From assembly GCF_044324875.1 (NCBI RefSeq), contig NZ_CP172185.1: 64,000 nucleotides of DNA, one strand, 5' to 3'. Both the position numbers and the translations under genes were made by a program. The notes under the pieces are model-generated. The model ran no database searches and had not been told where the DNA came from. It saw nothing but the letters and a program-made list of their open reading frames with translations. This DNA is from Escherichia coli. GTDB lineage: Bacteria > Pseudomonadota > Gammaproteobacteria > Enterobacterales > Enterobacteriaceae. Positions 1 to 64,000 of this stretch are shown here, piece after piece (positions within the stretch are counted from its first letter, which is position 1; each line of letters opens with the position of its first letter).

Positions 1-528
1 ATAGAAGCGGCACGCACCAATATCATTCAGGCGCAAACTCGCGTCGAAGCCGCGCAAGCCACTGAACGGCGTATTGCCGCAGATATCGATGACAGCGAAC
101 TGAAAGCCCCGCGTGACGGACGCGTGCAGTATCGGGTTGCCGAGCCAGGGGAAGTGCTGGCGGCAGGCGGTCGGGTACTGAATATGGTCGATCTCAGCGA
201 CGTCTATATGACCTTTTTCCTGCCAACCGAACAGGCGGGCACGCTGAAACTGGGCGGTGAAGCACGGCTGATCCTCGATGCCGCGCCAGATCTGCGTATT
301 CCTGCAACCATCAGTTTTGTCGCCAGCGTCGCCCAGTTCACGCCAAAAACCGTCGAAACCAGCGATGAACGGCTGAAACTGATGTTCCGCGTCAAAGCGC
401 GTATCCCACCGGAATTACTCCAGCAGCATCTGGAATATGTCAAAACCGGTTTGCCGGGCGTAGCGTGGGTGCGGGTGAATGAAGAACTTCCGTGGCCTGA
501 CGACCTGGTGGTGAGGTTGCCGCAATGA
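1..528 (+). CDS. yhiI: HlyD-family membrane fusion protein, 3' portion (gene begins upstream of window)
   Basis: Open frame from base 1 to the TGA at 526-528; position immediately upstream of rbbA with ATGA stop/start overlap; C-terminal sequence resembles HlyD-type periplasmic adaptors. Confidence 0.75.
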
Positions 529-3260
529 CGCATCTGGAACTGGGTCCCGTCCCGCCTGTCGCGCAACTGGCGGGCGTGAGCCAGCATTATGGAAAAACCG
601 TTGCGCTGAACAATATCACTCTCGATATTCCGGCCCGCTGCATGGTTGGGCTGATTGGTCCGGATGGCGTCGGGAAGTCGAGTTTATTGTCATTGATTTC
701 CGGTGCTCGTGTCATTGAGCAGGGCAATGTGATCGTGCTGGGCGGCGATATGCGCGACCCGAAGCATCGTCGCGACGTTTGCCCGCGCATCGCCTGGATG
801 CCGCAGGGGCTGGGCAAAAACCTCTACCACACCTTGTCGGTGTATGAAAACGTCGATTTTTTCGCTCGCCTGTTCGGTCACGACAAAGCGGAGCGGGAAG
901 TGCGAATCAATGAGCTGCTGACCAGCACCGGCTTAGCACCGTTTCGTGATCGTCCGGCAGGGAAACTCTCCGGCGGGATGAAGCAAAAACTTGGGCTGTG
1001 CTGTGCGTTAATCCACGACCCGGAACTGTTGATTCTTGATGAGCCAACAACGGGGGTTGACCCGCTCTCCCGCGCCCAGTTCTGGGATCTGATCGACAGT
1101 ATTCGCCAGCGGCAGAGCAATATGAGCGTGCTGGTCGCCACCGCCTACATGGAAGAGGCCGAACGCTTCGACTGGCTGGTAGCGATGAATGCCGGAGAAG
1201 TGCTGGCAACCGGCAGCGCCGAAGAGCTGCGGCAGCAAACGCAAAGCGCCACGCTGGAAGAAGCATTTATAAATCTGTTACCGCAAGCGCAACGCCAGGC
1301 GCATCAGGCGGTAGTGATCCCACCATATCAACCTGAAAACGCAGAGATTGCCATCGAAGCGCGCGATCTGACCATGCGTTTTGGTTCCTTCGTTGCCGTT
1401 GATCACGTCAATTTCCGCATTCCACGCGGGGAGATTTTTGGTTTTCTTGGTTCGAACGGCTGCGGTAAATCCACCACCATGAAAATGCTTACCGGACTGT
1501 TGCCCGCCAGCGAAGGTGAGGCGTGGTTGTTCGGGCAACCGGTTGATCCAAAAGATATCGATACTCGCCGTCGGGTGGGCTATATGTCGCAGGCGTTTTC
1601 GCTCTATAACGAGCTCACCGTGCGGCAAAACCTGGAGTTACATGCCCGTTTGTTTCACATCCCGGAAGCGGAAATTCCCGCAAGAGTGGCTGAAATGAGC
1701 GAGCGTTTTAAGCTCAACGACGTTGAAGATGTTCTGCCGGAGTCATTACCGCTCGGCATTCGCCAGCGGCTTTCGCTGGCGGTGGCGGTGATTCATCGCC
1801 CGGAGATGTTAATCCTCGATGAGCCTACTTCTGGTGTCGATCCGGTGGCGAGGGATATGTTCTGGCAGTTGATGGTCGATCTCTCGCGTCAGGACAAAGT
1901 GACTATCTTCATCTCCACCCACTTTATGAACGAAGCGGAACGTTGCGACCGCATCTCCCTGATGCACGCCGGAAAAGTGCTTGCCAGCGGTACACCGCAG
2001 GAGCTGGTTGAAAAACGCGGAGCCGCCAGTCTGGAAGAGGCATTTATCGCCTATTTGCAGGAAGCGGCAGGGCAGAGCAACGAAGCCGAAGCGCCGCCTG
2101 TGGTACATGACACCACCCACGCGCCGCGTCAGGGATTTAGCCTGCGCCGTCTGTTTAGCTACAGCCGCCGCGAAGCACTGGAATTGCGCCGCGATCCGGT
2201 CCGTTCGACGCTGGCGCTGATGGGAACGGTGATCCTGATGCTGATAATGGGTTACGGCATCAGTATGGATGTGGAAAACCTGCGCTTTGCGGTGCTTGAC
2301 CGCGACCAGACCGTCAGTAGCCAGGCGTGGACGCTCAATCTCTCCGGTTCCCGTTACTTTATCGAACAACCACCGCTCACCAGTTATGACGAGCTGGATC
2401 GCCGGATGCGTGCGGGCGATATCACGGTGGCGATTGAGATTCCACCCAATTTCGGGCGCGATATCGCGCGTGGTACGCCTGTGGAACTCGGTGTCTGGAT
2501 CGACGGTGCGATGCCCAGTCGTGCCGAAACGGTAAAAGGTTACGTGCAGGCTATGCACCAGAGCTGGCTACAGGATGTGGCGAGCCGACAATCCACACCC
2601 TCCAGCCAAAGCGGGCTGATGAACATTGAGACGCGCTATCGCTATAACCCGGACGTAAAAAGCCTGCCAGCGATTGTTCCGGCGGTGATCCCGCTTCTGC
2701 TGATGATGATCCCGTCAATGCTAAGCGCCCTTAGCGTGGTGCGGGAAAAAGAGTTGGGGTCGATTATCAACCTTTACGTGACTCCCACCACCCGTAGCGA
2801 ATTTTTGCTTGGCAAACAGCTACCGTACATCGCGCTGGGGATGCTGAACTTTTTCCTGCTCTGCGGCCTGTCGGTGTTTGTGTTTGGCGTACCGCATAAA
2901 GGCAGTTTCCTGACGCTCACCCTGGCGGCGCTGCTGTATATCATCATCGCCACCGGAATGGGGCTGCTGATCTCCACCTTTATGAAAAGCCAGATTGCCG
3001 CTATTTTCGGTACGGCGATTATCACGTTGATCCCGGCGACACAGTTTTCCGGGATGATTGATCCGGTAGCTTCGCTGGAAGGTCCAGGACGCTGGATCGG
3101 CGAGGTTTACCCGACCAGTCATTTTCTGACTATCGCCCGTGGGACGTTCTCGAAAGCGCTGGATCTGACTGATTTGTGGCAACTTTTTATCCCGCTGCTG
3201 ATAGCCATACCGCTGGTGATGGGCTTAAGCATCCTGCTGCTGAAAAAACAGGAGGGATGA
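525..3260 (+). CDS. rbbA: Ribosome-associated ATPase RbbA: two ABC ATPase domains fused to an ABC-2 permease domain
   Basis: 911-aa ORF with two Walker A motifs ([18 protein letters not shown]), two ABC signature motifs ([16 protein letters not shown]) and a hydrophobic C-terminal permease domain. Confidence 0.9.
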
Positions 3261-4384
3261 TGCGCCATTTACGCAATATTTTTAATCTGGGTATCAAAGA
3301 GTTGCGCAGTCTGCTCGGTGATAAAGCGATGCTGACATTGATTGTCTTCTCGTTTACGGTGTCGGTATATTCGTCAGCGACCGTCACGCCAGGATCATTG
3401 AACCTCGCGCCGATCGCCATTGCCGATATGGATCAATCGCAGTTATCGAATCGGATCGTTAACAGCTTCTATCGTCCGTGGTTTTTGCCACCGGAGATGA
3501 TCACCGCCGATGAGATGGATGCCGGACTGGACGCCGGACGCTATACCTTCGCGATAAATATTCCGCCTAATTTTCAGCGTGATGTCCTCGCCGGACGCCA
3601 GCCAGATATTCAGGTGAACGTCGATGCCACGCGCATGAGCCAGGCATTCACTGGCAACGGTTATATCCAGAATATTATCAACGGTGAAGTGAACAGCTTT
3701 GTCGCGCGCTACCGTGATAATAGCGAACCGTTGGTATCGCTGGAAACCCGGATGCGCTTCAACCCGAACCTCGATCCCGCGTGGTTTGGCGGGGTGATGG
3801 CGATCATCAACAACATTACCATGCTGGCGATTGTGTTGACCGGATCGGCACTGATCCGCGAGCGTGAACACGGCACGGTGGAACACTTACTGGTGATGCC
3901 GATAACGCCGTTTGAGATCATGATGGCGAAGGTCTGGTCGATGGGGCTGGTGGTGCTGGTGGTGTCGGGATTATCGCTGGTACTGATGGTGAAAGGCGTG
4001 CTGGGCGTACCGATTGAAGGCTCGATCCCGCTGTTTATGCTGGGCGTGGCGCTGAGTCTGTTTGCCACCACGTCAATCGGCATTTTCATGGGGACGATAG
4101 CGCGTTCGATGCCGCAACTGGGGCTGCTGGTGATTCTGGTGCTGCTGCCGCTACAAATGCTTTCCGGTGGATCCACGCCGCGCGAAAGTATGCCGCAGAT
4201 GGTGCAGGACATTATGCTGACCATGCCGACGACACACTTTGTTAGCCTCGCGCAGGCCATTCTCTACCGTGGTGCAGGATTCGAAATCGTCTGGCCGCAG
4301 TTCCTGACACTGATGGCAATTGGCGGCGCGTTTTTCACCATCGCACTGCTGAGATTCAGGAAGACAATTGGGACAATGGCGTAA
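3257..4384 (+). CDS. yhhJ: ABC-2 family transporter permease
   Basis: ATG at 3257 overlaps the rbbA stop (ATGA) and gives 375 aa starting MMRHLRNIF; the ORF-track start at 3176 would overlap rbbA by 85 bp and is probably an artefactual extension. Multi-pass hydrophobic C-terminus. Confidence 0.85.
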
Positions 4385-4394
4385 ATACAGTTGC

Positions 4395-4427
4395 CCGATG
4401 CGTAAGCTTATAGGGTCTACGCATCGG
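4395..4427. terminator. Perfect 10-bp inverted repeat (CCGATGCGTA / TACGCATCGG) between convergent yhhJ and the aldolase gene; candidate bidirectional terminator
   Basis: Inverted repeat read directly from the sequence, 11 bp after the yhhJ stop and followed by a T-rich tract (TACAATTTATTG). Confidence 0.4.
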
Positions 4428-4474
4428 TACAATTTATTGAATTGTAGTTGTTTTACGCCGCATCCGGCGAAGAT

Positions 4475-5326
4475 TTACTTAACCAACCGATGCCCCTCAT
4501 TCATCATCAGGATTTTGCTATACACATCTTCCTCGACGGCGTTTTTTGCTGATGCCATCACTCGTGCCAGATTCGCCTCGTTGTGATTATTCACATACGC
4601 TTTGCCGACGGCGGTGATAAACGCTTTGCGCAGATCGCTGGCGATATTTACTTTAGCGACGCGATAATTAACAAAGCTGCGTAATATTTCCGGGGCGATA
4701 CCGGAGCCGCCGTGAATAACCAGCGGCACCGGGCAGACTTCGGCAATGCGCTTCAGCAGGGGGATATCGATACGCGGTATATCGTCCAGGCCATGAACGT
4801 TGCCAATAGAAACTGCCAGCATGTCGCAACCGGTGCGCTCGACAAAGGTCTTCACCTTTTCCGGTTCCGTTTTGCAATCGGCTTCGCTGACGTGATCATC
4901 TTCTTTGCCGAGAATCGCCCCCAGCTCCGCTTCAACCGGTACGCCATAGGATTTACAGAAATCGACAGCTTCCTGGGTGAAAGCGATATTCTCTTCAAAA
5001 GATAATGCGGCACCGTCAATCATGACCGAGGTAAAGCCCGCGCGCACCGCCTGTTTAACATCCTCCTGAGTTTTCCCGTGATCCAGATGAAGACTGACCG
5101 GAACATCCATTTTATCGGCGTGACGTTTCACGATTTCATAAATGTAATCGTATCCCGAGAGTTGTGCATTGGTGGGCGCAATCTGAATGAAGTTGGGTAA
5201 TCCTGAACGCTCAATGGCGTTTAAAATTGAAATCGTCGTCTCCAGATTGGTGGTATTAAACGCGCCCGCTAATACCCGTTTTTCCTGAATGCGGTCGAGC
5301 AGTATCCGTCCATTAACTAATGGCAT
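4475..5326 (-). CDS. Class II ketose-bisphosphate aldolase (FbaA/GatY/KbaY family)
   Basis: 283-aa ORF with class II aldolase hallmarks: metal-binding His-containing motifs (LHLDHG, VIHGGSG) and an N-terminus typical of tagatose/fructose bisphosphate aldolases. Confidence 0.8.
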   Translation of the reverse strand: MPLVNGRILLDRIQEKRVLAGAFNTTNLETTISILNAIERSGLPNFIQIAPTNAQLSGYDYIYEIVKRHADKMDVPVSLHLDHGKTQEDVKQAVRAGFTSVMIDGAALSFEENIAFTQEAVDFCKSYGVPVEAELGAILGKEDDHVSEADCKTEPEKVKTFVERTGCDMLAVSIGNVHGLDDIPRIDIPLLKRIAEVCPVPLVIHGGSGIAPEILRSFVNYRVAKVNIASDLRKAFITAVGKAYVNNHNEANLARVMASAKNAVEEDVYSKILMMNEGHRLVK

Positions 5327-5356
5327 TTGAAAACCTCATCTTTTAATATCAGTTAA

Positions 5357-5626
5357 TTATTCAGCTTCACCGAAGCGATCACGAAATAAGGCGGTGAGAG
5401 TTTGTATTGCCTCATTTTCATCATCGCCTTCGCAGCGTATTTCCACCGTTTTGCCGCCTTTTATTCCGGCGCGCATAATATTCATCATGCTGGTGGCATT
5501 AATATCATTACCCTCATAATGCAGCGTCACTTTACAGCTAAACTTTTTGGCGGCTTTCACCAGACACGCCGCCGGACGTGCATGCAGGCCAGTACTGTTT
5601 CTGACCTCCACGGTTTTACTCAACAT
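5357..5626 (-). CDS. HPr-family phosphocarrier protein (PTS paralogue)
   Basis: 89-aa ORF with the HPr active-site context NSTGLHARPAA (phosphorylatable His) and HPr-like size. Confidence 0.8.
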   Translation of the reverse strand: MLSKTVEVRNSTGLHARPAACLVKAAKKFSCKVTLHYEGNDINATSMMNIMRAGIKGGKTVEIRCEGDDENEAIQTLTALFRDRFGEAE

Positions 5627-7124
5627 AGTGCTCCTCCCGATGGTGTAATGGCATCACGCCTTCTTGCTGTAATTTCAACTGATACCAGCTTTTCCATTTG
5701 TGCTGATAACGCTGTAATTGATGGTATCTCGCCCGATTCGGTAACAAACGTTGGGCTATGGTAACTTGCGGCGGTGGAATATCCGGTGCGGCAGTTAATA
5801 ATGCTCCGACAGAAACCGCCTCGTTAAATGCAATTGCTTCAACCGGACGCTGTAAAATATCCGCTTTTAATTGCAGCCAAAGGGGATTTTGGGTTGCCGG
5901 ACCTATCACTTTTAACGCGCTGGTGCCAGGCACATTAAAACAGGCGAAGCAGTTGGCAAATTCCATGGTTAATCCCAGTGAGACGCTGGCAATTAACATG
6001 TCGATATTTAACGTATCGCCAAGCCCATAAAATAATCCACGAGTATGGCGATTTTTATAGGGCGAACCCGAACCGCGAAGATGTGGAATAAAGAGGGGAA
6101 TGTCATCGAGCGACCAGTTCCCCGCCAGGTAATCCGCATGTCCGCGAGTAAGTGATGCGGCGATCTCCTCATCGGTTAGCCGGAACGTGTTACGCAGCCA
6201 CTCCAGAGCGAAACCGCCCACGGGCAGCGACGCAAACAGGGTGAACTGGTTTGCAAGCGAATAACAGCCGTTTGCCAGCTTGTCACGTTTGGCCTGTTCA
6301 TCCAGCGTCGGTTGTGTATCCAGTTGCAGAATGCCTTCTGTGGTCCCCGTCGAGTTAAGGATATCGCCCGGCATCATCTGCAACGCTCGCGCACCCACCA
6401 TATGGTCATGTCCGGCCAGCGTCACGCTGACCGGTTGCGAGAACCCAAGCGTTTTGCAGAGCGACTCGCTGACCCATCCGGCGTGTTCGCCTGGCTGCAC
6501 CAATGGCGCAAATGCTGAACAGGGAACGTGTAACAACGCCGCCGCTTTCGCTGACCATTCGCCTTTGCGCACGTCAAGACACAGCGTGCGGCTGGCTAAG
6601 GTGATATCCGTGCGCTGTTCGCCGGTCAGCCGCCAGAGCAGTACTTCCGGCGCATGTAGCCAACGCAGGCCGCGGCGATTACGCAGTGGGTAATGTTCCA
6701 GCAACCAACGCATTTTGAAGGCAGAGTAATTGCTGTGCAGCGGTAACCCGCAAATGTCATAAAGTGCCGCACTGTCTGCCTCGCTAAGTGTTGCCAGATA
6801 CTCTTCACCGCGACGGTCATACCATGCCAGCATTGGCGTCAGGATCTCGCCATGCTCGTCAAGGAACACGCCTGACTCGCCAAAACTGGCAATGCTTATC
6901 CGCCTGACTGGCAGCGGCGAAGCGGCGTTCAGTTGCGCTATCGCCTGGCGGACCTCCTGCCAGAGGGCGTCGATATCGAAATCGACATTGCCCTGTGGGG
7001 AGATCTGTTTTGCCGTCACGAATTTATGCGCGCCCAACGTCGTTGCGTCCAGGCAGGAAAAGCAGGTGACTTTGCAATTGGTGGTGCCAATATCGATAAC
7101 GATAGCTGCGCTGTTATCAGGCAT
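5616..7124 (-). CDS. FGGY-family carbohydrate kinase
   Basis: 502-aa ORF; N-terminal DIGTTNCK nucleotide-binding motif and internal GHDH and GTTEG motifs typical of the glycerol/xylulose/fuculose kinase superfamily. Confidence 0.8.
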   Translation of the reverse strand: MPDNSAAIVIDIGTTNCKVTCFSCLDATTLGAHKFVTAKQISPQGNVDFDIDALWQEVRQAIAQLNAASPLPVRRISIASFGESGVFLDEHGEILTPMLAWYDRRGEEYLATLSEADSAALYDICGLPLHSNYSAFKMRWLLEHYPLRNRRGLRWLHAPEVLLWRLTGEQRTDITLASRTLCLDVRKGEWSAKAAALLHVPCSAFAPLVQPGEHAGWVSESLCKTLGFSQPVSVTLAGHDHMVGARALQMMPGDILNSTGTTEGILQLDTQPTLDEQAKRDKLANGCYSLANQFTLFASLPVGGFALEWLRNTFRLTDEEIAASLTRGHADYLAGNWSLDDIPLFIPHLRGSGSPYKNRHTRGLFYGLGDTLNIDMLIASVSLGLTMEFANCFACFNVPGTSALKVIGPATQNPLWLQLKADILQRPVEAIAFNEAVSVGALLTAAPDIPPPQVTIAQRLLPNRARYHQLQRYQHKWKSWYQLKLQQEGVMPLHHREEHYVE

Positions 7125-8475
7125 AAACCGTGCTCCGCGTCATTCGGAAAATACCATACAGTACCAGGGCGATAACCGGCACCAGACCAATGGCGATGAG
7201 ATTGCCGTTGAAGATTTCCAGCAGCCAGAAGCGGAACGGGTTACCGCCATCAAGGAAACTGGAGACCTGGCCGCTGGAGCCTTCGGCAAATTTGAAATTA
7301 ACGTCTTTCGCCATTCCGGTAATAAACGGCGCGATTTTAGTCGCAATCCACAGATCGGCAATAATCACCGGAATCGCCGCCAGAACGGTGCGGAAAATGT
7401 TGCCACGGCTGGCTAAAGCAATCATCGACGCCATTACCGCCAGGTTGGCAAGGTCGCCAAGCGGCAGGACTTCATTACCCGGAAGGACAAACGCGATAAA
7501 GACCGAGATTGGCGTCAGCAGCAGGGCGGTGGAGATAATCGCTGGGTTACCTACGGCAACGGCGATATCCAGGCCGATATAGAGATCGTCACGGTCAGGG
7601 TATTTGGCATTGAGATACTTTTTAATGGCTTCAGACAGCGGTAATAAACCTTCCATCAGAATGCGAACCATGCGTGGCAGGATGAACATCACACCGCCAA
7701 TGCTGATGCCAAGCAGCAAGACTTTTTTGAAATCGTATCCGGCAATTACGCCGAGCAGAATGCCCAGAATAGTACCAACCATCATCGGTTCGCCGAATAT
7801 GCCAAACTTTTTCTGTACGGTTTCCGGATCGATATGAATACGATTGAGGCCGGGGATATGGTCGATGATTTTGTCGACCAACAGACCGACCGGAAAGAAC
7901 ACCACCGAAGAGAGCGTCGGCAAAGAGATCCCTTCCAGGCCAAAGTATTTTTGTACCAGTGGCGCAGACCAGTCGGCGAGTTTAAGTACTACCACCGCAG
8001 CAATCGCCGCTGCCAGCAAACCAAAGAACAGGCTGCCGGTGCTGTAATAAACCAGCGTACCGGCAAGGGCAAAATGCCAGTAGTTCCACATATCTACGTC
8101 AACGGTGCGGGTTTTATTTAACGCCAGCATCGCCACGTTAATCAGAATAGTCAGGGGAATAACAAACGGGGCAATTGGCGAACCCCATGTAATAGCGGAA
8201 AGCGGCGGCCAGCCTAAATCCACCACCGGTAAATTAATTCCGGTGCGTTCAACCATCGCCTGGGCCGCTGGCCCGACATTGCTGGTAAGAATATCGAAAA
8301 TGGCATAAATACCGACAAAACCAATGCCGACCGTTAATGACGAACGTAAGGCTTTAGCGGGTTTTACTTTAAAAAAGAGAGCAAGAATAAATAACACCAA
8401 CGGCAACATTACCGTGGGACCAAATCCCAATATATATTGCACAATATTATAGAGGGTATGCGCGATATCGTTCAT
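7117..8475 (-). CDS. PTS EIIC permease, galactitol (Gat) family
   Basis: Polytopic membrane protein of about 452 aa, GatC/SgcC-like. Start chosen at the ATG at 8475, preceded by AAGAGG 7 nt upstream; the ORF-track start at 8505 lacks a ribosome-binding site. Confidence 0.8.
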   Translation of the reverse strand: MNDIAHTLYNIVQYILGFGPTVMLPLVLFILALFFKVKPAKALRSSLTVGIGFVGIYAIFDILTSNVGPAAQAMVERTGINLPVVDLGWPPLSAITWGSPIAPFVIPLTILINVAMLALNKTRTVDVDMWNYWHFALAGTLVYYSTGSLFFGLLAAAIAAVVVLKLADWSAPLVQKYFGLEGISLPTLSSVVFFPVGLLVDKIIDHIPGLNRIHIDPETVQKKFGIFGEPMMVGTILGILLGVIAGYDFKKVLLLGISIGGVMFILPRMVRILMEGLLPLSEAIKKYLNAKYPDRDDLYIGLDIAVAVGNPAIISTALLLTPISVFIAFVLPGNEVLPLGDLANLAVMASMIALASRGNIFRTVLAAIPVIIADLWIATKIAPFITGMAKDVNFKFAEGSSGQVSSFLDGGNPFRFWLLEIFNGNLIAIGLVPVIALVLYGIFRMTRSTVYA

Positions 8476-8551
8476 AATAAACCTCTTTTTCAGGCGAGAG
8501 CGCACCTCGCGTTAGCGCCTGATGGAGTGGGTTGAAATTAATTATTATTAA

Positions 8552-8833
8552 TTACTTTTTAAGGATCGAAACAATTTGCGCCAGTACTTTCTCTTCGCCA
8601 ATACCGGTAATAATCGGCAAGCCGTTAACCACCGGGACGTCGAGTTCATAAGGCACTTTAGTCGTTGAGACTACCAGTGCTACGCCGTCAGTATTTCCAG
8701 GTAAAGAGGCAACGTTGGTTTGGGAATAATTGACGTTAAGACCGTGCTCTTTACAATATTCCATGACTTTTTCTGTTACCGCCGTGGATGTGGCAATACC
8801 CGTGGCGCAGACAAATAAAATGGTTTGACTCAT
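8552..8833 (-). CDS. PTS EIIB component (galactitol-type, Cys phosphorylation site)
   Basis: 93-aa ORF beginning MSQTILFVCATGIATS, the conserved N-terminal Cys motif of GatB-type EIIB. Confidence 0.8.
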   Translation of the reverse strand: MSQTILFVCATGIATSTAVTEKVMEYCKEHGLNVNYSQTNVASLPGNTDGVALVVSTTKVPYELDVPVVNGLPIITGIGEEKVLAQIVSILKK

Positions 8834-9303
8834 ATTTCACCTCGTTCTTTCATTTTGTTTAAGATTACTGTGTGTATTTCTGTTGTTTCCATCGTAAGCA
8901 GGGCGCGCATAAAGGGCGTATCCTGAATCATCTCCATAATCCAGCCCAGGGCATTTAATTGTTTATTACTTTCACTTAAGGCGAGCAAAAAAATCACCCT
9001 GACATGTACGGGGTCAGGATCGCCGCCCATATCGGCAAACTCTACCGGTTCCGGAAGGATGCCGACGGCAATTGCATTGTGCCTGACATATTTATGGTCC
9101 GTGTGCGGAATGGCGACGCACGGTGGTTCGGTAGGCAGCCCCGTTGGGTACGTCGCCTCACGTTTCAGTACGTGATCGGCAAAATCAGGGACCACCAGCT
9201 CAGCAGCAACCAACGGTTGCGCTAACTGACGGATGATCTGTTCAACGCTTAACCCTGCCGGAAGTCGTTGAATATAATTTTCCTGAAACTGTATGCCTTG
9301 CAT
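8830..9303 (-). CDS. PTS EIIA component (fructose/mannitol-type EIIA-2 fold)
   Basis: About 157 aa; start at the ATG at 9303, preceded by GAGGAA; contains the conserved His region (AIPHTDHKYV). Stop overlaps the EIIB start. Confidence 0.75.
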   Translation of the reverse strand: MQGIQFQENYIQRLPAGLSVEQIIRQLAQPLVAAELVVPDFADHVLKREATYPTGLPTEPPCVAIPHTDHKYVRHNAIAVGILPEPVEFADMGGDPDPVHVRVIFLLALSESNKQLNALGWIMEMIQDTPFMRALLTMETTEIHTVILNKMKERGEI

Positions 9304-9327
9304 TTTATTCCTCATAAAAAAGTGTAT

Positions 9328-10074
9328 TTAACTCAATTCCCGCCGTTGCAGCACGGTGCCCAGATAATATTTATTTCCTTTTAACCAGACGTTGCCAAAC
9401 TCAACGGGTAACTCTCGGGAGAAAAAGACTAATTGCTCCAGATGCAAAACGGGTGCATCTTCACAGATATCTAAAAAATGACCGCGTTCATTACCAATTA
9501 ATCGCGCGGCATAGCGACTTTCCGAGTAACGAATTTTTCTTTTCGACAAACTTTCTATTGTTGGAAATAAATTGTGTTGATTAAAATCGATTTCCACGAT
9601 GCCGGGGCATAGCTCAATATTGATACGGTTCTCTATCAGCATCGCTTTTTCATCACCAATTGAACGTAAACGCTCAAGGTAAAGAATATCCTGACCGGGC
9701 GTTATTCTTAATTTCTCTGCCACATAACGATTAGCCGGTTCAATCCGTGACGTAATAACTTCAGTGGTAAAGTGTATTTTCTGGCTTTCCAGCGATTCCG
9801 CGAATGACAATAATCCTTCACCTAACGGATATGCCACGTTCTCTTTTTTGACAAATGTTCCCTTCCCCTGGACCTGAATCAACACGCCTTGTTTTACCAG
9901 TTGGGCGACAGCTTTTTTAACGGTTCCCCGACTCACTTCCAGCATATCCATAATCTGGTATTCCGAAGGAATGCGATCGTCTTCCACCAGATCCCCGGTA
10001 TAAATATTTTCTCTTATCCACTCCACCACTTGTTGATAGAGCGGTATTTGTGACGACTTACTCAATGATTTCAT
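9328..10074 (-). CDS. GntR/HutC-family transcriptional regulator (winged-HTH plus UTRA effector domain)
   Basis: N-terminal GntR HTH signature (IPSEYQIMDMLEVSRGTVKKAVAQLVKQGVL) and a C-terminal UTRA-like domain; ATG at 10074 is preferred over the GTG at 10083. Confidence 0.8.
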   Translation of the reverse strand: MKSLSKSSQIPLYQQVVEWIRENIYTGDLVEDDRIPSEYQIMDMLEVSRGTVKKAVAQLVKQGVLIQVQGKGTFVKKENVAYPLGEGLLSFAESLESQKIHFTTEVITSRIEPANRYVAEKLRITPGQDILYLERLRSIGDEKAMLIENRINIELCPGIVEIDFNQHNLFPTIESLSKRKIRYSESRYAARLIGNERGHFLDICEDAPVLHLEQLVFFSRELPVEFGNVWLKGNKYYLGTVLQRRELS

Positions 10075-10096
10075 GGCGCGCACCTGAACATTTACA

Positions 10097-10122
10097 GTTG
10101 TCTATGGACAATCATGGACAAC
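10097..10122. promoter_or_regulatory. Candidate operator: inverted repeat GTTGTC...GACAAC containing the palindrome TTGTC-TATG-GACAA and a direct repeat of ATGGACAA
   Basis: Read directly from the sequence, 23 bp upstream of the HutC-family regulator start; HutC-type operators are commonly GT/AC-containing palindromes. Confidence 0.3.
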
Positions 10123-10272
10123 TTCAAGCGTATAGTAGGTGAACAGGCGAAAAAGAGGATCGAAGCGTCTCACATTTTAGGGGACTAAATCGTGATCAAA
10201 AAAATGTGACGTGAGTCGATATTTGGCAGAAGTCTACTGCGCCGTCAGGAAATAACGGCGCGTTGGGAGGTG

Positions 10273-13075
<2,803 letters not shown>

Positions 13076-13079
<4 letters not shown>

Positions 13080-14020
13080 GCGTGGGCTCCTTCATGACGA
13101 CGAATGCGCGGGTCCAGCGCGGCGTTGAGCAAATCAACAATCAAATTACAGACCACAAAAACCACCACCATCATCAGCGTAAAGCACTGGATCACCGGAT
13201 AGTCACGGTTAAAAATCGCCGACACCGCATAGCGCCCGACGCCCGGCCAGGCAAAGATGTTTTCGATAATCATCGTCCCGCCAATCAGTTCGCCAATGTG
13301 CATCCCCACGGCGGTGATCATCGGCAGCGAGGCATTGCGCAGAATATGACGACGTTCGGTCTGTTTGTCATTCAGGCCGCGTAGCCGCGCCCAGGTCACG
13401 TGACGCTGACCGGCGACGTCCAGCATGCTGGCGCGCAGTAGCCGTGCATTAATCGCCAGCGACATAAAGGCAATGGAAACCGCAGGCAAAATGATGTGCT
13501 GCCAGCCGCCGTAGCCCATCGCGGGTAGCCATTGCAGATATACCGAAAACGCCATCACCAGCAAAAACGCCAGCCAGAAGTTGGGCATCGACACGCCGAG
13601 AAACGCGATGAAACGTACGGCGAAATCCGGCAGACGATCGCGATGGCGCGCCGCCCAGATACCGAGCGGTACGGAAGTGAGCAGAATTAATACCAGCGCG
13701 GCACCTGCAAGTTCCAGCGTGGCGGGCAGGAAGTTCAGCATATCGTCCAGCACCGGGCGTTGGCTGGCGAATGAGATACCAAAGTCAAGATGCAGCGCCT
13801 TCCACAACCAGGTGCCGTACTGGACATACAGCGGCTGATCCAGCCCCAGCATGGTGCGTGTAGAGGCCAGCATCTCCGGCGTCGGCGGCAGGTTAGACAG
13901 ACGCAGATAATCGAGCGCCGGGTCGCCGGTGCCGAGGCGCAGCATCAGAAAAATGATCACCGAGGCGGCGAGCACCATCGGGATCAGCAGCAGAAAGCGG
14001 CGTAATACGTAACGCAACAT
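13076..14020 (-). CDS. nikB: Nickel ABC transporter permease NikB
   Basis: DppB/OppB-type permease, 314 aa. Confidence 0.9.
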
Positions 14021-15594
14021 TAAGGTTTCACCGGTTTAATCTGTTCGAACGGAATTTCGGTGGCGATCGGCGCGTAGGGGATGTTACCCAGCTCCGGTTT
14101 TGATACCACCATCATTGAGATGTAACTGATAGGCAGATAAACCGCCTCGTCATGCAGACGGGTCAGAATGTCGCGATACAGCGCCTGACGTTGCGTTTCG
14201 TCATGGGTCGCCAGCACTTCGCCGATCTCTTTATCAATTAGCGGCTTGTCGGCTAATCCTTGCTGTGCCTGGAAATCAGCGTGCGACGGTACGCGCATTG
14301 AACTCAGGAAGGCGTGTGGATCGTATGGCGCGCCCCAGGTGCGGTGGAAAATCATGCCAAAACGACCGTCGCGCTGACGAGCATAGATACTGCTCTCTTC
14401 TTCGCCAATCAGCGAGACATCTGCGCCAATCTGGCGCATATCAGCCTGAATGATTTCCGCCATCGATTTGCTTAACGCATCGGTGCCGATGAACGACAGT
14501 TCAATGCGCAGCGGCTGACCATTTTTCTCGCGGATGTCTTTGCCCGCAGGCAACGTCCAACCGGCTTTTTCCAGCAACGCTTTCGCTTTCTGCGGATCGT
14601 ACTGGCGCGGTTTCAGGCCGAGGTTGGCATAGGGCACAGAAGGAGCAAACAGGGTGTCTGCGACCTGCTGGGTGCCATACAACGCGTTATCAATCAGCGA
14701 TTTTTTGTTTACCGCGTAATTGAGTGCTTCACGTACGGCCAGCTCGTTGGTGGGGGCTTTGGCAGTATTGAGCGCCAGCATCACGGTTTCGATCGGCTGT
14801 GACAGTTGGGTATGGTAAGCCGGGTTCTGGCTAAAGCGGGCGAAGGTATCGAGCGGTAATAACCCTTCGTTTCCGTACAGCAGGTCGATATCGCCAGTTT
14901 CAAACGCCACCGCGCGGGTAGTCGGGTCCGGGATGACGTTAAAAGTGATCTTCTTAATCGCCGGCTTCTCGCCCCAGTAGTTTTCGTTACGGACAAAGAC
15001 ATCGTACTGATTCAGTTTCGATTCCTGCAAAACCCACGGCCCGGTGCCAATCGGCGCTTTAATTCCGTTCATGGTTTCATGGTTTTTAAACTGCGAGGGG
15101 GCGATAAAACGGAAAGGGCGTGGCAGGGCCAGTTCTTGCAGGAAAGGATAGTAGGCGCTTTTCAGGGTGATTTGCAGCTCTGTTTTACTGAGTGCTTTGA
15201 CATCAACAATCTGGTTTGCCAGCTCCAGCCAGGCGTGACGTTGACGGTTATCGAGCACTGCGCGGAAGTTTTCTGCCGCCGCCTCTGCATCAAACGGTTC
15301 GCCGTTGGAGAATTTCACGTCATCACGCAGGGTGAAGGTCCAGGTTTTGCCATCTTCCGAATGGGTCCAGCTTTTTGCCAGCCACGGGATCACCGAACCG
15401 TCTGCCTGATATTTCACCAATGGTTCATAAACCATGCTCTGGGCGAACATCTGGTTAGGCGTGTAAAGGTGCGGGTTTAGTGGCCCGACATTCACCGGCC
15501 AGGCGGTGGTGATTTCATCTGGTGCAGCGGCATGGACGATAAAAGACGCACAAGCCAGCAGCGCAAATAGAGTGCGGCGGAGTGTAGAGAACAT
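14020..15594 (-). CDS. nikA: Periplasmic nickel-binding protein NikA
   Basis: 524-aa family-5 solute-binding protein with an N-terminal signal peptide. Confidence 0.9.
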
Positions 15595-15631
15595 GGTAAC
15601 CCCAATGGATTAAAATAGATGGCGGAAATAA

Positions 15632-15659
15632 GTATGACGATTTTAAGTATTCGTCATAC
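15632..15659 (-). promoter_or_regulatory. NikR operator (GTATGA-N16-TCATAC) in the nikA promoter
   Basis: Exact match to the known NikR operator half-sites with 16-bp spacer, 38 bp upstream of the nikA start codon. Confidence 0.75.
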
Positions 15660-15704
15660 TGATTACCTGTTCTGGATCAATAGATGGGCAGTCGGGTGGG
15701 CGGA

Positions 15705-16292
15705 TCAGTTAACTGAATCGATCCATTGCACACTGTCGGCGGAGAGCGTAAAGGGGGTAGGGGTGCAGATCGCCAGGCTTAAATTTTCTAGCTGACAATG
15801 GCTGACTGACAGTGATGAGTGATAGGTGCTGTCTACGCTGACGATTTGCCAGGCGCTGCCGCCACGCTGTTTAACGATGGCTTCTTTGCGCGTCCAGATG
15901 CGCCAGAACATTTCCAGTTGCTGATCGGGATGCACGGCGTCCATCTCAGCGTGTTCCCCGAGGCTGAACACGGCGTTCGCCAGCCAGCGCCAGTTGGCGC
16001 GCGGGCGAATCACTTCGATATCGCAGCCGACTTCGCCTTCATCGCTCAACAGCAGGGCGATATCGTCACCGCTATGGCTTAAGTTGAACCATAGCGGCGT
16101 TTCCGGCGCGAATGCCGGTTTGCCTTGTTCGCCATAGATGATCTCCGGTAGCGGGGAAAGCGTGTGCGAAAGTAATGCACGCCCCGCCAGCCAGCGTTCG
16201 CGTCGTGGACCTTGCGGTGCTTGATCGCGTAAAGCCGGTGGCAGTGGAGCTGCGCTTAAGGTCGAAACTTTCCCCAGAACTATCCGATACAT
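15705..16292 (-). CDS. acpT: 4'-phosphopantetheinyl transferase AcpT
   Basis: 195-aa product starting MYRIVLGKVSTLS; its start lies 1 bp after the stop of the upstream ketosynthase gene, so it is the terminal gene of the cluster transcription unit. Confidence 0.85.
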   Translation of the reverse strand: MYRIVLGKVSTLSAAPLPPALRDQAPQGPRRERWLAGRALLSHTLSPLPEIIYGEQGKPAFAPETPLWFNLSHSGDDIALLLSDEGEVGCDIEVIRPRANWRWLANAVFSLGEHAEMDAVHPDQQLEMFWRIWTRKEAIVKQRGGSAWQIVSVDSTYHSSLSVSHCQLENLSLAICTPTPFTLSADSVQWIDSVN

Positions 16293-16293
16293 A

Positions 16294-17523
16294 TCAGGGC
16301 CAACGTTTAATGATGATGGATGTATTAATGCCGCCAAAGGCAAAGTTGTTACTCTGCAAAAACTCACAATCAACCTTGCGGGCTTCATGCATGATGTAAT
16401 CCAGCGCGCCACAGTTCGGGTCTGGTTTATTCAGGTTTAGCGTAGGCGCAAACCAACCTTCGCGCATCATTTGCAGACTCATCCAGGCTTCGAGCGCGCC
16501 ACAGGCACCAAGCGTATGACCAAAATAACTTTTCAGCGAGGAGAGCGGCACATTATCACCGTAAATGGTTGCTGTCGCCAGACTTTCTGCCATATCACCA
16601 CGATCGGTCGCCGTACCATGCGCCGAAATATAGCCGATATCACTTGCACTTAACCCGGCGATTTTTAACGATTTTTCCATACAATATTGCATGGTCTCAC
16701 GCTGAGGCTGGGTAATATGTGCCGCGTCGCAGTTAGTCGCAAAGCCGACGATTTCACCGTAAATGGTCGCGCCGCGCGCTTTGGCGTGCTCCAGTTCTTC
16801 AAGAATCAGCGTACCTGCGCCTTCACCAATCACCAGCCCGTCGCGGTTTTCATCGAACGGTGAAGGTGTGGTTTTCGGCGCATCATTGTGCTGGCTGGTG
16901 GCGAAAAGTGTATCAAATACCGCTGCTTCTGAAGGGCATAACTCTTCGGCACCACCAGCAACCATCACCGTTTGATAACCGTGGCGAATGGCTTCCCACG
17001 CATAACCGATCGCCTGGCTGCCGGAGGTACAGGCGCTGGAGGTCGGGATCACCCGCCCGCGCAGGCCGAAAAACAGACCGGTATTAACGGCGGTGGTGTG
17101 CGGCATCATCTGTACATAGGTGGTGCCGGTGATGTTATTGGTGTGCTTTTCCGTCAGCATGGTGGCAAATTCGCTCACCGGACCGGTACTGCCGGTCGAT
17201 GAACCGTACGCAATGCCCGTTTCGCCGCTGGTTAATATCGGATCGCCAATCAATCCTGCCTGCTCTAACGCCAGCTCGCTGGCACGGGTCGACATTTGCG
17301 ACACGCGGCCCATCGCACGGATACGCTTGCGGGTGTAGTGCTCCGGTAGCGTGAAATCATCAACAGGCGCGCCAAGCAGGGTGTGCAGACCATCGTAGAC
17401 CTGCCACTCCGGCATTTTGCGCACTGCATTCTCATACGCCAGCAGACGCGCGGAAACGTCCTGCCAGTTTTCACCAAAGGCAGTCACGCCGCCCATTCCT
17501 GTAATCACTACGCGACGTGTCAT
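16294..17523 (-). CDS. Beta-ketoacyl-ACP synthase (FabB/FabF-like; ApeR-like by gene order)
   Basis: 409-aa thiolase-fold ketosynthase with active-site Cys (TSSACTSGS) and C-terminal His residues. Confidence 0.8.
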   Translation of the reverse strand: MTRRVVITGMGGVTAFGENWQDVSARLLAYENAVRKMPEWQVYDGLHTLLGAPVDDFTLPEHYTRKRIRAMGRVSQMSTRASELALEQAGLIGDPILTSGETGIAYGSSTGSTGPVSEFATMLTEKHTNNITGTTYVQMMPHTTAVNTGLFFGLRGRVIPTSSACTSGSQAIGYAWEAIRHGYQTVMVAGGAEELCPSEAAVFDTLFATSQHNDAPKTTPSPFDENRDGLVIGEGAGTLILEELEHAKARGATIYGEIVGFATNCDAAHITQPQRETMQYCMEKSLKIAGLSASDIGYISAHGTATDRGDMAESLATATIYGDNVPLSSLKSYFGHTLGACGALEAWMSLQMMREGWFAPTLNLNKPDPNCGALDYIMHEARKVDCEFLQSNNFAFGGINTSIIIKRWP

Positions 17524-18251
17524 AACATCCCTCCGTTGATGGAAATAACCTGGCGGGTGACGTAACCCGCAATATCAGACATTAAATAGCTGGCAAGCCC
17601 GGCAACTTCTTCCGCCTGGCCCATGCGTTTCATGGGGATCATCGACATTGCCTCTTTCAGGGCGCTCTCTTCCATTTCGATCATCCCGGTATCAATAAGC
17701 CCCGGCGCGATGCAGTTGACGGTGATTTTGCGCTTCGCGAGTTCGATAGCCAGTGCTTTTGTTGCGCCGATAATTCCGGCTTTGGCAGCGCTGTAGTTCA
17801 CCTGTCCGCGATTGCCCATCACGCCGGAAACCGAGGACAGCGTGATGATGCGTCCACCCTGGCGTGTGCCGATCATCGGCATAATGCACGGCTGAATAAC
17901 GTTGTAGAAACTGTCGAGATTGGTGTGGATCACCGCATCCCAGTCGTCATCGCTTAAAGCCGGAAAAGCGGCATCGCGGGCGATCCCGGCGTTACTAACC
18001 ACGCCGTACCAGGCACCGTTTTGCGCGATTTCGTGCTCCAGCACTTCCCGACACTGTTCGCGGTTTGCGACGTCGAAACTGAGCAAACGCCCGTTACCCC
18101 CGTTGGCGACAATGGCATTTAGCGTTTCCTGAGCGCCTGTGGCGTCACGGTGATAGTGAACGCCAATATTAAAGCCGTCTGCCGCCAGTTGGCAGGCGAT
18201 GGCGCGACCAATGCCTTTGCTGGCACCAGTAACCAGAACTGAACGACTCAT
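17520..18251 (-). CDS. 3-oxoacyl-ACP reductase, SDR family (FabG-like; ApeQ-like)
   Basis: N-terminal TGASKGIGRAIA Rossmann motif and YSAAK catalytic motif. Confidence 0.85.
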   Translation of the reverse strand: MSRSVLVTGASKGIGRAIACQLAADGFNIGVHYHRDATGAQETLNAIVANGGNGRLLSFDVANREQCREVLEHEIAQNGAWYGVVSNAGIARDAAFPALSDDDWDAVIHTNLDSFYNVIQPCIMPMIGTRQGGRIITLSSVSGVMGNRGQVNYSAAKAGIIGATKALAIELAKRKITVNCIAPGLIDTGMIEMEESALKEAMSMIPMKRMGQAEEVAGLASYLMSDIAGYVTRQVISINGGML

Positions 18252-18715
18252 CAGGACGCTCCTTGTTGAAACAGGGTGGTAAGTTCTTCCGCGGTCGGCT
18301 GGAAGGTGTTAATGCGGCCCGTTGCCGTGCCGTTGTTGATGCTGCACTCAAAACTGCCGAAGCGATCGTCTTGCATCAGGAGTTTGACGGTAATGGTCAG
18401 CGTCTGGCCTGCGGGCAGAATGCCAGCGGCGCAAAGCAATTCACGTGCGCCCAGTACCATCCCTAACTCAATACTGTTTTTGCCCTGCTGGTGGCGATGC
18501 CAGCCAGACCAGACGCCGACGGTTTGCGCCATCAATTCAAGGGCAAACCAGCCAGGGAGATTGCCGTCCGGGTCGAGAAACGGTGCCAGTACGCCACTGG
18601 GCGAGACCGTTACACGGCACACCGCGCTGTCATCGCTGACGCTCACCACTTCTTCCAGCAGTAACATGGGCGCGTCGTGGGGCAGATAAGCGCCGGGGGA
18701 TAAATAGTGGCTCAC
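18251..18715 (-). CDS. Hotdog-fold beta-hydroxyacyl-ACP dehydratase (FabA/FabZ-like; ApeP-like)
   Basis: 154-aa hotdog-fold protein between the KR and KS genes; 1-bp overlap with the reductase gene. Confidence 0.7.
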   Translation of the reverse strand: MSHYLSPGAYLPHDAPMLLLEEVVSVSDDSAVCRVTVSPSGVLAPFLDPDGNLPGWFALELMAQTVGVWSGWHRHQQGKNSIELGMVLGARELLCAAGILPAGQTLTITVKLLMQDDRFGSFECSINNGTATGRINTFQPTAEELTTLFQQGAS

Positions 18716-19890
18716 GAAACCCTCCCGAGCAGAATGCTGGCGTTATTGCCGCCAAAGGCGAAGGAATTGGACAGGATCACCGGACGTGCCAGCGGCTGTG
18801 GTTGTTCGATAATGCCGCACGGTGGCAGCGTGGGATCGCGCGGCGACAGGCTGAAGTCCTGAGCGGGCAGCGGTAAATCACGCTCTAAGATCAACATACT
18901 GATTGCCGCTTCGGTAATGCCCGCTGCGCCCAGCGTGTGTCCGGTCAAATGTTTGGTGGAGCTGCACGGTACGCGTTCGCCAAACAGGGCGTTTACCAGC
19001 ATCGATTCAATCTGGTCGTTGAGTTGTGTGGCGGTGCCGTGCAGGTTGATATAGCCCACCTCATCCGGCGTAAGCTGCGCATCAGCCAGCGCCTGGTTAA
19101 TGGCGCGAATTGCGCCTTCGCCCTGTGGATGCGGGGCCGAAATATGATAAGCGTCGCTCGATTCACCGACGCCCAGCAAGGCGATGGGCTGCGGTTCGCG
19201 GGTCAACAGCATCAGCCCCGCACCTTCGCCAATGGTGATGCCCGCGCGGTCACGACCAAACGGCTGACATAAGGTTGGCGAGAGCGATTCGAGGCTGTGA
19301 AAACCGTTAATCGGCATTCGGCTCAGGGTGTCTGCACCACCCACAATGGCGGCATCGACCAGCCCCGCCTCGATAAGCCTGCGCCCGCTGATCATCGCTC
19401 TGGCACTGGAGGAGCAGGCGGTTGAAAGGGTATAAGCTGGGCCGTCGAGCGCCAGCCAGTGGCTGAGAAAACGCGACGGATCGCCGAGCTCTTGTTGTGC
19501 ATAGTGCCACGTGGTGCTCGGCTGCCCGTGGGTGCGCAGGTTAACGTGCGTGTCGCCTTCATGCAGGCCGGAGGTGCTGGTGCCAAGCACAATCGCGATG
19601 CGCTCGCGGCCATATTTCGCAATAGCGTCATCAACCTGCGGCTGGATCTGCGCCAGCGCCGCCAGCAGGATCTGATTGTTGCGCGAGCGGTGCGCAGCGA
19701 ATTTTTCCGGGATAACCGGAAGCTCGCCATCCACGCCAGCCAGGACCGCCTGCGGATGCCCCTGCAACCAGCCTGCGCGCGGGCGCATGCCGGGAGCGAC
19801 ACCGCGAGTCAGGTTGGCTGCGATATCGTCAAGGTTATTTCCCAGGGCGTTGATCATGCCGACGGCGGAAATGTAAATCATATCAGTCAC
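18712..19890 (-). CDS. Beta-ketoacyl-ACP synthase (ApeO-like elongating ketosynthase)
   Basis: 392-aa ketosynthase with active-site Cys (STACSSS) and conserved His motifs. Confidence 0.8.
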   Translation of the reverse strand: MTDMIYISAVGMINALGNNLDDIAANLTRGVAPGMRPRAGWLQGHPQAVLAGVDGELPVIPEKFAAHRSRNNQILLAALAQIQPQVDDAIAKYGRERIAIVLGTSTSGLHEGDTHVNLRTHGQPSTTWHYAQQELGDPSRFLSHWLALDGPAYTLSTACSSSARAMISGRRLIEAGLVDAAIVGGADTLSRMPINGFHSLESLSPTLCQPFGRDRAGITIGEGAGLMLLTREPQPIALLGVGESSDAYHISAPHPQGEGAIRAINQALADAQLTPDEVGYINLHGTATQLNDQIESMLVNALFGERVPCSSTKHLTGHTLGAAGITEAAISMLILERDLPLPAQDFSLSPRDPTLPPCGIIEQPQPLARPVILSNSFAFGGNNASILLGRVS

Positions 19891-20467
19891 CTAAATATTG
19901 AATGGTGATGTGGTATTTAAAGACATGCTGTTCAATGCTGATTGGCACGCGTTTTCCCTGGCGATTCAGATAGGTGATTTCCGTGACCAGTTTGCCGCTG
20001 GCGTTACGCAGTTCGCGTTTGTCACCGTTGTCGCGAAGCGTCCATCCAGCGGGGAGTTGCGGTTGCCAGGCGCTAATCGGCCAGTGGCTAAGCATCACGT
20101 CAGCCAGCACCTGACTTGCGGGCGGCAACTGTGGGACGACGATGGATTGCTCGGCGCGTAGCCCTTGCGCATCGTAGGTCACCAGAAACAGACGAATGCC
20201 GACCGACGACAGCCCGGCAAGGGTGATTTTCTGGTCGTCGGCGTTAAGCATCACTAGCAGAGACTGGGTTTTGCCGTTGAAGCTGCCGCTCAATAGTTGC
20301 TGGGAATTAACGGCGGGCGAAATCCCTGGTGCCGGCAGCGTGATGCGCGTGCCAGGTTGCAGCCACGCCTGTGGGCGACCTTCCTGTTCCGGTTGCGAGT
20401 GGCTACAGCCGGTGAGGATAAGCGTAGCGGTCAGGGCGAACGCTCGCCAGAATGTGGGTTTGATCAT
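19883..20467 (-). CDS. Lipoprotein of the cluster export module (ApeN-like)
   Basis: Signal peptide with lipobox LTGC near the N-terminus; overlaps both flanking genes. Confidence 0.65.
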   Translation of the reverse strand: MIKPTFWRAFALTATLILTGCSHSQPEQEGRPQAWLQPGTRITLPAPGISPAVNSQQLLSGSFNGKTQSLLVMLNADDQKITLAGLSSVGIRLFLVTYDAQGLRAEQSIVVPQLPPASQVLADVMLSHWPISAWQPQLPAGWTLRDNGDKRELRNASGKLVTEITYLNRQGKRVPISIEQHVFKYHITIQYLGD

Positions 20468-22782
20468 TTTTTTGTTCTCTTTTTATCGGGCATAGCCAGC
20501 GGCGAAAGCAGGAAGGCGGTGAAAATACCGCTCACCAACACAATGCCAAAACTGCTGATGGCCTGGGTGGCGCTGAATACCAGCATTCCCAGCGCCAGCA
20601 AGGTGGTGAGCATTGCCAGCGTGATCGCCAGTAGGGAAGTTAACGGTGTACCGCGCGGATTACTGAAAAACAGCGTGTAATTGATGCCGATGCCAAGCAC
20701 CAGCACCAGCGCCAGTAGCGAAAAGAGATTCACCGCCTGCCCGCTCATCGCCAGCACTGCCAGACCGCAGCCCAGCGAAAGTACCGAAGGCACCAGGCTG
20801 ATAAGCCCTTTGCGCCAGCCGAGGCGGGCCACTGCGCCGCAGGCAATCACCGCCAGCGCCACCAGCAACAAACCGGTTAAGACGTAGCGGTAAAGTGCGA
20901 ACAACTCATCAAAGGTGCTTTTGCGATCAACCCAGGCAATGCCGCCAGGGTAATCGCTGGCGATTTCCTGCAACAACGCGCTACTTTTAACCCCTTCAAC
21001 CGGCACCAGTACGCCGCTTTCGCCGTTTTTCAGCGTCAGCCACAGCAGACGCCAGCCTTCACTGGCGGGGCTTGCCAGCCATTCATCGACCTTCACTGGC
21101 ATGGCGTTGAGATCCGGATTCACTGCCGCCAGCCCGGCATTTTGCAGTGCTTTTGTTACTGTCGGGGCAGCCGTTTTCAGCAGATGTAAATCTTCCTCCT
21201 GCCGCGCCAGGGAGTTCAGCGGAATGGTGCGGTAGTTGCTGATAAGCCCCTCTTTTTTCGCATTCTCCAGCGAGGCGGTAAATTTCTCCAGCCGCCGCAA
21301 TGTTTGCTGTGGAGAGTCGCCGTAAACTACAAACCATTTTTGATCGACGCTTTGTCCGGTCAGGGCGGTAATGGCTTTCTCTTGGGCCAGAATATGCTGC
21401 GGTAGCGCCTGTAACTGCGAGATATCGTCGTCGACGCGCAGCATTGACATCCCCGCCAGCGAAAACAGCGCCAGCGCGACGGGCAGACCCAGCGACAGTT
21501 TTTTATTACGCCGCCACGCAGCCAGCCAGCGCAGCATCAGCGCCATCGCCGGAACCGGACGCACCGGCAGGCCACGGCACAGCCACGGATGCCAGAACAG
21601 GACGGTCAGACAGGAGGCGCTCAACCCGACGGCGGCAAAAATCGCCATCTGGCGAATGCCGGGGAAGGGGGCGAGCATCATAATCAGATACGCCGCCACG
21701 GTGGTGAGCAGCGCCAGCAGCAGGGCATTGCGCACTTTCGCCAGGCTTTGCCACGGCGAAACGTCATTGCCGTGCACCATCCGCTCGGTGAGGTAATAGA
21801 GCGTGTAGTCAGCGGAAATGCCGATAACGCTCATGCTCATCACCAGCGTCATCAGGTGTAATTCGCCGAAAATCAACAAGGTGGCGACCGTTCCCGCCAG
21901 CGCGCCGATGCCGATGGAAATCACGCAAAGCAGCAATGGGCGTAAAGAGCGGAACACCGCCACAATCAGTAATATCACCCCCAGCAGCGTTGCCACGCCC
22001 AGGTTGGAGATATCCTGCTTCGCCTGTTGGCTGGCGTAATCGCTGTAAAACACCGTGCCGCGCGAGAGCAACTGCGCCTGCGGGTAACGCGTTTTCAGAT
22101 CCTTTTCCAGCGTATTCAGGGTCGTGATGAGCTGGTGGGTTTGCTGCATATCAAACGACGATCCCGCCAGTTCGCCGTGCAGCAGATACCAGTAGTTGCC
22201 CTGGGGATCCTGCGTCACCAGCCAGCCGTCCATCAGCCGCAAACGCTGGCCGTTTTTCGCCATCGCCAGCTGCGAGCCACGCATTAACATCAGCGGATCG
22301 TTTTGCAGCTCCTTACCGCTTACCCCGGAGAACGCAGAATAAAGCTGGGAGAGGATCCACTGCGCCTGCGCTTCGCCGCCGTTTTGCAGGCGCGCGCGGG
22401 TGTCGGGGTCAACCAGGCCGTTGCGGTGCTGCCAGAAAAACGCTCCCCACGCCTGCTGGCTGGCGGCATCCATTGGCCCTTTAACGTCGCCGAGCGCAGC
22501 GGATTTTTGCAGCAGCGTCAGCCACTCCTGAGCCACCCTGGGATTAGCCTCTTTACCGGGGCTGACCAGCCACACCAGTTGGCGGTCCAGACGCTGCATA
22601 AAGCCGTCATTCAGCGCTGGAGGAATATCGCCCATCGCCTGTTTGGGTAACATAGCCAGCACGCTACTGTTCAGTCGTGATTGCGGCAACAGGATCAGCA
22701 ACGCCGCCGCCATGACCAGGCAGACGATCCCCCATAACAGCGCCGGGCGTTTACTGGGCGGCAAAACGTTGGCGTTCGTCAT
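20464..22782 (-). CDS. MMPL/RND-superfamily exporter (ApeM-like)
   Basis: 772-aa protein with two blocks of transmembrane helices separated by large soluble domains, typical of MMPL-type lipid exporters. Confidence 0.8.
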   Translation of the reverse strand: MTNANVLPPSKRPALLWGIVCLVMAAALLILLPQSRLNSSVLAMLPKQAMGDIPPALNDGFMQRLDRQLVWLVSPGKEANPRVAQEWLTLLQKSAALGDVKGPMDAASQQAWGAFFWQHRNGLVDPDTRARLQNGGEAQAQWILSQLYSAFSGVSGKELQNDPLMLMRGSQLAMAKNGQRLRLMDGWLVTQDPQGNYWYLLHGELAGSSFDMQQTHQLITTLNTLEKDLKTRYPQAQLLSRGTVFYSDYASQQAKQDISNLGVATLLGVILLIVAVFRSLRPLLLCVISIGIGALAGTVATLLIFGELHLMTLVMSMSVIGISADYTLYYLTERMVHGNDVSPWQSLAKVRNALLLALLTTVAAYLIMMLAPFPGIRQMAIFAAVGLSASCLTVLFWHPWLCRGLPVRPVPAMALMLRWLAAWRRNKKLSLGLPVALALFSLAGMSMLRVDDDISQLQALPQHILAQEKAITALTGQSVDQKWFVVYGDSPQQTLRRLEKFTASLENAKKEGLISNYRTIPLNSLARQEEDLHLLKTAAPTVTKALQNAGLAAVNPDLNAMPVKVDEWLASPASEGWRLLWLTLKNGESGVLVPVEGVKSSALLQEIASDYPGGIAWVDRKSTFDELFALYRYVLTGLLLVALAVIACGAVARLGWRKGLISLVPSVLSLGCGLAVLAMSGQAVNLFSLLALVLVLGIGINYTLFFSNPRGTPLTSLLAITLAMLTTLLALGMLVFSATQAISSFGIVLVSGIFTAFLLSPLAMPDKKRTKK

Positions 22783-23356
22783 CGGTCAGTTGCGCTGGCG
22801 TCAGTTGATGTTGGGTAAGAGCGATATCGGTGCGATCGCCCTGTTTATCATTAAGCTGAATGCTCTCCAGATAGGTTTGCCCGGCGAGATCGATGGTGTT
22901 GAAAATTTTATCCAGCGGCGTGGTGGTCGGCGTCAGGCGCAGTGTCCAGCGGCCTTCGCCTTTGTCAGCAAATTCGACGCGGAAATTTTGTTCCAGCACT
23001 TTGCGATCGGCCTGGAACAGCGCGCGCAGCAGGTGGTTAAACTGGAACATCTGCGGGTTATTTTCTGCCGTGATGATTTGCGGCGGCTGACCGTTGATCA
23101 CCTGCACCATGCGTTTATCGTCCAGCAATAGTTGCATGGGAAATGGTGAGGTTTGATCCCACAACAGCCCCTGGTCGCGGGCGATCAACATCTGGCCCTG
23201 AGATCGTAGCGGCTGCGGCAGATCTTTAATCGTCCGGGTTTGATCGAAATGAGCGCGGATCACCGGCTGTTCGGTAAAGCGTTGCTGAAGATCGTCCAGG
23301 TTCAGGGCGCTCACAAACGGGCTAATCAGCAGCGCCAGCAGTGGTAAAAATTTCAT
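22751..23356 (-). CDS. LolA-like outer-membrane lipoprotein carrier family protein (ApeL-like)
   Basis: 201-aa secreted protein with a cleavable signal peptide; position next to the MMPL exporter. Confidence 0.65.
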   Translation of the reverse strand: MKFLPLLALLISPFVSALNLDDLQQRFTEQPVIRAHFDQTRTIKDLPQPLRSQGQMLIARDQGLLWDQTSPFPMQLLLDDKRMVQVINGQPPQIITAENNPQMFQFNHLLRALFQADRKVLEQNFRVEFADKGEGRWTLRLTPTTTPLDKIFNTIDLAGQTYLESIQLNDKQGDRTDIALTQHQLTPAQLTDDERQRFAAQ

Positions 23357-23775
23357 GGTTTGACTCCCATGCGTTCAAACAAAATATCGGGGCTGACAAA
23401 GCACAGTTCGCGGCTTTGCTCGTCGACCGCGACCTGAATGGTGTATCCGGTGGTGGCGCGTTTGCCCGTTTCGGCATCGAAAATCTGATAGCCAATCCGC
23501 AGACGGTTTTCGAACTCTTCGATATGTGCACGCACGCGGATGCGTTGCTCAAAGGTGAGGGCGTGGCGATATTTCACCCGCGCATCGACCACTGGCCACA
23601 AATAACCGGACTCTTTCATCTGCCGATAGCCGTAATTGAACTGGTTGAGCAGCGCCTCGCGGGCCACTTCAAAGTAGCGAAAATAGTTACCGTGCCAGGC
23701 CACGCCCATCATATCGACGTCGTGAAAGGGAATGGTCAGCTCGACTTCAGCGGTAAATCGGGGATCGTTAAGCAC
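23353..23775 (-). CDS. Hotdog-fold acyl-CoA/acyl-ACP thioesterase (4HBT-like; ApeK-like)
   Basis: 140-aa protein resembling YbgC/4-hydroxybenzoyl-CoA thioesterase family members. Confidence 0.7.
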   Translation of the reverse strand: MLNDPRFTAEVELTIPFHDVDMMGVAWHGNYFRYFEVAREALLNQFNYGYRQMKESGYLWPVVDARVKYRHALTFEQRIRVRAHIEEFENRLRIGYQIFDAETGKRATTGYTIQVAVDEQSRELCFVSPDILFERMGVKP

Positions 23776-23778
23776 CCT

Positions 23779-25455
23779 TTACTCCTTGTCCTGGACTTCC
23801 GGCAGTTGCCAGAAATCGAAAAAATTAAACCAGTCGAGGGGCGACTGGAGCGCGTAATGTTCCAGACGCGCGGCGTAATGATCGATAGCGTTTTGCAGCG
23901 CCTGCTGGCGTTCGCCACGCGGCAACAGCAGCGGGTCGGCAAAGGTTTCGCAGTGAATATGCAGCTTGCCGTGCTGGCGCAGGGCGAAAATCAGATTCAC
24001 CGGGCAGCGCAAAATAGACGCAAGAATAAACGGCCCCTGTGGGAAAGGCGCAGGCTGGCCCATAAACGGACTCCAGCAGACGCGCCAGTCGCCGCCGCGT
24101 TGCGGGTTGACGGCGATGCGGTCACCGACAATCGCCACCCATTCGCCGTTATCCAGCTTCTCTTTCAGCAGGATGGCGGTTTCCGGGCCGATATCTGTTA
24201 CCGGGAGCAGGTTGATGCCTGCCTGCGGGGCCATCTCCTGCATTATCTGTTTAAAGCGTTGGGCGTTTTCGCTAAACACCAGCGCGTTAATGGTTTTGTA
24301 GCCCTGAATTTTTGCCAGCGCCCGGCACACTTCCACATCGCCAAGATGCGAGGCCAGCAGCAATTTGCCGCGCGGATCGCTGACGTTAAGTGCCGCTTCT
24401 GCGCCTGGTGCAAACAGCACATCACGCCCGAGTTGCAGCTCGCCGCGCCAGCTGGCGATTTTGTCGAGCATGGCGTTGCCGAAACGTAGAAAATGCTGAT
24501 AGCTGTTGAGTTTTGCTGCCTGTGGTTGTTGTTGGCGCACACGGGCGAGCCAGTCTTGCGACGCTTTACGTGCACGAGCAGCGGTGAGCCAGTAGACGCC
24601 CACCACCGGGTAAAGCAGCGCGGTAAACGCAGTTCTTCCCAGCAGACGCCAGACCAGCAGCATCAGGCGCATTCCCCATAACCCTTTCACTTCGCTCTGC
24701 CGCGCCCAGTGGCTGGAAGAGTGGCGCATCAGCAGTGAAGGAATACGCGGCAACATGCCGAAAAACAGACGTGTGTGCATCAGCGAGATGCGGACGTTAT
24801 CTTTCAGGGCATCAAAATGCGAAAGCCCGTCCAGCGGATAGGTGACGCGGGTCGGCACGAAATAACTGGTATTTCCCTGCCAGTAGAGGCGCACCATCAC
24901 TTCGGTGTCAAAATCCATCCGCTTGCCGATGGTAGCGTATTTTGCCAGTTGCAGCGTTGGCGCAACCGGATAAACGCGAAAGCCGCACATACTGTCTTTC
25001 AGTTGCAGGGAGAGCGTTTCGATCCATACCCACACGTGGGTGACCCAGCGCCCGTACAGCCGTGAGCGGGGGATGGAGTCATCGTAAATCGGCTGGCCGG
25101 AGATCAGCGCCGCAGGCTGCTGTTCAGCGAGTGCCAGCAGTTTAGGGATGTCTTCAATCGCGTGCTGACCGTCAGCATCCACCTGCACCGCATGGCTGAA
25201 GCCCGCGTCTGCCGCTGCCTGTAAGCCACGCATCACTGCCGCGCCTTTGCCTGCGTTTTCTGCCAGGCGAATTAAGGTCACGCCAGGCTGTTCGGCAACC
25301 AGATTATCCAGTTGCTGTTGCGTGGCGGCATCGCTGCCGTCATCCACTACAATACAGGGCAGATTAAATGGCTTAAGACGCGCCAGCACGCCCGGCATCA
25401 TCGCGCCGTGGTTGTAGCAGGGGATCAACACGCAGGGAGAAAAGTTTACCGACAT
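23779..25455 (-). CDS. Bifunctional glycosyltransferase family 2 / lipid A-type acyltransferase fusion (ApeJ-like)
   Basis: 558 aa: N-terminal GT-A fold features (VDDGSDAAT, DADGQH) followed by a C-terminal domain resembling lauroyl/myristoyl (HtrB/LpxL-type) acyltransferases. Confidence 0.7.
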   Translation of the reverse strand: MSVNFSPCVLIPCYNHGAMMPGVLARLKPFNLPCIVVDDGSDAATQQQLDNLVAEQPGVTLIRLAENAGKGAAVMRGLQAAADAGFSHAVQVDADGQHAIEDIPKLLALAEQQPAALISGQPIYDDSIPRSRLYGRWVTHVWVWIETLSLQLKDSMCGFRVYPVAPTLQLAKYATIGKRMDFDTEVMVRLYWQGNTSYFVPTRVTYPLDGLSHFDALKDNVRISLMHTRLFFGMLPRIPSLLMRHSSSHWARQSEVKGLWGMRLMLLVWRLLGRTAFTALLYPVVGVYWLTAARARKASQDWLARVRQQQPQAAKLNSYQHFLRFGNAMLDKIASWRGELQLGRDVLFAPGAEAALNVSDPRGKLLLASHLGDVEVCRALAKIQGYKTINALVFSENAQRFKQIMQEMAPQAGINLLPVTDIGPETAILLKEKLDNGEWVAIVGDRIAVNPQRGGDWRVCWSPFMGQPAPFPQGPFILASILRCPVNLIFALRQHGKLHIHCETFADPLLLPRGERQQALQNAIDHYAARLEHYALQSPLDWFNFFDFWQLPEVQDKE

Positions 25456-25829
25456 AGGCGGATCTTCCCGCTACTGGCGGTGTGGCGGGCGTCACCGTCG
25501 TGACGCTGATAGCTAAAGCTCAGAATCTGGCGTTCTTCCTGCCAGTTAAGCGTGAGCGTGACGCGGTTGTCCGGCAGCAACGGGGACTGGAATTTGATGT
25601 TCTGAATAGAGTGAAAACGCCAGCCAGGCGCGAGCAGAGTGAGCGCGTAGCTCATCGCCCAGTCGATTTGTGCAACTCCTGGGAGTAACGGCTGCACGGC
25701 AAAATGGCCGCGAAACCAGAACAGATCTGCCCTGAGATGCAAAACAATCTCAAGGTGATTCGCTTGTGCCTGATGGCGCTCGATTTCATGGGGCTTCATG
25801 AAATAACTCCTGTAATTGCGCATAGACAC
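25446..25829 (-). CDS. Hotdog-fold dehydratase (ApeI-like)
   Basis: 127-aa hotdog-like protein overlapping both neighbours. Confidence 0.6.
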   Translation of the reverse strand: MSMRNYRSYFMKPHEIERHQAQANHLEIVLHLRADLFWFRGHFAVQPLLPGVAQIDWAMSYALTLLAPGWRFHSIQNIKFQSPLLPDNRVTLTLNWQEERQILSFSYQRHDGDARHTASSGKIRLCR

Positions 25830-27147
25830 GCTTGTTCATACTGTTTACTGGCATTTCATCAATAACGCGCCAGTAACGCGGAATAGCAACTGGCTCCAGC
25901 GTCGGGCGCAGTAATCGCCGCCAGGTCATTTCCTGGCTATGCCCGCCGCCGTTCTGCCATTGCAGGCGAGCTTCGTCATCCAGCACCAGCAAAACGCCGA
26001 TGCTCTGACGCCCGCCGCGCGTAACGGGAACTGCCGCCGCCTCGCGAATGCCGTCCAGCGCCAGCAGACGTTGTTCTACTTCCTGCAGAGAAATACGTTT
26101 TTCTTCAATCTTAACGATGCGCCCACGACGCCCCATCAGATGGAACTGACCGTCCTGGCTAAACTGCAAGAGATCATCGAGTAACAGGCCGTTATCTTCC
26201 GCTATCAGCGGTGAAAAGAGACGAAATGCTTCACCTTCGGCCTGGAAGTGCATACCTGGAAAGGGCAGCCAGCGGCGTTGCTCTTGTTCGCGGTAACGCC
26301 AGGCAATGACGCCGGTTTCCGTGCTGCCGTAGATTTCATCAGGCCAGACGCGCAGCCAGCTCGCGGTGTGTTTTACGTCCTGCCACGGCAGCTCACCGCC
26401 AGCAGAGAGAAGCACCTGAACGGGCGGCGGAGAAAGCTGGGTATCCAGCCGTTTCAAAAATGCCGGGCTGCTGATGAAGATATAGCGATGCTGGTGACTC
26501 AATGCGGCAAACTGTTCGACATACCAGAGCATGGCGGCGTGCAGCGGTAATCCCAGCGCCATTGGCAGGAAAACGCGAAAAGTCAGGCCGTACAGATGCT
26601 GCGGCAATACGGAACCGACGACACGACATCCGGCAAGACGTGCGCCTAATCGTTCAGCCAGCAGTTCTGCTTCACGGTCCAGCAAATGAACAGGTTTAAT
26701 TACCCGCTTTGGCTGCCCCGTAGAACCGGAGGTAAATAGCTCGATATAAGCGTCTGGCGCTATAGCGGCAAAGGTGAATGATTGTGTCGCGACTTGTGGG
26801 GAACTTGCTACCAACAGCAATGAACCTTGCCAGTTAAGATCGCTGTCGCTAAGTACACCATCGAACAGTTCACGTTGTTCATTAAGCTGGATGACACGGT
26901 TATGCCCCGGAAGCACCGGCGTTTTTCCGGCGTGTAGCGTGGCAAGCAGGGCAACGATAAACAAATAACTGTTCTCAAAGCACAGCGCCCAGCGTTCACC
27001 CGGCTGTTGCTGCAAGCGGCAGATAAGTTGCGCGACATCGTGACGCAAATCGCCCAGTGTCCACGAGCTTTCGTCCAGCCACGCAATGGGCGTGTCATCA
27101 GGGCGTGGCGCAGTCAGCCAGCGTGCAAGCGGTAAGGTCTGCTTCAT
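25786..27147 (-). CDS. AMP-dependent synthetase/ligase, acyl-ACP synthetase-like (ApeH-like, likely aryl starter activation)
   Basis: Adenylate-forming enzyme motifs (TSGSTGQPK AMP-binding motif); start set at the ATG at 27147, immediately after the upstream gene stop, rather than the ORF-track start at 27186. Confidence 0.75.
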   Translation of the reverse strand: MKQTLPLARWLTAPRPDDTPIAWLDESSWTLGDLRHDVAQLICRLQQQPGERWALCFENSYLFIVALLATLHAGKTPVLPGHNRVIQLNEQRELFDGVLSDSDLNWQGSLLLVASSPQVATQSFTFAAIAPDAYIELFTSGSTGQPKRVIKPVHLLDREAELLAERLGARLAGCRVVGSVLPQHLYGLTFRVFLPMALGLPLHAAMLWYVEQFAALSHQHRYIFISSPAFLKRLDTQLSPPPVQVLLSAGGELPWQDVKHTASWLRVWPDEIYGSTETGVIAWRYREQEQRRWLPFPGMHFQAEGEAFRLFSPLIAEDNGLLLDDLLQFSQDGQFHLMGRRGRIVKIEEKRISLQEVEQRLLALDGIREAAAVPVTRGGRQSIGVLLVLDDEARLQWQNGGGHSQEMTWRRLLRPTLEPVAIPRYWRVIDEMPVNSMNKRVYAQLQELFHEAP

Positions 27148-27725
27148 GAGCGATCTCTTTTTATCACCTGACGGCGCACCAGCCATTCACCTGCCATTAA
27201 CGTTCCCATCAAAAAATAAGCAATCATGCCGTTCCAGGCGGTCCATAACGACATATCGCCATAAAGCGCGGTAAAGAGGGCAATTCCGCCGTTAATGATG
27301 AAAAAGCCGCACCAGATTTGCGTGACACGGCGGGTATAGCGCACGCCCTTTTCCGGGAGGTCTGGCTCCTGCAAACGTGCCAGCCGCTCAACTATCGGCA
27401 TTGTCGACCACAGCGAACCGCCAAAAACCGCCAGCATGATCGCGTTAACCACTACCGGGTAAAACAGCAGTAGCTGGTGCGTTTTCAACAGAAAGCTGGC
27501 GACACACAATGCGATGCCCACGACAGCGACGATTTGTGTGACGGCTTGTAGCGGCCCCGCCCGGCGACGGGTCTGGCGCAGGCGCAACAATAGCAGCAAC
27601 GCTATTAGCGGCAACAACCAGTGCAGGCCGTTATGCGCCAGGCCAAACCAAATCACAAACGGCCAGGCGAGCAGCAATAATCCAGTCAGCAGCTTAATCA
27701 TCGGTAGCGAGCGAATGCCCGACAT
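27144..27725 (-). CDS. Integral membrane protein of the cluster (ApeG-like)
   Basis: 193-aa hydrophobic protein with several predicted transmembrane helices. Confidence 0.6.
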   Translation of the reverse strand: MSGIRSLPMIKLLTGLLLLAWPFVIWFGLAHNGLHWLLPLIALLLLLRLRQTRRRAGPLQAVTQIVAVVGIALCVASFLLKTHQLLLFYPVVVNAIMLAVFGGSLWSTMPIVERLARLQEPDLPEKGVRYTRRVTQIWCGFFIINGGIALFTALYGDMSLWTAWNGMIAYFLMGTLMAGEWLVRRQVIKRDRS

Positions 27726-27729
27726 CAGA

Positions 27730-27981
27730 TCAGGCTTCTTGTAGCAGGCGTTCTACAGCCTCTACGACATCCTGAACTGTGCGCACTGCTTTAAACTCTT
27801 CCGGCTTGATTTTCTTACCGGTTTTCTTTTGCAGGTGCACAATCATGTCAACGGCGTCGATGCTGTCCAGTTCCAGATCTTCGTACAGGCGCGCTTCAGG
27901 TTTGATGTCCTGCGGATCGATTTCAAACAGCTTAACCAGCAGGGCTGAGACTTCCTGATAGACGGTTTGTTGTTCTGTCAT
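27730..27981 (-). CDS. Acyl carrier protein (second of a tandem pair; ApeF-like)
   Basis: 83-aa protein with the phosphopantetheine attachment motif LELDSIDAVD. Confidence 0.85.
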   Translation of the reverse strand: MTEQQTVYQEVSALLVKLFEIDPQDIKPEARLYEDLELDSIDAVDMIVHLQKKTGKKIKPEEFKAVRTVQDVVEAVERLLQEA

Positions 27982-27992
27982 GATGGCTTTCC

Positions 27993-28250
27993 TCAGGCGC
28001 GTTGCGCAGCAATGAAAGAGGCCAGAGTGGCGACGGAGAAAAAGTGCTGACGCATCTCTTCGCTTTCGGCTGAGAGCACCACGCCGTACTCATTTTTTAC
28101 TGCCAGTCCCAGTTCCAGGGCATCGATGGAATCCAGTCCTAAACCGTCGCCGAACAGCGGCGCATCGGTCTCGATATCATCAGGAGTCAACTCGTCCAGA
28201 TTGAGGGTGCTGATGATGAGGTTTTTAATTTCCAGATAAAGCGCTTGCAT
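27993..28250 (-). CDS. Acyl carrier protein (first of a tandem pair; ApeE-like)
   Basis: 85-aa protein with motif LGLDSIDALEL around the conserved Ser. Confidence 0.85.
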   Translation of the reverse strand: MQALYLEIKNLIISTLNLDELTPDDIETDAPLFGDGLGLDSIDALELGLAVKNEYGVVLSAESEEMRQHFFSVATLASFIAAQRA

Positions 28251-29064
28251 TATTTATTCCTGAGAGAGGTAAACAACCTTGTTGTAATAGAAGCAAAAGA
28301 TGCCGGTTTAACTGCCTTGCTGCCAGCGCCGGTTCTTGTGAAGTTGCATCGTAAAATTTATTGATTTCAACCCGACCATGGACTTCAACCGTAAAAAACG
28401 GCCGGTCAGGTGGAACGTCATACCATTTACTTTGTTTATCCAGCAGATGCTCGCTACAGCCGATCGTCACGATGCGTAAATCGCTGGCACAGCGCACGGC
28501 AATATTCGCCGCCCCGCGCTGCAGCGTCATTTTTTCACCGGGCTTCGTTCGCGTGCCTTCGGGGAAAATCAGGATAGTGTCACCCTGTGCCAGTCGCTGT
28601 TGGCAGCGGGGTAACAGGGTTTCAGCTTCGCTGTTGATTAAATAATCTACCGCCCGCACGACGCCGCCAAGAAAAGGATTTTTTAACAGCGCGCTTTTCA
28701 CCAGGCAGTCAGTTTCTGGCATGACTGACGCCAGCAGCACGTAATCGATCAGCGTGGGATGATTGGCTACGACGAGGCAACCGCGTTCCTGACGTAAAAT
28801 TTCAGCGCCATCAATACGATAATCCAGCACGCCAAGCCCTTTCGCGACAGTTAAAAACAGGCGAAAACTGGCGGCAATGCTGCGACGCGCCAAACGACGG
28901 CGGCGGGAAGTATCCCACACCAAAACTAACAATATGTTAAACCACACGACAGAAAGCAGCAGGCCGCCGAGACCAAACAGGGCAAAACATAACCCGGTCA
29001 TGACCAGTCGCCAGGTCCACTCCAGACGTGACATCAGCTTACTCATCTGCGGCTCCAGCGCCAT
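28225..29064 (-). CDS. Lysophospholipid acyltransferase family protein (PlsC/LPLAT-like; ApeD-like)
   Basis: N-terminal transmembrane segment and acyltransferase motifs (NHPTLIDY, FPEGTR). Confidence 0.75.
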   Translation of the reverse strand: MALEPQMSKLMSRLEWTWRLVMTGLCFALFGLGGLLLSVVWFNILLVLVWDTSRRRRLARRSIAASFRLFLTVAKGLGVLDYRIDGAEILRQERGCLVVANHPTLIDYVLLASVMPETDCLVKSALLKNPFLGGVVRAVDYLINSEAETLLPRCQQRLAQGDTILIFPEGTRTKPGEKMTLQRGAANIAVRCASDLRIVTIGCSEHLLDKQSKWYDVPPDRPFFTVEVHGRVEINKFYDATSQEPALAARQLNRHLLLLLQQGCLPLSGINNASALSGN

Positions 29065-29789
29065 TGCACGCGCTCGCCAGGCAGTGAAAATGCGTCTGCA
29101 TTTTGTAAATAATGCTGTAAAAACAACATGCTTTGCGGCAGTGATGTTTCATTGCCCGCAATGGCTGACTGCGTTTCACATTGCCAGTCATCGCCAGATT
29201 CAATCACCAGCGCGACGGCGTACGGCCAGGTCGGCATTTCTGATGGCAGTTGTGGGTGATAAAACTCGGGCAGAAAACCGTCAAAATCGACCATCAACAC
29301 GCGCTGGTATCCCGCTTGTAACAGGCTAAGCACTTCACACAAACCTTGCTGGAAAGTGTCGCGACCAGCAGAAAGCGATGACGAAACTATCGGCTGTTTG
29401 GCCGCAATGGTCAGGTTACCCACGGAAGAGTTGTGTACGGAGAGCGCGAAGTCGGTCGGAGAAAGCGCCTGTTCGGTTGCCAGTGCATGAACAATGCGGT
29501 AATTGCGCTCCAGTTCGCCATGACGACTGGTATACAAAACGGCGTCTGGCTGATGGCGGCGTAGCATTGCCAGACCGCATTCAACAGCCAGTTTGCTGCC
29601 TGAACTAAGGCGGCGGGCGGTCATCATTGGCAGTTCACTTAATTTTGCCAACGGCGCGGCAGGGTCAATCGCCCACGGCTGGCGCGACCATGCTTGCCAT
29701 TGCTGCGCTTCGCTAAGTCCAGGCGCCAGTGCCTGCCAGTCGGTAATATTTAATGTAAATTTCATCAACGCGCGCCCGCGGTAAACCAA
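29043..29789 (-). CDS. Ketosynthase-related protein lacking an obvious active-site Cys (chain-length-factor-like; ApeC-like)
   Basis: 248-aa protein with thiolase-fold similarity, shorter than a canonical KS; pairs with the upstream KS in this cluster type. Confidence 0.6.
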   Translation of the reverse strand: MVYRGRALMKFTLNITDWQALAPGLSEAQQWQAWSRQPWAIDPAAPLAKLSELPMMTARRLSSGSKLAVECGLAMLRRHQPDAVLYTSRHGELERNYRIVHALATEQALSPTDFALSVHNSSVGNLTIAAKQPIVSSSLSAGRDTFQQGLCEVLSLLQAGYQRVLMVDFDGFLPEFYHPQLPSEMPTWPYAVALVIESGDDWQCETQSAIAGNETSLPQSMLFLQHYLQNADAFSLPGERVQWRWSRR

Positions 29790-29805
29790 AATTATTAAGT
29801 GACGA

Positions 29806-30873
29806 TTATTTCTTTTGGCATATCAAAAGTGTATGCCCAACGCCTAAATTATCGTGGCGCTCTGCTACCTGGAATCCTGCTTTATTCAGATAGTCGTAAA
29901 ATTTCTCTGCACTATAGAAACGGCTGTTACCGTTTGCCATGCAGGTAAAATAAAGTGAGGACGCGTTCAGGCTAAATGATGCTGCTTCAAACCGCTGCGC
30001 ATCCCAGAACAACTCCATGATGCAAACTTTTGCGCCAGGCTTCATTACGCTGGCGATTTTGCTGAGTATGCTAATTATTTGTTCGGGTGAAAAACAGTCT
30101 AAAAATTGGCTCATCCACCAGATATCAGCCTCGCCCGGTAATGGGGCATCGCTTAGCATATCCACCGCATGGAAATCTATGCGATCAGAAAAACCTGCAT
30201 TCGCGATATTTTCTTTCGCTAGTACGATTTGTTGTGGCAGATCTAATAACGTCACGGCGATGTTTTCATTGTATTTGCAGCAACGCAAAGCCCACTTACC
30301 CGTATTGCCGCCTACATCGTACAATGTTGTGGGGTTGTTGGCGAATACATAAGGCAGTGCGGCGTTAAATGCGCCATCTGAATAGTAATGATCAAACGCA
30401 AACCAGCTTTCACGAGCGGCGTCTGGTAATTGTGAAAGTGCCGGATATATCGTCGACCAGTCGCCAAATACTTTTAACCCGGACGGTTTTCCTTCATTGA
30501 GTGAATCGGCGAGGAAGAAGAGCCCCTGGTAACAGACATCCTGGGTGAAATCCATATTCACGCGAGTCATAGTGTCATGCAGGAGGTAATGACCGATTTT
30601 CGCCAGGTAATACATTCCCTCTTTACAGGTAATAATTCGCCCGCTTAAGCCCATATCTAACAGAACGCTGGCCGCATATTCGTTGATATGGCTATGTTCG
30701 GTGATATCAGCCAGCGTTGCGCCATGTTTGCCTTGCCGATCCAGATATGAAAGTACACCCGCATTACGTAGGCAGAGTGCTGTTTGAAAAAGCATAGGGG
30801 CAAAGGCAATGCGTTGAGCTTCGGTAATCGCATCCAGTGCGCTAAGAGAATCCTGTTCGTACATGTTGGGCAC
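29806..30873 (-). CDS. SAM-dependent O-methyltransferase (ApeB-like)
   Basis: 355 aa with a class I methyltransferase Rossmann motif (LYDVGGNTG). The ORF-track start is a GTG at 30873; the ATG at 30864 is an alternative. Confidence 0.75.
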   Translation of the reverse strand: MPNMYEQDSLSALDAITEAQRIAFAPMLFQTALCLRNAGVLSYLDRQGKHGATLADITEHSHINEYAASVLLDMGLSGRIITCKEGMYYLAKIGHYLLHDTMTRVNMDFTQDVCYQGLFFLADSLNEGKPSGLKVFGDWSTIYPALSQLPDAARESWFAFDHYYSDGAFNAALPYVFANNPTTLYDVGGNTGKWALRCCKYNENIAVTLLDLPQQIVLAKENIANAGFSDRIDFHAVDMLSDAPLPGEADIWWMSQFLDCFSPEQIISILSKIASVMKPGAKVCIMELFWDAQRFEAASFSLNASSLYFTCMANGNSRFYSAEKFYDYLNKAGFQVAERHDNLGVGHTLLICQKK

Positions 30874-30932
30874 AACCTGTTAAGAGGGAATTAAATTATT
30901 ATCGGACCGCAGCGGCCCGACTTTAGGAAGAA

Positions 30933-31322
30933 TTATAAATCTGCGCCCGCTGACAAATTCAGTTGAATATCTTTGTCGAGATTGCGGACCCAGCGATTGT
31001 AGTTTTTATGAATTTGTCCGCCTGACGCTTGTAGGTTCTGGCTATTTTCATAATTGATATCGTAGCTGGATGCCGTGTAGTTAATGCGAATTTCGGCTGA
31101 ATGATCGCGTGACTGTTGACGTGCTTTAATTACGCCTTGTCCGGCTTCGGACATAATCCATTTGCGTTCAACGCCAGCTTTCAGAATCGCTTTTTTCACT
31201 TGTTCCTGGGTATGACCAGCGCTGACGGTTGAGTGAACCTGATCAATTGGCGCAGTACGCGCGCAACCCGCTAAAGCACCCACAACAGCAATAGCCGCAA
31301 ACCATTTCATGTAATGTCTCAT
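30933..31322 (-). CDS. Small lipoprotein, first gene of the cluster (ApeA-position)
   Basis: 129-aa ORF with signal peptide and lipobox LAGC; AT-rich promoter-like region upstream. Confidence 0.6.
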   Translation of the reverse strand: MRHYMKWFAAIAVVGALAGCARTAPIDQVHSTVSAGHTQEQVKKAILKAGVERKWIMSEAGQGVIKARQQSRDHSAEIRINYTASSYDINYENSQNLQASGGQIHKNYNRWVRNLDKDIQLNLSAGADL

Positions 31323-31651
31323 TAGAACCCCATTAAAGTATTGTTTTTACGAGTAAAGCAAGATTTAACTGTAATTGCTGGCATCACTATTCTTTATTTA
31401 GCGAAAAAATTACTTGTGAGATAAGTCAGTAAGTGCACATCAGAGTAAAAATTTCTGAAATGACTAAATTACTGCCAGCGGGGACCAACTATAAGTGAGT
31501 GAGAAAAATGAGGCAATAAAAATAACACAATGTTATCAGTGCATTCTTTGAGAAGGATTTAATCGCTATTCGGCGTTTATATATATTTGACTTAAGGAAT
31601 GGTTTTTATAAATTAATTGTCTGAATAATGTTTCTTCATTTCCTCAAATCA

Positions 31652-31682
31652 AATGGCCACTGTTAGATAAACGGTGGCCATT
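31652..31682 (-). terminator. Hairpin (AATGGCCAC ... GTGGCCATT) 20 bp downstream of the yhhT stop; candidate intrinsic terminator
   Basis: 9-bp perfect inverted repeat with 13-nt loop read from the sequence, followed on the transcribed strand by a T-rich tract. Confidence 0.4.
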
Positions 31683-32068
31683 GCCTGCTCAGGAGGTGCT
31701 ATTAACCCGGTAATCGACTTTTCGGTCTGCCCGGTCCCAGTAAAATCGCCAGTTTGCTACCGCCTTTGGTGGTTTCCATCCAGATTTTACACACGCTGGT
31801 TAATGGTACCGAAAGTAGCATCCCTACCGGGCCGAGCAGCCATCCCCAAATTAACAATGAAAGAAATACCACCATGGTGGACATCCCCAGGCGATGGCCC
31901 ATCATCCGTGGTTCTAAAATATTGCCGATGACCATATGGACCACTAAAAACAATGCGCCGACCAGAATACATTCGTAAACGCCATTAAACAGCAGCACCT
32001 GAATCATTGGCGGGGTGATGCTGCCAACTTACTGATTTAGTGTATGATGGTGTTTTTGAGGTGCTCCA

Positions 32069-32344
32069 GTGGCTTCTGTTTCTATCAGCTGTCCCTCCTG
32101 TTCAGCTACTGACGGGGTGGTGCGTAACGGCAAAAGCACCGCCGGACATCAGCGCTATCTCTGCTCTCACTGCCGTAAAACATGGCAACTGCAGTTCACT
32201 TACACCGCTTCTCAACCCGGTACGCACCAGAAAATCATTGATATGGCCATGAATGGCGTTGGATGCCGGGCAACTGCCCGCATTATGGGCGTTGGCCTCA
32301 ACACGATTTTACGTCACTTAAAAAACTCAGGCCGCAGTCGGTAA
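32069..32344 (+). CDS. insA: IS1 InsA protein
   Basis: 91-aa ORF starting [32 protein letters not shown] (zinc-finger/HTH region of InsA). Confidence 0.95.
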
Positions 32345-32766
32345 CCTCGCGCATACAGCCGGGCAGTGACGTCATCGTCTGCGCGGAAATGGACGAACAG
32401 TGGGGCTATGTCGGGGCTAAATCGCGCCAGCGCTGGCTGTTTTACGCGTATGACAGGCTCCGGAAGACGGTTGTTGCGCACGTATTCGGTGAACGCACTA
32501 TGGCGACGCTGGGGCGTCTTATGAGCCTGCTGTCACCCTTTGACGTGGTGATATGGATGACGGATGGCTGGCCACTGTATGAATCCCGCCTGAAGGGAAA
32601 GCTGCACGTAATCAGCAAGCGATATACGCAGCGAATTGAGCGGCATAACCTGAATCTGAGGCAGCACCTGGCACGGCTGGGACGGAAGTCGCTGTCGTTC
32701 TCAAAATCGGTGGAGCTGCATGACAAAGTCATCGGGCATTATCTGAACATAAAACACTATCAATAA
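32263..32766 (+). CDS. insB: IS1 InsB reading frame (expressed as the InsAB' transposase by -1 frameshifting)
   Basis: 167-aa frame overlapping insA in the -1 frame, ending IKHYQ; standard IS1 organisation. Confidence 0.9.
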
Positions 32767-33647
32767 GTTGGAGTCATTACCCATTGGCGGTACGGCGGAA
32801 ATTACCGCGCCGATATTGGGCACGTAGTTGAGCAAAAACGCCAGTACTGCCCACATCAGCGCAAACTGTACGCCCATTAGCGCCAGCCCCAGCCAGACGA
32901 TTACGCCTGTCCATAAACTTAGCAGCGTCTTTAACGCCAGATAATGCGAAACACCTTTTAAGGCGCGGTGTAGTCCGGCGATGTGAATCTGTGGATTATT
33001 CAACGCAAAACGCATTTTGTAAGGGACGTGGCGCACTTCAAACAGCATGAAAACTACGGTCATCACCAGCAAAAGCACGCTCGCCATTGCCCCGGAAAGC
33101 CCGGTCATTAGCGCCGTGGTGAAGGTAACCACTTTTTCCGAGTCCATCCGCTGCAGCATTCGCTCCGGTGACATATGCAAATTAAGAAAAGGCAACATCT
33201 CCTGCAATTTAAAAAGTTTGCGCGTTAGCTCCTTATTAAACTTCGGCAGCATAGAGATAAATTCGTTAAACGATGCCGCCAGTACGCCAACCAGCGCGGT
33301 TAGTGCGATCAGCATCACCACCACCACAATCGTAATGGCAACGGGGCGTTGTACTCCCCGACGAATAAACCAGGTGACGAGCGGGTTGAGGACGATGGCA
33401 AAAAACAGCGCCAGTAACAGCTGCACAATGATATCTGCCGCTGCGTGAATTCCCGCGAGGATCACTACCAGCGAGGCCAGCTTGAGCAGAATGTGCATGC
33501 CCGTTTTATCGGGTTGAGGGGTTTCCATTGGGGCTTCCTTGTGACTTTTTGTATTAAGTGTAGCGGGAGTCACGCCAGCAATATTCTGATTCTTACTGCT
33601 GATTTTCACGTCAGCACGTGGTAAAAATGAAACACTGTTGTAAAAAT

Positions 33648-34865
33648 GTGGTGATCCTCATGCCCGAACCCGCGCTAAACGGATTGCGCCTGAATTTGCG
33701 CATTGTCTCCATTGTCATGTTTAACTTCGCCAGCTACCTCACCATCGGGTTGCCGCTCGCTGTATTACCGGGCTATGTCCATGATGTGATGGGCTTTAGC
33801 GCTTTCTGGGCAGGATTGGTTATCAGCCTGCAATATTTCGCCACCTTGCTGAGCCGCCCTCATGCCGGACGTTACGCCGATTTGCTGGGACCCAAAAAGA
33901 TTGTCGTCTTCGGTTTATGTGGCTGCTTTTTGAGCGGTCTGGGATATCTGACGGCAGGATTAACCGCCAGTCTGCCCGTCATCAGCCTGTTATTACTTTG
34001 CCTGGGACGCGTCATCCTTGGGATTGGGCAAAGTTTTGCCGGAACGGGATCGACCCTGTGGGGCGTTGGCGTGGTTGGCTCGCTGCATATCGGGCGGGTG
34101 ATTTCGTGGAACGGCATTGTCACTTACGGGGCGATGGCGATGGGTGCGCCGTTAGGTGTCGTGTTTTATCACTGGGGCGGCTTGCAGGCGTTAGCGTTAA
34201 TCATTATGGGCGTGGCGCTGGTGGCCATTTTGTTGGCGATCCCGCGTCCGACGGTAAAAGCCAGTAAAGGCAAACCGCTGCCGTTTCGCGCGGTGCTTGG
34301 GCGCGTCTGGCTGTACGGGATGGCGCTGGCACTGGCTTCCACCGGATTTGGCGTTATCGCCACCTTTATCACGCTGTTTTATGACGCTAAAGGTTGGGAC
34401 GGTGCGGCTTTCGCGCTGACGCTGTTTAGCTGTGCGTTTGTCGGTACGCGTTTGTTATTCCCTAATGGCATTAACCGTATCGGCGGCTTAAACGTGGCGA
34501 TGATTTGCTTTAGCGTTGAGATAATCGGCCTGCTACTGGTTGGCGTGGCGACTATGCCGTGGATGGCGAAAATCGGCGTCTTACTGGCGGGGGCAGGGTT
34601 TTCGCTGGTGTTCCCGGCATTGGGCGTAGTGGCGGTAAAAGCGGTTCCGCAGCAAAATCAGGGGGCGGCTCTGGCAACCTACACCGTATTTATGGATTTA
34701 TCGCTTGGCGTGACCGGACCACTGGCTGGGCTGGTGATGAGTTGGGCGGGCGTACCGGTGATTTATCTGGCGGCGGCGGGACTGGTCGCAATCGCGTTAT
34801 TACTGACGTGGCGATTAAAAAAACGGCCTCCGGAACACGTCCCTGAGGCCGCCTCATCATCTTAA
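33648..34865 (+). CDS. yhhS: MFS-family transporter
   Basis: 12-TM MFS protein. Start is uncertain: in-frame GTG at 33648 (405 aa, the length I recall for the K-12 protein), ATG at 33660, or the ORF-track start at 33618. Confidence 0.75.
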   Translation: MVILMPEPALNGLRLNLRIVSIVMFNFASYLTIGLPLAVLPGYVHDVMGFSAFWAGLVISLQYFATLLSRPHAGRYADLLGPKKIVVFGLCGCFLSGLGYLTAGLTASLPVISLLLLCLGRVILGIGQSFAGTGSTLWGVGVVGSLHIGRVISWNGIVTYGAMAMGAPLGVVFYHWGGLQALALIIMGVALVAILLAIPRPTVKASKGKPLPFRAVLGRVWLYGMALALASTGFGVIATFITLFYDAKGWDGAAFALTLFSCAFVGTRLLFPNGINRIGGLNVAMICFSVEIIGLLLVGVATMPWMAKIGVLLAGAGFSLVFPALGVVAVKAVPQQNQGAALATYTVFMDLSLGVTGPLAGLVMSWAGVPVIYLAAAGLVAIALLLTWRLKKRPPEHVPEAASSS

Positions 34866-34868
34866 AAC

Positions 34869-35426
34869 TTACTGAATAACCAGCGTATTAATGATGTTTT
34901 CTGCGGTGGTCTGCGCTTTTTGCTGATCGTCAGCGGGCAGCGTAATTTGCATGGTCAGCAGTTGATTACCCACGTTACCCAGAATAACGGAAGAGTACGC
35001 CGTCTGGCCTTTCGCGGAGATAATGCTGTCTAACTGCTGCATTTTGTGACCTTTCAGCTCAATGGCTTTATTGGTTACCACTTGCAGCTGCGGATCGCGG
35101 CTACGTTGCTGATCTTCCAGACGCTTCGCCAGCACCGCCAGATCTTCTTTCGGGTCATCGCCCATGATGACGATGACTGCTTTCTGCCCGGTGGCATCGG
35201 ACCAGACATGCATGTTATTGGCCTGCGTTCCCAGCTTACCGCTCTGGTCGGTCATATCCGCTGGCAGCGAGAAACTTAACTTGCCATCAAGCAGGTTGAC
35301 GGGATTCCCGGTAGCGTTACTTTCCGCGACCGAACCCTGCGCCGTAGCGTTAGTGTCTTTATCATCACAGGCCGCAAGCCCCATAACCAGCAGGCCAATT
35401 CCGACATATTTAACCAGATTGCGCAT
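34869..35426 (-). CDS. dcrB: Periplasmic lipoprotein DcrB
   Basis: 185-aa product starting [22 protein letters not shown] (lipobox LAAC). Confidence 0.85.
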
Positions 35427-35498
35427 TGACTTCTTCCTTTCGATAAACGGCCATAACGGCTCATTCATCCATCTTATCACAACTCTGATAACGAACCT

Positions 35499-36164
35499 TT
35501 AACTCGCCTGCAAAGCGTTGATTTCAGATTTATCTGCCAGTCTTTTCAACAGCATATTGAGTAATACGCCATACATTGGCAGGAAGAAAACGATACTGAT
35601 TAACACTTTGAAACAGTAATCGACCAGCGCGATTTCCATCCAGTGTTCAGCCATAAAGGCATCGGGGCTACGCCAGAAGGCAATGAAGAAGAAGGCCAGT
35701 GTGTCGCTGACGTTACCGAACAGTGTGGACGCTGTCGGTGCCAGCCACCAGCGGCGACTCTGACGCAGGCGGTTAAAAACGTGCACGTCGAGGATCTGGC
35801 CCAGCGCGTAGGCCATGAAACTGGCGGTGGCGATACGGGCGACAAACAGGTTGAAGTGAGCGAGTGCGCCGAATCCCTGCCAGGAGCCCATATAGAACAG
35901 CGACGAGATGACGTAGGAGATCAGCAACGCCGGGATCATCACCGCAAAGATGATACGACGGGCCAGCGGTGCGCCAAAAATACGCACAGTCAGGTCGGTA
36001 GCAAGGAAAATAAACGGAAAGCTAAACGCGCCCCATGTGGTATGGAAACCAAAAATGGAGACGGGAAGCTGAACCAGATAGTTACTGGAGGTGATCACCA
36101 GAAGATGAAATAACGATAACCAGAACAACGCCTTATAGCGTTGCGTTTGCGAGAAAACGTTCAT
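35499..36164 (-). CDS. yhhQ: Queuosine-precursor transporter family membrane protein
   Basis: 221-aa polytopic membrane protein at the conserved position between dcrB and tusA. Confidence 0.85.
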   Translation of the reverse strand: MNVFSQTQRYKALFWLSLFHLLVITSSNYLVQLPVSIFGFHTTWGAFSFPFIFLATDLTVRIFGAPLARRIIFAVMIPALLISYVISSLFYMGSWQGFGALAHFNLFVARIATASFMAYALGQILDVHVFNRLRQSRRWWLAPTASTLFGNVSDTLAFFFIAFWRSPDAFMAEHWMEIALVDYCFKVLISIVFFLPMYGVLLNMLLKRLADKSEINALQAS

Positions 36165-36385
36165 ATTGTACCTTTTTGATTAACCATTGGGGTGAGGGAA
36201 CCCAATACGTACGACACGCTATTTTACCTTGATTAAATAACGTTCTTACCCTTTTTTCGAGCCGCCGCATGATACTGCTTTACGTTGACAATGCAATGGT
36301 TAATTTTCACGCAATCGTTAACCTGGTTTGCTTACGGACTCACAGGGCGTAAACTAGCGCCGTTTTTTTAAGTGATGAGAAGAAA

Positions 36386-36631
36386 ATGACCGATCTCTTT
36401 TCCAGCCCTGACCACACACTCGACGCGCTTGGCCTGCGCTGCCCGGAACCGGTGATGATGGTGCGCAAAACCGTGCGCAATATGCAGCCTGGCGAAACGT
36501 TGCTGATTATCGCCGACGATCCGGCCACTACCCGCGATATTCCTGGGTTTTGTACCTTTATGGAACACGAACTGGTTGCTAAAGAGACGGATGGATTGCC
36601 TTATCGTTATTTGATTCGCAAAGGCGGTTGA
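36386..36631 (+). CDS. tusA: Sulfur carrier protein TusA
   Basis: 81-aa protein with the conserved CPxP motif ([11 protein letters not shown]). Confidence 0.95.
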
Positions 36632-36732
36632 TGGGGAAAGATTGGCTTCGATGCCGCCTTTTCCCCTCACCCTAACCCTCTCCCCAGAGGAGCGAGGGGA
36701 CCGATCGCGCTCAATGTTGCGATCGGTTTGCC

Positions 36733-38931
36733 TTATCTCCTGCGCAACAGCCTTAACGCATTCGCCGTCACCAGCACCGTCGCACCGGTATCTGCCAGCA
36801 CTGCCAGCCACAGTCCGGTCATCCCTAACAGCGTCGTGACGAGGAAAACGCCTTTCAGCCCCAGCGCAATAGTGATGTTCTGGCGGATATTGGCGTGAGT
36901 GGCGCGTGCCAGTTCAATCATTTGCACCAGGCCGCGCAGGTGGTTATGGGTTAATGCTGCATCGGCGGTTTCCAGCGCCACGTCTGTGCCACTGCCCATT
37001 GCAATCCCGATGGCGGCGGCTTTCATCGCTGGCGCGTCGTTAATACCGTCACCGACCATCGCCAGCGGCGCATGTTGATTCAGTTCGGTTACCGCTTTGA
37101 CTTTATCTTCCGGCAATAGGCCCGCTTTAAACTCCAGCCCCAGTTCCCCGGCAATTGCCGCCGCTGCGCGTGGATTATCGCCGGTGAGGATCACCCCTTT
37201 GACGCCCAGCGCGTTCAGTTCACTGATAGCAGTTGCAGCATCGGCGCGCAGGGTATCCTGCAACGCAATGACACCAAGCACGTCATCATTACGTACTACC
37301 AGCACTACCGTTTGCCCGGCGCTTTCCAGTTCATTAATCAAACCAGCAAATGCAACAGCGGGATGTTTCCCTGCAGCGCATATCAACACGCGCTCACCGT
37401 TAACCTGCGCTTCAATGCCAGACCCAACCAGCGCCCGCTGTGATTGGGCGGCGGGAATGGCGAGTTCAGCAACCTGTGCTTCTCGCACGATGGCTTGCGC
37501 CAGTGGATGCGTCGCGCCTTGCTCGACCGCCGCTGCCAGTGTCAGCAGTTCAGATTCACTAATACCCGTTGCCGGATGAATCGCGGTAACGCGCGGTTTA
37601 CCGACGGTCAGCGTACCGGTTTTATCAAACGCCACCTGGGTAACACGACCTAGTTGTTCCAGCGCCGCACCGCCTTTAATCAACGCCCCACGACGCGCTG
37701 CTGCTGCCAGCCCGGAGGTTATCGCCGCAGGCGTTGAGATAACTAACGCACACGGGCAACCAATCAGCAGCAGCGTCAGCCCTTTATAAATCCACTCTTG
37801 CCAGCTGGCGGCAAACAGCAGCGGCGGCACCAGCGTTACCAGCAGGGCGACGGCCATAATCGCGGGCGTGTAGATACGGCTGAAACGGTCGATAAACCGC
37901 TCAATGGGGGCGCGACGCTCTTCGGCTTCTTCGATCAGTTTCAGAATCCGGTCAATGGCGCTGGCACCCGGTTCTGACAGCACTTCCAGCGTTACCAGAC
38001 GGTCTACGCTGGTGGCTCCAGCAGGGACTTTATTGCCCGTTGCGCGCTCCACCGGAATAGATTCGCCGGTCAGGGCGCTTTCATCAAAACTGGCAAACGG
38101 TGAGAGCAGTTTACCGTCGGCAGGCAAACGTCCACCTGCGGCGACTTCAATCACATCGCCAGGGCGTAGGCTGTTAATCGCCACCTCTTCCCGCTCACCG
38201 TTACGCAGGCGCGTGGCGGTTTCTGGTTTCAGCGCCATTAACGCGCTAACGCCCTGACGCGCGCGGCTGGCGGCCCAGCCTTCCAGTCGTTCACCAATCA
38301 AAAACAGCAGCAACACCATCGCAGCTTCAGCCGTTGCGCCAATAAACAGCGCACCAATAGCGGCTACGCTCATTAACGTTTCAATGGCGAAGTAGCTGCC
38401 GGATTTGATCAGCCGTAATGCCTGACGAGCAATCGGGTACAGCCCAACCAGCGTGGTCGCGATAAACGCCAGTTGCCCGAACGGATGATTAAACTGCTCC
38501 AGACCCCAGCTGATTGCCATCATCACGATTAGCGTAATCAGCGGCAAATTCTCTTTCAGGCGTGATGTTTGCGGTTCGTCGGCGGCCTGTTCATCGCGCA
38601 GGGAATAGCCCGCTTTTTGCACCGCAGATTCAACCTGGGCACGGATGTCATTGTCGGCATCGACCACCAGTTTTTCGGTGGCGAACAACACCTGCACCTG
38701 ATTCACGCCTGCAAGCTGGCGCACGGCATTTTCTACCTTGCGCGCACAGGCGGCGCAGTCCATGCCGCTGACTTTCCAGCTATAGCGGGTGCCGGAGACG
38801 TTTTCAGAGAGAGTTGGCGTGCTGGAACATGCGCCGTCGCAGCAACAGTCGTTGGCGTTCTGTACCGTGGTTAGCGGTTTGAACGCAGCAAATTGAGGGG
38901 CTTTCTTGCCGTGATTGTCAGGAGTCGACAT
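36733..38931 (-). CDS. zntA: Zn/Cd/Pb-exporting P1B-type ATPase ZntA
   Basis: 732 aa with N-terminal metal-binding GMDCAAC motif, CPC transmembrane motif, DKTGT phosphorylation site and GDGINDAP hinge motif. Confidence 0.95.
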   Translation of the reverse strand: MSTPDNHGKKAPQFAAFKPLTTVQNANDCCCDGACSSTPTLSENVSGTRYSWKVSGMDCAACARKVENAVRQLAGVNQVQVLFATEKLVVDADNDIRAQVESAVQKAGYSLRDEQAADEPQTSRLKENLPLITLIVMMAISWGLEQFNHPFGQLAFIATTLVGLYPIARQALRLIKSGSYFAIETLMSVAAIGALFIGATAEAAMVLLLFLIGERLEGWAASRARQGVSALMALKPETATRLRNGEREEVAINSLRPGDVIEVAAGGRLPADGKLLSPFASFDESALTGESIPVERATGNKVPAGATSVDRLVTLEVLSEPGASAIDRILKLIEEAEERRAPIERFIDRFSRIYTPAIMAVALLVTLVPPLLFAASWQEWIYKGLTLLLIGCPCALVISTPAAITSGLAAAARRGALIKGGAALEQLGRVTQVAFDKTGTLTVGKPRVTAIHPATGISESELLTLAAAVEQGATHPLAQAIVREAQVAELAIPAAQSQRALVGSGIEAQVNGERVLICAAGKHPAVAFAGLINELESAGQTVVLVVRNDDVLGVIALQDTLRADAATAISELNALGVKGVILTGDNPRAAAAIAGELGLEFKAGLLPEDKVKAVTELNQHAPLAMVGDGINDAPAMKAAAIGIAMGSGTDVALETADAALTHNHLRGLVQMIELARATHANIRQNITIALGLKGVFLVTTLLGMTGLWLAVLADTGATVLVTANALRLLRRR

Positions 38932-38966
38932 GGCATCCTCCGGTTAAGTTTTTTCTCATTAACCGA

Positions 38967-38998
38967 AGGATACACTCTGGAGTCGACTCCAGAGTCAA
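38967..38998 (-). promoter_or_regulatory. zntA promoter with ZntR operator dyad (TTGACT -35, CTCTGGAGTCGACTCCAGAG dyad in an extended spacer, -10 element)
   Basis: Reverse complement reads ACTTGACTCTGGAGTCGACTCCAGAGTGTATCCTTC, matching the known MerR-type PzntA architecture; -10 lies 36 bp upstream of the zntA start. Confidence 0.8.
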
Positions 38999-39004
38999 GT
39001 TTTA

Positions 39005-39631
39005 TCAGAGATACAGCGAGCGGACGATGAGGAAATGACCGGCAAAGTAGCAGGCCGCAGCAATCGCGTTGTCCGCACGGAAGCGTCGGCGATAGTGACT
39101 ACCCAGCCAGACAAAGTTACTGATAAATAGCAACGAAGCGCCGACAAACGCAGAGAGCGCCGGAGCGGTCGGACGGAAGAACCACAGTTCACCTGCCAGC
39201 CACACCATCACCAGCGTCATGCCGATAAACGTGCAGATAGGCCAACGATACTCTTCCAGACGCGTCCAGATAATCGCCAGTAACAGCGCGCCCAGAACCA
39301 GCAACACCAGTGGCAGAGGCCAGAAGAAAGAGAGCGTCATCTGACTGGCGAAATAGATGGTGTACAGCAGGTGCGAGAGGAAAAACGCGCCGATGGCGTA
39401 CATCAGACGTTGACGTGGCAACAGGGTTAGCGCATCGCCCAGCAGTGAGGCGCACAGCCCCGCCAGCACCAGATAGCTAATGGCGTCGAACATTGGCGCT
39501 TGCCAGGCCAGTAACAGCAGGAGAAGAAGGGTTAACGGTTTAAACACCCAGCGTTGCCAGGTTGGCCCACGATACGATGCATCCACAGATAGCCATGCGG
39601 AAAGACAGACAGCGATAAACGACCAAAGCAT
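39005..39631 (-). CDS. yhhN: YhhN-family integral membrane protein
   Basis: 208-aa polytopic membrane protein at the conserved position. Confidence 0.85.
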
Positions 39632-39771
39632 CTTAGTTCCTTGAATTCGTTATTTTTTCGTAAGCGGAATGCCTACGGTCTTGCTTCCAGTTTAGTGGCG
39701 AGGGTGGACGGATGACAACACCATAACTGGCAGGGTATGCTTATTTCCGCATTTTCCGATGAGGGATAAAG

Positions 39772-40131
39772 ATGAGCAAACCACCTCTTTTCTTTATTGT
39801 TATCATTGGCTTAATCATCGTCGCCGCATCGTTTCGTTTTATGCAACAGCGACGGGAAAAAGCTGATAATGATATGGCACCACTCCAGCAAAAGCTGGTG
39901 GTGGTGAGCAACAAGCGGGAAAAACCGATTAACGATCGCCGTTCGCGCCAGCAGGAAGTGACTCCGGCAGGCACCAGTATGCGCTATGAGGCAAGCTTCA
40001 AACCGCAAAGCGGAGGAATGGAGCAGACGTTTCGCCTCGACGCCCAGCAATACCACGCCCTGACAGTGGGTGATAAAGGTACGCTGAGCTATAAAGGAAC
40101 GCGCTTTGTCAGCTTTCTAGGCGAACAATAA
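39772..40131 (+). CDS. yhhM: Small membrane-anchored protein YhhM
   Basis: 119-aa ORF with an N-terminal transmembrane helix; conserved position and sequence. Confidence 0.8.
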   Translation: MSKPPLFFIVIIGLIIVAASFRFMQQRREKADNDMAPLQQKLVVVSNKREKPINDRRSRQQEVTPAGTSMRYEASFKPQSGGMEQTFRLDAQQYHALTVGDKGTLSYKGTRFVSFLGEQ

Positions 40132-40133
40132 GG

Positions 40134-40406
40134 TTATTTTTTAACTTTAAATTTCTTCTGCCAGACCAGTAGTTCAAACACGCCGAAAAGGAAAATCCGC
40201 ACCTTTTCGGCGGTGGTCATCTGCGGGCCATCATTCGGTAAAGTGGATTTCAATAGCGCCAGCTGCATACCATGCATCAGCACGGTAAAAATCAGCGCCA
40301 CGTTAACAAAAATATTCAGCGGGCGTGGGAAGGGATGCACCAGGTTGAGGATTAAAAATCCCCAAACGCAGAGCATTAACAAACGACCAATATTAATCAG
40401 CATCAC
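40134..40406 (-). CDS. yhhL: Small inner-membrane protein YhhL
   Basis: 90-aa two-TM ORF; stop overlaps the rsmD start region. Confidence 0.75.
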   Translation of the reverse strand: MMLINIGRLLMLCVWGFLILNLVHPFPRPLNIFVNVALIFTVLMHGMQLALLKSTLPNDGPQMTTAEKVRIFLFGVFELLVWQKKFKVKK

Positions 40407-40989
40407 TTTCTCCTTGTGCTTCGCGTTGATACAGCCGATAAGCCACCTGACCCGCCACTTTTTCCCGATGTAATGACCAGTTTGCCGGAACAGTGGGCAG
40501 ACCGTTTTCTACTTCGCTTTCGACATAAATCAGGGCTTCGTCAGCCAGCCAGCCGTTATCTTCCAGTAAATTTATCGTCTCTTCTAACAATCCACGGCGG
40601 AACGGTGGATCGACAAACACGATATTATGCGGTGTGCCTTTTTGCGCCAGGAATGACATCGCGTTGCTGTTCACCACGCGTGCATTGCCTGCTTTTAGTG
40701 TCGCCAGGTTCTTAATTAACTGCTGAGAAACCGCGCGATCCATCTCAATCAACGTGGCCCCCGCAGCGTAGCGCGATAACGCTTCCAGCCCCAGCGCGCC
40801 GCTTCCGGCGAAGCAATCCAGACATTGGGCGTCAACAATGACCGGAGCCAGCCAGTTAAACAACGTTTCGCGTACGCGGTCGGTGGTGGGGCGCAGACCC
40901 GGGCTATCAGGAACCGGGAGTTTACGGCCTCGCCACTGCCCGCCAATAATGCGGATTTGGCCGCTGCCGGAATGATTCGGTTTTTTCAT
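40393..40989 (-). CDS. rsmD: 16S rRNA (guanine966-N2)-methyltransferase RsmD
   Basis: 198-aa class I methyltransferase with the DCFAGSGALGLEA SAM-binding motif and DPPF catalytic motif. Confidence 0.9.
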   Translation of the reverse strand: MKKPNHSGSGQIRIIGGQWRGRKLPVPDSPGLRPTTDRVRETLFNWLAPVIVDAQCLDCFAGSGALGLEALSRYAAGATLIEMDRAVSQQLIKNLATLKAGNARVVNSNAMSFLAQKGTPHNIVFVDPPFRRGLLEETINLLEDNGWLADEALIYVESEVENGLPTVPANWSLHREKVAGQVAYRLYQREAQGESDAD

Positions 40990-41138
40990 GATAAATTGCT
41001 CAATCCGCCAGATAACACATACTTGCAGGCGGTGATGTGAATTAAGTTAAGTGATAGACTATTTCATCATTTTTTTAGCTGCTATGTACATAGCGTTAAC
41101 GCTGTGCCGTGAAGCAACAGCGAGGAGTGTAGTCGCAA

Positions 41139-42635
41139 ATGGCGAAAGAAAAAAAACGTGGCTTTTTTTCCTGGCTGGGCTTTGGTCAAAAAGAGCAGAC
41201 CCCGGAAAAAGAGACAGAAGTTCAGAATGAACAACCGGTTGTAGAAGAAATCGTTCCGGCGCAAGAGCCTGCGAAGGCTTCTGAACAAGCCGTTGAAGAG
41301 CAGCCGCAGGCGCATACTGAGGCCGAGGCGGAAACTTTTGCTGCCGACGTTGTGGAAGTCACTGAACAGGTTGCTGAAAGTGAAAAAGCGCAGCCTGAAG
41401 CGGAAGTCGTTGCACAGCCGGAACCGGTCGTAGAAGAAACGCCGGAGCCAGTGGCTATCGAGCGTGAAGAGCTGCCGTTGCCGGAAGACGTCAACGCCGA
41501 AGAGGTTTCGCCAGAAGAGTGGCAGGCCGAAGCGGAAACCGTAGAGATTGTCGAAGCGGCGGAAGAAGAAGCGGCTAAAGAAGAAATCACCGATGAAGAG
41601 CTGGAAGCACAGGCGCTGGCTGCCGAAGCAGCAGAAGAGGCGGTGATGGTGGTTCCTCCGGCAGAAGAAGAGCAGCCGGTGGAAGAAATCGCTCAGGAGC
41701 AGGAAAAACCGACCAAAGAAGGTTTCTTCGCGCGCCTGAAACGCAGCCTGTTAAAAACCAAAGAAAATCTCGGTTCCGGATTTATCAGCCTGTTCCGCGG
41801 TAAAAAAATCGACGATGATCTGTTTGAGGAGCTGGAAGAGCAGCTGTTGATCGCCGATGTGGGCGTGGAAACCACACGTAAAATTATCACCAATCTGACG
41901 GAAGGCGCATCCCGCAAGCAGCTTCGTGATGCCGAGGCGCTCTATGGCCTGCTGAAAGAAGAGATGGGTGAGATTCTGGCGAAAGTCGATGAGCCGCTGA
42001 ATGTTGAAGGTAAAACGCCGTTTGTGATCCTGATGGTGGGCGTCAACGGTGTGGGTAAAACCACGACGATTGGTAAGCTGGCACGTCAGTTTGAGCAGCA
42101 GGGTAAATCGGTGATGCTGGCGGCGGGCGATACTTTCCGTGCAGCAGCGGTTGAGCAGCTTCAGGTCTGGGGTCAGCGCAACAATATTCCGGTGATTGCA
42201 CAGCATACCGGGGCGGATTCCGCCTCTGTTATCTTCGACGCCATTCAGGCAGCTAAAGCGCGTAATATCGACGTCCTGATTGCCGATACCGCCGGACGCC
42301 TGCAGAACAAATCGCACCTGATGGAAGAGTTGAAGAAAATCGTCCGCGTGATGAAGAAACTCGACGTTGAAGCGCCGCATGAAGTTATGCTGACTATTGA
42401 TGCCAGCACCGGGCAGAACGCGGTAAGCCAGGCCAAACTGTTCCACGAAGCCGTTGGCTTAACCGGCATCACGCTAACGAAACTGGACGGCACGGCGAAA
42501 GGCGGGGTAATTTTCTCGGTGGCTGACCAGTTTGGTATCCCTATCCGCTACATTGGTGTCGGCGAACGTATTGAGGATTTGCGTCCGTTTAAGGCGGACG
42601 ACTTTATAGAGGCACTTTTTGCCCGAGAGGATTAA
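41139..42635 (+). CDS. ftsY: Signal recognition particle receptor FtsY
   Basis: Acidic Glu/Ala-rich N-terminal A domain followed by an NG GTPase domain (GVNGVGKTTT, DTAGR, TKLD motifs). Confidence 0.95.
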   Translation: MAKEKKRGFFSWLGFGQKEQTPEKETEVQNEQPVVEEIVPAQEPAKASEQAVEEQPQAHTEAEAETFAADVVEVTEQVAESEKAQPEAEVVAQPEPVVEETPEPVAIEREELPLPEDVNAEEVSPEEWQAEAETVEIVEAAEEEAAKEEITDEELEAQALAAEAAEEAVMVVPPAEEEQPVEEIAQEQEKPTKEGFFARLKRSLLKTKENLGSGFISLFRGKKIDDDLFEELEEQLLIADVGVETTRKIITNLTEGASRKQLRDAEALYGLLKEEMGEILAKVDEPLNVEGKTPFVILMVGVNGVGKTTTIGKLARQFEQQGKSVMLAAGDTFRAAAVEQLQVWGQRNNIPVIAQHTGADSASVIFDAIQAAKARNIDVLIADTAGRLQNKSHLMEELKKIVRVMKKLDVEAPHEVMLTIDASTGQNAVSQAKLFHEAVGLTGITLTKLDGTAKGGVIFSVADQFGIPIRYIGVGERIEDLRPFKADDFIEALFARED

Positions 42636-42637
42636 CA

Positions 42638-43306
42638 ATGATTCGCTTTGAACATGTCAGCAAGGCTTATCTCGGTGGGAGACAGGCGCTGCAGGGCGTT
42701 ACGTTCCATATGCAGCCGGGTGAGATGGCGTTTCTGACCGGTCATTCCGGCGCAGGGAAAAGTACCCTCCTGAAGCTGATCTGTGGGATTGAGCGGCCCA
42801 GCGCCGGGAAAATCTGGTTTAGCGGCCATGACATCACGCGTCTGAAAAACCGTGAAGTTCCGTTTCTGCGCCGCCAGATTGGCATGATTTTCCAGGATCA
42901 CCATCTACTGATGGACCGTACTGTCTACGATAACGTGGCGATCCCGCTGATTATCGCTGGTGCCAGCGGTGACGATATTCGTCGCCGGGTGTCGGCGGCA
43001 CTGGATAAAGTCGGGCTACTGGACAAAGCGAAGAACTTCCCTATTCAGCTTTCGGGCGGTGAACAACAGCGTGTTGGCATTGCCCGCGCGGTGGTGAATA
43101 AGCCCGCGGTACTGCTGGCGGACGAACCGACTGGTAACCTGGACGACGCGTTGTCAGAAGGGATTTTACGTCTGTTTGAAGAGTTTAACCGCGTTGGGGT
43201 AACCGTATTGATGGCAACGCACGACATCAACCTGATTTCGCGGCGTTCCTATCGCATGCTCACCCTGAGCGATGGTCACTTGCATGGAGGCGTGGGCCAT
43301 GAATAA
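42638..43306 (+). CDS. ftsE: Cell division ABC transporter ATP-binding protein FtsE
   Basis: Walker [10 protein letters not shown] and signature LSGGEQQR; 222 aa. Confidence 0.95.
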
Positions 43307-44357
43307 GCGCGATGCAATCAATCATATTCGGCAGTTTGGCGGGCGTCTGGATCGCTTCCGTAAATCGGTCGGCGGCTCTGGCGACGGCGGTCGTAACGCG
43401 CCGAAACGCGCGAAATCCTCGCCAAAACCGGTAAATCGCAAAACCAACGTTTTCAACGAACAGGTACGCTATGCCTTCCACGGCGCATTGCAGGATCTGA
43501 AAAGTAAACCGTTCGCCACGTTTTTAACGGTGATGGTTATCGCCATCTCCCTGACGCTGCCCAGCGTCTGTTATATGGTGTACAAAAACGTTAACCAGGC
43601 GGCGACGCAATATTATCCGTCACCGCAAATCACTGTTTACTTGCAAAAAACGCTGGACGATGACGCCGCTGCGGGTGTGGTGGCACAGTTGCAGGCCGAG
43701 CAAGGCGTGGAGAAAGTGAACTATCTTTCTCGTGAAGACGCACTGGGCGAGTTCCGTAACTGGTCTGGTTTTGGTGGTGCGCTGGATATGCTGGAAGAAA
43801 ACCCGCTTCCGGCAGTGGCGGTGGTGATCCCGAAACTCGATTTTCAGGGGACAGAATCACTGAATACGCTGCGTGATCGTATCACCCAGATCAACGGCAT
43901 TGACGAAGTGCGGATGGATGACAGCTGGTTTGCCCGTCTGGCGGCGTTAACCGGGCTGGTCGGGCGCGTTTCCGCGATGATCGGCGTGTTGATGGTGGCA
44001 GCAGTGTTTCTCGTCATCGGCAACAGTGTGCGTCTGAGCATCTTTGCTCGCCGTGACTCCATTAACGTGCAGAAACTGATTGGTGCGACGGATGGTTTCA
44101 TCCTGCGCCCGTTCCTGTACGGTGGCGCACTGCTGGGATTTTCTGGCGCATTGCTGTCATTAATTTTGTCAGAAATTCTGGTACTGCGTTTGTCATCGGC
44201 GGTTGCGGAAGTGGCACAGGTTTTCGGAACAAAGTTTGATATCAATGGCTTATCGTTCGATGAATGCCTGCTGTTGCTGCTGGTATGCTCGATGATTGGC
44301 TGGGTGGCAGCGTGGCTTGCCACGGTACAACATTTACGCCACTTTACGCCTGAATAA
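43299..44357 (+). CDS. ftsX: Cell division ABC transporter permease-like protein FtsX
   Basis: 352-aa product starting [15 protein letters not shown]; start overlaps the ftsE stop; ORF-track start at 43272 is an upstream extension. Confidence 0.9.
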
Positions 44358-44601
44358 TAAAAGCGTGTTATACTCTTTCCCTGCAATGGGTTCCGTAGCA
44401 GGGAAAGAGACCCCGTTGTCTCTTCCCGGTATTTCATCTCTATGTCACATTTTGTGCGTAATTTATTCACAGCGTTGCATTGAACTTGTGGATAAAATCA
44501 CTGTCTGATAAAACAGTGAATGATAACCTCGTTGCTCTTAAGCTCTGGCACAGTTGTTGCTACCACTGAAGCGCCAGAAGATATCGATTGAGAGGATTTG
44601 A

Positions 44602-45456
44602 ATGACTGACAAAATGCAAAGTTTAGCTTTAGCCCCAGTTGGCAACCTGGATTCCTACATCCGGGCAGCTAACGCGTGGCCGATGTTGTCGGCTGACGAG
44701 GAGCGGGCGCTGGCTGAAAAGCTGCATTACCATGGCGATCTGGAAGCAGCTAAAACGCTGATCCTGTCTCACCTGCGGTTTGTTGTTCATATTGCTCGTA
44801 ATTATGCGGGCTATGGCCTGCCACAGGCGGATTTGATTCAGGAAGGTAACATCGGCCTGATGAAAGCAGTGCGCCGTTTTAACCCGGAAGTGGGTGTGCG
44901 CCTGGTCTCCTTCGCCGTCCACTGGATCAAAGCAGAGATCCACGAATACGTTCTGCGTAACTGGCGTATCGTCAAAGTTGCGACCACCAAAGCGCAGCGC
45001 AAACTGTTCTTCAACCTGCGTAAAACCAAGCAGCGTCTGGGCTGGTTTAACCAGGATGAAGTTGAAATGGTGGCCCGTGAACTGGGCGTAACCAGCAAAG
45101 ACGTACGTGAGATGGAGTCGCGTATGGCGGCACAGGACATGACCTTTGACCTGTCTTCCGACGACGATTCGGATAGCCAGCCGATGGCTCCGGTGCTCTA
45201 TCTGCAGGATAAATCATCTAACTTTGCTGACGGCATCGAAGATGATAACTGGGAAGAGCAGGCGGCAAACCGTCTGACCGACGCGATGCAAGGTCTGGAC
45301 GAGCGTAGCCAGGATATCATCCGCGCGCGCTGGCTGGACGAAGACAACAAGTCCACGTTGCAGGAGCTGGCTGACCGTTACGGTGTTTCCGCTGAGCGTG
45401 TGCGCCAGCTGGAAAAGAACGCGATGAAAAAACTTCGCGCTGCCATTGAAGCGTAA
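44602..45456 (+). CDS. rpoH: RNA polymerase heat-shock sigma factor sigma-32
   Basis: 284 aa with sigma-70 family regions 2 and 4 and the RpoH box region ([18 protein letters not shown]). Confidence 0.95.
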
Positions 45457-45477
45457 TTTCCGCTACTCAGCAGAGAA

Positions 45478-45509
45478 CCCTGGATGAGAATCCGGGGTTT
45501 TTGTTTTTT
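45478..45509 (+). terminator. rpoH intrinsic terminator (stem CCCTGGA/TCCGGGG with one G-U pair, followed by TTTTTGTTTTTT)
   Basis: Hairpin plus U-tract read directly from the sequence, 22 bp after the rpoH stop. Confidence 0.7.
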
Positions 45510-45727
45510 GGACCTCTGCAATAATCAGTTTCCCCCTCCGGCAAAACGCCAATCCCCACGCAGATTGTTAATAAACTGTCAAAATAGCTATTCCAATATC
45601 ATAAAAATGGGGTATGTTTTAGCAGAGTATGCTGATAAAGCACGGGCAGTCATGCATAAAACGAAATAAAGTGCTGAATCACAACACCACAACACACGTA
45701 ATAACCAGAAGAATGGGGAACCTCAGG

Positions 45728-46831
45728 ATGAACATGAAGGGTAAAGCGTTACTGGCAGGATGTATCGCGCTGGCATTCAGCAATATGGCTCTGGCAGAAG
45801 ATATTAAAGTCGCGGTCGTGGGCGCAATGTCCGGTCCGGTGGCCCAGTACGGTGACCAGGAGTTTACTGGTGCTGAGCAGGCGGTTGCGGATATCAATGC
45901 TAAAGGTGGTATCAAAGGCAACAAACTGCAAATCGTGAAATATGACGATGCCTGTGACCCGAAACAGGCGGTTGCGGTGGCGAACAAAGTCGTTAACGAC
46001 GGCATTAAATATGTGATTGGTCACCTCTGTTCTTCATCAACGCAGCCAGCGTCAGACATCTATGAAGATGAAGGCATTTTAATGATCACCCCAGCGGCAA
46101 CCGCGCCAGAGCTGACCGCTCGTGGCTATCAGCTGATCCTGCGCACTACCGGCCTGGACTCCGACCAGGGGCCGACGGCGGCGAAATATATTCTTGATAA
46201 AGTGAAACCGCAGCGTATTGCTATCGTCCACGACAAACAGCAATACGGCGAAGGTCTGGCGCGTGCGGTGCAGGACGGCCTGAAGAAAGGCAATGCTAAC
46301 GTGGTGTTCTTTGATGGCATCACCGCCGGGGAAAAAGATTTCTCTACGCTGGTGGCGCGTCTGAAAAAAGAGAATATCGACTTCGTTTACTACGGCGGTT
46401 ATCACCCGGAAATGGGGCAAATCCTGCGTCAGGCACGCGCGGCGGGGCTGAAAACTCAGTTTATGGGGCCGGAAGGCGTGGCTAACGTCTCGCTGTCTAA
46501 CATTGCGGGCGAATCAGCGGAAGGGCTGCTGGTGACCAAGCCGAAGAACTACGATCAGGTTCCGGCGAACAAACCAATTGTTGACGCGATCAAAGCGAAG
46601 AAACAGGACCCAAGCGGCGCGTTCGTCTGGACCACCTACGCCGCGCTGCAATCTTTGCAGGCGGGTCTGAATCAGTCTGACGATCCGGCTGAAATCGCCA
46701 AATACCTGAAAGCGAACTCCGTGGATACGGTGATGGGGCCGCTGACCTGGGATGAGAAAGGCGATCTGAAAGGCTTTGAGTTCGGCGTATTTGACTGGCA
46801 CGCCAACGGCACGGCGACCGATGCGAAGTAA
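45728..46831 (+). CDS. livJ: Leu/Ile/Val periplasmic binding protein LivJ
   Basis: 367-aa product starting [11 protein letters not shown] with a signal peptide; close paralogue of the livK product found 2 kb downstream. Confidence 0.9.
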
Positions 46832-46888
46832 TCATTAATCGGCAACTTGGAGTTGCCGCCAAATTGCTAATATCGAGTACGTTGCTTC

Positions 46889-46990
46889 ATGCCGGATGCG
46901 GCGTATACGCCTTATCCGGCCTACAAGATCCAAAGAAATCAGTAAATTGCAGCACACATTGTAGGCCTGATAAGCGTAGCGCATCAGGCA
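46889..46990. repeat. Pair of REP (repetitive extragenic palindromic) elements in inverted orientation (BIME-like)
   Basis: GCCGGATGCGGCGTATACGCCTTATCCGGCCTACA and TGTAGGCCTGATAAGCGTAGCGCATCAGGCA consensus REP units between convergent livJ and panM. Confidence 0.8.
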
Positions 46991-47030
46991 ATTTCTCGTT
47001 GGTCGTCACTTTTGAAATCAAACTTGACGA

Positions 47031-47414
47031 TTAACGCTTCTCCCAGCCGCCCTGTTGTGCCGTAAATCCCAGAGCCTGCATAAACGCTGTCATCACACCG
47101 CGATCTTCCACGCCAGCATCCGCCATCCACCAGCCTAAAACGCCAGGATTGGTACGCAAAACCTCTTCCAGCAGATATTGCCCCACACCGCGACGGCGGG
47201 TGACTTCCCGCACACGTAGAGAATCCAGTGCCCCCTCGGTGCCGCTTAAGGTTACCCGCACGGCCGCTAGGAGGCGCTCGTTAAAACGCGCGGCGTAGAT
47301 ACGGTGGTTATCGTCAACCTGTAAAGAGGAAGGGGAATACTCCGGCCAGATCTTTTGCAGGTCAATCCGGTCCTGGTCGCTAAAGTTTTCTAATCGAATG
47401 ATGGTCAGCTTCAT
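47031..47414 (-). CDS. panM: GNAT-fold PanD maturation factor PanM
   Basis: 127-aa GNAT-family protein at the conserved position between livJ and livK. Confidence 0.85.
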   Translation of the reverse strand: MKLTIIRLENFSDQDRIDLQKIWPEYSPSSLQVDDNHRIYAARFNERLLAAVRVTLSGTEGALDSLRVREVTRRRGVGQYLLEEVLRTNPGVLGWWMADAGVEDRGVMTAFMQALGFTAQQGGWEKR

Positions 47415-47837
47415 GGGTAACCCGTGTAAATCACAAAAGAGGAACCAGTGTAGCGAAATAATTTAATCGGAGGCTTTCTCTTTTTTATTTCTTTTGGCAG
47501 GTGATTAATTTTTTTTCAGCAATAATTACAAAGTTAAAACATTAGAGAATGAAAAATGTCCAGCATAATCCCCTGAATGGTAGTGAATTATTCTGCCCTT
47601 TGTTCCGTTATTTTATGCTGACAACGGTGCTTTTTTCTGTTTATCTATCAATTAATTCAGAATATTATCTGTTCTTAATCGACTGAAAAATAGGGATTTT
47701 AATCGCTATTATCACAAAATACTGCGCTAAACCCTTAATCAGACAGGTAAAAACAGCGCAGTATAAAAAAAGAACAGCCTGATTTGTTAACACATAAAAA
47801 CAAAGCAACACAACATTACGAGTGGGGATTTTTGACT

Positions 47838-48947
47838 ATGAAACGGAATGCGAAAACTATCATCGCAGGGATGATTGCACTGGCAATTTCACACACCGCT
47901 TTAGCCGACGATATTAAAGTTGCCGTTGTCGGCGCGATGTCCGGTCCGATTGCTCAGTGGGGCGATATGGAATTTAACGGCGCGCGTCAGGCCATTAAAG
48001 ACATTAATGCCAAAGGGGGAATTAAGGGCGATAAGCTGGTGGGCGTGGAATATGACGACGCCTGCGATCCGAAACAAGCCGTTGCGGTCGCCAACAAAAT
48101 CGTTAACGACGGCATTAAATACGTCATCGGCCATCTGTGTTCCTCCTCTACCCAGCCTGCTTCAGATATCTACGAAGACGAAGGTATTCTGATGATCTCG
48201 CCGGGAGCGACCAACCCGGAGCTGACCCAACGCGGTTATCAACACATCATGCGCACTGCCGGGCTGGACTCTTCCCAGGGGCCAACGGCGGCAAAATACA
48301 TTCTTGAGACGGTGAAGCCCCAGCGCATCGCGATCATTCACGACAAACAACAGTATGGTGAAGGGCTGGCGCGTTCGGTGCAGGACGGATTGAAAGCAGC
48401 CAATGCCAACGTCGTTTTCTTCGACGGTATTACCGCCGGGGAGAAAGATTTCTCCGCGCTGATCGCCCGCCTGAAAAAAGAAAACATCGACTTCGTTTAC
48501 TACGGCGGTTACTACCCGGAAATGGGGCAGATGCTGCGCCAGGCCCGTTCCGTTGGCCTGAAAACTCAGTTTATGGGGCCGGAAGGTGTGGGTAATGCGT
48601 CGTTGTCGAATATTGCTGGCGATGCTGCCGAAGGCATGTTGGTCACTATGCCAAAACGCTATGACCAGGATCCGGCAAACCAGGGCATTGTTGATGCGTT
48701 GAAAGCAGACAAGAAAGATCCGTCCGGGCCTTATGTCTGGATCACTTACGCGGCGGTGCAATCTCTGGCGACTGCCCTTGAGCGTACCGGCAGCGATGAG
48801 CCGCTGGCACTGGTGAAAGATTTAAAAGCTAACGGTGCGAACACCGTGATTGGGCCGCTGAACTGGGATGAAAAAGGCGATCTTAAGGGATTTGATTTTG
48901 GTGTCTTCCAGTGGCACGCCGACGGTTCATCCACGGCAGCCAAGTGA
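47838..48947 (+). CDS. livK: Leucine-specific periplasmic binding protein LivK
   Basis: 369-aa product starting [11 protein letters not shown], highly similar to LivJ; first gene of livKHMGF. Confidence 0.9.
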
Positions 48948-48994
48948 TCATCCCACCGCCCGTGAAAAACGGGCGGGTTTAGAAAGGTTACCTT

Positions 48995-49921
48995 ATGTCT
49001 GAGCAGTTTTTGTATTTCTTGCAGCAGATGTTTAACGGCGTCACGCTGGGCAGTACCTACGCGCTGATAGCCATCGGCTACACCATGGTTTACGGCATTA
49101 TCGGCATGATCAACTTCGCCCACGGCGAGGTTTATATGATTGGTAGCTATGTCTCCTTTATGATCATCGCCGCACTGATGATGCTGGGCATTGATACCGG
49201 CTGGCTACTGGTGGCGTCGGGATTCGTCGGCGCAATCGTCATTGCCAGCGCCTACGGCTGGAGTATCGAACGGGTGGCCTATCGCCCGGTGCGTAACTCT
49301 AAGCGCCTGATTGCGCTCATTTCCGCAATCGGCATGTCCATCTTCCTGCAAAACTATGTCAGTCTGACCGAAGGTTCGCGCGACGTGGCGCTGCCCAGTC
49401 TGTTTAACGGTCAGTGGGTGGTGGGCCATAGCGAAAACTTCTCTGCCTCTATTACCACCATGCAGGCGGTGATATGGATTGTTACTTTCCTCGCCATGCT
49501 GGCGCTGACGATTTTCATTCGCTATTCCCGTATGGGGCGCGCCTGCCGTGCCTGCGCGGAAGATCTGAAAATGGCGAGCCTGCTTGGCATCAACACCGAT
49601 CGGGTGATTGCGCTGACCTTTGTGATTGGCGCGGCGATGGCGGCGGTGGCGGGTGTGCTACTCGGTCAGTTCTACGGCGTCATTAACCCCTACATCGGCT
49701 TTATGGCCGGGATGAAAGCCTTTACCGCTGCGGTGCTCGGTGGGATTGGCAGCATTCCGGGAGCGATGATTGGCGGGCTGATCCTGGGGATTGCGGAGGC
49801 GCTCTCTTCTGCCTATCTGAGTACGGAATATAAAGATGTGGTCTCATTCGCCCTGCTGATTCTTGTGTTGCTGGTGATGCCGACCGGTATTCTGGGTCGC
49901 CCGGAGGTAGAGAAAGTATGA
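48995..49921 (+). CDS. livH: Branched-chain amino acid ABC transporter permease LivH
   Basis: 308-aa polytopic permease; operon position. Confidence 0.9.
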
Positions 49922-51195
49922 AACCGATGCATATTGCAATGGCGTTGCTCTCTGCCGCGATGTTCTTTGTCCTCGCTGGCGTCTTTATGGGCGTGCAACT
50001 GGAGCTGGATGGCACCAAACTGGTGGTCGACACGGCTTCAGACATCCGTTGGCAGTGGGTGTTTATCGGCACGGCGGTGGTCTTTTTCTTCCAGCTTTTG
50101 CGACCGGCTTTCCAGAAAGGGCTGAAAAGCGTTTCCGGACCGAAGTTTATTCTGCCCGCGATTGATGGCTCCACGGTGAAACAGAAACTGTTCCTCGTGG
50201 CGCTGTTGGTGCTTGCGGTGGCGTGGCCGTTTATGGTTTCACGCGGGACGGTGGATATTGCCACCCTGACCATGATCTACATTATCCTTGGCCTCGGGCT
50301 GAACGTGGTGGTAGGTCTTTCTGGTCTGCTGGTGCTGGGGTACGGCGGCTTTTACGCCATCGGCGCTTACACTTTTGCGCTGCTCAATCACTATTACGGT
50401 CTGGGCTTCTGGACCTGTCTGCCGATTGCCGGGTTAATGGCGGCGGCGGCGGGCTTCCTGCTCGGCTTTCCGGTGCTGCGTCTGCGCGGTGACTATCTGG
50501 CGATCGTTACCCTCGGTTTCGGCGAAATTGTGCGCATATTGCTGCTCAATAACACTGAAATCACTGGTGGCCCGAACGGAATTAGTCAGATCCCGAAACC
50601 GACTTTCTTCGGCCTCGAGTTCAGCCGTACCGCCCGCGAAGGCGGCTGGGACACGTTCAGTAATTTCTTTGGCCTGAAATACGATCCCTCCGATCGCGTT
50701 ATCTTCCTGTACCTGGTGGCGTTGCTGCTGGTGGTATTAAGCCTGTTTGTCATTAACCGCCTGCTGCGGATGCCGCTGGGCCGTGCGTGGGAAGCGTTGC
50801 GTGAAGACGAGATCGCCTGCCGTTCGCTGGGCTTAAGCCCGCGTCGTATCAAGCTGACTGCCTTTACCATTAGCGCTGCGTTTGCCGGTTTTGCCGGAAC
50901 GCTGTTTGCTGCGCGTCAGGGCTTTGTCAGCCCGGAATCCTTCACCTTTGCCGAATCGGCGTTTGTGCTGGCGATAGTGGTGCTTGGCGGTATGGGCTCG
51001 CAATTTGCGGTAATTCTGGCGGCAATTTTGCTGGTGGTGTCGCGCGAATTGATGCGTGATTTCAACGAATACAGCATGTTAATGCTCGGTGGTTTGATGG
51101 TGCTGATGATGATCTGGCGTCCGCAGGGCTTGCTGCCCATGACGCGCCCGCAACTGAAGCTGAAAAACGGCGCAGCGAAAGGAGAGCAGGCATGA
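49918..51195 (+). CDS. livM: Branched-chain amino acid ABC transporter permease LivM
   Basis: 425-aa permease; start overlaps the livH stop. Confidence 0.9.
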
Positions 51196-51959
51196 GTCAG
51201 CCATTATTATCCGTTAACGGCCTGATGATGCGCTTCGGCGGCCTGCTGGCGGTGAACAACGTCAATCTTGAACTGTACCCGCAGGAGATCGTCTCGTTAA
51301 TCGGACCTAACGGTGCCGGAAAAACCACGGTCTTCAACTGCCTGACTGGATTCTATAAACCCACCGGCGGCACTATTTTACTGCGCGATCAGCATCTGGA
51401 AGGTTTACCGGGGCAGCAAATTGCCCGCATGGGCGTGGTGCGTACCTTCCAGCATGTGCGTCTGTTCCGTGAAATGACGGTAATTGAAAACCTGCTGGTG
51501 GCACAGCATCAGCAACTGAAAACCGGGCTGTTCTCCGGCCTGTTGAAAACGCCTTCTTTCCGTCGCGCCCAGAGCGAAGCGCTCGACCGCGCCGCTACCT
51601 GGCTTGAGCGCATTGGTTTGCTGGAACATGCCAACCGTCAGGCGAGTAACCTGGCCTATGGTGACCAGCGTCGTCTGGAGATTGCCCGCTGCATGGTGAC
51701 GCAGCCGGAGATTTTAATGCTCGACGAACCTGCGGCAGGTCTTAACCCGAAAGAGACGAAAGAGCTGGATGAGCTGATTGCCGAACTGCGCAATCATCAC
51801 AACACCACTATCTTGTTAATTGAACACGATATGAAGCTGGTGATGGGAATTTCGGACCGAATTTACGTGGTCAATCAGGGGACGCCACTGGCAAACGGTA
51901 CGCCGGAGCAAATCCGTAATAACCCGGACGTGATCCGTGCCTATTTAGGTGAGGCATAA
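51192..51959 (+). CDS. livG: Branched-chain amino acid ABC transporter ATP-binding protein LivG
   Basis: Walker [10 protein letters not shown]; 255 aa. Confidence 0.9.
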
Positions 51960-51960
51960 G

Positions 51961-52674
51961 ATGGAAAAAGTCATGTTGTCCTTTGACAAAGTCAGCGCCC
52001 ACTACGGCAAAATCCAGGCGCTGCATGAGGTGAGCCTGCATATCAATCAGGGCGAGATTGTCACCCTTATTGGCGCGAACGGGGCGGGGAAAACCACCTT
52101 GCTCGGCACATTATGCGGCGACCCGCGCGCCACCAGCGGGCGAATTGTGTTTGATGATAAAGACATTACCGACTGGCAGACGGCGAAAATCATGCGCGAA
52201 GCGGTGGCGATTGTCCCGGAAGGGCGTCGTGTTTTCTCGCGGATGACGGTGGAAGAGAACCTGGCGATGGGCGGTTTTTTTGCTGAACGTGACCAGTTCC
52301 AGGAACGCATAAAGTGGGTGTATGAACTGTTTCCGCGTCTCCATGAACGCCGTGTTCAGCGGGCGGGCACCATGTCCGGCGGTGAGCAGCAGATGCTGGC
52401 GATTGGTCGCGCGCTGATGAGCAACCCGCGTTTATTGTTGCTTGATGAGCCATCGCTCGGTCTTGCGCCGATTATCATCCAGCAAATTTTCGACACCATC
52501 GAGCAGCTGCGTGAGCAGGGGATGACCATCTTCCTCGTCGAGCAGAACGCCAACCAGGCGCTAAAGCTGGCGGATCGCGGCTACGTGCTGGAAAACGGTC
52601 ATGTAGTGCTCTCCGATACCGGCGACGCGCTGCTGGCGAATGAAGCGGTGAGAAGTGCGTATTTAGGCGGGTAA
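51961..52674 (+). CDS. livF: Branched-chain amino acid ABC transporter ATP-binding protein LivF
   Basis: 237-aa product starting MEKVMLSFDK; Walker A GANGAGKTT and signature MSGGEQQM. Confidence 0.9.
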   Translation: MEKVMLSFDKVSAHYGKIQALHEVSLHINQGEIVTLIGANGAGKTTLLGTLCGDPRATSGRIVFDDKDITDWQTAKIMREAVAIVPEGRRVFSRMTVEENLAMGGFFAERDQFQERIKWVYELFPRLHERRVQRAGTMSGGEQQMLAIGRALMSNPRLLLLDEPSLGLAPIIIQQIFDTIEQLREQGMTIFLVEQNANQALKLADRGYVLENGHVVLSDTGDALLANEAVRSAYLGG

Positions 52675-52690
52675 TAACACGTTGATTGAT

Positions 52691-52710
52691 AAGGAGTCAA
52701 AAGACTCCTT
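52691..52710 (+). terminator. Hairpin AAGGAGTC-AAAA-GACTCCTT after livF; candidate terminator
   Basis: Perfect 8-bp inverted repeat 17 bp after the livF stop; only a weak U-tract follows. Confidence 0.45.
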
Positions 52711-52736
52711 TGAGACAGGTTACAAATGTAAAATTG

Positions 52737-52835
<99 letters not shown>

Positions 52836-52984
52836 TGAAACGATGAGCAATCTGTAGAGTTTGATTCAGACCTTCTATTTTTCCCGCTTATCCGTGCCCC
52901 ATCTCCCATTTTCCCTCACCCGTACCGTCACCGCCTTGTCATCTTTCTGACACCTTACTATCTTACAAATGTAACAAAAAAGTT

Positions 52985-53020
52985 ATTTTTCTGTAATTCG
53001 AGCATGTCATGTTACCCCGC
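52985..53020 (+). promoter_or_regulatory. ugpB promoter region with candidate PhoB-binding (Pho box-like) repeats
   Basis: CTGTAAT ... TGTCATG motifs upstream of ugpB resemble Pho box half-sites; exact boundaries not resolved by eye. Confidence 0.35.
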
Positions 53021-53071
53021 GAGCATAAAACGCGTGAATTCGCGCATTCGGTACAACAAGAGAGATAAACG

Positions 53072-54388
53072 ATGAAACCGTTACATTATACAGCTTCAGC
53101 ACTGGCGCTCGGACTGGCGTTAATGGGGAATGCACAGGCAGTGACGACCATTCCGTTCTGGCATTCTATGGAAGGGGAACTGGGTAAAGAGGTGGATTCT
53201 CTGGCCCAACGTTTTAACGCCGAAAACCCGGATTACAAAATTGTACCGACCTATAAAGGCAACTACGAACAGAATTTAAGCGCGGGGATTGCCGCATTTC
53301 GTACCGGCAACGCGCCTGCTATTTTGCAGGTTTATGAAGTTGGCACCGCCACCATGATGGCGTCGAAAGCCATTAAACCAGTATATGACGTGTTTAAAGA
53401 GGCGGGGATTCAGTTCGATGAGTCGCAGTTTGTGCCGACGGTTTCAGGTTACTACTCCGACAGCAAAACCGGCCACTTACTCTCCCAGCCGTTCAACAGC
53501 TCGACTCCCGTTCTCTATTACAACAAAGACGCCTTCAAGAAAGCCGGTTTAGACCCGGAACAGCCGCCGAAAACCTGGCAGGATCTGGCGGACTATGCCG
53601 CGAAACTGAAAGCCTCCGGTATGAAGTGCGGCTACGCCAGCGGCTGGCAGGGCTGGATCCAACTGGAAAACTTTAGCGCCTGGAACGGTCTGCCGTTTGC
53701 CAGCAAAAACAACGGCTTTGACGGCACAGACGCGGTGCTGGAGTTCAACAAGCCGGAGCAGGTGAAACACATCACTATGCTCGAAGAGATGAACAAGAAG
53801 GGCGATTTCAGCTACGTCGGGCGTAAGGATGAATCCACTGAGAAGTTCTATAACGGTGATTGCGCGATGACCACTGCCTCTTCCGGTTCTCTTGCCAACA
53901 TTCGCGAGTACGCCAAATTTAACTACGGCGTAGGCATGATGCCTTACGACGCCGATGCGAAAGATGCACCGCAAAATGCCATTATCGGTGGAGCCAGCCT
54001 GTGGGTAATGCAGGGTAAAGATAAAGAAACTTATACGGGTGTGGCGAAGTTCCTCGACTTCCTCGCGAAGCCAGAAAACGCTGCCGAGTGGCATCAGAAA
54101 ACTGGTTATCTGCCAATCACCAAAGCGGCGTATGACCTGACCCGTGAGCAGGGCTTTTATGAGAAAAACCCAGGGGCGGATACCGCGACGCGTCAGATGC
54201 TGAACAAGCCGCCGTTGCCGTTCACCAAAGGGTTGCGTCTGGGCAATATGCCGCAGATCCGCGTGATTGTGGATGAAGAGCTGGAGAGCGTGTGGACCGG
54301 TAAGAAGACGCCACAGCAGGCGCTGGATACTGCCGTTGAGCGTGGAAATCAGTTGCTGCGCCGTTTTGAGAAATCGACGAAGTCTTAA
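53072..54388 (+). CDS. ugpB: sn-glycerol-3-phosphate periplasmic binding protein UgpB
   Basis: 438-aa solute-binding protein with signal peptide; operon position. Confidence 0.9.
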
Positions 54389-54396
54389 TCAGTGTA

Positions 54397-54466
54397 ATGT
54401 CGGATGCGTTTCGCTTATCTGACCTGGCATCGCGTGTAGGCCGGATAAGCGAAGCGCATCCGGCAC
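54397..54466. repeat. REP element pair between ugpB and ugpA
   Basis: GTCGGATGCGTTTCGCTTATCTGACC and GTAGGCCGGATAAGCGAAGCGCATCCGGCA REP-consensus units. Confidence 0.8.
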
Positions 54467-54485
54467 AGTTCAGGAATTAACCGTA

Positions 54486-55373
54486 ATGTCATCATCCCGT
54501 CCGGTGTTCCGCTCGCGCTGGCTGCCTTATTTGCTGGTCGCGCCGCAGCTCATCATCACCGTTATCTTTTTTATCTGGCCTGCGGGCGAAGCGTTGTGGT
54601 ACTCGCTACAAAGCGTCGATCCGTTTGGTTTCTCCAGCCAGTTTGTCGGCCTGGATAACTTCGTCACGTTGTTTCATGACAGCTACTATCTCGACTCCTT
54701 CTGGACGACGATAAAATTCAGCACCTTTGTCACCGTCAGCGGTTTGCTGGTATCGCTGTTCTTCGCAGCGCTGGTGGAGTACATCGTGCGCGGCAGCCGT
54801 TTATATCAAACCTTAATGCTGCTGCCGTATGCCGTGGCTCCCGCCGTTGCCGCCGTATTATGGATCTTCCTGTTTAACCCCGGTCGCGGGCTGATCAACC
54901 ATTTTCTCGCTGAGTTCGGCTACGACTGGAACCACGCGCAAAACAGCGGTCAGGCGATGTTTCTGGTGGTGTTTGCCTCGGTGTGGAAGCAAATTAGCTA
55001 CAACTTCCTGTTCTTCTATGCCGCGCTGCAATCCATACCCCGTTCGTTGATCGAAGCCGCAGCCATCGACGGTGCAGGCCCGATTCGCCGCTTCTTTAAG
55101 ATTGCGCTGCCGCTTATCGCTCCGGTGAGTTTCTTCCTGCTGGTGGTGAACCTGGTATACGCCTTCTTCGACACCTTCCCGGTGATCGACGCCGCCACGT
55201 CCGGCGGGCCGGTTCAGGCCACCACGACGCTGATTTATAAGATTTACCGCGAAGGCTTTACCGGACTGGATCTGGCTTCGTCTGCCGCGCAGTCGGTGGT
55301 GTTGATGTTCCTCGTCATCGTGCTGACGGTGGTGCAGTTCCGCTATGTTGAAAGCAAGGTGCGTTACCAATGA
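54486..55373 (+). CDS. ugpA: sn-glycerol-3-phosphate ABC transporter permease UgpA
   Basis: 295-aa MalF-type permease. Confidence 0.9.
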
Positions 55374-56215
55374 TTGAGAACCGTCCGTGGCTGACAATAT
55401 TCAGCCATACCATGCTGATCCTCGGGATCGCGGTGATCCTCTTCCCGCTGTACGTGGCGTTTGTCGCGGCGACGCTGGATAAACAGGCCGTCTACGCCGC
55501 GCCGATGACGCTCATCCCCGGCACGCATCTGCTGGAAAATATCCACAACATCTGGGTAAACGGGGTAGGTACGAATAGCGCGCCGTTCTGGCGGATGTTG
55601 CTTAACAGCTTTGTGATGGCGTTCAGCATTACGCTCGGCAAAATTACCGTCTCGATGCTCTCGGCATTTGCCATTGTCTGGTTTCGTTTTCCGCTGCGTA
55701 ACCTCTTCTTCTGGATGATTTTTATCACTCTGATGTTGCCGGTTGAAGTGCGTATTTTCCCGACGGTGGAAGTCATCGCCAATCTGAAGATGCTCGACAG
55801 CTACGCCGGCTTAACGCTGCCGCTGATGGCCTCGGCGACCGCCACCTTCCTGTTCCGCCAGTTCTTTATGACGCTGCCGGATGAGCTGGTGGAAGCCGCG
55901 CGGATCGACGGCGCATCACCCATGCGTTTCTTTTGCGACATCGTTTTTCCGCTGTCCAAAACCAATCTGGCGGCGCTGTTTGTGATCACCTTTATCTACG
56001 GCTGGAACCAGTATTTGTGGCCGTTGTTGATTATTACCGATGTGGATCTCGGCACCACCGTGGCAGGGATTAAAGGGATGATCGCCACTGGCGAAGGCAC
56101 CACGGAATGGAACTCGGTGATGGCGGCGATGTTGTTAACGCTGATCCCTCCGGTGGTGATTGTTTTAGTGATGCAGCGTGCCTTCGTGCGCGGCCTGGTC
56201 GATAGTGAGAAATAA
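55370..56215 (+). CDS. ugpE: sn-glycerol-3-phosphate ABC transporter permease UgpE
   Basis: 281-aa MalG-type permease; start overlaps the ugpA stop. Confidence 0.9.
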
Positions 56216-56216
56216 G

Positions 56217-57287
56217 ATGGCAGGACTGAAATTACAGGCAGTAACCAAAAGCTGGGATGGCAAAACCCAGGTCATTAAACCGCTGACCCTTGATGTGGCG
56301 GATGGCGAATTTATCGTGATGGTCGGGCCGTCTGGCTGCGGGAAATCGACGTTATTGCGAATGGTGGCCGGACTGGAGCGGGTAACGACGGGCGATATCT
56401 GGATCGACCGCAAGCGTGTCACCGAAATGGAGCCGAAAGATCGCGGGATTGCGATGGTGTTCCAGAACTACGCGCTCTATCCGCATATGAGCGTAGAGGA
56501 GAATATGGCGTGGGGGCTGAAAATTCGCGGCATGGGCAAGCAACAAATTGCCGAACGTGTTAAAGAAGCGGCGCGCATTCTGGAGCTGGACGGCCTGCTT
56601 AAGCGCCGCCCGCGTGAGCTATCTGGCGGTCAGCGTCAGCGTGTGGCGATGGGGCGTGCGATTGTGCGTGAGCCGGCAGTGTTCCTGTTTGATGAGCCGC
56701 TCTCTAACCTCGATGCCAAGTTGCGTGTGCAGATGCGTCTTGAACTGCAACAGCTGCACCGTCGCCTGAAAACGACTTCACTCTACGTTACCCACGATCA
56801 GGTTGAGGCGATGACGCTCGCCCAGCGAGTAATGGTGATGAACGGCGGCGTTGCCGAACAGATTGGCACGCCAGTTGAAGTGTACGAAAAGCCCGCCAGC
56901 CTGTTTGTGGCGAGTTTTATCGGCAGTCCGGCGATGAATCTGCTGGCAGGGCGTGTGAATAACGAAGGTACGCATTTCGAACTGGACGGCGGTATCGCGC
57001 TGCCGCTAAACGGTGGCTACCGTCAGTATGCCGGGCGTAAAATGACTCTCGGCATTCGCCCGGAACATATAGCGCTAAGCTCGCAGGCAGAAGGCGGCGT
57101 ACCGCTGGTGATGGACACGCTGGAGATCCTCGGCGCTGATAATCTGGCGCACGGACGCTGGGGCGAACAGAAGCTGGTGGTTCGGCTGGCGCATCAGGAG
57201 CGCCCGACAGCAGGCAGCACGCTGTGGCTGCATCTGCCAGAAAATCAGCTGCATCTTTTTGATGGTGAAACAGGACAACGAGTATGA
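56217..57287 (+). CDS. ugpC: sn-glycerol-3-phosphate ABC transporter ATP-binding protein UgpC
   Basis: 356-aa product starting MAGLKLQAV; Walker [10 protein letters not shown] and signature LSGGQRQR. Confidence 0.9.
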
Positions 57288-58027
57288 GTAACTGGCCTTA
57301 TCCCCGCATCGTCGCCCATCGTGGCGGCGGTAAACTGGCCCCGGAGAACACCCTGGCAGCAATCGACGTCGGGGCAAAATACGGTCATAAGATGATCGAA
57401 TTTGACGCGAAGTTATCGAAAGATGGCGAGATCTTCCTGCTCCATGACGACAATCTTGAACGCACCAGCAACGGCTGGGGCGTCGCGGGCGATCTGAACT
57501 GGCAGGATTTACTGCGCGTGGATGCAGGCAGTTGGTACAGCAAAGCGTTTAAAGGTGAGCCGCTACCGTTGCTTTCGCAGGTGGCGGAACGCTGTCGCGA
57601 ACACGGGATGATGGCGAATATCGAAATCAAACCCACCACTGGCACCGGGCCATTAACGGGCAAAATGGTGGCGCTGGCGGCACGCGAACTGTGGGCCGAT
57701 ATGACGCCGCCGCTGCTGTCATCGTTTGAGATTGATGCTTTAGAAGCTGCACAACAGGCTGCACCGGAACTGCCGCGCGGTTTGTTGTTGGATGAGTGGC
57801 GCGACGACTGGCGAGAACTGACCGCGCGACTGGGCTGCGTCTCTATTCATCTCAATCATAAGTTGCTTGATAAAGCGCGAGTGATGCAGTTGAAAGACGC
57901 CGGATTACGGATTCTGGTTTATACCGTCAATAAACCCCAGCGCGCGGCAGAGTTGCTGCGCTGGGGCGTGGATTGCATCTGCACCGATGCGATTGACGTG
58001 ATTGGTCCGAACTTTACGGCCCAATAG
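57284..58027 (+). CDS. ugpQ: Glycerophosphodiester phosphodiesterase UgpQ
   Basis: 247-aa GDPD-family enzyme starting [16 protein letters not shown]. Confidence 0.9.
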
Positions 58028-58454
58028 TTTTCAACGGTATATCAGGCTGCGGCGTGCTGGGCTGATTCAGCATGTCGCCGTTTCTCCTCTCCGGCAACAT
58101 ATGCTGCTGATTCAACGAACTATCCGGATTACGGTTGCTGTTTAACATCCCGCCGTTGGTATTGGGCAGCATTTGCTGCCGGGCGGGATTTCGCTCCCCC
58201 GGCTGTGACTGCAACACCCGCTGAGAATTATTGTTTATCTGGTTTTCTAAATGCTGTTGTTGCAACTGAGTTTGCGTTTTCAGTTGCTGATTCAGCATCC
58301 CTTTTTGCTGGATTTGCTGCGTCTGCATTTGAGTCTGCATCCGCTGCTGACTGGGGATCTGATACCCCGGCTGGTTAGGGTTGTTCAGAGTATTAATGGG
58401 CTGTGCAAAGCCGACAAACGGCAGGAGTGCCGTAAGAATCAGAAGTCGTTTCAT
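58014..58454 (-). CDS. yhhA: Secreted Gln/Asn-rich low-complexity protein YhhA
   Basis: 146 aa with signal peptide followed by an extremely Q/N-rich low-complexity sequence. Confidence 0.75.
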
Positions 58455-58573
58455 CGCGTATCCTCCTCTGAAGATATTCTTTAAGTTTACTCCTTTCCTG
58501 CAATCATCAGGATTAATTCAGAGTTATATACCAGGCTTAGCTGGGGTCGCCCCTTAATCTCTGGAGAATAACG

Positions 58574-60316
58574 ATGATAAAACCGACGTTTTTACGCCGG
58601 GTGGCCATTGCTGCTCTGCTCTCAGGAAGTTGTTTTAGCGCCGCCGCCGCGCCTCCTCCGCCACCTGTTTCTTATGGCGTGGAGGACGATGTCTTTCATC
58701 CGGTACGCGCGAAACAGGGGATGGTGGCGTCTGTAGATGCTACTGCCACTCAGGTGGGGGTGGATATCCTCAAGGAGGGTGGGAATGCCGTTGATGCCGC
58801 CGTGGCGGTGGGCTACGCGCTGGCGGTAACGCATCCGCAGGCAGGGAATCTGGGCGGTGGTGGTTTTATGCTGATCCGCTCGAAAAATGGCAATACCACC
58901 GCTATCGATTTCCGCGAAATGGCACCCGCCAAAGCGACCCGCGATATGTTCCTCGATGACCAGGGCAACCCGGACAGCAAAAAATCACTCACTTCGCATC
59001 TGGCCTCCGGTACGCCAGGTACGGTCGCAGGTTTCTCGCTGGCGCTGGAGAAGTACGGCACCATGCCGTTAAATAAAGTGGTGCAGCCGGCGTTTAAACT
59101 GGCACGCGATGGTTTTATCGTTAATGACGCGCTGGCTGACGATCTCAAAACCTACGGTAGCGAAGTGTTGCCGAATCACGAAAACAGCAAGGCTATCTTC
59201 TGGAAAGAGGGCGCGCCGCTGAAAAAGGGCGACAAGCTGGTGCAGGCGAACCTGGCAAAGAGCCTGGAGATGATTGCCGAAAACGGCCCGGACGAATTCT
59301 ACAAAGGCACGATAGCGGAACAGATTGCCCAGGAGATGCAGAAAAACGGTGGCTTGATCACTAAAGAAGATTTAGCGGCGTATAAAGCGGTCGAACGTAC
59401 ACCGATTAGCGGCGATTATCGCGGGTATCAGGTTTACTCCATGCCACCGCCATCTTCCGGCGGGATCCATATCGTACAAATCCTCAATATTCTGGAAAAC
59501 TTCGATATGAAGAAATACGGCTTTGGCAGCGCCGACGCGATGCAAATCATGGCAGAAGCTGAGAAATATGCCTACGCCGACCGCTCGGAATATCTTGGCG
59601 ACCCGGATTTTGTCAAAGTTCCGTGGCAGGCGCTGACCAATAAAGCCTATGCCAAATCTATTGCCGATCAAATCGATATCAATAAAGCGAAGCCATCCAG
59701 CGAAATTCGCCCCGGCAAGCTTGCGCCTTATGAGAGTAATCAAACTACCCATTACTCAGTGGTGGATAAAGACGGCAACGCGGTAGCGGTGACCTATACG
59801 CTGAACACCACCTTCGGGACGGGCATTGTCGCGGGCGAGAGCGGTATTCTGCTTAATAACCAGATGGATGATTTCTCCGCCAAACCTGGCGTACCGAACG
59901 TTTACGGGCTGGTGGGTGGTGACGCCAACGCGGTCGGGCCGAATAAACGCCCGCTGTCGTCGATGTCCCCAACCATTGTGGTGAAAGACGGTAAAACCTG
60001 GTTAGTGACTGGTAGCCCAGGCGGTAGCCGGATCATCACTACCGTGCTGCAAATGGTGGTGAACAGCATCGATTATGGTATGAATGTCGCCGAAGCGACC
60101 AATGCACCGCGTTTCCACCATCAGTGGTTGCCGGACGAACTGCGCGTCGAGAAAGGATTTAGCCCGGATACGCTCAAGCTGCTGGAAGAAAAAGGTCAGA
60201 AAGTAGCGCTGAAAGAGGCGATGGGCAGCACACAAAGCATTATGGTTGGGCCGGACGGCGAGTTGTACGGCGCATCCGATCCGCGCTCGGTGGATGATTT
60301 AACGGCGGGGTATTAA
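58574..60316 (+). CDS. ggt: Gamma-glutamyltranspeptidase
   Basis: 580 aa with signal peptide and the conserved Thr-containing autoprocessing region (NQTTHYSVVD). Confidence 0.95.
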   Translation: MIKPTFLRRVAIAALLSGSCFSAAAAPPPPPVSYGVEDDVFHPVRAKQGMVASVDATATQVGVDILKEGGNAVDAAVAVGYALAVTHPQAGNLGGGGFMLIRSKNGNTTAIDFREMAPAKATRDMFLDDQGNPDSKKSLTSHLASGTPGTVAGFSLALEKYGTMPLNKVVQPAFKLARDGFIVNDALADDLKTYGSEVLPNHENSKAIFWKEGAPLKKGDKLVQANLAKSLEMIAENGPDEFYKGTIAEQIAQEMQKNGGLITKEDLAAYKAVERTPISGDYRGYQVYSMPPPSSGGIHIVQILNILENFDMKKYGFGSADAMQIMAEAEKYAYADRSEYLGDPDFVKVPWQALTNKAYAKSIADQIDINKAKPSSEIRPGKLAPYESNQTTHYSVVDKDGNAVAVTYTLNTTFGTGIVAGESGILLNNQMDDFSAKPGVPNVYGLVGGDANAVGPNKRPLSSMSPTIVVKDGKTWLVTGSPGGSRIITTVLQMVVNSIDYGMNVAEATNAPRFHHQWLPDELRVEKGFSPDTLKLLEEKGQKVALKEAMGSTQSIMVGPDGELYGASDPRSVDDLTAGY

Positions 60317-60323
60317 GGTTAGC

Positions 60324-60347
60324 GGCCCTCTTCGTGGGAAGAGGGCC
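60324..60347. terminator. Perfect hairpin GGCCCTCTTC-GTGG-GAAGAGGGCC between convergent ggt and yrhB
   Basis: 10-bp perfect inverted repeat 8 bp after the ggt stop and 7 bp before the yrhB stop. Confidence 0.5.
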
Positions 60348-60353
60348 GTATTG

Positions 60354-60638
60354 TCAGGGCAAGCCGAAGGTAGCCTTTTTTATTTCATAATCCTGTAGAT
60401 ATTCTTCCAGCGGCTTTGCCGTTCCAAGGGAATGAATTTCACCACTGTCTTTATCAATAATAAAAGGTGCGTTACCGGCTAAGCGCGCGGCCTCATCACC
60501 AGATTCAAGAAATTCTTGTGATTCGAAACAGAAATACCAGCCCTGGCTAAAACGTCCATGCAGAGTGATGACGACAGGGAGATCTGCATCATCAAGGTAA
60601 TGGTTCGCTTTCGCGAATGCGTCGTGATAAGTAATCAT
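60354..60638 (-). CDS. yrhB: Small protein YrhB
   Basis: 94-aa ORF starting MITYHDAFAKANHYLDD, recognised as the K-12 YrhB sequence. Confidence 0.8.
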   Translation of the reverse strand: MITYHDAFAKANHYLDDADLPVVITLHGRFSQGWYFCFESQEFLESGDEAARLAGNAPFIIDKDSGEIHSLGTAKPLEEYLQDYEIKKATFGLP

Positions 60639-61087
60639 AATTATAATAAATATTATTGTTGAACGTTATATTATTATTCTTGCGTTATACTTTGAGAAAA
60701 GGCGTGTTCATCTTCGTCAAAGATATTATTAAATGCTGGTTTTGAAAAAAGTTCATCGGATAATATACAGTCACGAAATAAGTATCTGCTAATATTTTGT
60801 GATTTCTTTTTCAGAACGTCGAACGGGATTTTCTTATTTAAGATATCAGAATCTTATGATTCGGGTGAAATTCTAACTAAATCAACATGTCACTAAAATC
60901 ATCATAGCCATTAGCTATTTCGGCTAAAATAGAGATTACATGTCTTCGGTCCATCTCACTTAAGGAGTGTAGTTCCGTTGTAAGTTTTTCCATAGCTTGC
61001 ATTGCTAAGTTTCGAACAAGGAATTTTCTGCTGGTAATCTCTAAAAAGATGGCATGGTTTACAATGATTTTTGTTATCTTTTGATTA

Positions 61088-61582
61088 TTATGAACAACTG
61101 TCCATGATTTCGTTTAAGAATGAAGAGAAATCACTAAACGAACTGAATATATTTTCGGTGCCAATATTATCTCTAATTTCAAAAAAGTTATTTTTAATGT
61201 CATAAGTAAATATTGAAATGCTATCATCCCCGATCACTAACCGTTCTTGTAGATCAGGGTTTATGAAATCATCATTATTTCTATAAAATTCATTTACGGT
61301 AAAAAGGTTTTTAACTGAAGGTTCTGGAATCGAGAGGCTAAATAATCGTAATCCATTAACTTCGAATCCATCCATTGCTCTTAAAAAAGTAAGATAATCA
61401 GGTTGATTCTTAAAAAGAATACTAACTTCATTACATAACTTCTCCAGGCAATTAGTTGAATTAGAATTAAATTCTATTTGGATTATACTTTCAATAAATG
61501 ATTCCTTGAGCGGTGCTTCAAATGGATAGTCTAAATCATTCATCATTTTTTTTAATTTATTTATTTGGGTTTTAGTCATCAT
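61088..61582 (-). CDS. Candidate immunity protein for the upstream Hcp-toxin (YrhA-like, apparently intact here)
   Basis: 164-aa ORF in a very AT-rich segment; its start overlaps the toxin stop by 4 bp (ATGA), the usual effector-immunity arrangement. Confidence 0.6.
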   Translation of the reverse strand: MMTKTQINKLKKMMNDLDYPFEAPLKESFIESIIQIEFNSNSTNCLEKLCNEVSILFKNQPDYLTFLRAMDGFEVNGLRLFSLSIPEPSVKNLFTVNEFYRNNDDFINPDLQERLVIGDDSISIFTYDIKNNFFEIRDNIGTENIFSSFSDFSSFLNEIMDSCS

Positions 61583-62757
61583 TTTGTGGGTTCCATAATA
61601 TTTTTCATGGGAGGATAAATTGAGCCAGATGGAATGGCCCAGGGAGTGATTTTGCTTTCACCTACTAATATTCCCTTAGCTATTCGTGATTGCATGTTAG
61701 TAAAAACTTTATGATATGGTTCGTTTTCGATTAATACTAAATTTTCGAAATCATTAGTACCACCATCATCTAGAGATAGTTTATGGTGAACATTATAATT
61801 TAGAGGAACATTGCCCTTTCTCATTCTTAAAAGGTCTTCGGCGTTGAATCTTCCAGATGCTTCGGAGGTTTTTGCAAGTTTGATAAGAAAATTTTTTCTT
61901 ACAGTTTTATTAAACTCCTTTCGTAAGTTAGCTAAGTCTTTTGAAGGTCTCTTAATGTATATTATTTCTATTATGTCTATACCATCAAGAAGTTTTTGTT
62001 GACCTCTAAGTTTGCCTAAATAACTATTTATTTCTGTATATGTATCAACATTAGAACGCTTTGTTAAAAGAATAGATGCTGTTGCTATCGCTATGCCCGC
62101 TGTTTTTTCATTTAGTATTTGATCATAGCCTTTTATTGCATCTCCACCCAGTTTTTCCGCAGTATCTCTGAATCCTTCAATGTTCCCATTGTATACGCCA
62201 CCAGCAGCAAGTAGCCTGCCAATAGCTTTGCTGTTTAACGTTTTGAAACGATTATTTGTTTGGTTTTTTGAATTTGGTAAAAACAAACGGTTATAATTTT
62301 CAGGGAGTGCCAAATAGCTGAACTCGGTATTTGCGATAAGATGTTGACAGAGGATAAATTCATAACTAACAGTTATTGTTTCTGTATCCAGTTGATTTTC
62401 AATGATCTGATGATGAATAGCCGATAAAAAAGCGCCTCTTAGTTGTATATAATAATACTTTTCCCATCTACCAAATCTATTGATTCTATAAAAGTCAAAT
62501 TCCATAAATAATTGCTCATTATTGTTAATGGAATTAATAAGTAATGGAGTGCTTTTATCAATTAATTTACAAAATGTCATACCCTGTAACTGTGAACCAA
62601 GTCCCGTATTAGTAATTCTATTTGCGAGTGAGAATGTAAATATTTCATCCTCATGCCCACTCTGCCAGCGATTACCTATAGATTCAGTAGTCCCACAACC
62701 TGCGGAGATGTTTCCTTGTTGTTCTCCCGTTACTGTCAGGTAAACAATATTACTCAT
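61579..62757 (-). CDS. yhhZ: Hcp-domain protein with a C-terminal HNH-like nuclease extension (Hcp-ET-type T6SS effector; YhhZ-like)
   Basis: N-terminal 160 aa resembles Hcp (VYLTVTGEQQGNISAGC ...); C-terminus carries an HNH-like motif (NYNVHHKLSLDDGGTNDFENLVLIENEPYH). Confidence 0.7.
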   Translation of the reverse strand: MSNIVYLTVTGEQQGNISAGCGTTESIGNRWQSGHEDEIFTFSLANRITNTGLGSQLQGMTFCKLIDKSTPLLINSINNNEQLFMEFDFYRINRFGRWEKYYYIQLRGAFLSAIHHQIIENQLDTETITVSYEFILCQHLIANTEFSYLALPENYNRLFLPNSKNQTNNRFKTLNSKAIGRLLAAGGVYNGNIEGFRDTAEKLGGDAIKGYDQILNEKTAGIAIATASILLTKRSNVDTYTEINSYLGKLRGQQKLLDGIDIIEIIYIKRPSKDLANLRKEFNKTVRKNFLIKLAKTSEASGRFNAEDLLRMRKGNVPLNYNVHHKLSLDDGGTNDFENLVLIENEPYHKVFTNMQSRIAKGILVGESKITPWAIPSGSIYPPMKNIMEPTK

Positions 62758-62992
62758 CCCTGAAAAGTCCTTTTATGGCATGCTATTTTATTAATGGCAC
62801 TATTATGCTTGTTAATTGTTATTTATTTACTCTAGGAAATTGTAGGCGTATATATTAATAATAAAATATTACACTTTAGGACGTAATTATGAGGTAAATC
62901 TCAATATATTTATTGGGCAAATAAATACATTAAAGGAAGATATGCCGATTTTGAATGACGCCCTTTTTCCATCTCAGAAAAAGGGCACTATC

Positions 62993-63481
62993 TTACTTCA
63001 CCCGTGCCATATAATACGCATCGACATATTCACCATTACGTAATGCGTACTTTTTGCCAGTCCCTTCAATCTCAAAGCCGAATTTTTTATAGACCTTAAT
63101 TGCTGGCGCGTTATCGACGAACACCGTTAGCTCAATACGATCTACCCGCAACCAGTTGTCGCACATTTCAATCATCTCTCGCATCAGGGCGCTGGCGACG
63201 CCGTGATTCTTCCAGCGGGCGTCGACACAGATACCAAAATCGGCAACATGACTGCGGCGCGGGCGTTGTTGCACGTCAATGGTGAGATGTCCTACGACGA
63301 TTCCATCAATACAGGCGACTAACTGCTTGATGCCGGGACGATCGGCGAGTCGCTCCTGCCACATATGATCGGAAGGATGAGGCACCTGTAGTGTGTTGCA
63401 ATACACCTCCGGCTGGGCGTGAATCTGCCTGATGGCCTCGTAATCGCGCGTTTCAGCATGGCGTATCACTATCTCACTCAT
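62993..63481 (-). CDS. yhhY: GNAT-family N-acetyltransferase
   Basis: 162-aa product starting MSEIVIRHAE with the acetyl-CoA binding motif (HGVASALMREMIEM). Confidence 0.85.
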   Translation of the reverse strand: MSEIVIRHAETRDYEAIRQIHAQPEVYCNTLQVPHPSDHMWQERLADRPGIKQLVACIDGIVVGHLTIDVQQRPRRSHVADFGICVDARWKNHGVASALMREMIEMCDNWLRVDRIELTVFVDNAPAIKVYKKFGFEIEGTGKKYALRNGEYVDAYYMARVK

Positions 63482-63814
63482 TCCTTTGTCCTCTTTGGGG
63501 TAAATGTCCCTTTCAACATCATTGACTTTCAAATGCGAGTCAAATGCATTTTTTTGCAAAAAGTGTTGGACAAGTGCGAATGAGAATGATTATTATTGTC
63601 TCGCGATCAGGAAGACCCTCGCGGAGAACCTGAAAGCACGACATTGCTCACATTGCTTCCAGTATTACTTAGCCAGCCGGGTGCTGGCTTTTTTTTTGAT
63701 CTTTCGTTTTCAATTTATCCACGGGAAGTGCTTGTGTTCGTTATGCGCACTCCAGTAGGAACCACGTCCGCTTTGCGCTAAGGTATAAATAACCACCTTA
63801 AAAAGGACGAAATC

Positions 63815-64000
63815 ATGGTCATCAACTGCGCCTTTATTGGCTTCGGCAAAAGCACCACCCGTTACCATCTGCCGTATGTACTTAACCGCAAGGATAGCTG
63901 GCATGTCGCGCATATTTTTCGCCGCCATGCGAAGCCGGAAGAACAGGCTCCCATTTACTCTCATATCCATTTCACCAGCGATCTCGACGAAGTGCTAAAC
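63815..64000 (+). CDS. yhhX: Gfo/Idh/MocA-family oxidoreductase, 5' portion (runs off the window end)
   Basis: ATG at 63815 opens MVINCAFIGFGKSTTRYHLPYV, a Rossmann NAD(P)-binding N-terminus, with no stop before the window end. Confidence 0.7.
   Translation, partial: MVINCAFIGFGKSTTRYHLPYVLNRKDSWHVAHIFRRHAKPEEQAPIYSHIHFTSDLDEVLN

What the first reader, a model, noticed from the sequence alone, without database searches (positions are those of the whole stretch)
4475..10122. Uncharacterised seven-gene PTS catabolic island at the position of K-12 rhsB
Between yhhJ and nikR, where K-12 carries the rhsB element, this sequence has a co-directional operon: HutC/GntR regulator, EIIA, EIIB, Gat-family EIIC, FGGY kinase, HPr paralogue and class II ketose-bisphosphate aldolase. 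GC content is visibly lower than the flanking nik and rbbA genes, suggesting horizontal acquisition. I cannot match this gene combination to a characterised E. coli pathway (it is not gat, sgc, ula or frl), so the substrate is unknown.
Basis: partly seen in the sequence, partly recalled or inferred. Interest (0 to 1): 0.65.

Follow-up and report, generated by a model that had tools for sequence, protein, structure and literature searches.

The report
Orphan PTS sugar operon, substrate unknown
This is a real, intact seven-gene operon for importing and splitting an unidentified sugar; it sits where E. coli K-12 has the rhsB element, occurs in about 30% of complete E. coli genomes and in Salmonella, and is already catalogued as "unknown sugar", so it is a modest open question rather than a surprise.

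Summary
A 5,803-bp insert (window 4470-10272) lies between yhhJ and nikR, where K-12 and other strains carry Rhs elements. It encodes, all on the minus strand, a GntR/HutC regulator, PTS EIIA, EIIB and Gat-family EIIC, an FGGY kinase, an HPr paralogue and a class II aldolase.

All seven genes are intact and under purifying selection. The island is in 1635 of 5426 complete E. coli genomes, including O157:H7 (Z4874-Z4880) and Nissle 1917. Its Salmonella counterpart is STM3779-3785, which the literature calls a PTS of unknown specificity.

The core module (regulator, aldolase, EIIABC, FGGY kinase) recurs in Enterococcus, Listeria, Clostridium and Pectinatus, with EIIC 71-77% identical. That indicates transfer between phyla. 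Within E. coli the island has diverged in step with its flanking genes, so the acquisition is old.

The most likely mechanism is import of a ketose as a monophosphate, a second phosphorylation by the FGGY kinase, then aldol cleavage to triose phosphates.

Galactitol is unlikely because there is no dehydrogenase. D-tagatose is disfavoured because Nissle carries the island yet cannot grow on tagatose once its separate ABC-type tag cluster is deleted.

The substrate remains unknown. Interest is moderate to low.

The parts
4470..10272 (.). Whole insert (5,803 bp) between yhhJ and nikR. It occupies the site that holds Rhs elements in K-12 and other strains.
   Evidence: blastn against K-12 shows homology stopping at the nikR stop codon and resuming at window 4469. 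GC is 0.491 against 0.564 for the flanks. 1635 of 5426 complete E. coli genomes hold at least 80% of it, always on the chromosome.
9328..10074 (-). GntR/HutC-family transcriptional regulator (248 aa from the PGAP start); presumed repressor of the operon.
   Evidence: The best NCBIfam hits are HutC-type regulators (LSA1692 subfamily, PhnF, TreR, HutC), all below cut-off. The Salmonella orthologue (82% identical) carries Pfam GntR plus UTRA. dN/dS is 0.14.
10096..10123 (-). Candidate operator: an 11-nt inverted repeat (AGTTGTCTATG / CATGGACAACT) overlapping two direct ATGGACAA repeats 10 nt apart, 20-50 bp upstream of the regulator start.
   Evidence: Found by the repeat finder and visible in the sequence. 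The same block is conserved upstream of the Salmonella regulator. Four TTGTACA-type repeats lie upstream of the Enterococcus regulator. Function is inferred, not shown.
8830..9303 (-). PTS EIIA (PTS_EIIA_2 type, 157 aa).
   Evidence: Hits GatA and FruA-IIA models below cut-off. The invariant His67 in the 'AIPH' motif aligns with the same motif in K-12 GatA.
8552..8833 (-). PTS EIIB (93 aa).
   Evidence: Hits the GatB model at 60 bits, below the cut-off of 95. The invariant Cys9 aligns with the GatB cysteine. dN/dS is 0.05.
7117..8475 (-). PTS EIIC of the galactitol (Gat) family (452 aa); the permease and specificity determinant.
   Evidence: TIGR00827 scores 475.6 bits, below the cut-off of 542.2. 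It is about 41% identical to K-12 GatC. Identity is 89% to Salmonella and 71-77% to the Firmicute homologues. dN/dS is 0.01.
5616..7124 (-). FGGY-family carbohydrate kinase (502 aa). Its start overlaps the EIIC stop by 8 nt.
   Evidence: No equivalog is reached; the best scores are XylB 147, GlpK 129 and FucK 121 bits. PF00370 and PF02782 are recorded on a 98%-identical cluster representative. The motifs DIGTTN, GHDHMVG, LNSTGTTEG and VIGPAxxN are invariant or near-invariant across nine homologues. dN/dS is 0.06.
5357..5626 (-). HPr paralogue (89 aa). Its start overlaps the kinase stop by 11 nt.
   Evidence: TIGR01003 scores 105.9 bits, above the cut-off of 47.9. His15, Arg17 and Ser46 are visible in the translation. 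The gene is present in the Enterobacterales versions and absent from the Firmicute versions.
4475..5326 (-). Class II (Zn-dependent, FBA/GatY fold) ketose-phosphate aldolase (283 aa).
   Evidence: NF005943 scores 556.7 bits, above the cut-off of 364. The GatY, KbaY and FBA equivalogs are all below cut-off. The HLDH, GNVHG and IHGGSG His motifs are kept. Identity to GatY, KbaY and YdjI is 32-36%.
4395..4427 (.). 10-bp perfect hairpin (CCGATGCGTA-N13-TACGCATCGG) between the convergent yhhJ and aldolase genes; a probable shared terminator. It lies in DNA shared with K-12, just outside the insert.
   Evidence: Read directly from the sequence. K-12 homology starts at window 4469. The simple terminator scan did not list it because it has no T-run.

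Best explanation
This is a functional, anciently acquired catabolic operon for a still unidentified ketose, or a sugar that needs no oxidation step.

Proposed sequence of events:
1. A HutC-type GntR repressor binds TTGTCCAT-type repeats upstream of its own gene. It is released by a pathway intermediate (inferred).
2. The sugar enters through a Gat-family EIIC. It is phosphorylated on entry through the operon's own HPr, then EIIA (His67), then EIIB (Cys9). The phosphocarrier residues are shown to be present; the reaction itself is inferred.
3. The FGGY kinase adds a second phosphate at the other terminal carbon, giving a ketose bisphosphate (inferred).
4. The class II Zn aldolase, which needs no GatZ-like partner, cleaves the bisphosphate to DHAP plus an aldose phosphate. 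For a D-ketohexose that product is glyceraldehyde-3-P, which feeds glycolysis (inferred).

A sister version of the module in Pantoea, Gibbsiella and one metagenomic contig adds a Zn alcohol dehydrogenase. It most likely takes the corresponding polyol to the same bisphosphate.
For: **Intact machinery.** All seven families were identified. Catalytic and phosphocarrier residues are present: HPr His15, EIIA His67, EIIB Cys9, the aldolase Zn-ligand His motifs and the kinase ASKHA motifs with the GHDH catalytic Asp.

**Purifying selection.** dN/dS is 0.01-0.16 for all seven genes between two E. coli lineages.

**A minimal, self-sufficient module.** Regulator + aldolase + EIIA + EIIB + EIIC + FGGY kinase, with no other enzyme, recurs in Salmonella, Enterococcus, Listeria, Clostridium and Pectinatus. 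The kinase gene abuts or overlaps EIIC in these loci. PTS, kinase and aldolase therefore appear to be the whole pathway.

**Two variants converging on one aldolase.** EIIC sequences group by variant: 67-89% within the dehydrogenase-less variant across phyla, 71-85% within the dehydrogenase-bearing variant, and about 57% between them. The aldolase groups by taxon instead, at 81-92% across both variants in Enterobacterales. That pattern fits two related substrates (ketose and polyol) converging on one aldolase substrate. It is the same logic as tagatose versus galactitol, as described in PMC9720028.

**Aldolase motif.** The motif is N-I-A-S-D-L-R. The Arg matches the N-T-D-T-D-L-R of FBP aldolases. 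GatY/KbaY have Lys there, and the monophosphate enzyme YdjI has Cys. From my memory of the Giardia FBP aldolase work, this Arg binds the distal phosphate and the preceding Asp/Ala position governs C4 stereochemistry.

**Expression.**
- Z4875-Z4877 are up 2-4 log2 in bovine digestive contents relative to M9-glucose (PMC6199705).
- Z4874 is 60-fold RpoS-dependent (PMC2907692).
- In Salmonella, STM3780-85 were scored as expressed in the permissive caecal community (PMC11000858).
Against: - No biochemical or genetic test of any step exists in the literature I could search.
- No FGGY kinase acting on a sugar phosphate is known to me; the characterised second-site kinases are PfkB or PfkA type.
- The kinase is much less conserved than EIIC and the aldolase: 63% against 89-90% for E. 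coli versus Salmonella, and 36-37% against 67-77% for E. coli versus Firmicutes. That could mean a looser or different role.
- The roles I assign to the aldolase residues rest on memory. I could not retrieve the paper.
- The sister variant also carries a phosphatase gene (SurE or His_Phos_1), which the simple scheme does not explain.
Confidence: 0.55

Rival explanations
1. Monophosphate route, YdjH/YdjI-like. The PTS and the FGGY kinase are alternative ways of making the same ketose-1-phosphate, from external and internal sugar respectively. The aldolase then cleaves that monophosphate to DHAP plus an unphosphorylated aldehyde.
For: FGGY kinases characterised so far act on unphosphorylated sugars (general knowledge). 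The kinase has the H-D motif (GHDH) that I recall from the ketose-1-kinases FucK and RhaB, and TIGR02628 fuculokinase is its third-best hit. YdjI, a member of the same aldolase fold at 34% identity, cleaves a ketose-1-phosphate (annotation; alignment).
Against: A redundant kinase is unlikely to stay tightly coupled to EIIC across two phyla. The aldolase keeps the FBA-type Arg where YdjI has Cys. No enzyme for the resulting aldehyde is encoded in the module.
Confidence: 0.15
2. The kinase acts after the aldolase. The PTS gives a ketose monophosphate, the aldolase gives DHAP plus a free triose or tetrose, and the FGGY kinase, which resembles glycerol kinase, phosphorylates that product.
For: The best solved-structure matches of the kinase are glycerol kinases, at E about 1e-24.
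Against: The NCBIfam scores for XylB, GlpK and FucK are similar to each other and all far below cut-off. Residues I recall as lining the small glycerol pocket in GlpK (Arg83, Tyr135, Phe270) appear replaced by Gly, Asn and Thr; I judged this by eye, not from a formal alignment to GlpK. The Arg retained in the aldolase argues for a bisphosphate substrate.
Confidence: 0.08
3. It is a second PTS-dependent D-tagatose pathway, analogous to tagKTH-gatYZ of Klebsiella and Salmonella.
For: The logic is the same: PTS, second kinase, class II aldolase (PMC9720028). The aldolase has Ala at the position where TBP aldolases have Ala and FBP aldolases have Asp.
Against: E. coli Nissle 1917 carries the complete island, with proteins 97-100% identical to those in the window. 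Even so, the Nissle mutant deleted for the ABC-type tag cluster does not grow on D-tagatose or consume it, aerobically or anaerobically (PMC9720028).
Confidence: 0.07
4. It is a galactitol or other hexitol PTS, as the automatic annotation says ('PTS galactitol transporter subunit IIC').
For: PGAP uses that name. The best models for EIIA, EIIB and EIIC are the Gat ones.
Against: All three Gat models score below their cut-offs, and EIIC is only about 41% identical to GatC. No polyol-phosphate dehydrogenase and no GatZ is present here or in the five other dehydrogenase-less loci. The dehydrogenase-bearing sister variant has a distinct EIIC, about 57% identical.
Confidence: 0.05
5. It is a cryptic or decaying remnant with no current function.
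For: No phenotype has been assigned. The Salmonella orthologue is reported to be H-NS-repressed (PMC3604774).
Against: The ORFs are intact. dN/dS is 0.01-0.16 at dS of about 0.06-0.2. The island is retained in 1635 genomes and is transcriptionally induced in gut contents.
Confidence: 0.05

Closest known systems
Salmonella enterica STM3779-STM3785 island
   Same: It has the same seven gene families (GntR/UTRA, EIIA_2, IIB, EIIC-GAT, FGGY, PF01116 aldolase, HPr). Identity to the window proteins is EIIC 89%, aldolase 90%, regulator 82% and EIIB 84%. It is AT-rich and described as a PTS of unknown specificity (PMC3604774).
   Different: It lies in a different chromosomal context, and the gene order ends FGGY-aldolase-HPr rather than FGGY-HPr-aldolase. 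The kinase, EIIA and HPr are only 63%, 61% and 44% identical. It is also uncharacterised, so it does not explain the function.
PTS D-tagatose pathway tagKTH + gatYZ of Klebsiella and Salmonella (as summarised in PMC9720028)
   Same: The PTS imports a ketohexose as a monophosphate, a dedicated kinase makes the 1,6-bisphosphate, and a class II aldolase splits it. That system also has a dedicated HPr-like carrier, TagH.
   Different: From my knowledge, the kinase there (TagK) is PfkB-type, not FGGY, and the EII is fructose-family, not Gat-family. The aldolase there needs GatZ; no GatZ homologue is present here. D-tagatose itself is disfavoured here by the Nissle deletion phenotype.
E. coli galactitol operon gatYZABCD
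   Same: It has Gat-family EIIA, EIIB and EIIC and a class II aldolase of the same fold.
   Different: gat has the GatD dehydrogenase and the GatZ chaperone, uses housekeeping PfkA as its kinase, and has a DeoR-type repressor. Identities to the window proteins are low: EIIC about 41%, EIIB 37%, EIIA 21-24%, aldolase 32-37%.
E. coli K-12 ydj cluster (YdjH kinase + YdjI class II aldolase)
   Same: A sugar kinase is paired with a PF01116-fold aldolase acting on an unusual ketose phosphate. YdjI is 34% identical to the aldolase here.
   Different: There is no PTS. The kinase is PfkB-type. The substrate is a monophosphate with a carboxylate tail, and YdjI has Cys where this aldolase keeps the FBA-type Arg.
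ExPEC frz operon (Rouquet et al. 2009; recalled from memory, not re-read here)
   Same: It is a strain-variable E. coli operon combining a PTS, a sugar kinase and class II ketose-bisphosphate aldolases. Its substrate is unknown, and it has been linked to fitness in the host.
   Different: It uses a fructose-family PTS, a ROK kinase, an Mga-type activator, two aldolases and a cupin protein, and it lies at another locus.

Membership tests
PTS galactitol (Gat) family enzyme II | The EIIC matches the EIIC-GAT profile. | tested here: inconclusive
   TIGR00827 covers the full length at 475.6 bits, E=1e-142, but falls below the curated cut-off of 542.2. Pfam PF03611 is recorded for the 89%-identical Salmonella orthologue. 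The fold and family are met; the galactitol-specific subfamily is not.
PTS galactitol (Gat) family enzyme II | The phosphoryl-relay residues are present: EIIA His and EIIB Cys. | tested here: met
   His67 (AIPH motif) and Cys9 are invariant in six-sequence alignments that include K-12 GatA and GatB.
HPr family phosphocarrier | The profile is matched above cut-off, and His15 is present. | tested here: met
   TIGR01003 scores 105.9 bits against a cut-off of 47.9. The sequence reads ...STGLH15AR... with Ser46 also present. It is not the PtsH or NPr equivalog; both score below cut-off.
FGGY carbohydrate kinase family | Both FGGY domains, the ASKHA phosphate motifs and the catalytic Asp are present. 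| tested here: met
   PF00370 and PF02782 are recorded on the 98%-identical cluster representative. DIGTTN, GHD240H and STGTTEG are invariant in nine homologues.
Characterised FGGY subfamilies (XylB, GlpK, FucK, RhaB, GntK, LsrK, AraB) | The score reaches the curated equivalog cut-off. | tested here: not met
   Scores against cut-offs: XylB 146.8 vs 380; GlpK 129 vs 590; FucK 120.6 vs 471; GntK 86.9 vs 649; RhaB 60.8 vs 528; LsrK 46.3 vs 528; AraB 25 vs 583.
Class II (Zn) ketose-bisphosphate aldolase, PF01116 fold | The profile is matched above cut-off, and the Zn-ligand His motifs are present. | tested here: met
   NF005943 scores 556.7 vs 364, and TIGR00167 scores 220.9 vs 215.6. H80/H83 in HLDH, H178 in GNVHG and H205 in IHGGSG are invariant.
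Tagatose-1,6-bisphosphate aldolase GatY/KbaY | The equivalog score is reached, and a GatZ/KbaZ partner is present. | tested here: not met
   NF009374 scores 239.8 vs 383, TIGR01858 scores 219.2 vs 443.6, and NF009375 scores 180 vs 542. Identity is 32-36%. No GatZ-like gene is in the island.
gat (galactitol) catabolic operon | A galactitol-1-phosphate dehydrogenase (GatD) is present in the operon. | tested here: not met
   No dehydrogenase ORF is present in the island or in the Salmonella, Enterococcus, Listeria, Clostridium and Pectinatus versions.
PTS D-tagatose pathway | The locus confers growth on D-tagatose. | tested here: not met
   This rests on indirect evidence from the literature. Nissle 1917 has the intact island, but its mutant deleted for the ABC tag cluster is Tag- (PMC9720028).
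GntR family, HutC subfamily regulator | An N-terminal GntR wHTH and a C-terminal UTRA effector domain are present. | tested here: met
   It aligns over its full length to HutC-subfamily models (LSA1692, PhnF, TreR, HutC) at E 1e-29 to 1e-34, all below the equivalog cut-offs. Pfam GntR plus UTRA is recorded on the 82%-identical orthologue.

The most novel reading that the evidence does not exclude
The FGGY kinase is a ketose-phosphate kinase, an activity not described for this family. The module would then define a new PTS route, spread between phyla, for a rare ketose that standard panels do not test well. Candidates are a heptulose such as sedoheptulose or mannoheptulose (with the dehydrogenase-bearing sister module taking the heptitol), or D-psicose. 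D-psicose is one of the few carbon sources used by the island-bearing Nissle strain but not by K-12 that PMC7924626 does not assign to a locus.
Probability: 0.3. Interest if true: 0.6.

Novelty: new member of a known kind. Interest (0 to 1): 0.35.

Why it matters
The operon is carried by about 30% of complete E. coli genomes, including O157:H7, O103:H2 and the probiotic Nissle 1917. Its counterpart was gained in the ancestor of Salmonella enterica subspecies I (PMC3604774). It is switched on in bovine gut contents.

Naming its substrate would add a nutrient niche to models of gut colonisation and of competition between pathogens and commensals. It could also give the FGGY kinase family a new type of substrate. 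The practical value is a well-defined target for deorphanisation, not a new principle.

Tried and rejected
- **vpe carbohydrate permease locus (Martinez-Jehanne 2012).** I considered it as an identity for the island. It lies on a pathogenicity island with deoK (PMC5382810), not at nikR, so I rejected it. The original paper is not held.
- **D-tagatose as substrate.** Rejected on the Nissle deletion phenotype.
- **EcN ABC-type tag cluster.** It is a different locus (accC-yhdT) with different genes.
- **Rfam scan of the island.** No hits at E up to 0.1.
- **Promoter and terminator consensus scan.** Counts were no higher than in shuffled sequence, and no site was found in the expected promoter region.
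- **Plasmid carriage.** No true plasmid copy exists. The only high-identity hits are two 4.9-Mb chromosomes filed as plasmids in PLSDB, and all other hits are below 50% identity.
- **Literature searches.** Searches on nikR/yhhJ/PTS, OI-139, and FGGY with PTS, aldolase or tagatose found no characterisation. Searches by locus tag found only transcriptome and genome-comparison mentions.
- **Giardia FBP aldolase paper.** I tried to retrieve it to check the residue roles and failed. Those roles remain from memory.
- **Not done.** I did not predict structures, because the tools return no coordinates and a fold match would not identify the substrate.

Full report
**1. The observation**

Window 4475-10083 holds seven consecutive minus-strand ORFs. 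The window is 100% identical to E. coli BEC1-S17-ESBL-09 (AP022298). There PGAP annotates the same seven genes as GntR-family regulator, PTS EIIA, EIIB, 'galactitol' EIIC, FGGY-family kinase, HPr-family protein and class II aldolase.

hmmscan against NCBIfam confirms each family:
- Aldolase: NF005943, 556.7 bits, above its cut-off.
- HPr: TIGR01003, 105.9 bits, above its cut-off.
- EIIC: TIGR00827, 475.6 bits, below the cut-off of 542.2.
- EIIA and EIIB: Gat models, below cut-off.
- Kinase: best hits XylB, GlpK and FucK at 121-147 bits, far below cut-offs of 380-590.
- Regulator: HutC-type models, below cut-off.

The flanking genes are yhhJ and nikR. In K-12 MG1655 the same two genes are separated by rhsB-yhhH-yrhC-yhhI. 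blastn puts the limits of the insert at window 4470 and 10272; the nikR-side breakpoint coincides with the nikR stop codon. The island's GC is 0.491 against 0.564 for the flanks. The kinase gene (0.54) is not lower than yhhJ.

**2. Distribution and history**

1635 of 5426 complete E. coli genomes hold at least 80% of the island. There is always one chromosomal copy and never a plasmid copy. Carriers include O157:H7 and O103:H2 and Nissle 1917. In O157:H7 a hicAB toxin-antitoxin pair sits between yhhJ and the aldolase gene.

The strains I sampled that lack the island carry Rhs elements at the site. The site therefore appears to hold either the PTS operon or an Rhs element.

All seven genes are under purifying selection between the window strain and O157:H7, with dN/dS of 0.01-0.16. 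Their synonymous divergence (0.06-0.2 against O157 and against Nissle) matches that of the flanking core genes yhhJ, nikR, nikC, nikD and nikE, at 0.09-0.2. The island was therefore already present in the common ancestor of these lineages. It is foreign, but it is not recent.

**3. Relatives elsewhere**

The kinase has orthologues at 60-80% identity in Citrobacter, Sodalis, Pantoea, Izhakiella, Trabulsiella, Cedecea and Salmonella. Identity then drops to about 35-40% in Enterococcus, Listeria, Clostridium, Pectinatus and Mitsuokella.

Gene neighbourhoods show the same module everywhere: regulator, PF01116 aldolase, EIIA_2, IIB, EIIC-GAT and FGGY kinase. In the Firmicute loci the kinase gene abuts or overlaps EIIC and no further enzyme is present. 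Pectinatus has an Mga/PRD regulator instead of GntR. The Firmicute versions lack the HPr gene.

EIIC is 71-77% identical between E. coli and the Firmicutes, and the aldolase 56-67%. The kinase is only 36-37% and EIIA about 40%. Such high EIIC identity across phyla indicates horizontal transfer of the module.

The Salmonella version is the STM3779-3785 island. It sits in another chromosomal context, and its last genes run FGGY-aldolase-HPr rather than FGGY-HPr-aldolase.

**4. A sister variant**

In Pantoea, Gibbsiella and one metagenomic contig, the kinase gene is followed directly by a Zn-dependent alcohol dehydrogenase gene. A phosphatase gene (SurE or His_Phos_1) lies nearby.

EIICs group by variant: 67-89% within the dehydrogenase-less set, 71-85% within the dehydrogenase set, and about 57% between the sets. 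The aldolase groups by taxon, at 81-92% among Enterobacterales of both variants.

The simplest reading is that the two variants import two related substrates, a ketose and its polyol, and feed the same aldolase substrate. The PTS tagatose and galactitol routes relate to each other in the same way (as summarised in PMC9720028).

**5. Mechanism**

The parts needed for a phosphorylating PTS are all present: HPr His15, EIIA His67 and EIIB Cys9.

The kinase keeps the ASKHA motifs and the catalytic Asp in a family-specific GHDHMVG motif. It has a family-specific VIGP/AAxxN in place of the usual GGG adenosine motif.

The aldolase keeps the Zn-ligand His motifs. Its C-terminal motif is N-I-A-S-D-L-R. 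FBP aldolases have N-T-D-T-D-L-R there, GatY/KbaY have N-V-A-T-E-L-K, and the monophosphate enzyme YdjI has N-I-H-T-E-L-C. From my memory of the Giardia enzyme, the Arg binds the distal phosphate and the Asp/Ala position controls C4 stereochemistry. I could not re-read that paper.

With no dehydrogenase, isomerase or epimerase in the module, the most economical pathway has three steps:
1. The ketose is phosphorylated on import.
2. The FGGY kinase phosphorylates it a second time.
3. The aldolase cleaves the bisphosphate to DHAP plus an aldose phosphate.

The presence of the relay and catalytic residues is shown. The order of reactions and the bisphosphate intermediate are inferred. I give this 0.55.

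A candidate operator lies 20-50 bp upstream of the regulator start, at window 10096-10123. It is an 11-nt inverted repeat overlapping two ATGGACAA direct repeats 10 nt apart. It is conserved in Salmonella and echoed by four TTGTACA repeats in Enterococcus. Consensus promoter and terminator scans were uninformative, and Rfam found nothing.

**6. What the substrate is not**

Galactitol is unlikely. There is no GatD or GatZ, EIIC is only about 41% identical to GatC, and all Gat models score below cut-off.

D-tagatose is disfavoured. Nissle 1917 has the complete island, with proteins 97-100% identical to those in the window. Yet deleting its separate ABC-type tag cluster abolishes growth on D-tagatose and consumption of it, aerobically and anaerobically (PMC9720028).

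L-sorbose, GalNAc and deoxyribose are assigned to other Nissle loci (PMC7924626). Of the carbon sources that Nissle uses and K-12 does not, that paper leaves D-psicose, D-arabinose and lactitol without a locus. This is a lead only.

**7. What is known**

- Salmonella STM3779-3785 is described as an AT-rich, H-NS-repressed island gained by the ancestor of subspecies I, encoding 'a complete PTS with unknown specificity' (PMC3604774).
- The same genes are listed under 'Unknown sugars' in 2024 (PMC11000858).
- In EDL933 the genes are Z4874-Z4880 (Sakai ECs4349-4355; nikR is ECs4348).
- Z4875-Z4877 rise 2-4 log2 in rumen, small-intestine and rectum contents relative to M9-glucose (PMC6199705).
- Z4874 is 60-fold RpoS-dependent in stationary phase (PMC2907692).

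I found no biochemical or genetic assignment.

**8. Verdict**

The finding is real and correctly read. It is an orphan member of a familiar kind of system, a PTS plus second-site kinase plus class II aldolase operon under a sugar-phosphate-sensing repressor. Its unusual features are the FGGY kinase, the aldolase that needs no GatZ-like partner, and the dedicated HPr.

The locus itself is already catalogued, so the novelty lies only in the unassigned substrate and the possible new FGGY activity. Interest is 0.35.

Noticed in passing
window 16294-31310: A gene cluster of about 15 kb lies between acpT and yhhT. It encodes ketoacyl-ACP synthases, an ApeP-family dehydratase, acyl carrier proteins, an MMPL transporter, a LolA-like protein, a glycosyltransferase and a methyltransferase, and looks like the aryl-polyene (APE) biosynthetic cluster. 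It is absent from K-12 and from Nissle 1917, where yhhT and acpT are adjacent.
   Followed up: partly
L002 3306-3937 (E. coli O157:H7 380-94): In O157:H7 a hicA/hicB toxin-antitoxin pair is inserted between yhhJ and the aldolase gene, replacing the short intergenic stretch seen in the window.
   Followed up: partly
L003 7193-13515; L015 and L016 9189-18085: The sampled strains without the PTS island carry different Rhs elements with immunity-gene arrays and IS fragments at the same yhhJ-nikR site. I did not look for strains with both or with neither.
   Followed up: partly
window 5357-7124 and 8830-9303; L004-L014: Conservation within the module is very uneven. The kinase, EIIA and HPr diverge three to four times faster than EIIC, the aldolase and EIIB in every comparison. 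For example, E. coli versus Salmonella gives 63%, 61% and 44% for the first group against 89%, 90% and 84% for the second. The E. coli HPr is only 43-44% identical to the Salmonella, Pantoea and Gibbsiella HPrs, which are 64-78% identical to each other. This suggests replacement or separate recruitment.
   Followed up: partly
L008 8501-12475; L013 8500-12476; L014 8511-10643: The sister variant of the module carries a Zn alcohol dehydrogenase gene that starts at or within a few bases of the kinase stop codon. It also has a phosphatase gene nearby (SurE in Pantoea and Gibbsiella, His_Phos_1 in a metagenomic contig). The simple pathway scheme does not explain the phosphatase.
   Followed up: no
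window 10159-10220: A 20-nt imperfect inverted repeat (75% complementary, 22 nt between the arms) lies in the island-specific nikR-regulator spacer, upstream of the candidate operator. Its function is unknown.
   Followed up: no
window 60776-62445: An Hcp1-family T6SS effector fusion gene (tssD, 1179 bp) is followed by yrhA. The same pair is present in Nissle 1917.
   Followed up: no
PLSDB records NZ_CP141089.1 and NZ_CP134663.1: Two E. coli 'plasmid' records of 4.9 Mb in the plasmid collection are evidently chromosomes. They are the only high-identity plasmid hits for the EIIC.
   Followed up: no

Follow-up and report, generated by a model that had tools for sequence, protein, structure and literature searches.

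We describe in Escherichia coli a seven-gene sugar island whose pathway, as a comparison of related loci well supports, would phosphorylate each sugar twice. Our best reading, which we hold to have about an even chance of being correct, is that the product of a PTS receives a second phosphate from an FGGY-family kinase (K1) and that the resulting bisphosphate is then cleaved. We put slightly less than even probability on a broader claim: that K1 is the first FGGY kinase with a phosphorylated sugar as substrate, yielding a ketose bisphosphate, that the aldolase binds the distal phosphate anew through Arg233 and Lys141, and that the genes make up a new, widely transferred pathway for a dietary or plant ketose. 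If true, such a pathway is carried by ~30% of E. coli, including O157:H7, and by Salmonella enterica, enterococci and many plant- or insect-associated bacteria.

We analysed a window of 64,000 nucleotides from E. coli, which matches an E. coli chromosome at 100% identity. The island lies entirely on its minus strand and encodes a GntR regulator, IIA, IIB, IIC, the kinase K1, HPr and an aldolase. Its features are the following.

10098..10111, no strand: candidate GntR operator, palindrome TTGTCTATGGACAA, 24 bp upstream of the regulator start
9328..10074, minus strand: GntR/HutC-family regulator (HTH and UTRA effector domain), first gene of the operon, with NCBIfam GntR matches; the coordinates use the RefSeq start
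8830..9303, minus strand: PTS EIIA (PTS_EIIA_2, Gat-Fru-Mtl type) with the phospho-histidine motif AIPH; GatA model 54.5 bits
8552..8833, minus strand: PTS EIIB (PTS_IIB) with Cys9 in the motif LFVCATG; GatB model 60 bits
7117..8475, minus strand: PTS EIIC of the galactitol (Gat) family; TIGR00827 475.6 bits
5616..7124, minus strand: FGGY-family kinase K1, 502 aa, signature G82-E83-N132-D240-G264
5357..5626, minus strand: HPr-family phosphocarrier, 89 aa, with His15 and Ser46; TIGR01003 106 bits, cutoff 47.9
4475..5326, minus strand: class II (zinc) DHAP-dependent aldolase of the NF005943 family, 283 aa; 557 bits, cutoff 364
4385..4474, no strand: yhhJ-side island boundary with a REP-like sequence and a 10-bp-stem hairpin (CCGATGCGTA...TACGCATCGG), 3' of the aldolase stop, as read from the sequence

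A preliminary description of positions 4475-7124 had placed an FGGY kinase and a class II aldolase downstream of a PTS. The open reading frames match the ends it gave exactly, and the same range includes the HPr gene, which it did not mention. The gene calls also agree with the RefSeq annotation of E. coli 042. The stop of IIC and the start of K1 overlap by 8 nt, an arrangement seen in most of the related loci as well, and the start of the HPr gene overlaps the stop of K1. The hairpin after the aldolase is a probable terminator or REP element; it was not flagged by a simple terminator scan, and the promoter and terminator scans, whose counts were no higher than in shuffled sequence, were discarded. 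At the other end of the operon, a second TTGTCCAT half-site precedes the palindrome, and the pattern TTGTCYATRGACAA is found once per locus, at the equivalent position upstream of the regulator gene, in 21/21 enterobacterial loci of the E. coli type. We infer that this palindrome is a candidate operator bound by the regulator, which has NCBIfam matches of the HutC/PhnF/TreR type and whose orthologues carry the Pfam domains GntR and UTRA. The conserved palindrome provides a handle for inducer screens.

The island belongs to the accessory genome of E. coli, where it counts among the common sugar loci. We found a complete copy in 1635 of 5426 complete E. coli genomes (~30%), and the distribution is all-or-none: genomes without a complete copy match at the yhhJ end only. 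In O157:H7 the island adjoins nikR and a hicAB pair is inserted at the yhhJ-side boundary; Z4875-Z4877 are presumably the orthologues of the island PTS, matched by position. We take Salmonella STM3779-STM3785 to be the same island, on the basis of neighbouring genes and locus tags. The Salmonella cassette has the same gene set (kinase 63% and aldolase 90% identical), but the 3' gene order is K1-aldolase-HPr instead of K1-HPr-aldolase, and it adjoins uhp-like genes, whereas the E. coli island sits between yhhJ and nikR. The subspecies I ancestor within S. enterica reportedly acquired the Salmonella counterpart (PMC3604774). It has been described as a PTS of unknown specificity or for "unknown sugars" (PMC3604774, PMC11000858), papers of 2013 and 2024 still giving it no specificity. 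Expression of the O157:H7 genes Z4875-7 rises in the contents of the bovine gut (PMC6199705). Our literature searches retrieved no functional characterisation of the system and no earlier case of an FGGY kinase with a sugar phosphate as its substrate; the search on yhhJ/nikR returned only noise.

We identified 87 related loci, in which the K1-type kinase is always accompanied by an island-type aldolase and which fall into three cluster types. The E. coli-type cassette (GntR, IIA/IIB/IIC, K1 and aldolase) recurs in Salmonella, Enterococcus, Listeria, Mitsuokella and others. It contains no other catabolic enzymes, and no PfkB kinase, isomerase or hydrolase lies beside it, where the flanking genes are unrelated; a neighbouring PfkB kinase that would make K1 redundant was thus sought and is absent. 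Polyol-type cassettes, found in Pantoea, Raoultella, Bacillus and similar bacteria, have a different Gat-type PTS and polyol-phosphate dehydrogenases, including a GatD-like one (238 bits to galactitol-1-P 5-dehydrogenase). Some also have phosphatase genes (SurE in Pantoea, Erwinia and Enterobacter, a histidine phosphatase in Gilliamella). Finally, Actinobacterial cassettes encode an ABC or MFS transporter and a XylB-like FGGY kinase (K2, signature Q-H, 305 bits on XylB) in place of the PTS, with the overlapping genes aldolase-K1-K2 in one operon. The island is a self-contained, mobile and horizontally spread catabolic cassette.

IIC without a second kinase is found in 70 of the 87 loci, and K2 without IIC in 16, all from Actinobacteria lacking the PTS; none has both, and the remaining locus is a 1.3-kb contig. 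The second FGGY kinase is present where the PTS is absent, and therefore the pathway would use two phosphorylations per sugar. The preliminary description had proposed that the kinase adds a second phosphate to the PTS product. The two phosphorylations are borne out by this pattern, but not the order of the steps, since the pattern fits equally well a kinase acting before or after the aldolase. Two further observations favour our best reading. Kinases of the XylB type put the phosphate on the carbon remote from the keto group, so that K2 would leave C1 to K1. In polyol-type cassettes, the GatD-like dehydrogenase would reproduce the gat pathway, in which case the missing step is that of a ketose-6-P 1-kinase.

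All three PTS parts fall below the galactitol equivalog cutoffs (IIC 476 for a cutoff of 542, IIB 60 for 95, IIA 54 for 139). Given these scores and the lack of a dehydrogenase in the E. coli-type cassette, they are not a galactitol-specific GatABC, although IIC belongs to the wider Gat family (PF03611). The E. coli IIC is 77-78% identical to those of the Enterococcus and Listeria cassettes and 56-58% identical to those of polyol-type cassettes. The translations contain the phosphorelay residues (GLH15ARP in HPr, VAIPH in IIA and LFVC9ATG in IIB), and from these intact sites the PTS looks functional.

K1 carries the domains PF00370 and PF02782, as computed on the 98%-identical E. coli representative P0001 and on other homologues. 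It shares with characterised FGGY kinases (GlpK, XylB, GntK, FucK, RhaB, AraB, LyxK, EryA, LsrK) the two-domain fold, Asp240, Asp11, the GTTEG phosphate-2 loop and the W-x-D-R-R and ASRT motifs; unlike theirs, its gene is linked both to that of a PF01116 aldolase and to either a PTS or a second FGGY kinase. A loss of catalytic residues would have spoken against the proposed role, but the catalytic and ATP motifs are retained: D11, D240 and G260-T261-T262 do not vary among 14 diverse members, and D240 is present in 86/86 sequences. K1 scores under every NCBIfam equivalog cutoff (XylB 147 for 380, GlpK 129 for 590, FucK 121 for 471). In a profile search against the PDB, it matched glycerol, gluconate and xylulose kinases with 150-170 bits, FucK with 89 and RhaB with 69. 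These scores speak against a resemblance to the C1-kinases FucK and RhaB, which an FGxxG motif and an N-terminal FucK match had suggested. We also looked for the histidine at which HPr phosphorylates GlpK-like enzymes and found a non-conserved Lys at the aligned position.

The five substrate-contact positions of K1 read G-E-N-D-G in ~92% of 86 sequences, in all three cluster types. This signature matches none of the nine described FGGY groups (GlpK has R-E-Y-D-F, and XylB and GntK are of the M-H type). Where GlpK has Arg83, Tyr135 and Phe270, K1 has Gly, Asn and Gly. These contact positions suggest a roomy pocket, and the two glycines argue for a substrate far bigger than a triose. All known FGGY groups act on unphosphorylated substrates (PMC3245297); a sugar phosphate, which the preliminary description rightly called unusual for the family, would be unprecedented. 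Between E. coli and Enterococcus, identity is 38% for K1, 77% for IIC and 69% for the aldolase, and on these values K1 evolves much faster than the other two. We abandoned an attempt to order the steps by the covariation of K1 with the PTS or with the aldolase, because K1 is ~35-40% identical between all clades.

Besides its own family, the top-scoring named subfamilies for the aldolase are GatY (240 bits, cutoff 383) and KbaY (180, cutoff 542). It is nevertheless not a GatY/KbaY tagatose-bisphosphate aldolase: the scores are below cutoff and the GatZ/KbaZ partner is lacking. As had been claimed, no such partner is encoded among the island genes, and we recognised none among the annotated neighbouring ORFs of the 87 related cassettes. 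We aligned 85 family members with AgaY and the FBAs of S. aureus and Thermus. His83, His178, His205, Asp82, Glu134, Glu142, Asn24, Asn227 and Ser208-Gly209 are invariant in the 85 sequences. The zinc, catalytic and C1-phosphate residues are thus kept, as expected of a class II metal-dependent DHAP aldolase (PF01116).

The distal site is a different matter, and here the earlier assignment of the enzyme to the GatY/KbaY/FbaA type of bisphosphate aldolase breaks down. In bisphosphate aldolases, the distal (C6) phosphate is bound by a DPR Arg from the partner subunit, Ser/Thr49 and Arg259 (PMC10665668). At the DPR-arginine position the family has A, I or V in 84/85 members, Lys in one and never Arg, with Arg or Lys at the following residue in only 64/85; Ser49 is replaced by Ala in 79/85. 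We take the DPR arginine of H. pylori, Arg280', to correspond to Arg331 of E. coli FbaA. Arg233, the equivalent of the H. pylori ligand Arg259, is kept in 83/85 and is the sole canonical distal-phosphate ligand of the three to be retained. Beside the catalytic Glu142, Lys141 is invariant and specific to the family. The distal anion site of the E. coli island aldolase is therefore remodelled (Ala50, Arg233, Ala254 and Lys141). The DPR arginine is present in all the bisphosphate aldolases compared; it is also lacking in YdjI and SqiA, the two characterised PF01116 enzymes that cleave ketose 1-monophosphates (PMC10665668). YdjI has Cys where the island family has the near-invariant Arg233. Against PDB chains, the aldolase scores 148-158 bits with YdjI/SqiA and 160-165 bits with FBA/AgaY.

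These elements can be put together as follows. The GntR/HutC repressor would bind the conserved palindrome that precedes its gene, and an intermediate of the pathway would release the seven-gene operon. The Gat-family PTS, fed by the HPr of the island, would import the sugar as a monophosphate, as its intact phospho-sites suggest. K1 would then phosphorylate the opposite end of the sugar with ATP, which is the unusual step, and the zinc aldolase would split the bisphosphate into DHAP and an aldose phosphate. The latter would be glyceraldehyde-3-P from a hexulose or erythrose-4-P from a heptulose. The substrate of the cassette is most simply a ketose of one of these two kinds; L-sorbose, D-tagatose, D-psicose and heptuloses are guesses.

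This best reading is favoured by the distribution of the PTS and K2, the conserved G-E-N-D-G signature with its glycines, Arg233 and Lys141 in the aldolase, the overlap between the IIC and K1 genes, the recurrence of the cassette without other enzymes and the induction of Z4875-7 in the bovine gut. Against it stand the loss of two of the three canonical distal-phosphate ligands in the aldolase family, the lack of the same DPR arginine in the monophosphate aldolases YdjI and SqiA, and the faster evolution of K1 relative to IIC and the aldolase. The nearest solved relatives of K1 are moreover glycerol, gluconate and xylulose kinases and not the C1-kinases FucK and RhaB, and a phosphorylated sugar is without precedent as an FGGY substrate (PMC3245297).

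The main rival, which we regard as rather unlikely, is that K1 acts after the aldolase, as in liver fructolysis. A ketose 1-P made by the PTS or K2 would be cleaved into DHAP and a free aldose, and K1 would phosphorylate this aldehyde or its reduced form. With glyceraldehyde, erythrose or a similar aldose, both halves would enter central metabolism. PTSs often yield ketose 1-phosphates (fructose-1-P, tagatose-1-P and sorbose-1-P are common products), and the aldolase resembles YdjI and SqiA in lacking both the DPR arginine and Ser49. Glycerol kinases are the nearest solved relatives of K1, and glyceraldehyde is a substrate of E. coli GlpK. The same K1 signature in all cluster types would fit a common downstream product, its weaker sequence constraint would fit a salvage step, and the distribution of the PTS and K2 is equally compatible. 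However, the K1 pocket looks too open for a triose, and Arg233, kept in nearly all aldolases of the family, and Lys141, kept in all, point to an anionic distal group. XylB-like kinases such as K2 phosphorylate the end away from the keto group, not C1, and known polyol-phosphate dehydrogenases mostly lead to ketose ω-phosphates, which need a C1 kinase. To our knowledge, the aldehyde in bacterial ketose-1-P aldolase routes is handled by dehydrogenases or reductases, not by kinases.

Database names ("PTS galactitol transporter") imply a second gat or tag system, in which K1 would be a tagatose-6-P (or -1-P) kinase and the aldolase a GatY-like enzyme with no need for GatZ. The Gat-family PTS, the PF01116 aldolase with GatY/KbaY as its leading named subfamilies and, in polyol-type cassettes, the GatD-like dehydrogenase do parallel the gat operon, and we know of no dedicated tagatose-6-P kinase in E. 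coli K-12, which uses PfkA. We nonetheless find this paralogy very unlikely. PTS parts and aldolase alike score below the galactitol and GatY/KbaY cutoffs, the DPR arginine of AgaY is missing from the aldolase, and galactitol cannot be the substrate of the E. coli-type cassette because this has no dehydrogenase. The gat genes lie elsewhere in E. coli and Salmonella, as do tag genes in Salmonella, and the specificity of the Salmonella island was listed as unknown in 2013 and 2024. Least probable of all is that K1 rephosphorylates at C1 a free intracellular sugar (a dephosphorylated PTS product, as with MapP in enterococcal maltose use, or one with non-PTS entry) for monophosphate cleavage: free sugars are the normal FGGY substrates (PMC3245297), polyol-type cassettes have their SurE or histidine phosphatase and the distal site looks like that of monophosphate aldolases, but a phosphatase gene occurs in 0/47 E. 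coli-type loci, the PEP-derived phosphate would be wasted, half of the carbon would be left as an unphosphorylated aldehyde with no enzyme for it, and the Actinobacterial K2 would be redundant though co-translated with K1.

Under the best reading, that of a bisphosphate made by K1, the island follows the logic of the fru, tag, gat and lac systems: a PTS delivers a monophosphate, a kinase adds a second phosphate from ATP and an aldolase yields two triose phosphates. This is the course of fruBKA (fructose-1-P, FruK, FBP), of D-tagatose use in Klebsiella and Bacillus licheniformis (Tag-1-P, TagK, GatY), of gat (galactitol-1-P, GatD, Tag-6-P, PfkA, GatYZ) and of lacABCD (Tag-6-P, LacC, LacD). The island shares with PTS-linked bisphosphate routes the Gat-family PTS and the PF01116 aldolase, to which its polyol-type relatives add the GatD-like dehydrogenase. 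It differs in that the second kinase is of the FGGY family, when in those systems it is of the PfkB or PfkA family, in the lack of GatZ/KbaZ and in an aldolase without the canonical distal arginine and serine. The ydj cluster of E. coli, with the kinase YdjH, the class II aldolase YdjI and the Zn-dehydrogenases YdjJ/YdjL, resembles polyol-type cassettes, which have a kinase, an aldolase and two Zn-dehydrogenases. YdjI and the sulfofructose-1-phosphate aldolase SqiA are PF01116 enzymes that cleave a ketose 1-monophosphate with a non-phosphate distal group. Unlike the island, their systems have no PTS: the sugars enter free through MFS transporters and are phosphorylated by PfkB-type kinases.

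K1 would probably add at least a tenth specificity to the FGGY family, as a sugar-phosphate kinase or as an aldose-product kinase, neither of which has been described for it. Identification of the substrate would pin down a nutrient niche used by enteric pathogens. The K1 signature G-E-N-D-G and the distal site of the aldolase (Ala50, Lys141, Arg233 and no DPR arginine) are handles for follow-up, and the Actinobacterial aldolase-K1-K2 operon offers a PTS-free version that would be easier to reconstitute in vitro.

The window is 100% identical to the chromosome of Escherichia coli strain BEC1-S17-ESBL-09 and 99.9% identical to that of strain 042. Between yhhJ and nikR, it carries an island of seven minus-strand genes, all in the same direction:

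3260-4384, plus strand, yhhJ (flank of the island)
4475-5326, minus strand, class II aldolase
5357-5626, minus strand, HPr-family protein
5616-7124, minus strand, FGGY kinase (K1)
7117-8475, minus strand, Gat-family EIIC
8552-8833, minus strand, PTS EIIB
8830-9303, minus strand, PTS EIIA
9328-10074, minus strand, GntR/HutC regulator
10273-10674, minus strand, nikR (flank of the island)

The IIC stop and the K1 start overlap by 8 nt, the K1 stop overlaps the HPr start, and ~24 nt separate the regulator from IIA. The seven genes look like a single operon. The preliminary description placed a kinase and an aldolase at 4475-7124. These ends coincide exactly with the stop of the aldolase and the start of the kinase, which confirms the observation; the HPr gene between the two enzymes had been overlooked. 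The presence of the island in E. coli is all-or-none: 1635 of the 5426 complete genomes have it in full, and the remainder match the query at the yhhJ end only. O157:H7 has the whole island, and its yhhJ boundary carries an inserted hicAB pair. This toxin-antitoxin pair (458-1089 in L089, the locus of O157:H7 strain E32511) lies between yhhJ and the aldolase gene, at a REP/hairpin boundary, and is absent from the window.

We assigned the proteins to families by comparing NCBIfam scores with the model cutoffs. The aldolase has its own equivalog, NF005943 'class II aldolase' (557 bits, cutoff 364), and is far under GatY (240, cutoff 383), KbaY (180, cutoff 542) and all FBA models. K1 is under every cutoff (XylB 147, cutoff 380; GlpK 129, cutoff 590; FucK 121, cutoff 471). 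The PTS components belong to the Gat family and score under the galactitol cutoffs (IIC 476 for 542, IIB 60 for 95, IIA 54 for 139). Hence, 'galactitol' in the database annotation refers to the family and does not identify the substrate. The translations contain the phospho-sites: His15 in HPr, the 'AIPH' motif in IIA and Cys9 in IIB. Neither K1 nor the aldolase has a close solved structure. A database protein of 313 aa (P0081) joins FGGY_C and EIIC-GAT Pfam domains, with 97% identity to the K1 C-terminus; it probably reflects a frameshift or an assembly error, not a genuine fusion.

A kinase-alignment scan with one genome per species gave 80 related loci, to which look-ups of individual proteins added 7. 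Neighbouring ORFs were called, and then classified by BLASTP against the cassette proteins. K1 adjoins an NF005943-like aldolase in every locus not cut by a contig end, and the loci fall into three layouts. Type A (47 loci) has the regulator, IIA/IIB/IIC, K1 and the aldolase, with or without HPr, and no further genes. It is found in enterobacteria (E. coli, Salmonella, Klebsiella oxytoca, Citrobacter, Cedecea, Rahnella) and in the Enterococcus avium group, Listeria immobilis, Selenomonas, Pectinatus, Pediococcus and Lacticaseibacillus, flanked by unrelated genes, e.g. for GGDEF proteins or betaine transporters. As this layout lacks an isomerase, a dehydrogenase and a hydrolase, the substrate should already be a ketose. 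Type B (23 loci in Pantoea, Erwinia, Raoultella, Serratia, Gilliamella, Bacillus and Staphylococcus pseudoxylosus) combines K1 and the aldolase with a more divergent Gat-type PTS and one or two Zn-dependent polyol(-phosphate) dehydrogenases, one of them GatD-like (238 bits to galactitol-1-P 5-dehydrogenase). Type C (16 Actinobacterial loci) is without PTS and consists of overlapping genes in the order aldolase-K1-K2(-K3). These loci also have a divergent GntR regulator, transporters of the ABC or MFS kind and, in many cases, a dehydrogenase. K2 is an FGGY kinase resembling XylB (305 bits, cutoff 380) and K3 a degenerate K1 paralogue. In total, the PTS alone is present in 70 loci and K2 alone in 16; no locus combines the two, and the one left over is a 1.3-kb contig. 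Two conclusions are robust: each sugar molecule must be phosphorylated twice in the pathway, and the PEP-driven PTS and the ATP-driven kinase are interchangeable for one of them.

Some loci have additional features. K3 (~447 aa) follows K1 and K2 (11047-12390 in L081, 11059-12402 in L088, and other Actinobacterial loci); it keeps the K1-like G-E and H-D-H motifs, has lost Lys137, Asn132 and Tyr133, and may be an inactive or regulatory paralogue. A phosphatase is frequent in type B, SurE in Pantoea (L006, 12687-13475), Erwinia and Enterobacter, and a histidine phosphatase in Gilliamella (L051, 10999-11637); it sits oddly in a pathway that adds two phosphates. Directly downstream of the cassette, Enterococcus raffinosus, E. 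malodoratus and E. avium (L034 9896-17440, L035, L036) have a second cluster with a PF01116 aldolase (~50% identical), a ~650-aa protein, three small ORFs and a Zn-dehydrogenase, and in L034 and L035 a further distant FGGY kinase (26%). This may be a second system of sugar uptake, FGGY kinase and aldolase.

Upstream of the island's regulator gene, at a distance of 24 bp, we found a perfect palindrome, TTGTCTATGGACAA (10098-10111), adjoined by an extra TTGTCCAT half-site (10112-10125 region). Each of the 21 enterobacterial type A loci has a single match to the pattern TTGTCYATRGACAA, always at the equivalent position. The palindrome is the probable operator of the GntR regulator, and the operon is probably autoregulated. 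A two-mismatch copy (TTGTCCTTTGACAA) lies far from the island, at 51976-51989 of the window, and is within chance expectation.

The alternation of PTS and K2 fits either order of K1 and the aldolase, and we therefore examined both active sites. FGGY specificity is determined at positions Arg83, Glu84, Tyr135, Asp245 and Phe270 of GlpK (PMC3245297), which are Gly82, Glu83, Asn132, Asp240 and Gly264 in K1. Across 86 K1 sequences of types A, B and C the signature is G (79) or A, E (78) or Q, N (82) or H, D (86), and G (85) or A. Its constancy, when overall K1 identity is only ~36%, suggests that K1 sees the same substrate in all three. It matches 0/9 described FGGY groups, and glycines stand in place of two bulky residues, the Arg and the Phe with which GlpK closes its pocket round a triose. 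K2 has the XylB-type signature Q-H-S-D-V. Enzymes of this type place the phosphate on the terminal carbon distant from the keto group; hence C1, the position required by the aldolase, would be left to K1. Counting against such a role, the nearest solved relatives of K1 are glycerol (170 bits), gluconate (167) and xylulose (153) kinases, and the C1-kinases score lower (FucK 89, RhaB 69). The described FGGY specificities are all for unphosphorylated substrates, namely polyols, ketoses, gluconate or AI-2 (PMC3245297), so that K1 would represent a new one under either order, and the island probably hides a new FGGY activity.

In the class II FBA of H. pylori, the 6-phosphate is held by Ser49, Arg259 and, from the partner subunit, Arg280'; the sulfofructose-1-phosphate aldolase SqiA has Ala in place of Arg280 (PMC10665668). 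The Thermus FBA numbering (Ser49, Arg257, and Arg278 in the 'DPR' motif) confirms this mapping. An alignment of 85 K1-linked aldolases with AgaY and FBAs of S. aureus and Thermus shows no variation among the K1-linked enzymes at the zinc, catalytic and C1-phosphate residues. The position of Ser49 is Ala in 79/85; that of the DPR arginine is A/I/V in 84, Lys in one and Arg in none, and is followed by Arg or Lys in just 64/85. The equivalent of Arg259 (Arg233) is retained in 83/85, whereas it is Lys in AgaY, Gln in the S. aureus FBA and Cys in YdjI. The DPR arginine is also absent from E. coli YdjI (Leu there, Gly at position 49), whose substrate is a ketose 1-monophosphate with a distal carboxylate. 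The K1-linked aldolases have invariant residues of their own around the distal pocket: Lys141 (beside the catalytic Glu142), Gln48, Thr52 and Asn53. These residues and the retained Arg233 suggest a distal site that was remodelled rather than simply lost. Judged from the alignment, it is not a canonical hexose-1,6-bisphosphate site, and it partly resembles those of the monophosphate aldolases YdjI and SqiA. If the aldolase acted first, it would cleave a ketose 1-phosphate and K1 would phosphorylate the free aldose, an order that we consider rather unlikely. We favour the order of the preliminary description, in which K1 would phosphorylate the PTS product and the aldolase would cleave the resulting bisphosphate, and give it an even chance.

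The island shares its logic with fru, tag, gat and lac, which are ketose routes from PTS to kinase to aldolase. It differs in that the second kinase is an FGGY protein instead of PfkB or PfkA, and in that the aldolase needs no GatZ/KbaZ partner and has the non-canonical distal site described above. The three-layout family with replacement of PTS by kinase, the conserved K1 signature, the candidate operator and the missing DPR arginine are new. The island is common in important pathogens and expressed in gut contents. K1 orthologues in Enterobacterales are 61-80% identical, and the Salmonella enterica cluster has 2353 sequences (63% identity). The Salmonella locus has the same seven genes, beside uhp-like genes, and from its position and the locus tags we take it to be STM3779-STM3785. 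A 2024 paper still has STM3780-85 under 'unknown sugars' (PMC11000858). The EDL933 genes Z4875-Z4877, which carry a galactitol PTS annotation, are up-regulated in the contents of the bovine rumen, small intestine and rectum (PMC6199705); we matched these genes to the island because O157:H7 has it next to nikR. Searches of the literature by locus tag and keyword found no functional study. In the literature the island is already noted as an orphan, known but uncharacterised.

Between E. coli and Enterococcus or Listeria, type A IIC proteins are 77-78% identical and aldolases 68-69%, which points to a recent inter-phylum transfer of one specificity. For K1 these comparisons give only 37-38%. The K1 proteins of E. 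coli and Salmonella are 63% identical, while IIC and the aldolase reach 89-90% between these two species. In pairwise comparisons (L002-L088), K1 evolves far faster than its operon partners, with the five substrate-contact positions fixed throughout. Relative to E. coli, the Raoultella type B locus has a similar aldolase (90% identity) but a differing PTS (56%) and K1 (38%). The cassette thus seems to be built of two exchangeable modules, one with the PTS and K1 and the other with the regulator, the aldolase and HPr.

The enteric cassettes have a dedicated HPr gene, as do some of those in Bacillus and Paenibacillus. Bacillus and Paenibacillus already have a general HPr, which hints at a specific role for the dedicated one, possibly control of the FGGY kinase. 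In the alignment, the position of the phosphorylated His of GlpK is not a conserved His in K1. GlpK is phosphorylated by HPr in Firmicutes and LsrK is inhibited by HPr; by analogy, a direct contact between HPr and K1 is conceivable.

Follow-up and report, generated by a model that had tools for sequence, protein, structure and literature searches.

An HPr-family phosphocarrier gene, embedded in a seven-gene carbohydrate operon of Escherichia coli, probably encodes a functional, island-dedicated carrier that moves phosphoryl groups from enzyme I (EI) to the EIIA encoded in the same operon, and would thereby make a presumably horizontally acquired phosphotransferase system (PTS) self-sufficient. 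Based on comparisons of sequences, gene neighborhoods and a structural model, we put the probability of this reading at about 0.7. The gene lies at positions 5357-5626, on the minus strand, of a 64,000-nucleotide stretch of E. coli DNA (GCF_044324875.1 NZ_CP172185.1), which is referred to here as the window. The distribution of the HPr gene among homologous clusters and the conservation of its active site are presented below along with the alternative roles that the gene could have.

Identification and annotation of the embedded HPr gene

The open reading frame begins with an ATG at 5626-5624 on the minus strand and has 89 codons, with the product MLSKTVEVRNSTGLHARPAACLVKAAKKFSCKVTLHYEGNDINATSMMNIMRAGIKGGKTVEIRCEGDDENEAIQTLTALFRDRFGEAE. 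This protein matched the Pfam PTS-HPr family PF00381 over residues 3-82 (E=2.2e-30; 105 bits against a cutoff of 23) and the NCBIfam model TIGR01003 (105.9 bits against a cutoff of 47.9), and the assignment of 5357-5626 to the HPr family is far beyond chance. A sequence-only reading of this DNA had placed an HPr-family gene between a kinase gene and an aldolase gene, with no mention of the strand, and had given its overlap with the kinase gene as 11 bp. Both statements were confirmed, as the kinase TAA stop occupies 5618-5616 and the overlap with the HPr start codon is exactly 11 bp (ATGTTGAGTAA). A GGAGG motif at 5637-5633 precedes the HPr ATG by 6 nt. In RefSeq, the identical reading frame of E. 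coli 042 is named 'HPr family phosphocarrier protein' (WP_000949583.1), and the counterpart in O157 Sakai, ECs_4354, is annotated as 'phosphotransferase system HPr enzyme'. The gene is thus real, intact and already correctly annotated.

The protein scored below the cutoffs of all the equivalog models for named HPr paralogues that were compared. These included PtsH (NF008104; 56.5 bits against 153), NPr/PtsO (NF008146; 51.9 bits against 119), the fused-HPr models of FruB (64.1 bits against 302) and DhaM (52.7 bits against 520), and the Firmicute HPr equivalog models of NCBIfam (80 against 110 bits). Additionally, the gene neighbors the kinase and aldolase genes with no ptsHI-crr context, neither rpoN nor ptsN is nearby, and the reading frame is free-standing. 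Given these scores, the embedded protein is a member of the HPr family that is none of the named paralogues.

Organization of the operon and its island

Seven genes on the same strand lie between yhhJ and nikR, in the order GntR regulator, EIIA, EIIB, EIIC of the Gat family, FGGY kinase, HPr and class II aldolase, with the HPr gene in sixth place. The successive intergenic gaps and overlaps are +12, -4, +46, -8, -11 and +30 bp, and the set is one operon by any ordinary criterion. The features of the island are as follows, in the direction of transcription:

10096-10123, no strand: candidate operator a short distance 5' of the regulator start: an inverted repeat with the palindrome TTGTCCATAGACAA at 10098-10111
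9328-10083, minus: GntR/HutC-type regulator with GntR HTH and UTRA domains (PF00392, PF07702), first gene; RefSeq start at 10074
8830-9315, minus: PTS EIIA of the PTS_EIIA_2 class (PF00359, E=1.8e-32), presumed phosphoryl acceptor from HPr
8552-8833, minus: galactitol-type PTS EIIB (PF02302, NF007643), overlapping the EIIA gene by 4 bp
7117-8505, minus: PTS EIIC of the Gat family (PF03611, E=2.7e-91); RefSeq start at 8475
5616-7124, minus: FGGY-family carbohydrate kinase (PF00370, PF02782), overlapping the EIIC gene by 8 bp and the HPr gene by 11 bp
5633-5637, minus: Shine-Dalgarno sequence GGAGG of the HPr gene, inside the 3' end of the kinase gene, read from the sequence
5357-5626, minus: HPr-family phosphocarrier paralogue of 89 aa, identified by Pfam, NCBIfam, fold model and alignment
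4475-5326, minus: class II aldolase, FBA/GatY-type (PF01116, E=1.2e-81), last gene of the operon, 30 bp past HPr
4384-4438, no strand: REP-like inverted repeat marking the island boundary, within the 90 bp that separate the convergent yhhJ and aldolase genes

The catalytic residues expected of a working phosphoryl chain are in place, with the active-site His71 of EIIA (motif VAIPH) and Cys9 of EIIB each invariant in 26/26 homologues, and the EIIC is the most conserved protein of the cluster. The kinase motifs DxGTTNxK, GHDHM and IGPxxxN are conserved among homologues, and the kinase scored under every NCBIfam equivalog cutoff. The aldolase scored 556.7 bits with the NCBIfam model NF005943, whose cutoff is 364.

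In the nikR-GntR intergenic region, the perfect palindrome TTGTCCATAGACAA is a plausible, putative autoregulatory operator, and a second inverted repeat with 20-nt arms is found at 10159-10220. At the other end of the island, the REP-like repeat at 4384-4438 is a candidate bidirectional terminator. In a scan for promoters and terminators, the counts did not exceed those of shuffled sequence and the minus strand gave no useful candidate, and no Rfam RNA family matched within 3000-12000. Most island genes have a GC content of 42-50% (GntR 42%, EIIB 45%), the kinase gene has 54% with a GC3 of 0.58, and the flanking core genes have 54-59%; base composition inside the island (4475-10083) is accordingly mosaic.

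Some differences and neighbors around the island were also observed. In O157 Sakai, a hicAB toxin-antitoxin pair separates the aldolase gene from yhhJ (L029, 19578-20209), where the window has only the 90-bp spacer. On the minus strand at about 15700-25500, adjoining nikA, synteny with Sakai ECs4333-4342 points to acpT and an accessory fab-like cluster containing two fabF copies, fabG, a dehydratase, an acyltransferase and a thioesterase.

Occurrence of the HPr gene in homologous clusters

A species-level genome scan with the kinase found 18 Enterobacterales loci which, with the Salmonella locus, made 19 orthologous clusters. The HPr gene was present in 21/21 Enterobacterales clusters, that is, in the 19 orthologous clusters and two paralogous ones, despite three gene orders (R, regulator; A, B and C, the EII genes; K, kinase; Ald, aldolase):

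Type A, R-A-B-C-K-HPr-Ald: Escherichia and Citrobacter; HPr overlaps the kinase gene by 11 bp
Type B, R-Ald-A-B-C-K-HPr: Enterobacter cancerogenus and a Pantoea; HPr overlaps the kinase gene by 32 bp
Type C, R-A-B-C-K-Ald-HPr: Salmonella, Cedecea, Rahnella, Phytobacter, Trabulsiella, Izhakiella and others; HPr lies 9-27 bp after the aldolase gene

The two paralogous clusters, in Pantoea rwandensis and Erwinia mallotivora, also have HPr after the aldolase gene; their kinases are 37-38% identical to that of the window, and they include added Zn-dehydrogenases. These clusters (L024, 5706-14596; L025, 5766-13471) are split into an EIIA-EIIB-EIIC-kinase-Zn-ADH part and a GntR-aldolase-HPr-SurE part. 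Compared with the window, their GntR and aldolase proteins are 67-82% identical, their HPrs 43-47%, and their EII proteins and kinase 25-57%, a spread of identities that suggests modular exchange.

Six loci were sampled from the next-closest kinase homologues (35-40% identity), in Enterococcus, Pectinatus, Listeria immobilis, Mitsuokella, Clostridium and one further contig. All six of these Firmicute/Negativicute loci carried the cassette of regulator (PRD-type in Pectinatus), aldolase, EIIA, EIIB, EIIC and kinase, and in none of the six was an HPr gene found within 8 kb by Pfam calls and tblastn. By tblastn, identities to the window proteins were 71-77% for EIIC, 59-72% for EIIB, 50-69% for the aldolase, 54-57% for GntR, 40-45% for EIIA (34-44% in global alignment) and 36-39% for the kinase (35-39% in global alignment). 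At these identities, the Enterobacterales and the Firmicute/Negativicute clusters are clearly homologous. Additionally, appending the HPr gene to the commonest Firmicute gene order gives exactly type B. The 21-versus-6 pattern may represent few independent events, as all the enterobacterial clusters may go back to one or two acquisitions. This contrast between Firmicutes and Enterobacterales is a useful comparative observation that was not found in the literature searched.

Embedded HPrs of the same subfamily were also found in other islands that encode a Gat-family PTS. One of these (L031) has DhaK-DhaL instead of the FGGY kinase, and another (L032, E. marmotae-type) has no kinase at all; their EII proteins are 24-42% and their HPrs 41-49% identical to those of the window. 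Thus, the constant partners of this HPr subfamily are the Gat-family EIIABC and an aldolase, and not the FGGY kinase. In both islands (L031, 110-7267; L032, 4014-10475) the embedded HPr occurs with a FucA-type (PF00596) aldolase and a PRD regulator. DhaK-DhaL stands directly before HPr in L031, and the L032 island sits between serA and zapA and has an Fe-alcohol dehydrogenase.

Active site, relatives and predicted fold of the embedded HPr

The phosphorylatable histidine, whose presence the sequence-only reading had left to be checked in an alignment, is His15 in the motif NSTGLHARPAA (CAT codon at 5584-5582), and it is kept in 22/22 embedded HPrs extracted from clusters. Arg17 and Ser46 are also readable in the protein. 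An alignment of ten HPr sequences gave the N10-A20 loop as invariant, the individual invariant positions being N10-S11-T12-G13, H15-A16-R17-P18-A19-A20, L22, K24, K27 and M48, and further A53, G54, K56, G67, D69, E70, F81 and F85-G86-E87. These residues map to the active-site loop and to the face of helix 1 and helix 2 which, from the known HPr complexes, we take to be the one that contacts EI and EIIA.

Ser46 is present in the type A and type B HPrs and is replaced by Gly in the type C orthologues and in the paralogues, and thus the regulatory Ser46 site of Firmicute HPr is not a conserved feature of embedded HPrs. To our knowledge, E. coli has no HprK/P, and the change to Gly in type C would fit a role through His15 only in hosts that lack this enzyme.

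The embedded HPr is 47% identical to the HPr of T. tengcongensis, 42-44% to Bacillus-type HPr, 35% to E. coli PtsH and 34% to NPr, with three Firmicute HPrs compared and all reference sequences checked against the PDB. In a PDB sequence search, all Firmicute HPr/Crh entries ranked above E. coli HPr. This affinity to Firmicute HPr is clear for the E. coli allele and slight for the orthologues of types B and C. Among the non-island relatives examined, the nearest (P0300, 47%) is in a fruK-fruA-ptsH-ptsI locus, as for a general HPr. A neighbor-joining tree of 130 HPrs, in which the island HPrs fell close together and away from PtsH and NPr, was star-like and poorly resolved, and no weight is given to it here; poor resolution of HPr trees has been noted before (PMC2405797).

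An AlphaFold model, with ten orthologues as input, had a pLDDT of 92.1 and a beta-alpha-beta-beta-alpha-beta-alpha topology (strands 2-7, 32-37, 40-43 and 60-66; helices 16-26, 47-53 and 70-82). Its best Foldseek match was the T. tengcongensis HPr structure 3LE3, with a TM score of 0.94 and an rmsd of 1.0 Å. The embedded HPr is thus predicted to adopt the open-faced beta-sandwich fold of HPr.

Distribution of the island in E. coli and Salmonella

Over 6 kb, the window matches strain BEC1-S17-ESBL-09 at 100% identity and strain 042 at 99.9%. In E. coli, 1635 of 5426 complete genomes (about 30%) matched the HPr gene and were counted as carrying the island, always on the chromosome. Carriers include O157:H7, O145 and the enteroaggregative strain 042, and in O157 Sakai the island corresponds to ECs4349-4355. 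A search of the plasmid collection PLSDB with the kinase gave no evidence of plasmid carriage, as the two matches were mislabelled chromosomes. These records, NZ_CP134663.1 and NZ_CP141089.1, are 4.9-Mb E. coli chromosomes filed as plasmids.

The orthologous island of Salmonella enterica, STM3779-STM3785, adjoins uhp. It has been described as an AT-rich, H-NS-repressed island that encodes a complete PTS of unknown specificity (PMC3604774), has been placed under 'unknown sugars' (PMC11000858), and has been singled out as a gain that defines Salmonella enterica subspecies I. Full-text literature searches turned up no functional study of the island; beyond a general paper on PTS evolution (PMC2405797), the mentions were genomic or transcriptomic only.

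In a few places the island shows signs of decay. His15 is missing from some truncated or frameshifted HPr alleles of E. coli (P0044, P0045, P0018 and P0056), whose protein calls are 57 aa long and either cut short at the N terminus or frameshifted. In E. albertii NBRC 107761 (L008, 1034-1336), the HPr reading frame runs into aldolase residues 8-28, which points to a gene-fusing deletion, and the kinase of Enterobacter sp. CC120223-11 (L011) has an internal stop.

Proposed role of the embedded HPr and alternatives

In the proposed mechanism, host enzyme I would phosphorylate the embedded HPr at His15. The island encodes no EI, and we therefore infer that the host EI must be the donor. The phosphoryl group would then pass from HPr to His71 of the island EIIA, from EIIA to Cys9 of EIIB, and finally to the incoming sugar at the Gat-family EIIC, after which the FGGY kinase and the class II aldolase would turn the sugar-phosphate into triose phosphates. 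The cassette also occurs in Firmicutes, where it would run on the general HPr, and in Enterobacterales it always comes with its own HPr, which is closer to the Firmicute HPrs compared than to that of the host. A private HPr would free the acquired EII from the resident PtsH, which is 35% identical, and the island EIIA would be expected to prefer the embedded HPr over PtsH; this is perhaps the simplest account of the presence/absence pattern.

With respect to the catabolic route, no isomerase or dehydrogenase gene is present in the seven-gene cluster, which suggests a ketose as the substrate. The kinase may phosphorylate the PTS product a second time, with the aldolase cleaving the resulting bisphosphate. 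Alternatively, the aldolase may cleave a ketose-1-phosphate, with the FGGY kinase phosphorylating the released aldehyde. The second route is tentatively favored by analogy, because the sister islands pair their aldolase with DhaKL or an Fe-alcohol dehydrogenase, both of which act on a cleavage product that carries no phosphate.

It is not obvious why a private HPr would be needed, since the Gat-family systems of K-12, GatABC and SgcABC, work with the general HPr. The embedded gene may therefore be a redundant passenger, intact and dispensable, with PtsH serving the EIIA equally well and the gene being kept by linkage or by a small dosage benefit. In agreement with such a role, HPr evolves faster than any other protein of the cluster, its mean pairwise distance being 0.378 (kinase 0.31, EIIA 0.30, EIIC 0.079), and in the closest pair its dN/dS of 0.15 is the highest among the seven cluster genes; the existence of truncated and frameshifted alleles, along with the use of PtsH by the K-12 systems, points the same way. 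Against it, the dN/dS of the HPr gene is 0.05-0.15 where dS is unsaturated, which is well below 1 and indicates purifying selection, the active site and the interaction face are invariant, the gene was kept in all 21 enterobacterial clusters through at least three gene-order rearrangements, and the match covered at least 80% of the gene length in all 1635 E. coli genomes carrying the island. Weighing these observations, we consider a mere passenger unlikely. The description of this HPr as 'dedicated' in the sequence-only reading thus holds up well, with the gene present in every enterobacterial version of the cluster, under purifying selection, and below the cutoffs for general HPr, NPr, FPr and DhaM. 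The correlation between the evolutionary rates of HPr and EIIA was weak in a mirror-tree analysis (partial r 0.32) and not stronger than that between HPr and the aldolase.

A second alternative is that HPr regulates, or gives phosphate to, the translationally coupled FGGY kinase. Models for this kind of control are the activation of Firmicute glycerol kinase by HPr(His~P) and the relay from DhaM to DhaL. The 11-bp overlap and the Shine-Dalgarno sequence inside the kinase gene are found in all type A loci, and the overlap is 32 bp in type B; the related HPr of L031 follows DhaK-DhaL directly. Glycerol kinases are the best PDB relatives of the kinase, among them that of Enterococcus casseliflavus, an enzyme under HPr control. 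Additionally, 18/19 HPr-carrying clusters and 0/6 Firmicute clusters have His360 in the kinase (KNRHTRG), and kinase and EIIA are fast-evolving, co-varying proteins of the cluster (partial r 0.75). The His360 pattern, however, involves very few independent lineages, and the ATP-kinase motifs are intact in all homologues. Moreover, in the paralogous clusters as in type C the gene ahead of HPr is that of the aldolase and not of the kinase, an HPr of the same subfamily is found in the kinase-less island L032, and the Firmicute clusters have the kinase with no private HPr. Altogether, control of the kinase by HPr seems quite improbable. A GlpK-type, HPr-activated control in particular was considered and rejected, as His232 in the Y-H-F loop of the E. 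casseliflavus enzyme aligns with a Lys in the island kinase ('slcKtlgf', compared with 'syRfyg' in the H232R entry 3H3N). Another histidine of the kinase, His157, was found only in the orthologous enterobacterial kinases.

A broader and equally doubtful proposal is that the embedded HPrs form a portable coupling-module subfamily, which would also phosphorylate or gate the triose/ketose kinase step, for example at His360. The hallmarks of such a module would be the NSTGLHARPAA loop and a C-terminal G-F-G-E motif, and it would accompany several unrelated Enterobacterales islands that combine a Gat-family PTS with an aldolase, namely that of the window, the Pantoea/Erwinia polyol variant, the DhaKL variant and the E. 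marmotae Fe-ADH variant. If true, a Gram-negative bacterium would have an FGGY kinase under PEP-dependent control.

Very improbable is a signalling paralogue of the NPr/Crh kind, which would report transport activity to the regulator or to global metabolism rather than drive transport, given the score of 51.9 bits against the NPr cutoff of 119 with no rpoN/ptsN context, an island regulator of the GntR/UTRA type (a class for which we know of no control by HPr), a Ser46 (the regulatory site of Crh and HPr) that is not conserved, and a complete EIIA-EIIB-EIIC chain in the same operon; in its favor are the automatic naming of several orthologues as 'Phosphocarrier protein NPr' in UniRef, the existence of purely regulatory HPr paralogues (PMC2405797), and the binding of HPr to the non-PTS partners glycogen phosphorylase, Rsd and FruR in PDB entries.

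With the island-dedicated EI-to-EIIA carrier as the preferred reading, some practical consequences follow for work on these loci. The island is a carbohydrate-utilisation locus present in about 30% of the complete genomes of E. coli and in Salmonella enterica subspecies I, and its heterologous expression or reconstitution should include the HPr gene. The pair of HPr-less Firmicute clusters and HPr-carrying enterobacterial clusters also offers a testable example of how an acquired PTS might be fitted to the phosphorelay of its host.

Comparison with known systems

As a single gene, the embedded HPr is an expected kind of object that is already correctly annotated, and the island is a known accessory PTS. 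An operon-embedded, sugar-specific HPr is likewise of a known kind, for which FPr, the HPr-like domain of FruB in the fruBKA operon of E. coli and Salmonella, is the classic example of a sugar-specific carrier within its own EII operon. The TagH protein (EIIA/HPr) of the D-tagatose PTS of Klebsiella and Bacillus licheniformis (PMC10101011) is analogous to FPr. In common with these, the embedded HPr is encoded next to a sugar or sugar-phosphate kinase in a pathway with a class II aldolase, and general EI would be its phosphate donor. It differs from both in being a free-standing protein of 89 aa with no EIIA fusion (64 bits against the FruB cutoff of 302), and from the FPr system in that the island transporter belongs to the Gat family and not the Fru family, and the kinase to the FGGY and not the PfkB family.

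The embedded HPr shares its fold and its His15/Arg17 active site with E. coli PtsH and is of similar length, and EI is presumably the donor for both. The two proteins share only 35% identity, however, and the embedded HPr is accessory (30% of genomes) and outside the ptsHI-crr context. The general HPrs of Firmicutes (T. tengcongensis 3LE1 and Bacillus) are the closest solved relatives (79.7 bits, 47% identity, TM 0.94), with Ser46 and a C-terminal F/L-G-E motif common to both, whereas the embedded HPr resides in a catabolic island of a Gram-negative host and many of its orthologues have lost Ser46. NPr (PtsO) and Crh are, like it, small, free-standing HPr paralogues that exist alongside a general HPr, but the embedded HPr is outside the rpoN operon and under the NPr cutoff, and unlike Crh it keeps His15. 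Finally, Salmonella STM3779 and O157 ECs4354 represent the same gene in the same cluster; the former, of type C, differs from the window's HPr in its place after the aldolase gene, in being about 44% identical, and in its Gly46.

Follow-up and report, generated by a model that had tools for sequence, protein, structure and literature searches.

Putative Operator of the HutC-Family Regulator

A 28-bp element (positions 10096–10123) found in the window (the whole 64-kb stretch of Escherichia coli DNA analyzed here) is very likely the operator of a HutC-family repressor, which is encoded by the gene located immediately downstream (9328–10074). The element consists of three TTGTCyAT boxes with 10-bp phasing, of which two are direct and one is inverted (Table 1). 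Conservation of the element within E. coli, its presence in homologous loci of other Enterobacterales and Firmicutes, and its position relative to the promoter were particularly analyzed.

The initial annotation had described a motif at 10097–10122, carrying the palindrome TTGTC-TATG-GACAA and a tandem repeat, 23 bp from the regulator start. The coordinates proved correct: GTTGTCTATGGACAATCATGGACAAC occupies 10097–10122, its nearest base lies 23 nt upstream of the regulator ATG (10074), and the palindrome is found within it at 10098–10111. Two copies of ATGGACAA were indeed present in GTTGTCTATGGACAATCATGGACAAC (10104–10111 and 10114–10121; direct repeat D2); their starts, however, are 10 bp apart, so they form a phased direct repeat and not a strict tandem one. 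The palindrome is real as well, but it does not make up the whole functional unit, which would comprise three phased boxes and possibly a fourth. GTTGTCTATGGACAATCATGGACAAC is nested in a longer imperfect palindrome of 28 bp, AGTTGTCTATG-N6-CATGGACAACT (inverted repeat I2), where N6 is GACAAT.

On the gene strand, the TTGT/ACAA cores of the three boxes start at 0, 10, and 20 bp, the ACAA of box 2R being the one that starts 20 bp after box 1; thus, all of them lie on one face of the helix. The second and third boxes together form the 14-bp palindrome TTGTCCATAGACAA. In the enterobacterial sites, box 1 was kept as TTG(T/A)nCAT; the sites of Firmicutes and of the metagenomic contig L055 have it in the form of TTGTnnnn units. 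Speculatively, ATGTTCAG may serve as a weak fourth box: it belongs to a block of the 5′-UTR that is conserved in the near clade (see below), and four phased units are present in Clostridium and L055. The conservation at this place could also be due to the ribosome-binding site alone.

Simple parts of the element are not unusual in the window. The 5-4-5 palindrome with no more than one mismatch gave 3 matches versus 1.7 expected, and ATGGACAA alone gave 3 matches versus 2.0 expected; the second exact match to the 5-4-5 palindrome falls within livF. In contrast, the 28-bp pattern was absent from all 100 shuffles, also when up to three mismatches were permitted. Motif matches at 51976 (livF) and 31934 (yhhT) were considered as chance ones, since they are located inside coding sequences.

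Table 1. Positions of the genes and predicted regulatory features (window coordinates; in the last three rows, coordinates of the respective loci).
Feature	Position	Strand	Remarks
Predicted complete operator	10096–10123	-	AGTTGTCCATG-ATTGTC-CATAGACAACT on the gene strand; inverted repeat, shuffles, conservation
Box 1, upstream direct-repeat half-site	10114–10121	-	TTGTCCAT on the gene strand, ATGGACAA on the + strand
Box 2L, left half of the 14-bp palindrome	10104–10111	-	TTGTCCAT on the gene strand, 10 bp after box 1
Box 2R, inverted half-site	10098–10105	+	TTGTCTAT on the + strand
Candidate weak fourth box	10084–10091	-	ATGTTCAG on the gene strand; exactly 30 bp after box 1; overlaps the Shine–Dalgarno region
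Predicted -10 hexamer	10132–10137	-	TACTAT on the gene strand; conserved CTAyyATA block
CRP-like site	10159–10174	-	TGTGAGACGCTTCGAT on the gene strand; centre at about -41.5 if the start is 10125
Distal CRP-like site	10205–10220	-	ATCGACTCACGTCACA on the gene strand; left half degenerate in Escherichia
GntR/HutC-family regulator gene	9328–10074	-	248 aa, first in the operon; Pfam, RefSeq annotation
PTS EIIA	8830–9315	-	downstream operon gene
PTS EIIB	8552–8833	-	downstream operon gene
PTS EIIC-Gat (galactitol family)	7117–8475	-	downstream operon gene
FGGY kinase	5616–7124	-	downstream operon gene
HPr-like protein	5357–5626	-	downstream operon gene
Class II ketose-bisphosphate aldolase	4475–5326	-	downstream operon gene
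Paired operators of a paralogous cluster, L044	6135–6161 and 11179–11205		
Paired operators of a paralogous cluster, L048	2909 and 7956		
Paired operators of a paralogous cluster, L058	3911 and 8953		

Regulator Gene and Operon

The regulator possesses an N-terminal GntR domain (Pfam, 1.5e-15) and a C-terminal UTRA domain (Pfam, 1.2e-25); this combination assigns it to the HutC subfamily and confirms the family label of the initial annotation. Its gene is the first of seven tightly packed genes on the minus strand, followed by those encoding IIA, IIB, IIC, an FGGY kinase, HPr, and a class II aldolase. Among NCBIfam models, no equivalog above the cut-off was found for the regulator, the PTS components, or the kinase; only the aldolase reached the cut-off. 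The effector (UTRA) domain of the regulator (residues 79–248, window 9328–9840) corresponds to PDB entry 3HFI, named ‘putative regulator’, with 169 of 170 residues identical. The closest solved full-length relatives of the regulator are NagR/YvoA. Our literature search revealed no paper characterizing the regulator, the operon, or the motif, nor one mentioning 3HFI.

No intergenic gap large enough for an obvious second promoter was present in the operon (4475–10074), and the sole sizeable non-coding stretch of the island is located at 10075–10272. Since sizeable non-coding DNA is confined to this stretch and the regulator gene is the first one, the site should control all seven genes and not the regulator gene alone. 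The island (4475–10272) is placed between yhhJ and nikR. It was found in 1637 of the 5426 complete E. coli genomes (about 30%), including those of O157:H7 and strain 042, and was always chromosomal, occupying one place per genome, except for a single genome with two. The sequence of strain 042 (NC_017626.1) matches the window with 100% identity.

A GC-rich hairpin, GCGCCGTCAGGAAATAACGGCGC, is located just past the stop codon of nikR (10240–10262). It has no T-run and was not called by the terminator scan; this hairpin is probably the nikR terminator.

Conservation in E. coli and Other Enterobacteria

The 28-bp element was invariant in all 1637 E. coli genomes with the island. The 50 bp centered on the motif were 100% identical in 1636 of these 1637 genomes, while the adjoining 50 bp upstream were at least 99% identical in only 890 genomes and 90–95% identical in 672. 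A second copy of the element was not found elsewhere in the E. coli genomes (median of one place per genome). The one genome deviating in the 50-bp segment belongs to E. coli ESDR8 (L052), where a single base pair is deleted at 10126/10127, outside the 28-bp element; the deletion shortens the spacer that separates the -10 box from the operator.

A scan of a genome collection yielded 28 enterobacterial loci, 20 of them near-clade and 8 paralogous. The element was kept in each of these loci, 45–48 nt before the start codon of the regulator. A lack of conservation in orthologous islands had been named in the initial annotation as a ground for rejecting its reading; the element was instead conserved in 1637/1637 E. 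coli genomes and 28/28 enterobacterial loci. The near-clade loci derive from Escherichia, Citrobacter, Enterobacter, Klebsiella oxytoca, Cedecea, Rahnella, Pantoea, Izhakiella, and others; their regulators share 83–98% identity, and there is hardly any difference in the operon.

The near-clade alignment included 21 upstream regions, that of the window among them, and its consensus reads AAGTTGT(A/C)CATGATTGTC(C/T)ATAGACAACT. The positions GTTGT-CAT--TTGTC-AT-GAC-AC were invariant or nearly so in the 21 regions, and the flanking promoter DNA was largely scrambled. Much of the 5′-UTR downstream of the element was equally conserved, so conservation within the near clade alone is not specific to the element. 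The block 10076–10095 of this 5′-UTR (gene strand AAATGTTCAGGTGCGCGCC) was almost invariant in the near clade and includes an ATGT located exactly 30 bp past box 1; its conservation exceeds what the Shine–Dalgarno sequence alone would require.

A perfect 14-bp palindrome, TTGTCTATAGACAA or TTGTCCATGGACAA, was present in loci L004, L005, L006, L011, L016, and L018 and in the Salmonella locus L047; the version of K. oxytoca is TTGTCCATGGACAA. In Salmonella, the regulator is 82% identical and the element reads GTTGTACATGATTGTCTATAGACAACT; the cluster of this genus may be that with the locus tags STM3780–3785.

The eight paralogous loci (Raoultella, Enterobacter, and Superficieibacter; regulator 65–70% identical) contain a cluster with added zinc dehydrogenases, where the element before the regulator gene reads CTTGTTCATACTTGTATACAGATGATC. 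In Raoultella, Klebsiella, and Pantoea, where longer contigs cover more of the paralogous cluster (regulator 65–70% identical), it is organized in two transcription units with an element before each, e.g., TTGAACATGGTTGTACATAGACAAC. The second copy precedes a separate operon IIA-IIB-IIC-kinase-dehydrogenase and reads CTTGAACATGGTTGTACATAGACAACC, which is very near the E. coli site. Within these clusters, the site before the IIA gene resembles the E. coli site more than the site before the regulator gene does.

The metagenomic contig L055 encodes a regulator with 61% identity and two Gat-type PTS clusters. The arrays preceding these two clusters comprise four phased TTGT units (1948–1987) and three such units (11251–11280), respectively, and are the longest seen in the Proteobacteria-like loci.

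Homologous Loci of Firmicutes

Homologues of the regulator with 50–58% identity to the E. coli protein were found in Firmicutes (L049, L050, L051, L056, and L057), the hosts including Enterococcus, Clostridium, Caldibacillus, and Niallia. The operon is of the same kind, encoding the regulator, aldolase, IIA, IIB, IIC, and FGGY kinase, and the upstream regions contain two to four phased 10-bp units TTGTnyATrG. In Enterococcus, the units are TTGTACATGG, TTGTCTATAG, TTGTCCATGG, and TCGTGTACAA; in Clostridium, TTGTACATAG, TTGTATATAG, ATGTCTATAG, and TTGTGTACAA; and in Caldibacillus, TTGTACATAG and TTGTCTATAT. The arrays of these three genera start right after the -10 box (TATAAT, TACAAT, or TATTAT). 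The Niallia array is flipped relative to the gene, which is more consistent with a binding site in DNA than with a signal in RNA.

A matrix of the 10-bp unit was trained on the Firmicutes sites only and used for scoring adjacent unit pairs on both strands of the 64-kb window, with the maxima of 40 Markov shuffles as the null (mean of 12.6 bits, standard deviation of 2.0, largest value of 19.3). The best score in the window, 25.3 bits, was obtained at 10102–10121 on the minus strand, and the runner-up (17.2 bits) was located within yhhT. In all 28 enterobacterial loci, the top match of this matrix was found on the gene strand 45–48 nt before the start codon of the regulator.

Across the sequences compared, the theme common to the loci is two to four TTGTnyAyrG units spaced by one helical turn, with an inverted ACAA often closing the array. 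By the same comparison, the direct repeat is the most widely conserved feature, and the palindrome is the way in which the proteobacterial arrays end. The HutC protein is the only regulator common to all enterobacterial, paralogous, and Firmicutes loci. The 50–58% identity of the Firmicutes regulators, together with the shared operon content and operator units, suggests that the whole regulated module moved horizontally between phyla.

The Enterococcus regulator was called as a protein of 264 aa, about 17 initial codons of which overlap both the ribosome-binding site and the array of operator units (L049, 8001–8052). The true start is probably a TTG near 8054–8056, located after GGAGGTG.

Predicted Promoter and CRP-Like Sites

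Consensus scanning for promoters and terminators within 9900–10400 did not call anything. The promoter was missed because its -35 region is weak, and it was deduced from cross-species conservation: a CTAyyATA block, conserved across the 21 aligned orthologues, is found 8 nt upstream of the operator and contains the predicted -10 hexamer. We infer that transcription starts near 10125, about 7 nt downstream of the -10 hexamer; this would place the operator at about +2 to +29. Relative to the regulator ATG, the element is situated 23–49 nt upstream.

Two CRP-like sites were found further upstream, and the promoter appears from these sequences to be helped by CRP. The proximal one, TGTGAGACGCTTCGAT, has three mismatches to TGTGA-N6-TCACA and is centered 45 nt before box 1, which corresponds to -41.5, the place expected for CRP at class II promoters, only with the putative start at 10125. 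Its TGTGA hardly varies within the near clade, and the sites of Klebsiella and Raoultella are better, with one mismatch. At the regulator promoters of the relatives, the centers of CRP-like sites precede box 1 by 43–46 nt; at the IIA promoters, the distance is 62–64 nt. The distal site, ATCGACTCACGTCACA, is a perfect TGTGA-N6-TCACA in locus L010 and is perfect or near-perfect in other genera.

The two CRP-like sites jointly form a 20-nt inverted repeat (I1); the distance between their centers, 46 bp, does not correspond to a whole number of helical turns. A TGATC pentamer was noted 6 nt downstream of the distal TCACA (10176–10195; gene strand TCACA-N6-TGATC) in most of the 21 near-clade orthologues.

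Proposed Mechanism and DNA Recognition

The reading of the motif as an autoregulatory operator, put forward in the initial annotation, gains support from the conservation of the element and its co-inheritance with the regulator gene, this support being comparative in kind. According to the mechanism that we propose, in the absence of an inducer the regulator would occupy the boxes, probably as two dimers, and each winged-helix domain would read one TTGT box via the recognition helix VSRGTVKKA. The bound protein would keep RNA polymerase from starting at the promoter or clearing it. Repression would silence all seven genes, including that of the regulator itself (negative autoregulation). A metabolite of the pathway, probably a sugar phosphate that the PTS and the kinase produce, would bind to the UTRA domain, and the DNA would then be released.

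The recognition helix VSRGTVKKA and the wing QGKGT were invariant or nearly so across the regulator family. In the NagR–DNA structure, Arg48 reads G-4, Arg38 reads G-5, and Gly69 of the wing reads G-7 of GTGG (PMC4333415). The corresponding Arg49 of the recognition helix and Gly70 of the wing are conserved in our regulator and invariant in the family. The equivalent of NagR Arg38 is Tyr39 in E. coli; in the relatives, this position is occupied by Asn, Phe, Lys, or His, and Arg was never found there. The base matching the Arg38 contact is T (TTGT), located 5′ of the conserved G. According to a survey of the family (PMC4494728), HutC proteins with Arg at this position prefer G/C, and those with Asn weakly prefer A/T. 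The agreement between residue and base is circumstantial evidence that the regulator reads the TTGT boxes.

The arrangement of the protein on the boxes is less certain. With the GT-N6-AC spacing, a side-by-side dimer of the NagR type may not fit, and three boxes do not split evenly among dimers. A tentative possibility, which we regard as less probable than its opposite, is that winged helices are arranged head-to-tail, one per 10-bp TTGTnyAyrG unit (2–4 per operator), with two or more dimers or a higher oligomer binding cooperatively and the terminal domain flipped. Such an array may be a mode of DNA binding structurally unseen in HutC proteins so far; if it is true, the flexible HutC linker would permit both direct-repeat and palindromic reading by one protein.

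Alternative Explanations

Four other explanations of the element were considered. The element might serve as an operator of another transcription factor, for instance, a global sugar regulator, instead of the adjacent HutC protein. The box spacing is atypical of HutC palindromes, and the site was assigned to a protein by sequence comparison. However, the motif travels with the regulator gene through Enterobacteriaceae, Erwiniaceae, and Firmicutes, where the neighborhoods are otherwise unrelated and the host regulators differ; this co-occurrence over unrelated genomic backgrounds makes binding by another factor unlikely. The TTGT half-site also fits the GT core of the GntR family and the invariant Arg of its recognition helix, and the lack of a second copy elsewhere in the E. 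coli genomes likewise speaks against a site of another protein. We therefore consider this explanation improbable, although slightly more probable than the other three.

Another improbable explanation is that the HutC-family regulator binds the site but activates the operon or acts dually. A few GntR-family proteins are activators or dual regulators, and NagR of B. thuringiensis is listed as dual. An activating role is disfavored by the location of the site downstream of the -10 box, over the putative transcription start, which is a repressor position and was found in every lineage examined; activation seemingly comes from the upstream CRP-like sites.

It is very unlikely that the inverted repeat acts after transcription as a 5′-UTR hairpin affecting mRNA stability, translation, or attenuation. 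The element is probably inside the transcript, and RNAfold predicted a stem of 11 positions with one mismatch (-12.6 kcal/mol). Nevertheless, this fold is no better than those of shuffled sequences (z = -1.13; 24 of the 200 shuffles folded as well), no Rfam match was found for the element at E <= 1, and the outer stem loses pairs without compensation in most orthologues. This hairpin cannot form from the direct repeats of the Firmicutes arrays, the array of Niallia has the opposite orientation to the gene, and the element also occurs at promoters whose UTRs are unrelated. These facts favor the DNA operator over an RNA element.

Finally, there is a negligible probability that the element is a functionless chance repeat, its small palindrome and 8-bp repeat having emerged accidentally in intergenic DNA that is AT-rich: the two parts do occur at chance frequency in the window, with further matches within the livF and yhhT coding regions, but this explanation is effectively refuted by the conservation data, since the element is invariant in 1637 genomes while the neighboring DNA varies and is found at the same promoter position across genera and phyla, and the composite 28-bp pattern has zero expectation by chance.

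Significance and Comparison with Known Operators

The predicted operator of the HutC-family repressor is a concrete regulatory switch for an uncharacterized accessory sugar operon of E. coli, Salmonella, Klebsiella, other Enterobacterales, and Firmicutes. With the operator known, the substrate could be sought by means of reporter fusions and screens for inducers, and the phased-repeat layout is a useful test case for HutC dimers reading non-canonical sites. General concepts are unchanged by this site, which is conserved from E. coli to Gram-positive bacteria; repressor operators over the promoters of PTS operons are routine. MngR is also a repressor of a PTS operon and of its own gene.

The closest well-described counterpart is the dre site of NagR (YvoA)/DasR (PDB 4WWC; PMC4333415). 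These proteins have the same build of a winged helix and a UTRA domain as our regulator, they also control a sugar PTS and catabolic operon from an operator over the promoter, and their natural sites are imperfect palindromes as well. The GT core of the half-site is shared, and so are the Arg of the recognition helix (Arg48 in NagR, Arg49 here) and the Gly of the wing. However, dre is a single palindrome of 14–16 bp, GTGGTCTAGACCAC, with GT-N4-AC, whereas the E. coli element has TTGTCyATAGACAA with GT-N6-AC and, at a phased distance of 10 bp upstream, a third box. In place of NagR Arg38, the residue contacting G-5, our regulators have Tyr or Asn, with T as the matching base, and the overall identity of the regulator to NagR is only about 26%.

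The comparisons below refer to the HutC and GntR survey of Suvorova et al. (2015, PMC4494728), the consulted sections of which make no mention of the orthologous group of our regulator. The canonical HutC palindrome given there is NyGTMTAKACNy, with GT-N4-AC; the palindrome TTGT-CCATAG-ACAA of our element is GT-N6-AC and thus departs from it. The canonical GT-N4-AC register was sought in all classes of our sites and was conserved in none of them.

Direct repeats, as found here, are reported in the same source for the HutC-family proteins FarR/MngR and NagQ (PMC4494728). In our loci, two head-to-tail TTGTCCAT units 10 bp apart were present in E. coli, and three to four units in Enterococcus, Clostridium, and L055. 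The FarR unit, TGTATTAWTT (PMC4494728), also has 10 bp and begins with TGT; compared by eye in the best register, it resembles TTGTATATAG in about 7 of 10 positions. The direct-repeat unit of the NagQ type is TGGTATT, according to the same source. Unlike the FarR and NagQ sites, the enterobacterial arrays end in an inverted box and so form a true palindrome; here, the site is a predicted one.

Weaker additional half-sites flank many palindromes of the GntR family, as described by Suvorova et al. (2015, PMC4494728), and their layout is the same as that of the palindrome and box 1 here. The boxes reported there are located 7–12 nt from the palindrome center and are weaker, whereas box 1 lies about 15 nt from it and is conserved like the palindrome halves. 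In contrast to such palindrome-flanking half-sites, direct repeats dominate in our Firmicutes loci. The SdhR operator, TCTTATGTCTTATATAAGACATAAGA, as given in the same survey (PMC4494728), shares multiple boxes and a wide GT...AC spacing with our element, and its core TGTCTTATATAAGACA resembles TGTCTATAGACA. SdhR has four symmetric boxes, two direct and two inverted, with a spacing of about 7 bp, while our element is asymmetric, with two direct boxes and one inverted box in 10-bp phasing. Taken from these sequence comparisons, the assignment of the element to the known class of HutC-family operators appears well supported, its phased-repeat architecture being somewhat unusual.

Follow-up and report, generated by a model that had tools for sequence, protein, structure and literature searches.

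The acpT-linked apeA–apeR cluster of an Escherichia coli chromosome: gene identity, distribution and putative aryl-polyene lipid product

Results and Discussion

Within the window (64,000 nucleotides of Escherichia coli DNA), the interval 15705–31322 is very probably the known E. coli aryl-polyene (APE) lipid cluster apeA–apeR, in its chromosomal acpT-linked copy of the O157:H7 type. Nineteen genes were found there, all co-directional on the minus strand: acpT (15705–16292) and 18 ape genes (16294–31322; Table 1). An earlier note had spoken of seventeen genes and listed 18 functions; the list was right and the count was not. The present analysis established what the genes are, that they are intact and orthologous, and how they are ordered and distributed; for enzymology and physiology it relies on published work with the orthologues from CFT073 and X. 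doucetiae.

Table 1. Features of the acpT–ape interval and its flanking spacer, with assignments, matches and motifs.
Feature	Position	Strand	Length (aa)	Assignment	Matches and motifs
acpT	15705..16292	-	195	Sfp-type 4'-phosphopantetheinyl transferase	NCBIfam AcpT equivalog NF007676, 395 bits (cutoff 174); GCDIE, WTRKEAIVK; annotated acpT in identical genome
apeR	16294..17523	-	409	Ketosynthase (KS), reported as initiation KS	NCBIfam NF006587, 777 bits; PDB 7F27 (A. baumannii ApeR), E = 7e-158; Cys/His/His motifs SSACTSG, AHGTAT, FGHTLG; 99% identity to CFT073 ApeR
apeQ	17520..18251	-	243	3-Ketoacyl-ACP reductase	TIGR01831 FabG2, 474 bits (cutoff 339); TGASKGIG, YSAAK
apeP	18251..18715	-	154	Dehydratase	PDB 6QSR chain B, E = 4e-48; PF22817 (ApeP-like) in orthologues
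apeO	18712..19881	-	389 (from annotated ATG)	Elongating ketosynthase, partner of ApeC	PDB 6QSP chain A, E = 4e-176; NF006618, 557 bits; TACSSS, LHGTAT, TGHTLG
apeN	19883..20467	-	194	DUF3261 lipoprotein, proposed LolB-like	Lipobox LTGC; annotated DUF3261; PF11659 in orthologues
apeM	20464..22782	-	772	MMPL/RND-type transporter	NCBIfam HAE3, HpnN, MMPL; PF03176 in orthologues
apeL	22751..23356	-	201	LolA-like periplasmic carrier	TIGR00547 LolA; NF053544 flexirubin LolA2; N-terminal signal peptide
apeK	23353..23775	-	140	Hot-dog thioesterase	YbgC/FadM family; 99% identity to CFT073 protein
apeJ	23779..25455	-	558	Fusion: N-terminal GT2 glycosyltransferase, C-terminal LpxL-like putative acyltransferase	PF00535 at residues 8–130, E = 9e-20
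apeI	25446..25799	-	117	Dehydratase, ApeP partner; inside block diverging from CFT073	PDB 6QSR chain A, E = 1e-39; PF22818 (ApeI-like) in orthologues
apeH	25786..27147	-	453	Adenylate-forming enzyme loading aryl starter	AMP-binding and 4-coumarate-CoA-ligase-like; TSGSTGQPK, YGSTETG
apeG	27144..27725	-	193	Polytopic membrane protein	COG4648 in recent RefSeq annotation
apeF	27730..27981	-	83	Acyl carrier protein (ACP)	NF003757, 146 bits; serine motif LDSID
apeE	27993..28250	-	85	Acyl carrier protein (ACP)	NF006617, 90 bits; serine motif LDSID
apeD	28225..29046	-	273	LPLAT-family acyltransferase	TIGR00530 AGP acyltransferase domain; PF01553 in orthologues
apeC	29043..29765	-	240	Chain length factor (CLF)	PDB 6QSP chain B, end to end, E = 7e-93; PF13723 in orthologues
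apeB	29806..30864	-	352	SAM-dependent methyltransferase	NF053543 FlxJ family, 475 bits, E = 1e-142 (under the 560-bit equivalog cutoff)
apeA	30933..31322	-	129 (125 from GN06156-annotated ATG)	Small lipoprotein	Lipobox LAGC
yhhT-apeA spacer	31323..31701	-		Presumed promoter region	AT-rich, about 42% GC

Identity and layout of the cluster

E. coli GN06156 is 100% identical over the interval, and the same genes are given in the RefSeq annotation of the identical genome; the nikA-acpT/yhhT locus of O157:H7 (96.6% DNA identity) is the same locus, as had been proposed. O157:H7 has the same gene set and the same apeH allele type, with proteins 94–100% identical, and differs by allelic divergence only (about 5% across apeH); its acpT-adjacent locus in ST11 has already been named an APE cluster (PMC9205054). 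In the strain of the window, unlike O157:H7, the neighbouring yhhT is disrupted by IS1.

At 11 of the 18 junctions stop and start overlap, by 1–32 nt, and at the remaining seven the genes are separated by 1–68 nt, in agreement with the frequent overlaps noted earlier; between the apeR stop codon (16294–16296) and the acpT start codon (16290–16292) lies the single nucleotide 16293, exactly the 1-bp spacing that had been claimed. In both the order and the content of its genes the interval is colinear with apeA–R of the characterised CFT073 cluster, and the match of the chain of open reading frames to the ape cluster is far beyond chance.

The functions named in the earlier note were recovered. 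NCBIfam models matched the methyltransferase, the LPLAT protein, both carrier proteins, the ligase, the thioesterase, the LolA-like protein, the MMPL protein, two ketosynthases, the ketoreductase and AcpT; the chain length factor and both dehydratases matched the solved ApeC, ApeP and ApeI chains; both lipoproteins carry lipoboxes. No Cys-His-His motifs are visible in the ApeC translation. For the predicted GT2-acyltransferase fusion ApeJ the support is direct in the GT2 half and indirect in the other: no family matched the C-terminal half directly; among 22 homologues with identities near 50%, PF03279 matched 9, the H-x4-E motif (SHLGDVE) is invariant, and the assignment of this half as a putative acyltransferase is thereby indirectly confirmed. 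ApeG matched nothing in Pfam or NCBIfam and is annotated in other genomes as "COG4648 family protein" (83% identity to CFT073); the evidence for its function is indirect. ApeA (65% identity to CFT073 ApeA, 99% to O157) gave no family match in the NCBIfam model search; its deletion in CFT073 left the pigment in place, the gene being dispensable (PMC8253772).

All 18 Ape proteins align full-length with their CFT073 and O157 counterparts, and the cluster is therefore intact. The sequence upstream of apeA yielded no convincing promoter, the one sigma-70-like site (31516–31488) being not above chance; the yhhT-apeA spacer bears no relation to the sequence preceding the CFT073 copy (29–34% identity in a forced alignment). 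A silent or decaying remnant, giving no product in the present lineage, would fit this lack of an above-chance promoter, the broken yhhT and the loss of the cluster from about 85% of E. coli genomes; it is nevertheless very unlikely, given 18 full-length reading frames with the catalytic motifs intact in the translations, retained translationally coupled overlaps and 569 complete genomes with both junctions intact. Under laboratory conditions an APE cluster may stay silent: that of X. doucetiae required an inserted promoter (bioRxiv 10.1101/2020.12.19.423268), and a constitutive APE+ strain was used in the CFT073 work.

acpT and activation of the carrier proteins

The acpT-adjacent cluster of O157:H7 reportedly supplied the AcpT substrates of De Lay and Cronan (2006), who are also reported to have labelled it "O-island 138". 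The spacing of 1–2 nt between apeR and acpT is kept in Citrobacter, Klebsiella, Enterobacter and Pantoea; the yhhT-ape-acpT order is found in Citrobacter rodentium, Klebsiella and Enterobacter, and Pantoea retains the apeR-acpT adjacency with a different upstream flank. AcpT has been reported to activate the O157 ApeE and ApeF homologues in vitro (PMC8253772), which together with the adjacency in four other genera upholds the proposal that AcpT is the cognate transferase. Were the adjacency accidental, AcpT would serve another pathway and AcpS or EntD would activate ApeE and ApeF. Three observations favour this: acpT occurs in 5,425 of 5,426 genomes and any ape cluster in only about 15%, the island copies in CFT073, ESL0689 and Edwardsiella have no transferase of their own, and a yejM defect with lowered LPS content is suppressed when acpT is overexpressed (PMC8745692). 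The conserved spacing, kept in Pantoea despite its different flank, the in vitro activation and the function of the CFT073 cluster in K-12, where acpT remains, make it highly improbable.

Proposed pathway and product

With AcpT as the activating enzyme, ApeE and ApeF would be converted into their holo forms; 4-hydroxybenzoate would be adenylated by ApeH and loaded directly onto ApeE. The chain would be initiated by ApeR and elongated with malonyl units by the ApeO:ApeC KS:CLF heterodimer, each cycle including reduction by ApeQ and dehydration by ApeI:ApeP, to give a conjugated hexaene. The phenol ring would be methylated by ApeB, with chain release or editing perhaps due to ApeK; ApeD and ApeJ would join the chromophore to a glycerol-phosphate-sugar lipid, and ApeG, ApeM, ApeL and ApeN would carry this lipid to the outer membrane. 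Both the structure of the lipid and the roles given to ApeD, ApeJ, ApeG, ApeL, ApeM and ApeN follow bioRxiv 10.1101/2020.12.19.423268.

FabF-, FabG- and FabZ-like enzymes, carrier proteins and LPLAT- and LpxL-like acyltransferases would suit a generic accessory cluster for fatty acids or lipid A modification ("fatty acid biosynthesis-like" in the original annotation) that makes no polyene. This is scarcely credible for a cluster that shares 94–99% identity with a demonstrated APE(Ec) producer and encodes, besides its chain length factor, a FlxJ-type methyltransferase and an adenylating enzyme of the aryl-acid type; enoyl reductase is absent, so that double bonds would be kept.

The Xenorhabdus doucetiae ape cluster has the same apeA–R architecture in another genus, with more divergent sequences (against its solved chains, ApeO, ApeC, ApeP and ApeI of the window gave E = 1e-39 to 4e-176). 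Flexirubin and xanthomonadin products are ester-linked dialkylresorcinol or halogenated compounds, and genes for either are absent from the present cluster; those pathways likewise use a reducing type II PKS to lengthen an aryl starter, and the NCBIfam FlxJ, FlxB and LolA2 models match ApeB, ApeQ and ApeL, all below equivalog cutoffs. For X. doucetiae, in vitro reconstitution, structures 6QSP (ApeO-ApeC; PMC8358021) and 6QSR and an APE lipid structure are available, and its chromophore was reported to be identical to the CFT073 product (bioRxiv 10.1101/2020.12.19.423268).

Two cluster lineages in E. coli

The CFT073 APE(Ec) cluster (c1204-c1186; Johnston et al. 2021, PMC8253772) has the same 18 genes, order and overlaps, and 14 of its 18 proteins are 94–99% identical to those in the window; ApeH, ApeI, ApeG and ApeA are 67%, 72%, 83% and 65% identical, apeH being the most divergent gene (97% ApeH identity to O157). 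It lies in an integrase-associated island near dgcT (1,143,727–1,158,748) with no adjacent phosphopantetheinyl transferase; the earlier note was unaware that the experimentally studied copy occupies another chromosomal position and has no acpT beside it. This island copy is the only one used for functional work in E. coli.

Among 5,426 complete E. coli genomes, the acpT-linked copy was found in about 569 and the island copy without acpT (CFT073, Nissle) in about 250–260. The lineages diverge in a roughly 1.8-kb apeI-apeH-apeG block (25520–27320) and in apeA (about 65% DNA identity); elsewhere they are 92–99% identical. Allele type is paired almost perfectly with locus type (566 versus 569 genomes; 259 versus about 251).

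This pairing, the sharp local divergence and the 67% identity of the starter-selecting ApeH would be expected if the block altered the aryl starter or chain processing, to give an APE distinct from APE(Ec). Such a product is unlikely: ApeH is generally the fastest-evolving Ape protein (68–73% between genera), its adenylation motifs are intact, and the more distant X. doucetiae cluster, whose ApeC shows many substitutions in an end-to-end alignment, makes a chromophore reported to be identical to that of CFT073. The allele in the window probably makes the same product as its orthologues.

Loss from K-12 and other strains

The absence of the cluster from K-12 was borne out: MG1655 has yhhT, a 54-bp spacer and acpT. 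The spacer retains the last 19 nt of apeR and is therefore a deletion scar; the same two breakpoints were found in all sampled empty-site genomes. The site between yhhT and acpT is the ancestral chromosomal site of the ape cluster, and a single acpT-sparing deletion very probably removed the 15-kb cluster from K-12 and from about 85% of all E. coli genomes.

Conclusion

The cluster is an already-described, ordinary E. coli gene set for yellow aryl-polyene membrane lipids; each part of the earlier interpretation is supported and has already been published. The distinction of two lineages, acpT-linked and island, is only a modest addition to published knowledge. The CFT073 cluster gave a yellow pigment in K-12 Top10, and protection against H2O2 and promotion of biofilm were also reported for it (PMC8253772); an APE lipid in the outer membrane would quench reactive oxygen species and promote biofilm formation.

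Layout of the locus

Translation of the window gave an unbroken run of ORFs, all on the minus strand, across the aryl-polyene (APE) cluster and acpT (see the table). In the RefSeq annotation of GN06156, an E. coli genome 100% identical over this stretch, acpT is followed upstream by 18 genes (apeA-apeR), all between nikA and yhhT; counted from the annotated starts, neighbouring genes overlap by 1-32 nt at 11 of the 18 junctions and are separated by 1-68 nt at the other 7. The chain of co-directional, overlapping genes described in the earlier note was confirmed by the translations and this annotation; its count of seventeen was wrong, its own list named the correct 18 functions, and the interval with acpT holds 19 genes. 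The spacing of 1 bp that it gave between the last ketosynthase gene and acpT agrees with the 1 nt measured between the apeR stop codon and the acpT start codon. GC content of the cluster is 55-60%, higher than that of the flanks. Plus-strand ORFs within the cluster (at most 382 aa) had no family matches and were treated as artefacts of GC-rich coding sequence.

Outside the cluster, the window is ca. 98% identical to GN06156, the differences including an IS1 and a small indel. A target duplication of 9 bp flanks this complete IS1, which splits yhhT (AI-2E family transporter) ca. 690 bp upstream of apeA; GN06156 lacks the element. The spacer between tusA and zntA is ca. 450 bp shorter than in GN06156, where it carries an extra 309-nt hypothetical gene, and resembles K-12. 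RyhB was the sole Rfam match in the window (RF00057, 83 bits; gathering score 55).

Coordinates of features in the window
Feature	Position	Strand	Remarks
GntR regulator, PTS IIA/IIB/IIC, FGGY kinase, HPr-like protein, class II aldolase	4475-10083	-	next to nikR; rhsB at this position in a K-12-like strain
acpT	15705-16292	-	
ape cluster with acpT	15705-31322	-	
1-nt spacer and last 19 nt of apeR, incl. stop codon	16293-16312		identical to first 20 nt of the K-12 spacer
Breakpoints of empty-site genomes	16312; 31706		
Longest plus-strand ORF within cluster (382 aa)	23341-24489	+	
ApeJ C-terminal half	23782-24741	-	320 residues, no direct match
5' part of apeI, whole apeH, 3' part of apeG	~25520-27320		~65% DNA identity to CFT073
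5' end of apeB, apeA, upstream region	~30660 to ~31700		~65% DNA identity to CFT073, then unrelated
IS1 target duplication	32005-32013; 32782-32790		CATTGGCGG
IS1	32014-32781		768 bp
insA	32069-32344	+	
insB	32263-32766	+	
tusA-zntA spacer	36622-36738		
tssD and yrhA region	61088-62757	-	GC 30-34%; 392-aa ORF = GN06156 tssD (Hcp1-family type VI effector), 164-aa ORF = yrhA
RyhB small RNA	63632-63696	+	

Enzymes of the cluster

Ketosynthases and chain length factor: ApeO and ApeR are two full ketosynthases (NCBIfam NF006618, 557 bits; NF006587, 777 bits), and the motifs of the Cys-His-His triad are readable in both translations. ApeC, annotated in RefSeq as 'beta-ketoacyl synthase chain length factor', is half-size. 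In a search of solved structures ApeO matched 6QSP chain A (E = 4e-176), ApeC matched 6QSP chain B end to end (E = 7e-93), ApeP and ApeI matched 6QSR chains B (E = 4e-48) and A (E = 1e-39), and ApeR matched 7F27 (E = 7e-158); 6QSP is ApeO-ApeC of X. doucetiae and 7F27 is ApeR of A. baumannii (PMC8358021). The cluster is thereby tied directly to biochemically studied Ape proteins.

Carriers, reduction and putative starter loading: ApeE and ApeF are tandem acyl carrier proteins (NF006617 and NF003757, both over cutoff), each with the phosphopantetheine-accepting serine in the motif LDSID. ApeQ is a ketoreductase (TIGR01831, FabG2, above cutoff; motifs TGxxxGIG and YxxxK). ApeH, the putative aryl-acid-loading enzyme, belongs to the AMP-binding, 4-coumarate-ligase-like family and carries the core motif TSGSTGQPK; it is 67% identical to the enzyme of CFT073, and the search of solved structures returned no relative. 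No enoyl reductase was found among the 18 gene products by RefSeq annotation and NCBIfam, and the 18 genes include no cyclase or aromatase. An aromatic (non-reducing) type II PKS was ruled out on the latter absence together with the presence of a ketoreductase and dehydratases; these, acting in every cycle, make the system a reducing, FAS-like type II PKS.

Tailoring and export: NCBIfam matched ApeB to the FlxJ-family methyltransferases, ApeD to the LPLAT acyltransferases, ApeJ to a GT2 domain, ApeK to the YbgC-type thioesterases, ApeL to LolA / flexirubin LolA2 and ApeM to the MMPL/RND transporters; these matches fit the functional labels proposed in the earlier note. ApeD, ApeJ, ApeG, ApeL, ApeM and ApeN form a lipid-attachment and export module with LPLAT, GT2, LolA, MMPL and DUF3261 (ApeN) matches; ApeG had no significant Pfam match. 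Lipoboxes are present in ApeA and ApeN.

ApeJ: The label 'GT2-acyltransferase fusion' held directly for the N-terminal half (GT2 domain, Pfam 9e-20) and indirectly for the C-terminal half. The latter matched nothing in Pfam or NCBIfam, and nothing in the PDB with a 7-sequence profile; hhalign against E. coli LpxL gave a probability of 0.2%, and the AlphaFold2 model, built from a shallow alignment, reached a pLDDT of 38, too low for use. Of 22 ApeJ homologues at 48-52% identity, 9 matched PF03279 (LpxL-type lipid A acyltransferases), those of Aeromonas and Grimontia (ca. 50%) among them, and an H-x4-E motif is invariant across the homologues; the fusion is thus supported through its relatives. 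As PF03279 was reached only via homologues of ca. 50% identity, the enterobacterial C-terminal half seems to represent an LpxL-like subfamily that has diverged.

Comparison with the characterised clusters

CFT073, the E. coli strain of the studied APE cluster, carries apeA-R (c1204-c1186), 18 genes in 15.5 kb, without a PPTase of its own (Johnston et al., PMC8253772). Transferred into K-12 Top10, this cluster gave a yellow pigment that required most core genes, apeA being dispensable; protection against H2O2 and more biofilm were also reported (PMC8253772). Lit. data for the product, CFT073 and X. doucetiae: cell-bound yellow pigment near 430 nm, aryl-hexaene carboxylate after hydrolysis (PMC8253772; bioRxiv 10.1101/2020.12.19.423268); the late steps and the final lipid structure were described by Grammbitter et al. 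(bioRxiv 10.1101/2020.12.19.423268).

The window cluster is colinear with that of CFT073 gene for gene, and all proteins aligned at full length; together with the matches to 6QSP, 6QSR and 7F27 this bears out the APE-type architecture recognised earlier. By analogy with these relatives, the window allele would be expected to yield the APE pigment reported for CFT073 and X. doucetiae. The neighbourhood asserted for O157:H7 was also found: the cluster lies there at the same locus, next to acpT, with 96.6% DNA identity. That locus has already been named an APE cluster (PMC9205054); in the literature searched, 'OI-138' occurred as the name of an island, without description. The earlier observation is thus confirmed and its interpretation supported; published work already covers the cluster, its product class, the AcpT link and the loss from K-12.

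AcpT and its link to the cluster

The acpT product scored 395 bits with NCBIfam NF007676 (cutoff 174) and contains the motifs GCDIE and WTRKEAIVK. According to the account in PMC8253772, De Lay and Cronan (2006) found that AcpT activates the O157:H7 homologues of ApeE and ApeF in vitro; by extension from these homologues, AcpT would phosphopantetheinylate ApeE and ApeF of the window allele.

Linkage was surveyed on contigs from other genera that encode ApeH homologues. The order tusA-yhhQ-dcrB-yhhS-yhhT-[apeA..apeR]-PPTase was found in Citrobacter rodentium, Klebsiella and Enterobacter ludwigii, where the PPTase gene starts 1-2 nt after apeR; Pantoea allii has other upstream flanks, yet the same junction of apeR and PPTase. 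The PPTases (PF01648) that follow apeR in these four genera share 64-82% identity with AcpT. In Edwardsiella piscicida and the bee-gut isolate ESL0689 the cluster has other neighbours and no PPTase accompanies it. Judged from the arrangement shared across genera, the acpT-linked order is ancestral in Enterobacteriaceae, and acpT behaves like the cluster's final gene.

Among 5,426 complete E. coli genomes acpT was present in 5,425, and any ape cluster in only ca. 15%; so wide a retention of an orphan PPTase suggests that AcpT has a further role beyond the ape cluster. Overexpression of acpT suppresses a yejM defect (PMC8745692).

Empty site in K-12 and origin of the locus

The absence of the cluster from K-12, as stated in the earlier note, was confirmed: in MG1655, yhhT (b3474) is separated from acpT (b3475) by a spacer of 54 bp, the first 20 nt of which are the apeR end and intergenic nucleotide listed in the table. 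The other 34 nt (GAAAATGAAAGTGCGTATCGTATCACTTGTCGCC; 6609-6642 of the K-12-like empty-site locus L002) matched neither the window nor the ape loci retrieved for comparison. All sampled empty-site genomes break at the same two positions, which points to removal of the cluster by a single deletion that spared acpT. The title of the 2006 paper by De Lay and Cronan agrees with such a deletion.

Horizontal acquisition of the cluster as an 'O-island' was considered and rejected: the annotation of GN06156 shows no integrase or tRNA gene between nikA and yhhT, direct and inverted repeats at the cluster borders are limited to short chance matches, the order yhhT-ape-acpT recurs in three other genera, and K-12 retains a deletion scar. 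The cluster is an 'island' relative to K-12 only.

Two APE lineages in E. coli

The single point that goes beyond the earlier note is a split into two lineages. At least 80% of the cluster was present in 820 of the 5,426 complete genomes. Both junctions, acpT-apeR and apeA-yhhT, were intact in 569, and apeH of the window type was found in 566; apeH of the CFT073 type, which includes Nissle 1917, was found in 259, and the island-borne copy of CFT073 and Nissle in ca. 250-260. With 566 vs 569 and 259 vs ca. 251, allele type tracks locus type almost perfectly. The CFT073 copy lies at 1,143,727-1,158,748, on an island that starts with an integrase, adjoins dgcT and carries no PPTase, whereas the window copy lies at acpT.

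Along the alignment with CFT073, DNA identity is 92-99% outside two places, the block from apeI to apeG and the apeA end with its upstream region (see the table). Fourteen window Ape proteins are 94-99% identical to those of CFT073; the others are ApeH (67%), ApeI (72%), ApeG (83%) and ApeA (65%). The island copy of ESL0689 has ApeA (89%), ApeH (87%) and ApeI (84%) of the CFT073 type, and its remaining Ape proteins, except ApeG (83%), share ca. 90-95% identity with either E. coli type. This pattern would fit an island-borne lineage in which recombination with the resident copy has evened out part of the sequence.

The acpT-linked lineage, which includes O157:H7, has a putative starter-loading enzyme and an upstream region unlike those of the studied copy, and its apeI-apeH-apeG block could change starter choice or regulation, giving a different APE or different control. 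Such a change is improbable. Two facts speak against a chemical difference: among the Ape proteins, ApeH shows the lowest conservation from genus to genus anyway (68-73%), and the more distant cluster of X. doucetiae is reported to make a chromophore identical to the CFT073 product (bioRxiv 10.1101/2020.12.19.423268).

The spacer between yhhT and apeA (379 bp) is AT-rich; a hairpin lies just past the end of yhhT, and a single weak sigma-70-like site is present. Promoter and terminator scans of 15400-32000 gave 13 hits (11.4 expected) and 27 hits (20.5 expected), respectively; as these counts are at chance level, nothing is concluded on regulation.

All functional work in E. coli has used the island copy of CFT073, and the acpT-linked lineage is the commoner one; given its distinct ApeH, ApeI, ApeG and ApeA alleles and upstream region, conclusions on product and regulation drawn from CFT073 should be tested before they are transferred to it. 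APE lipids, as pigments of the outer membrane, guard cells against oxidative stress and favour biofilms; for pathogenic E. coli the cluster is therefore a fitness factor.
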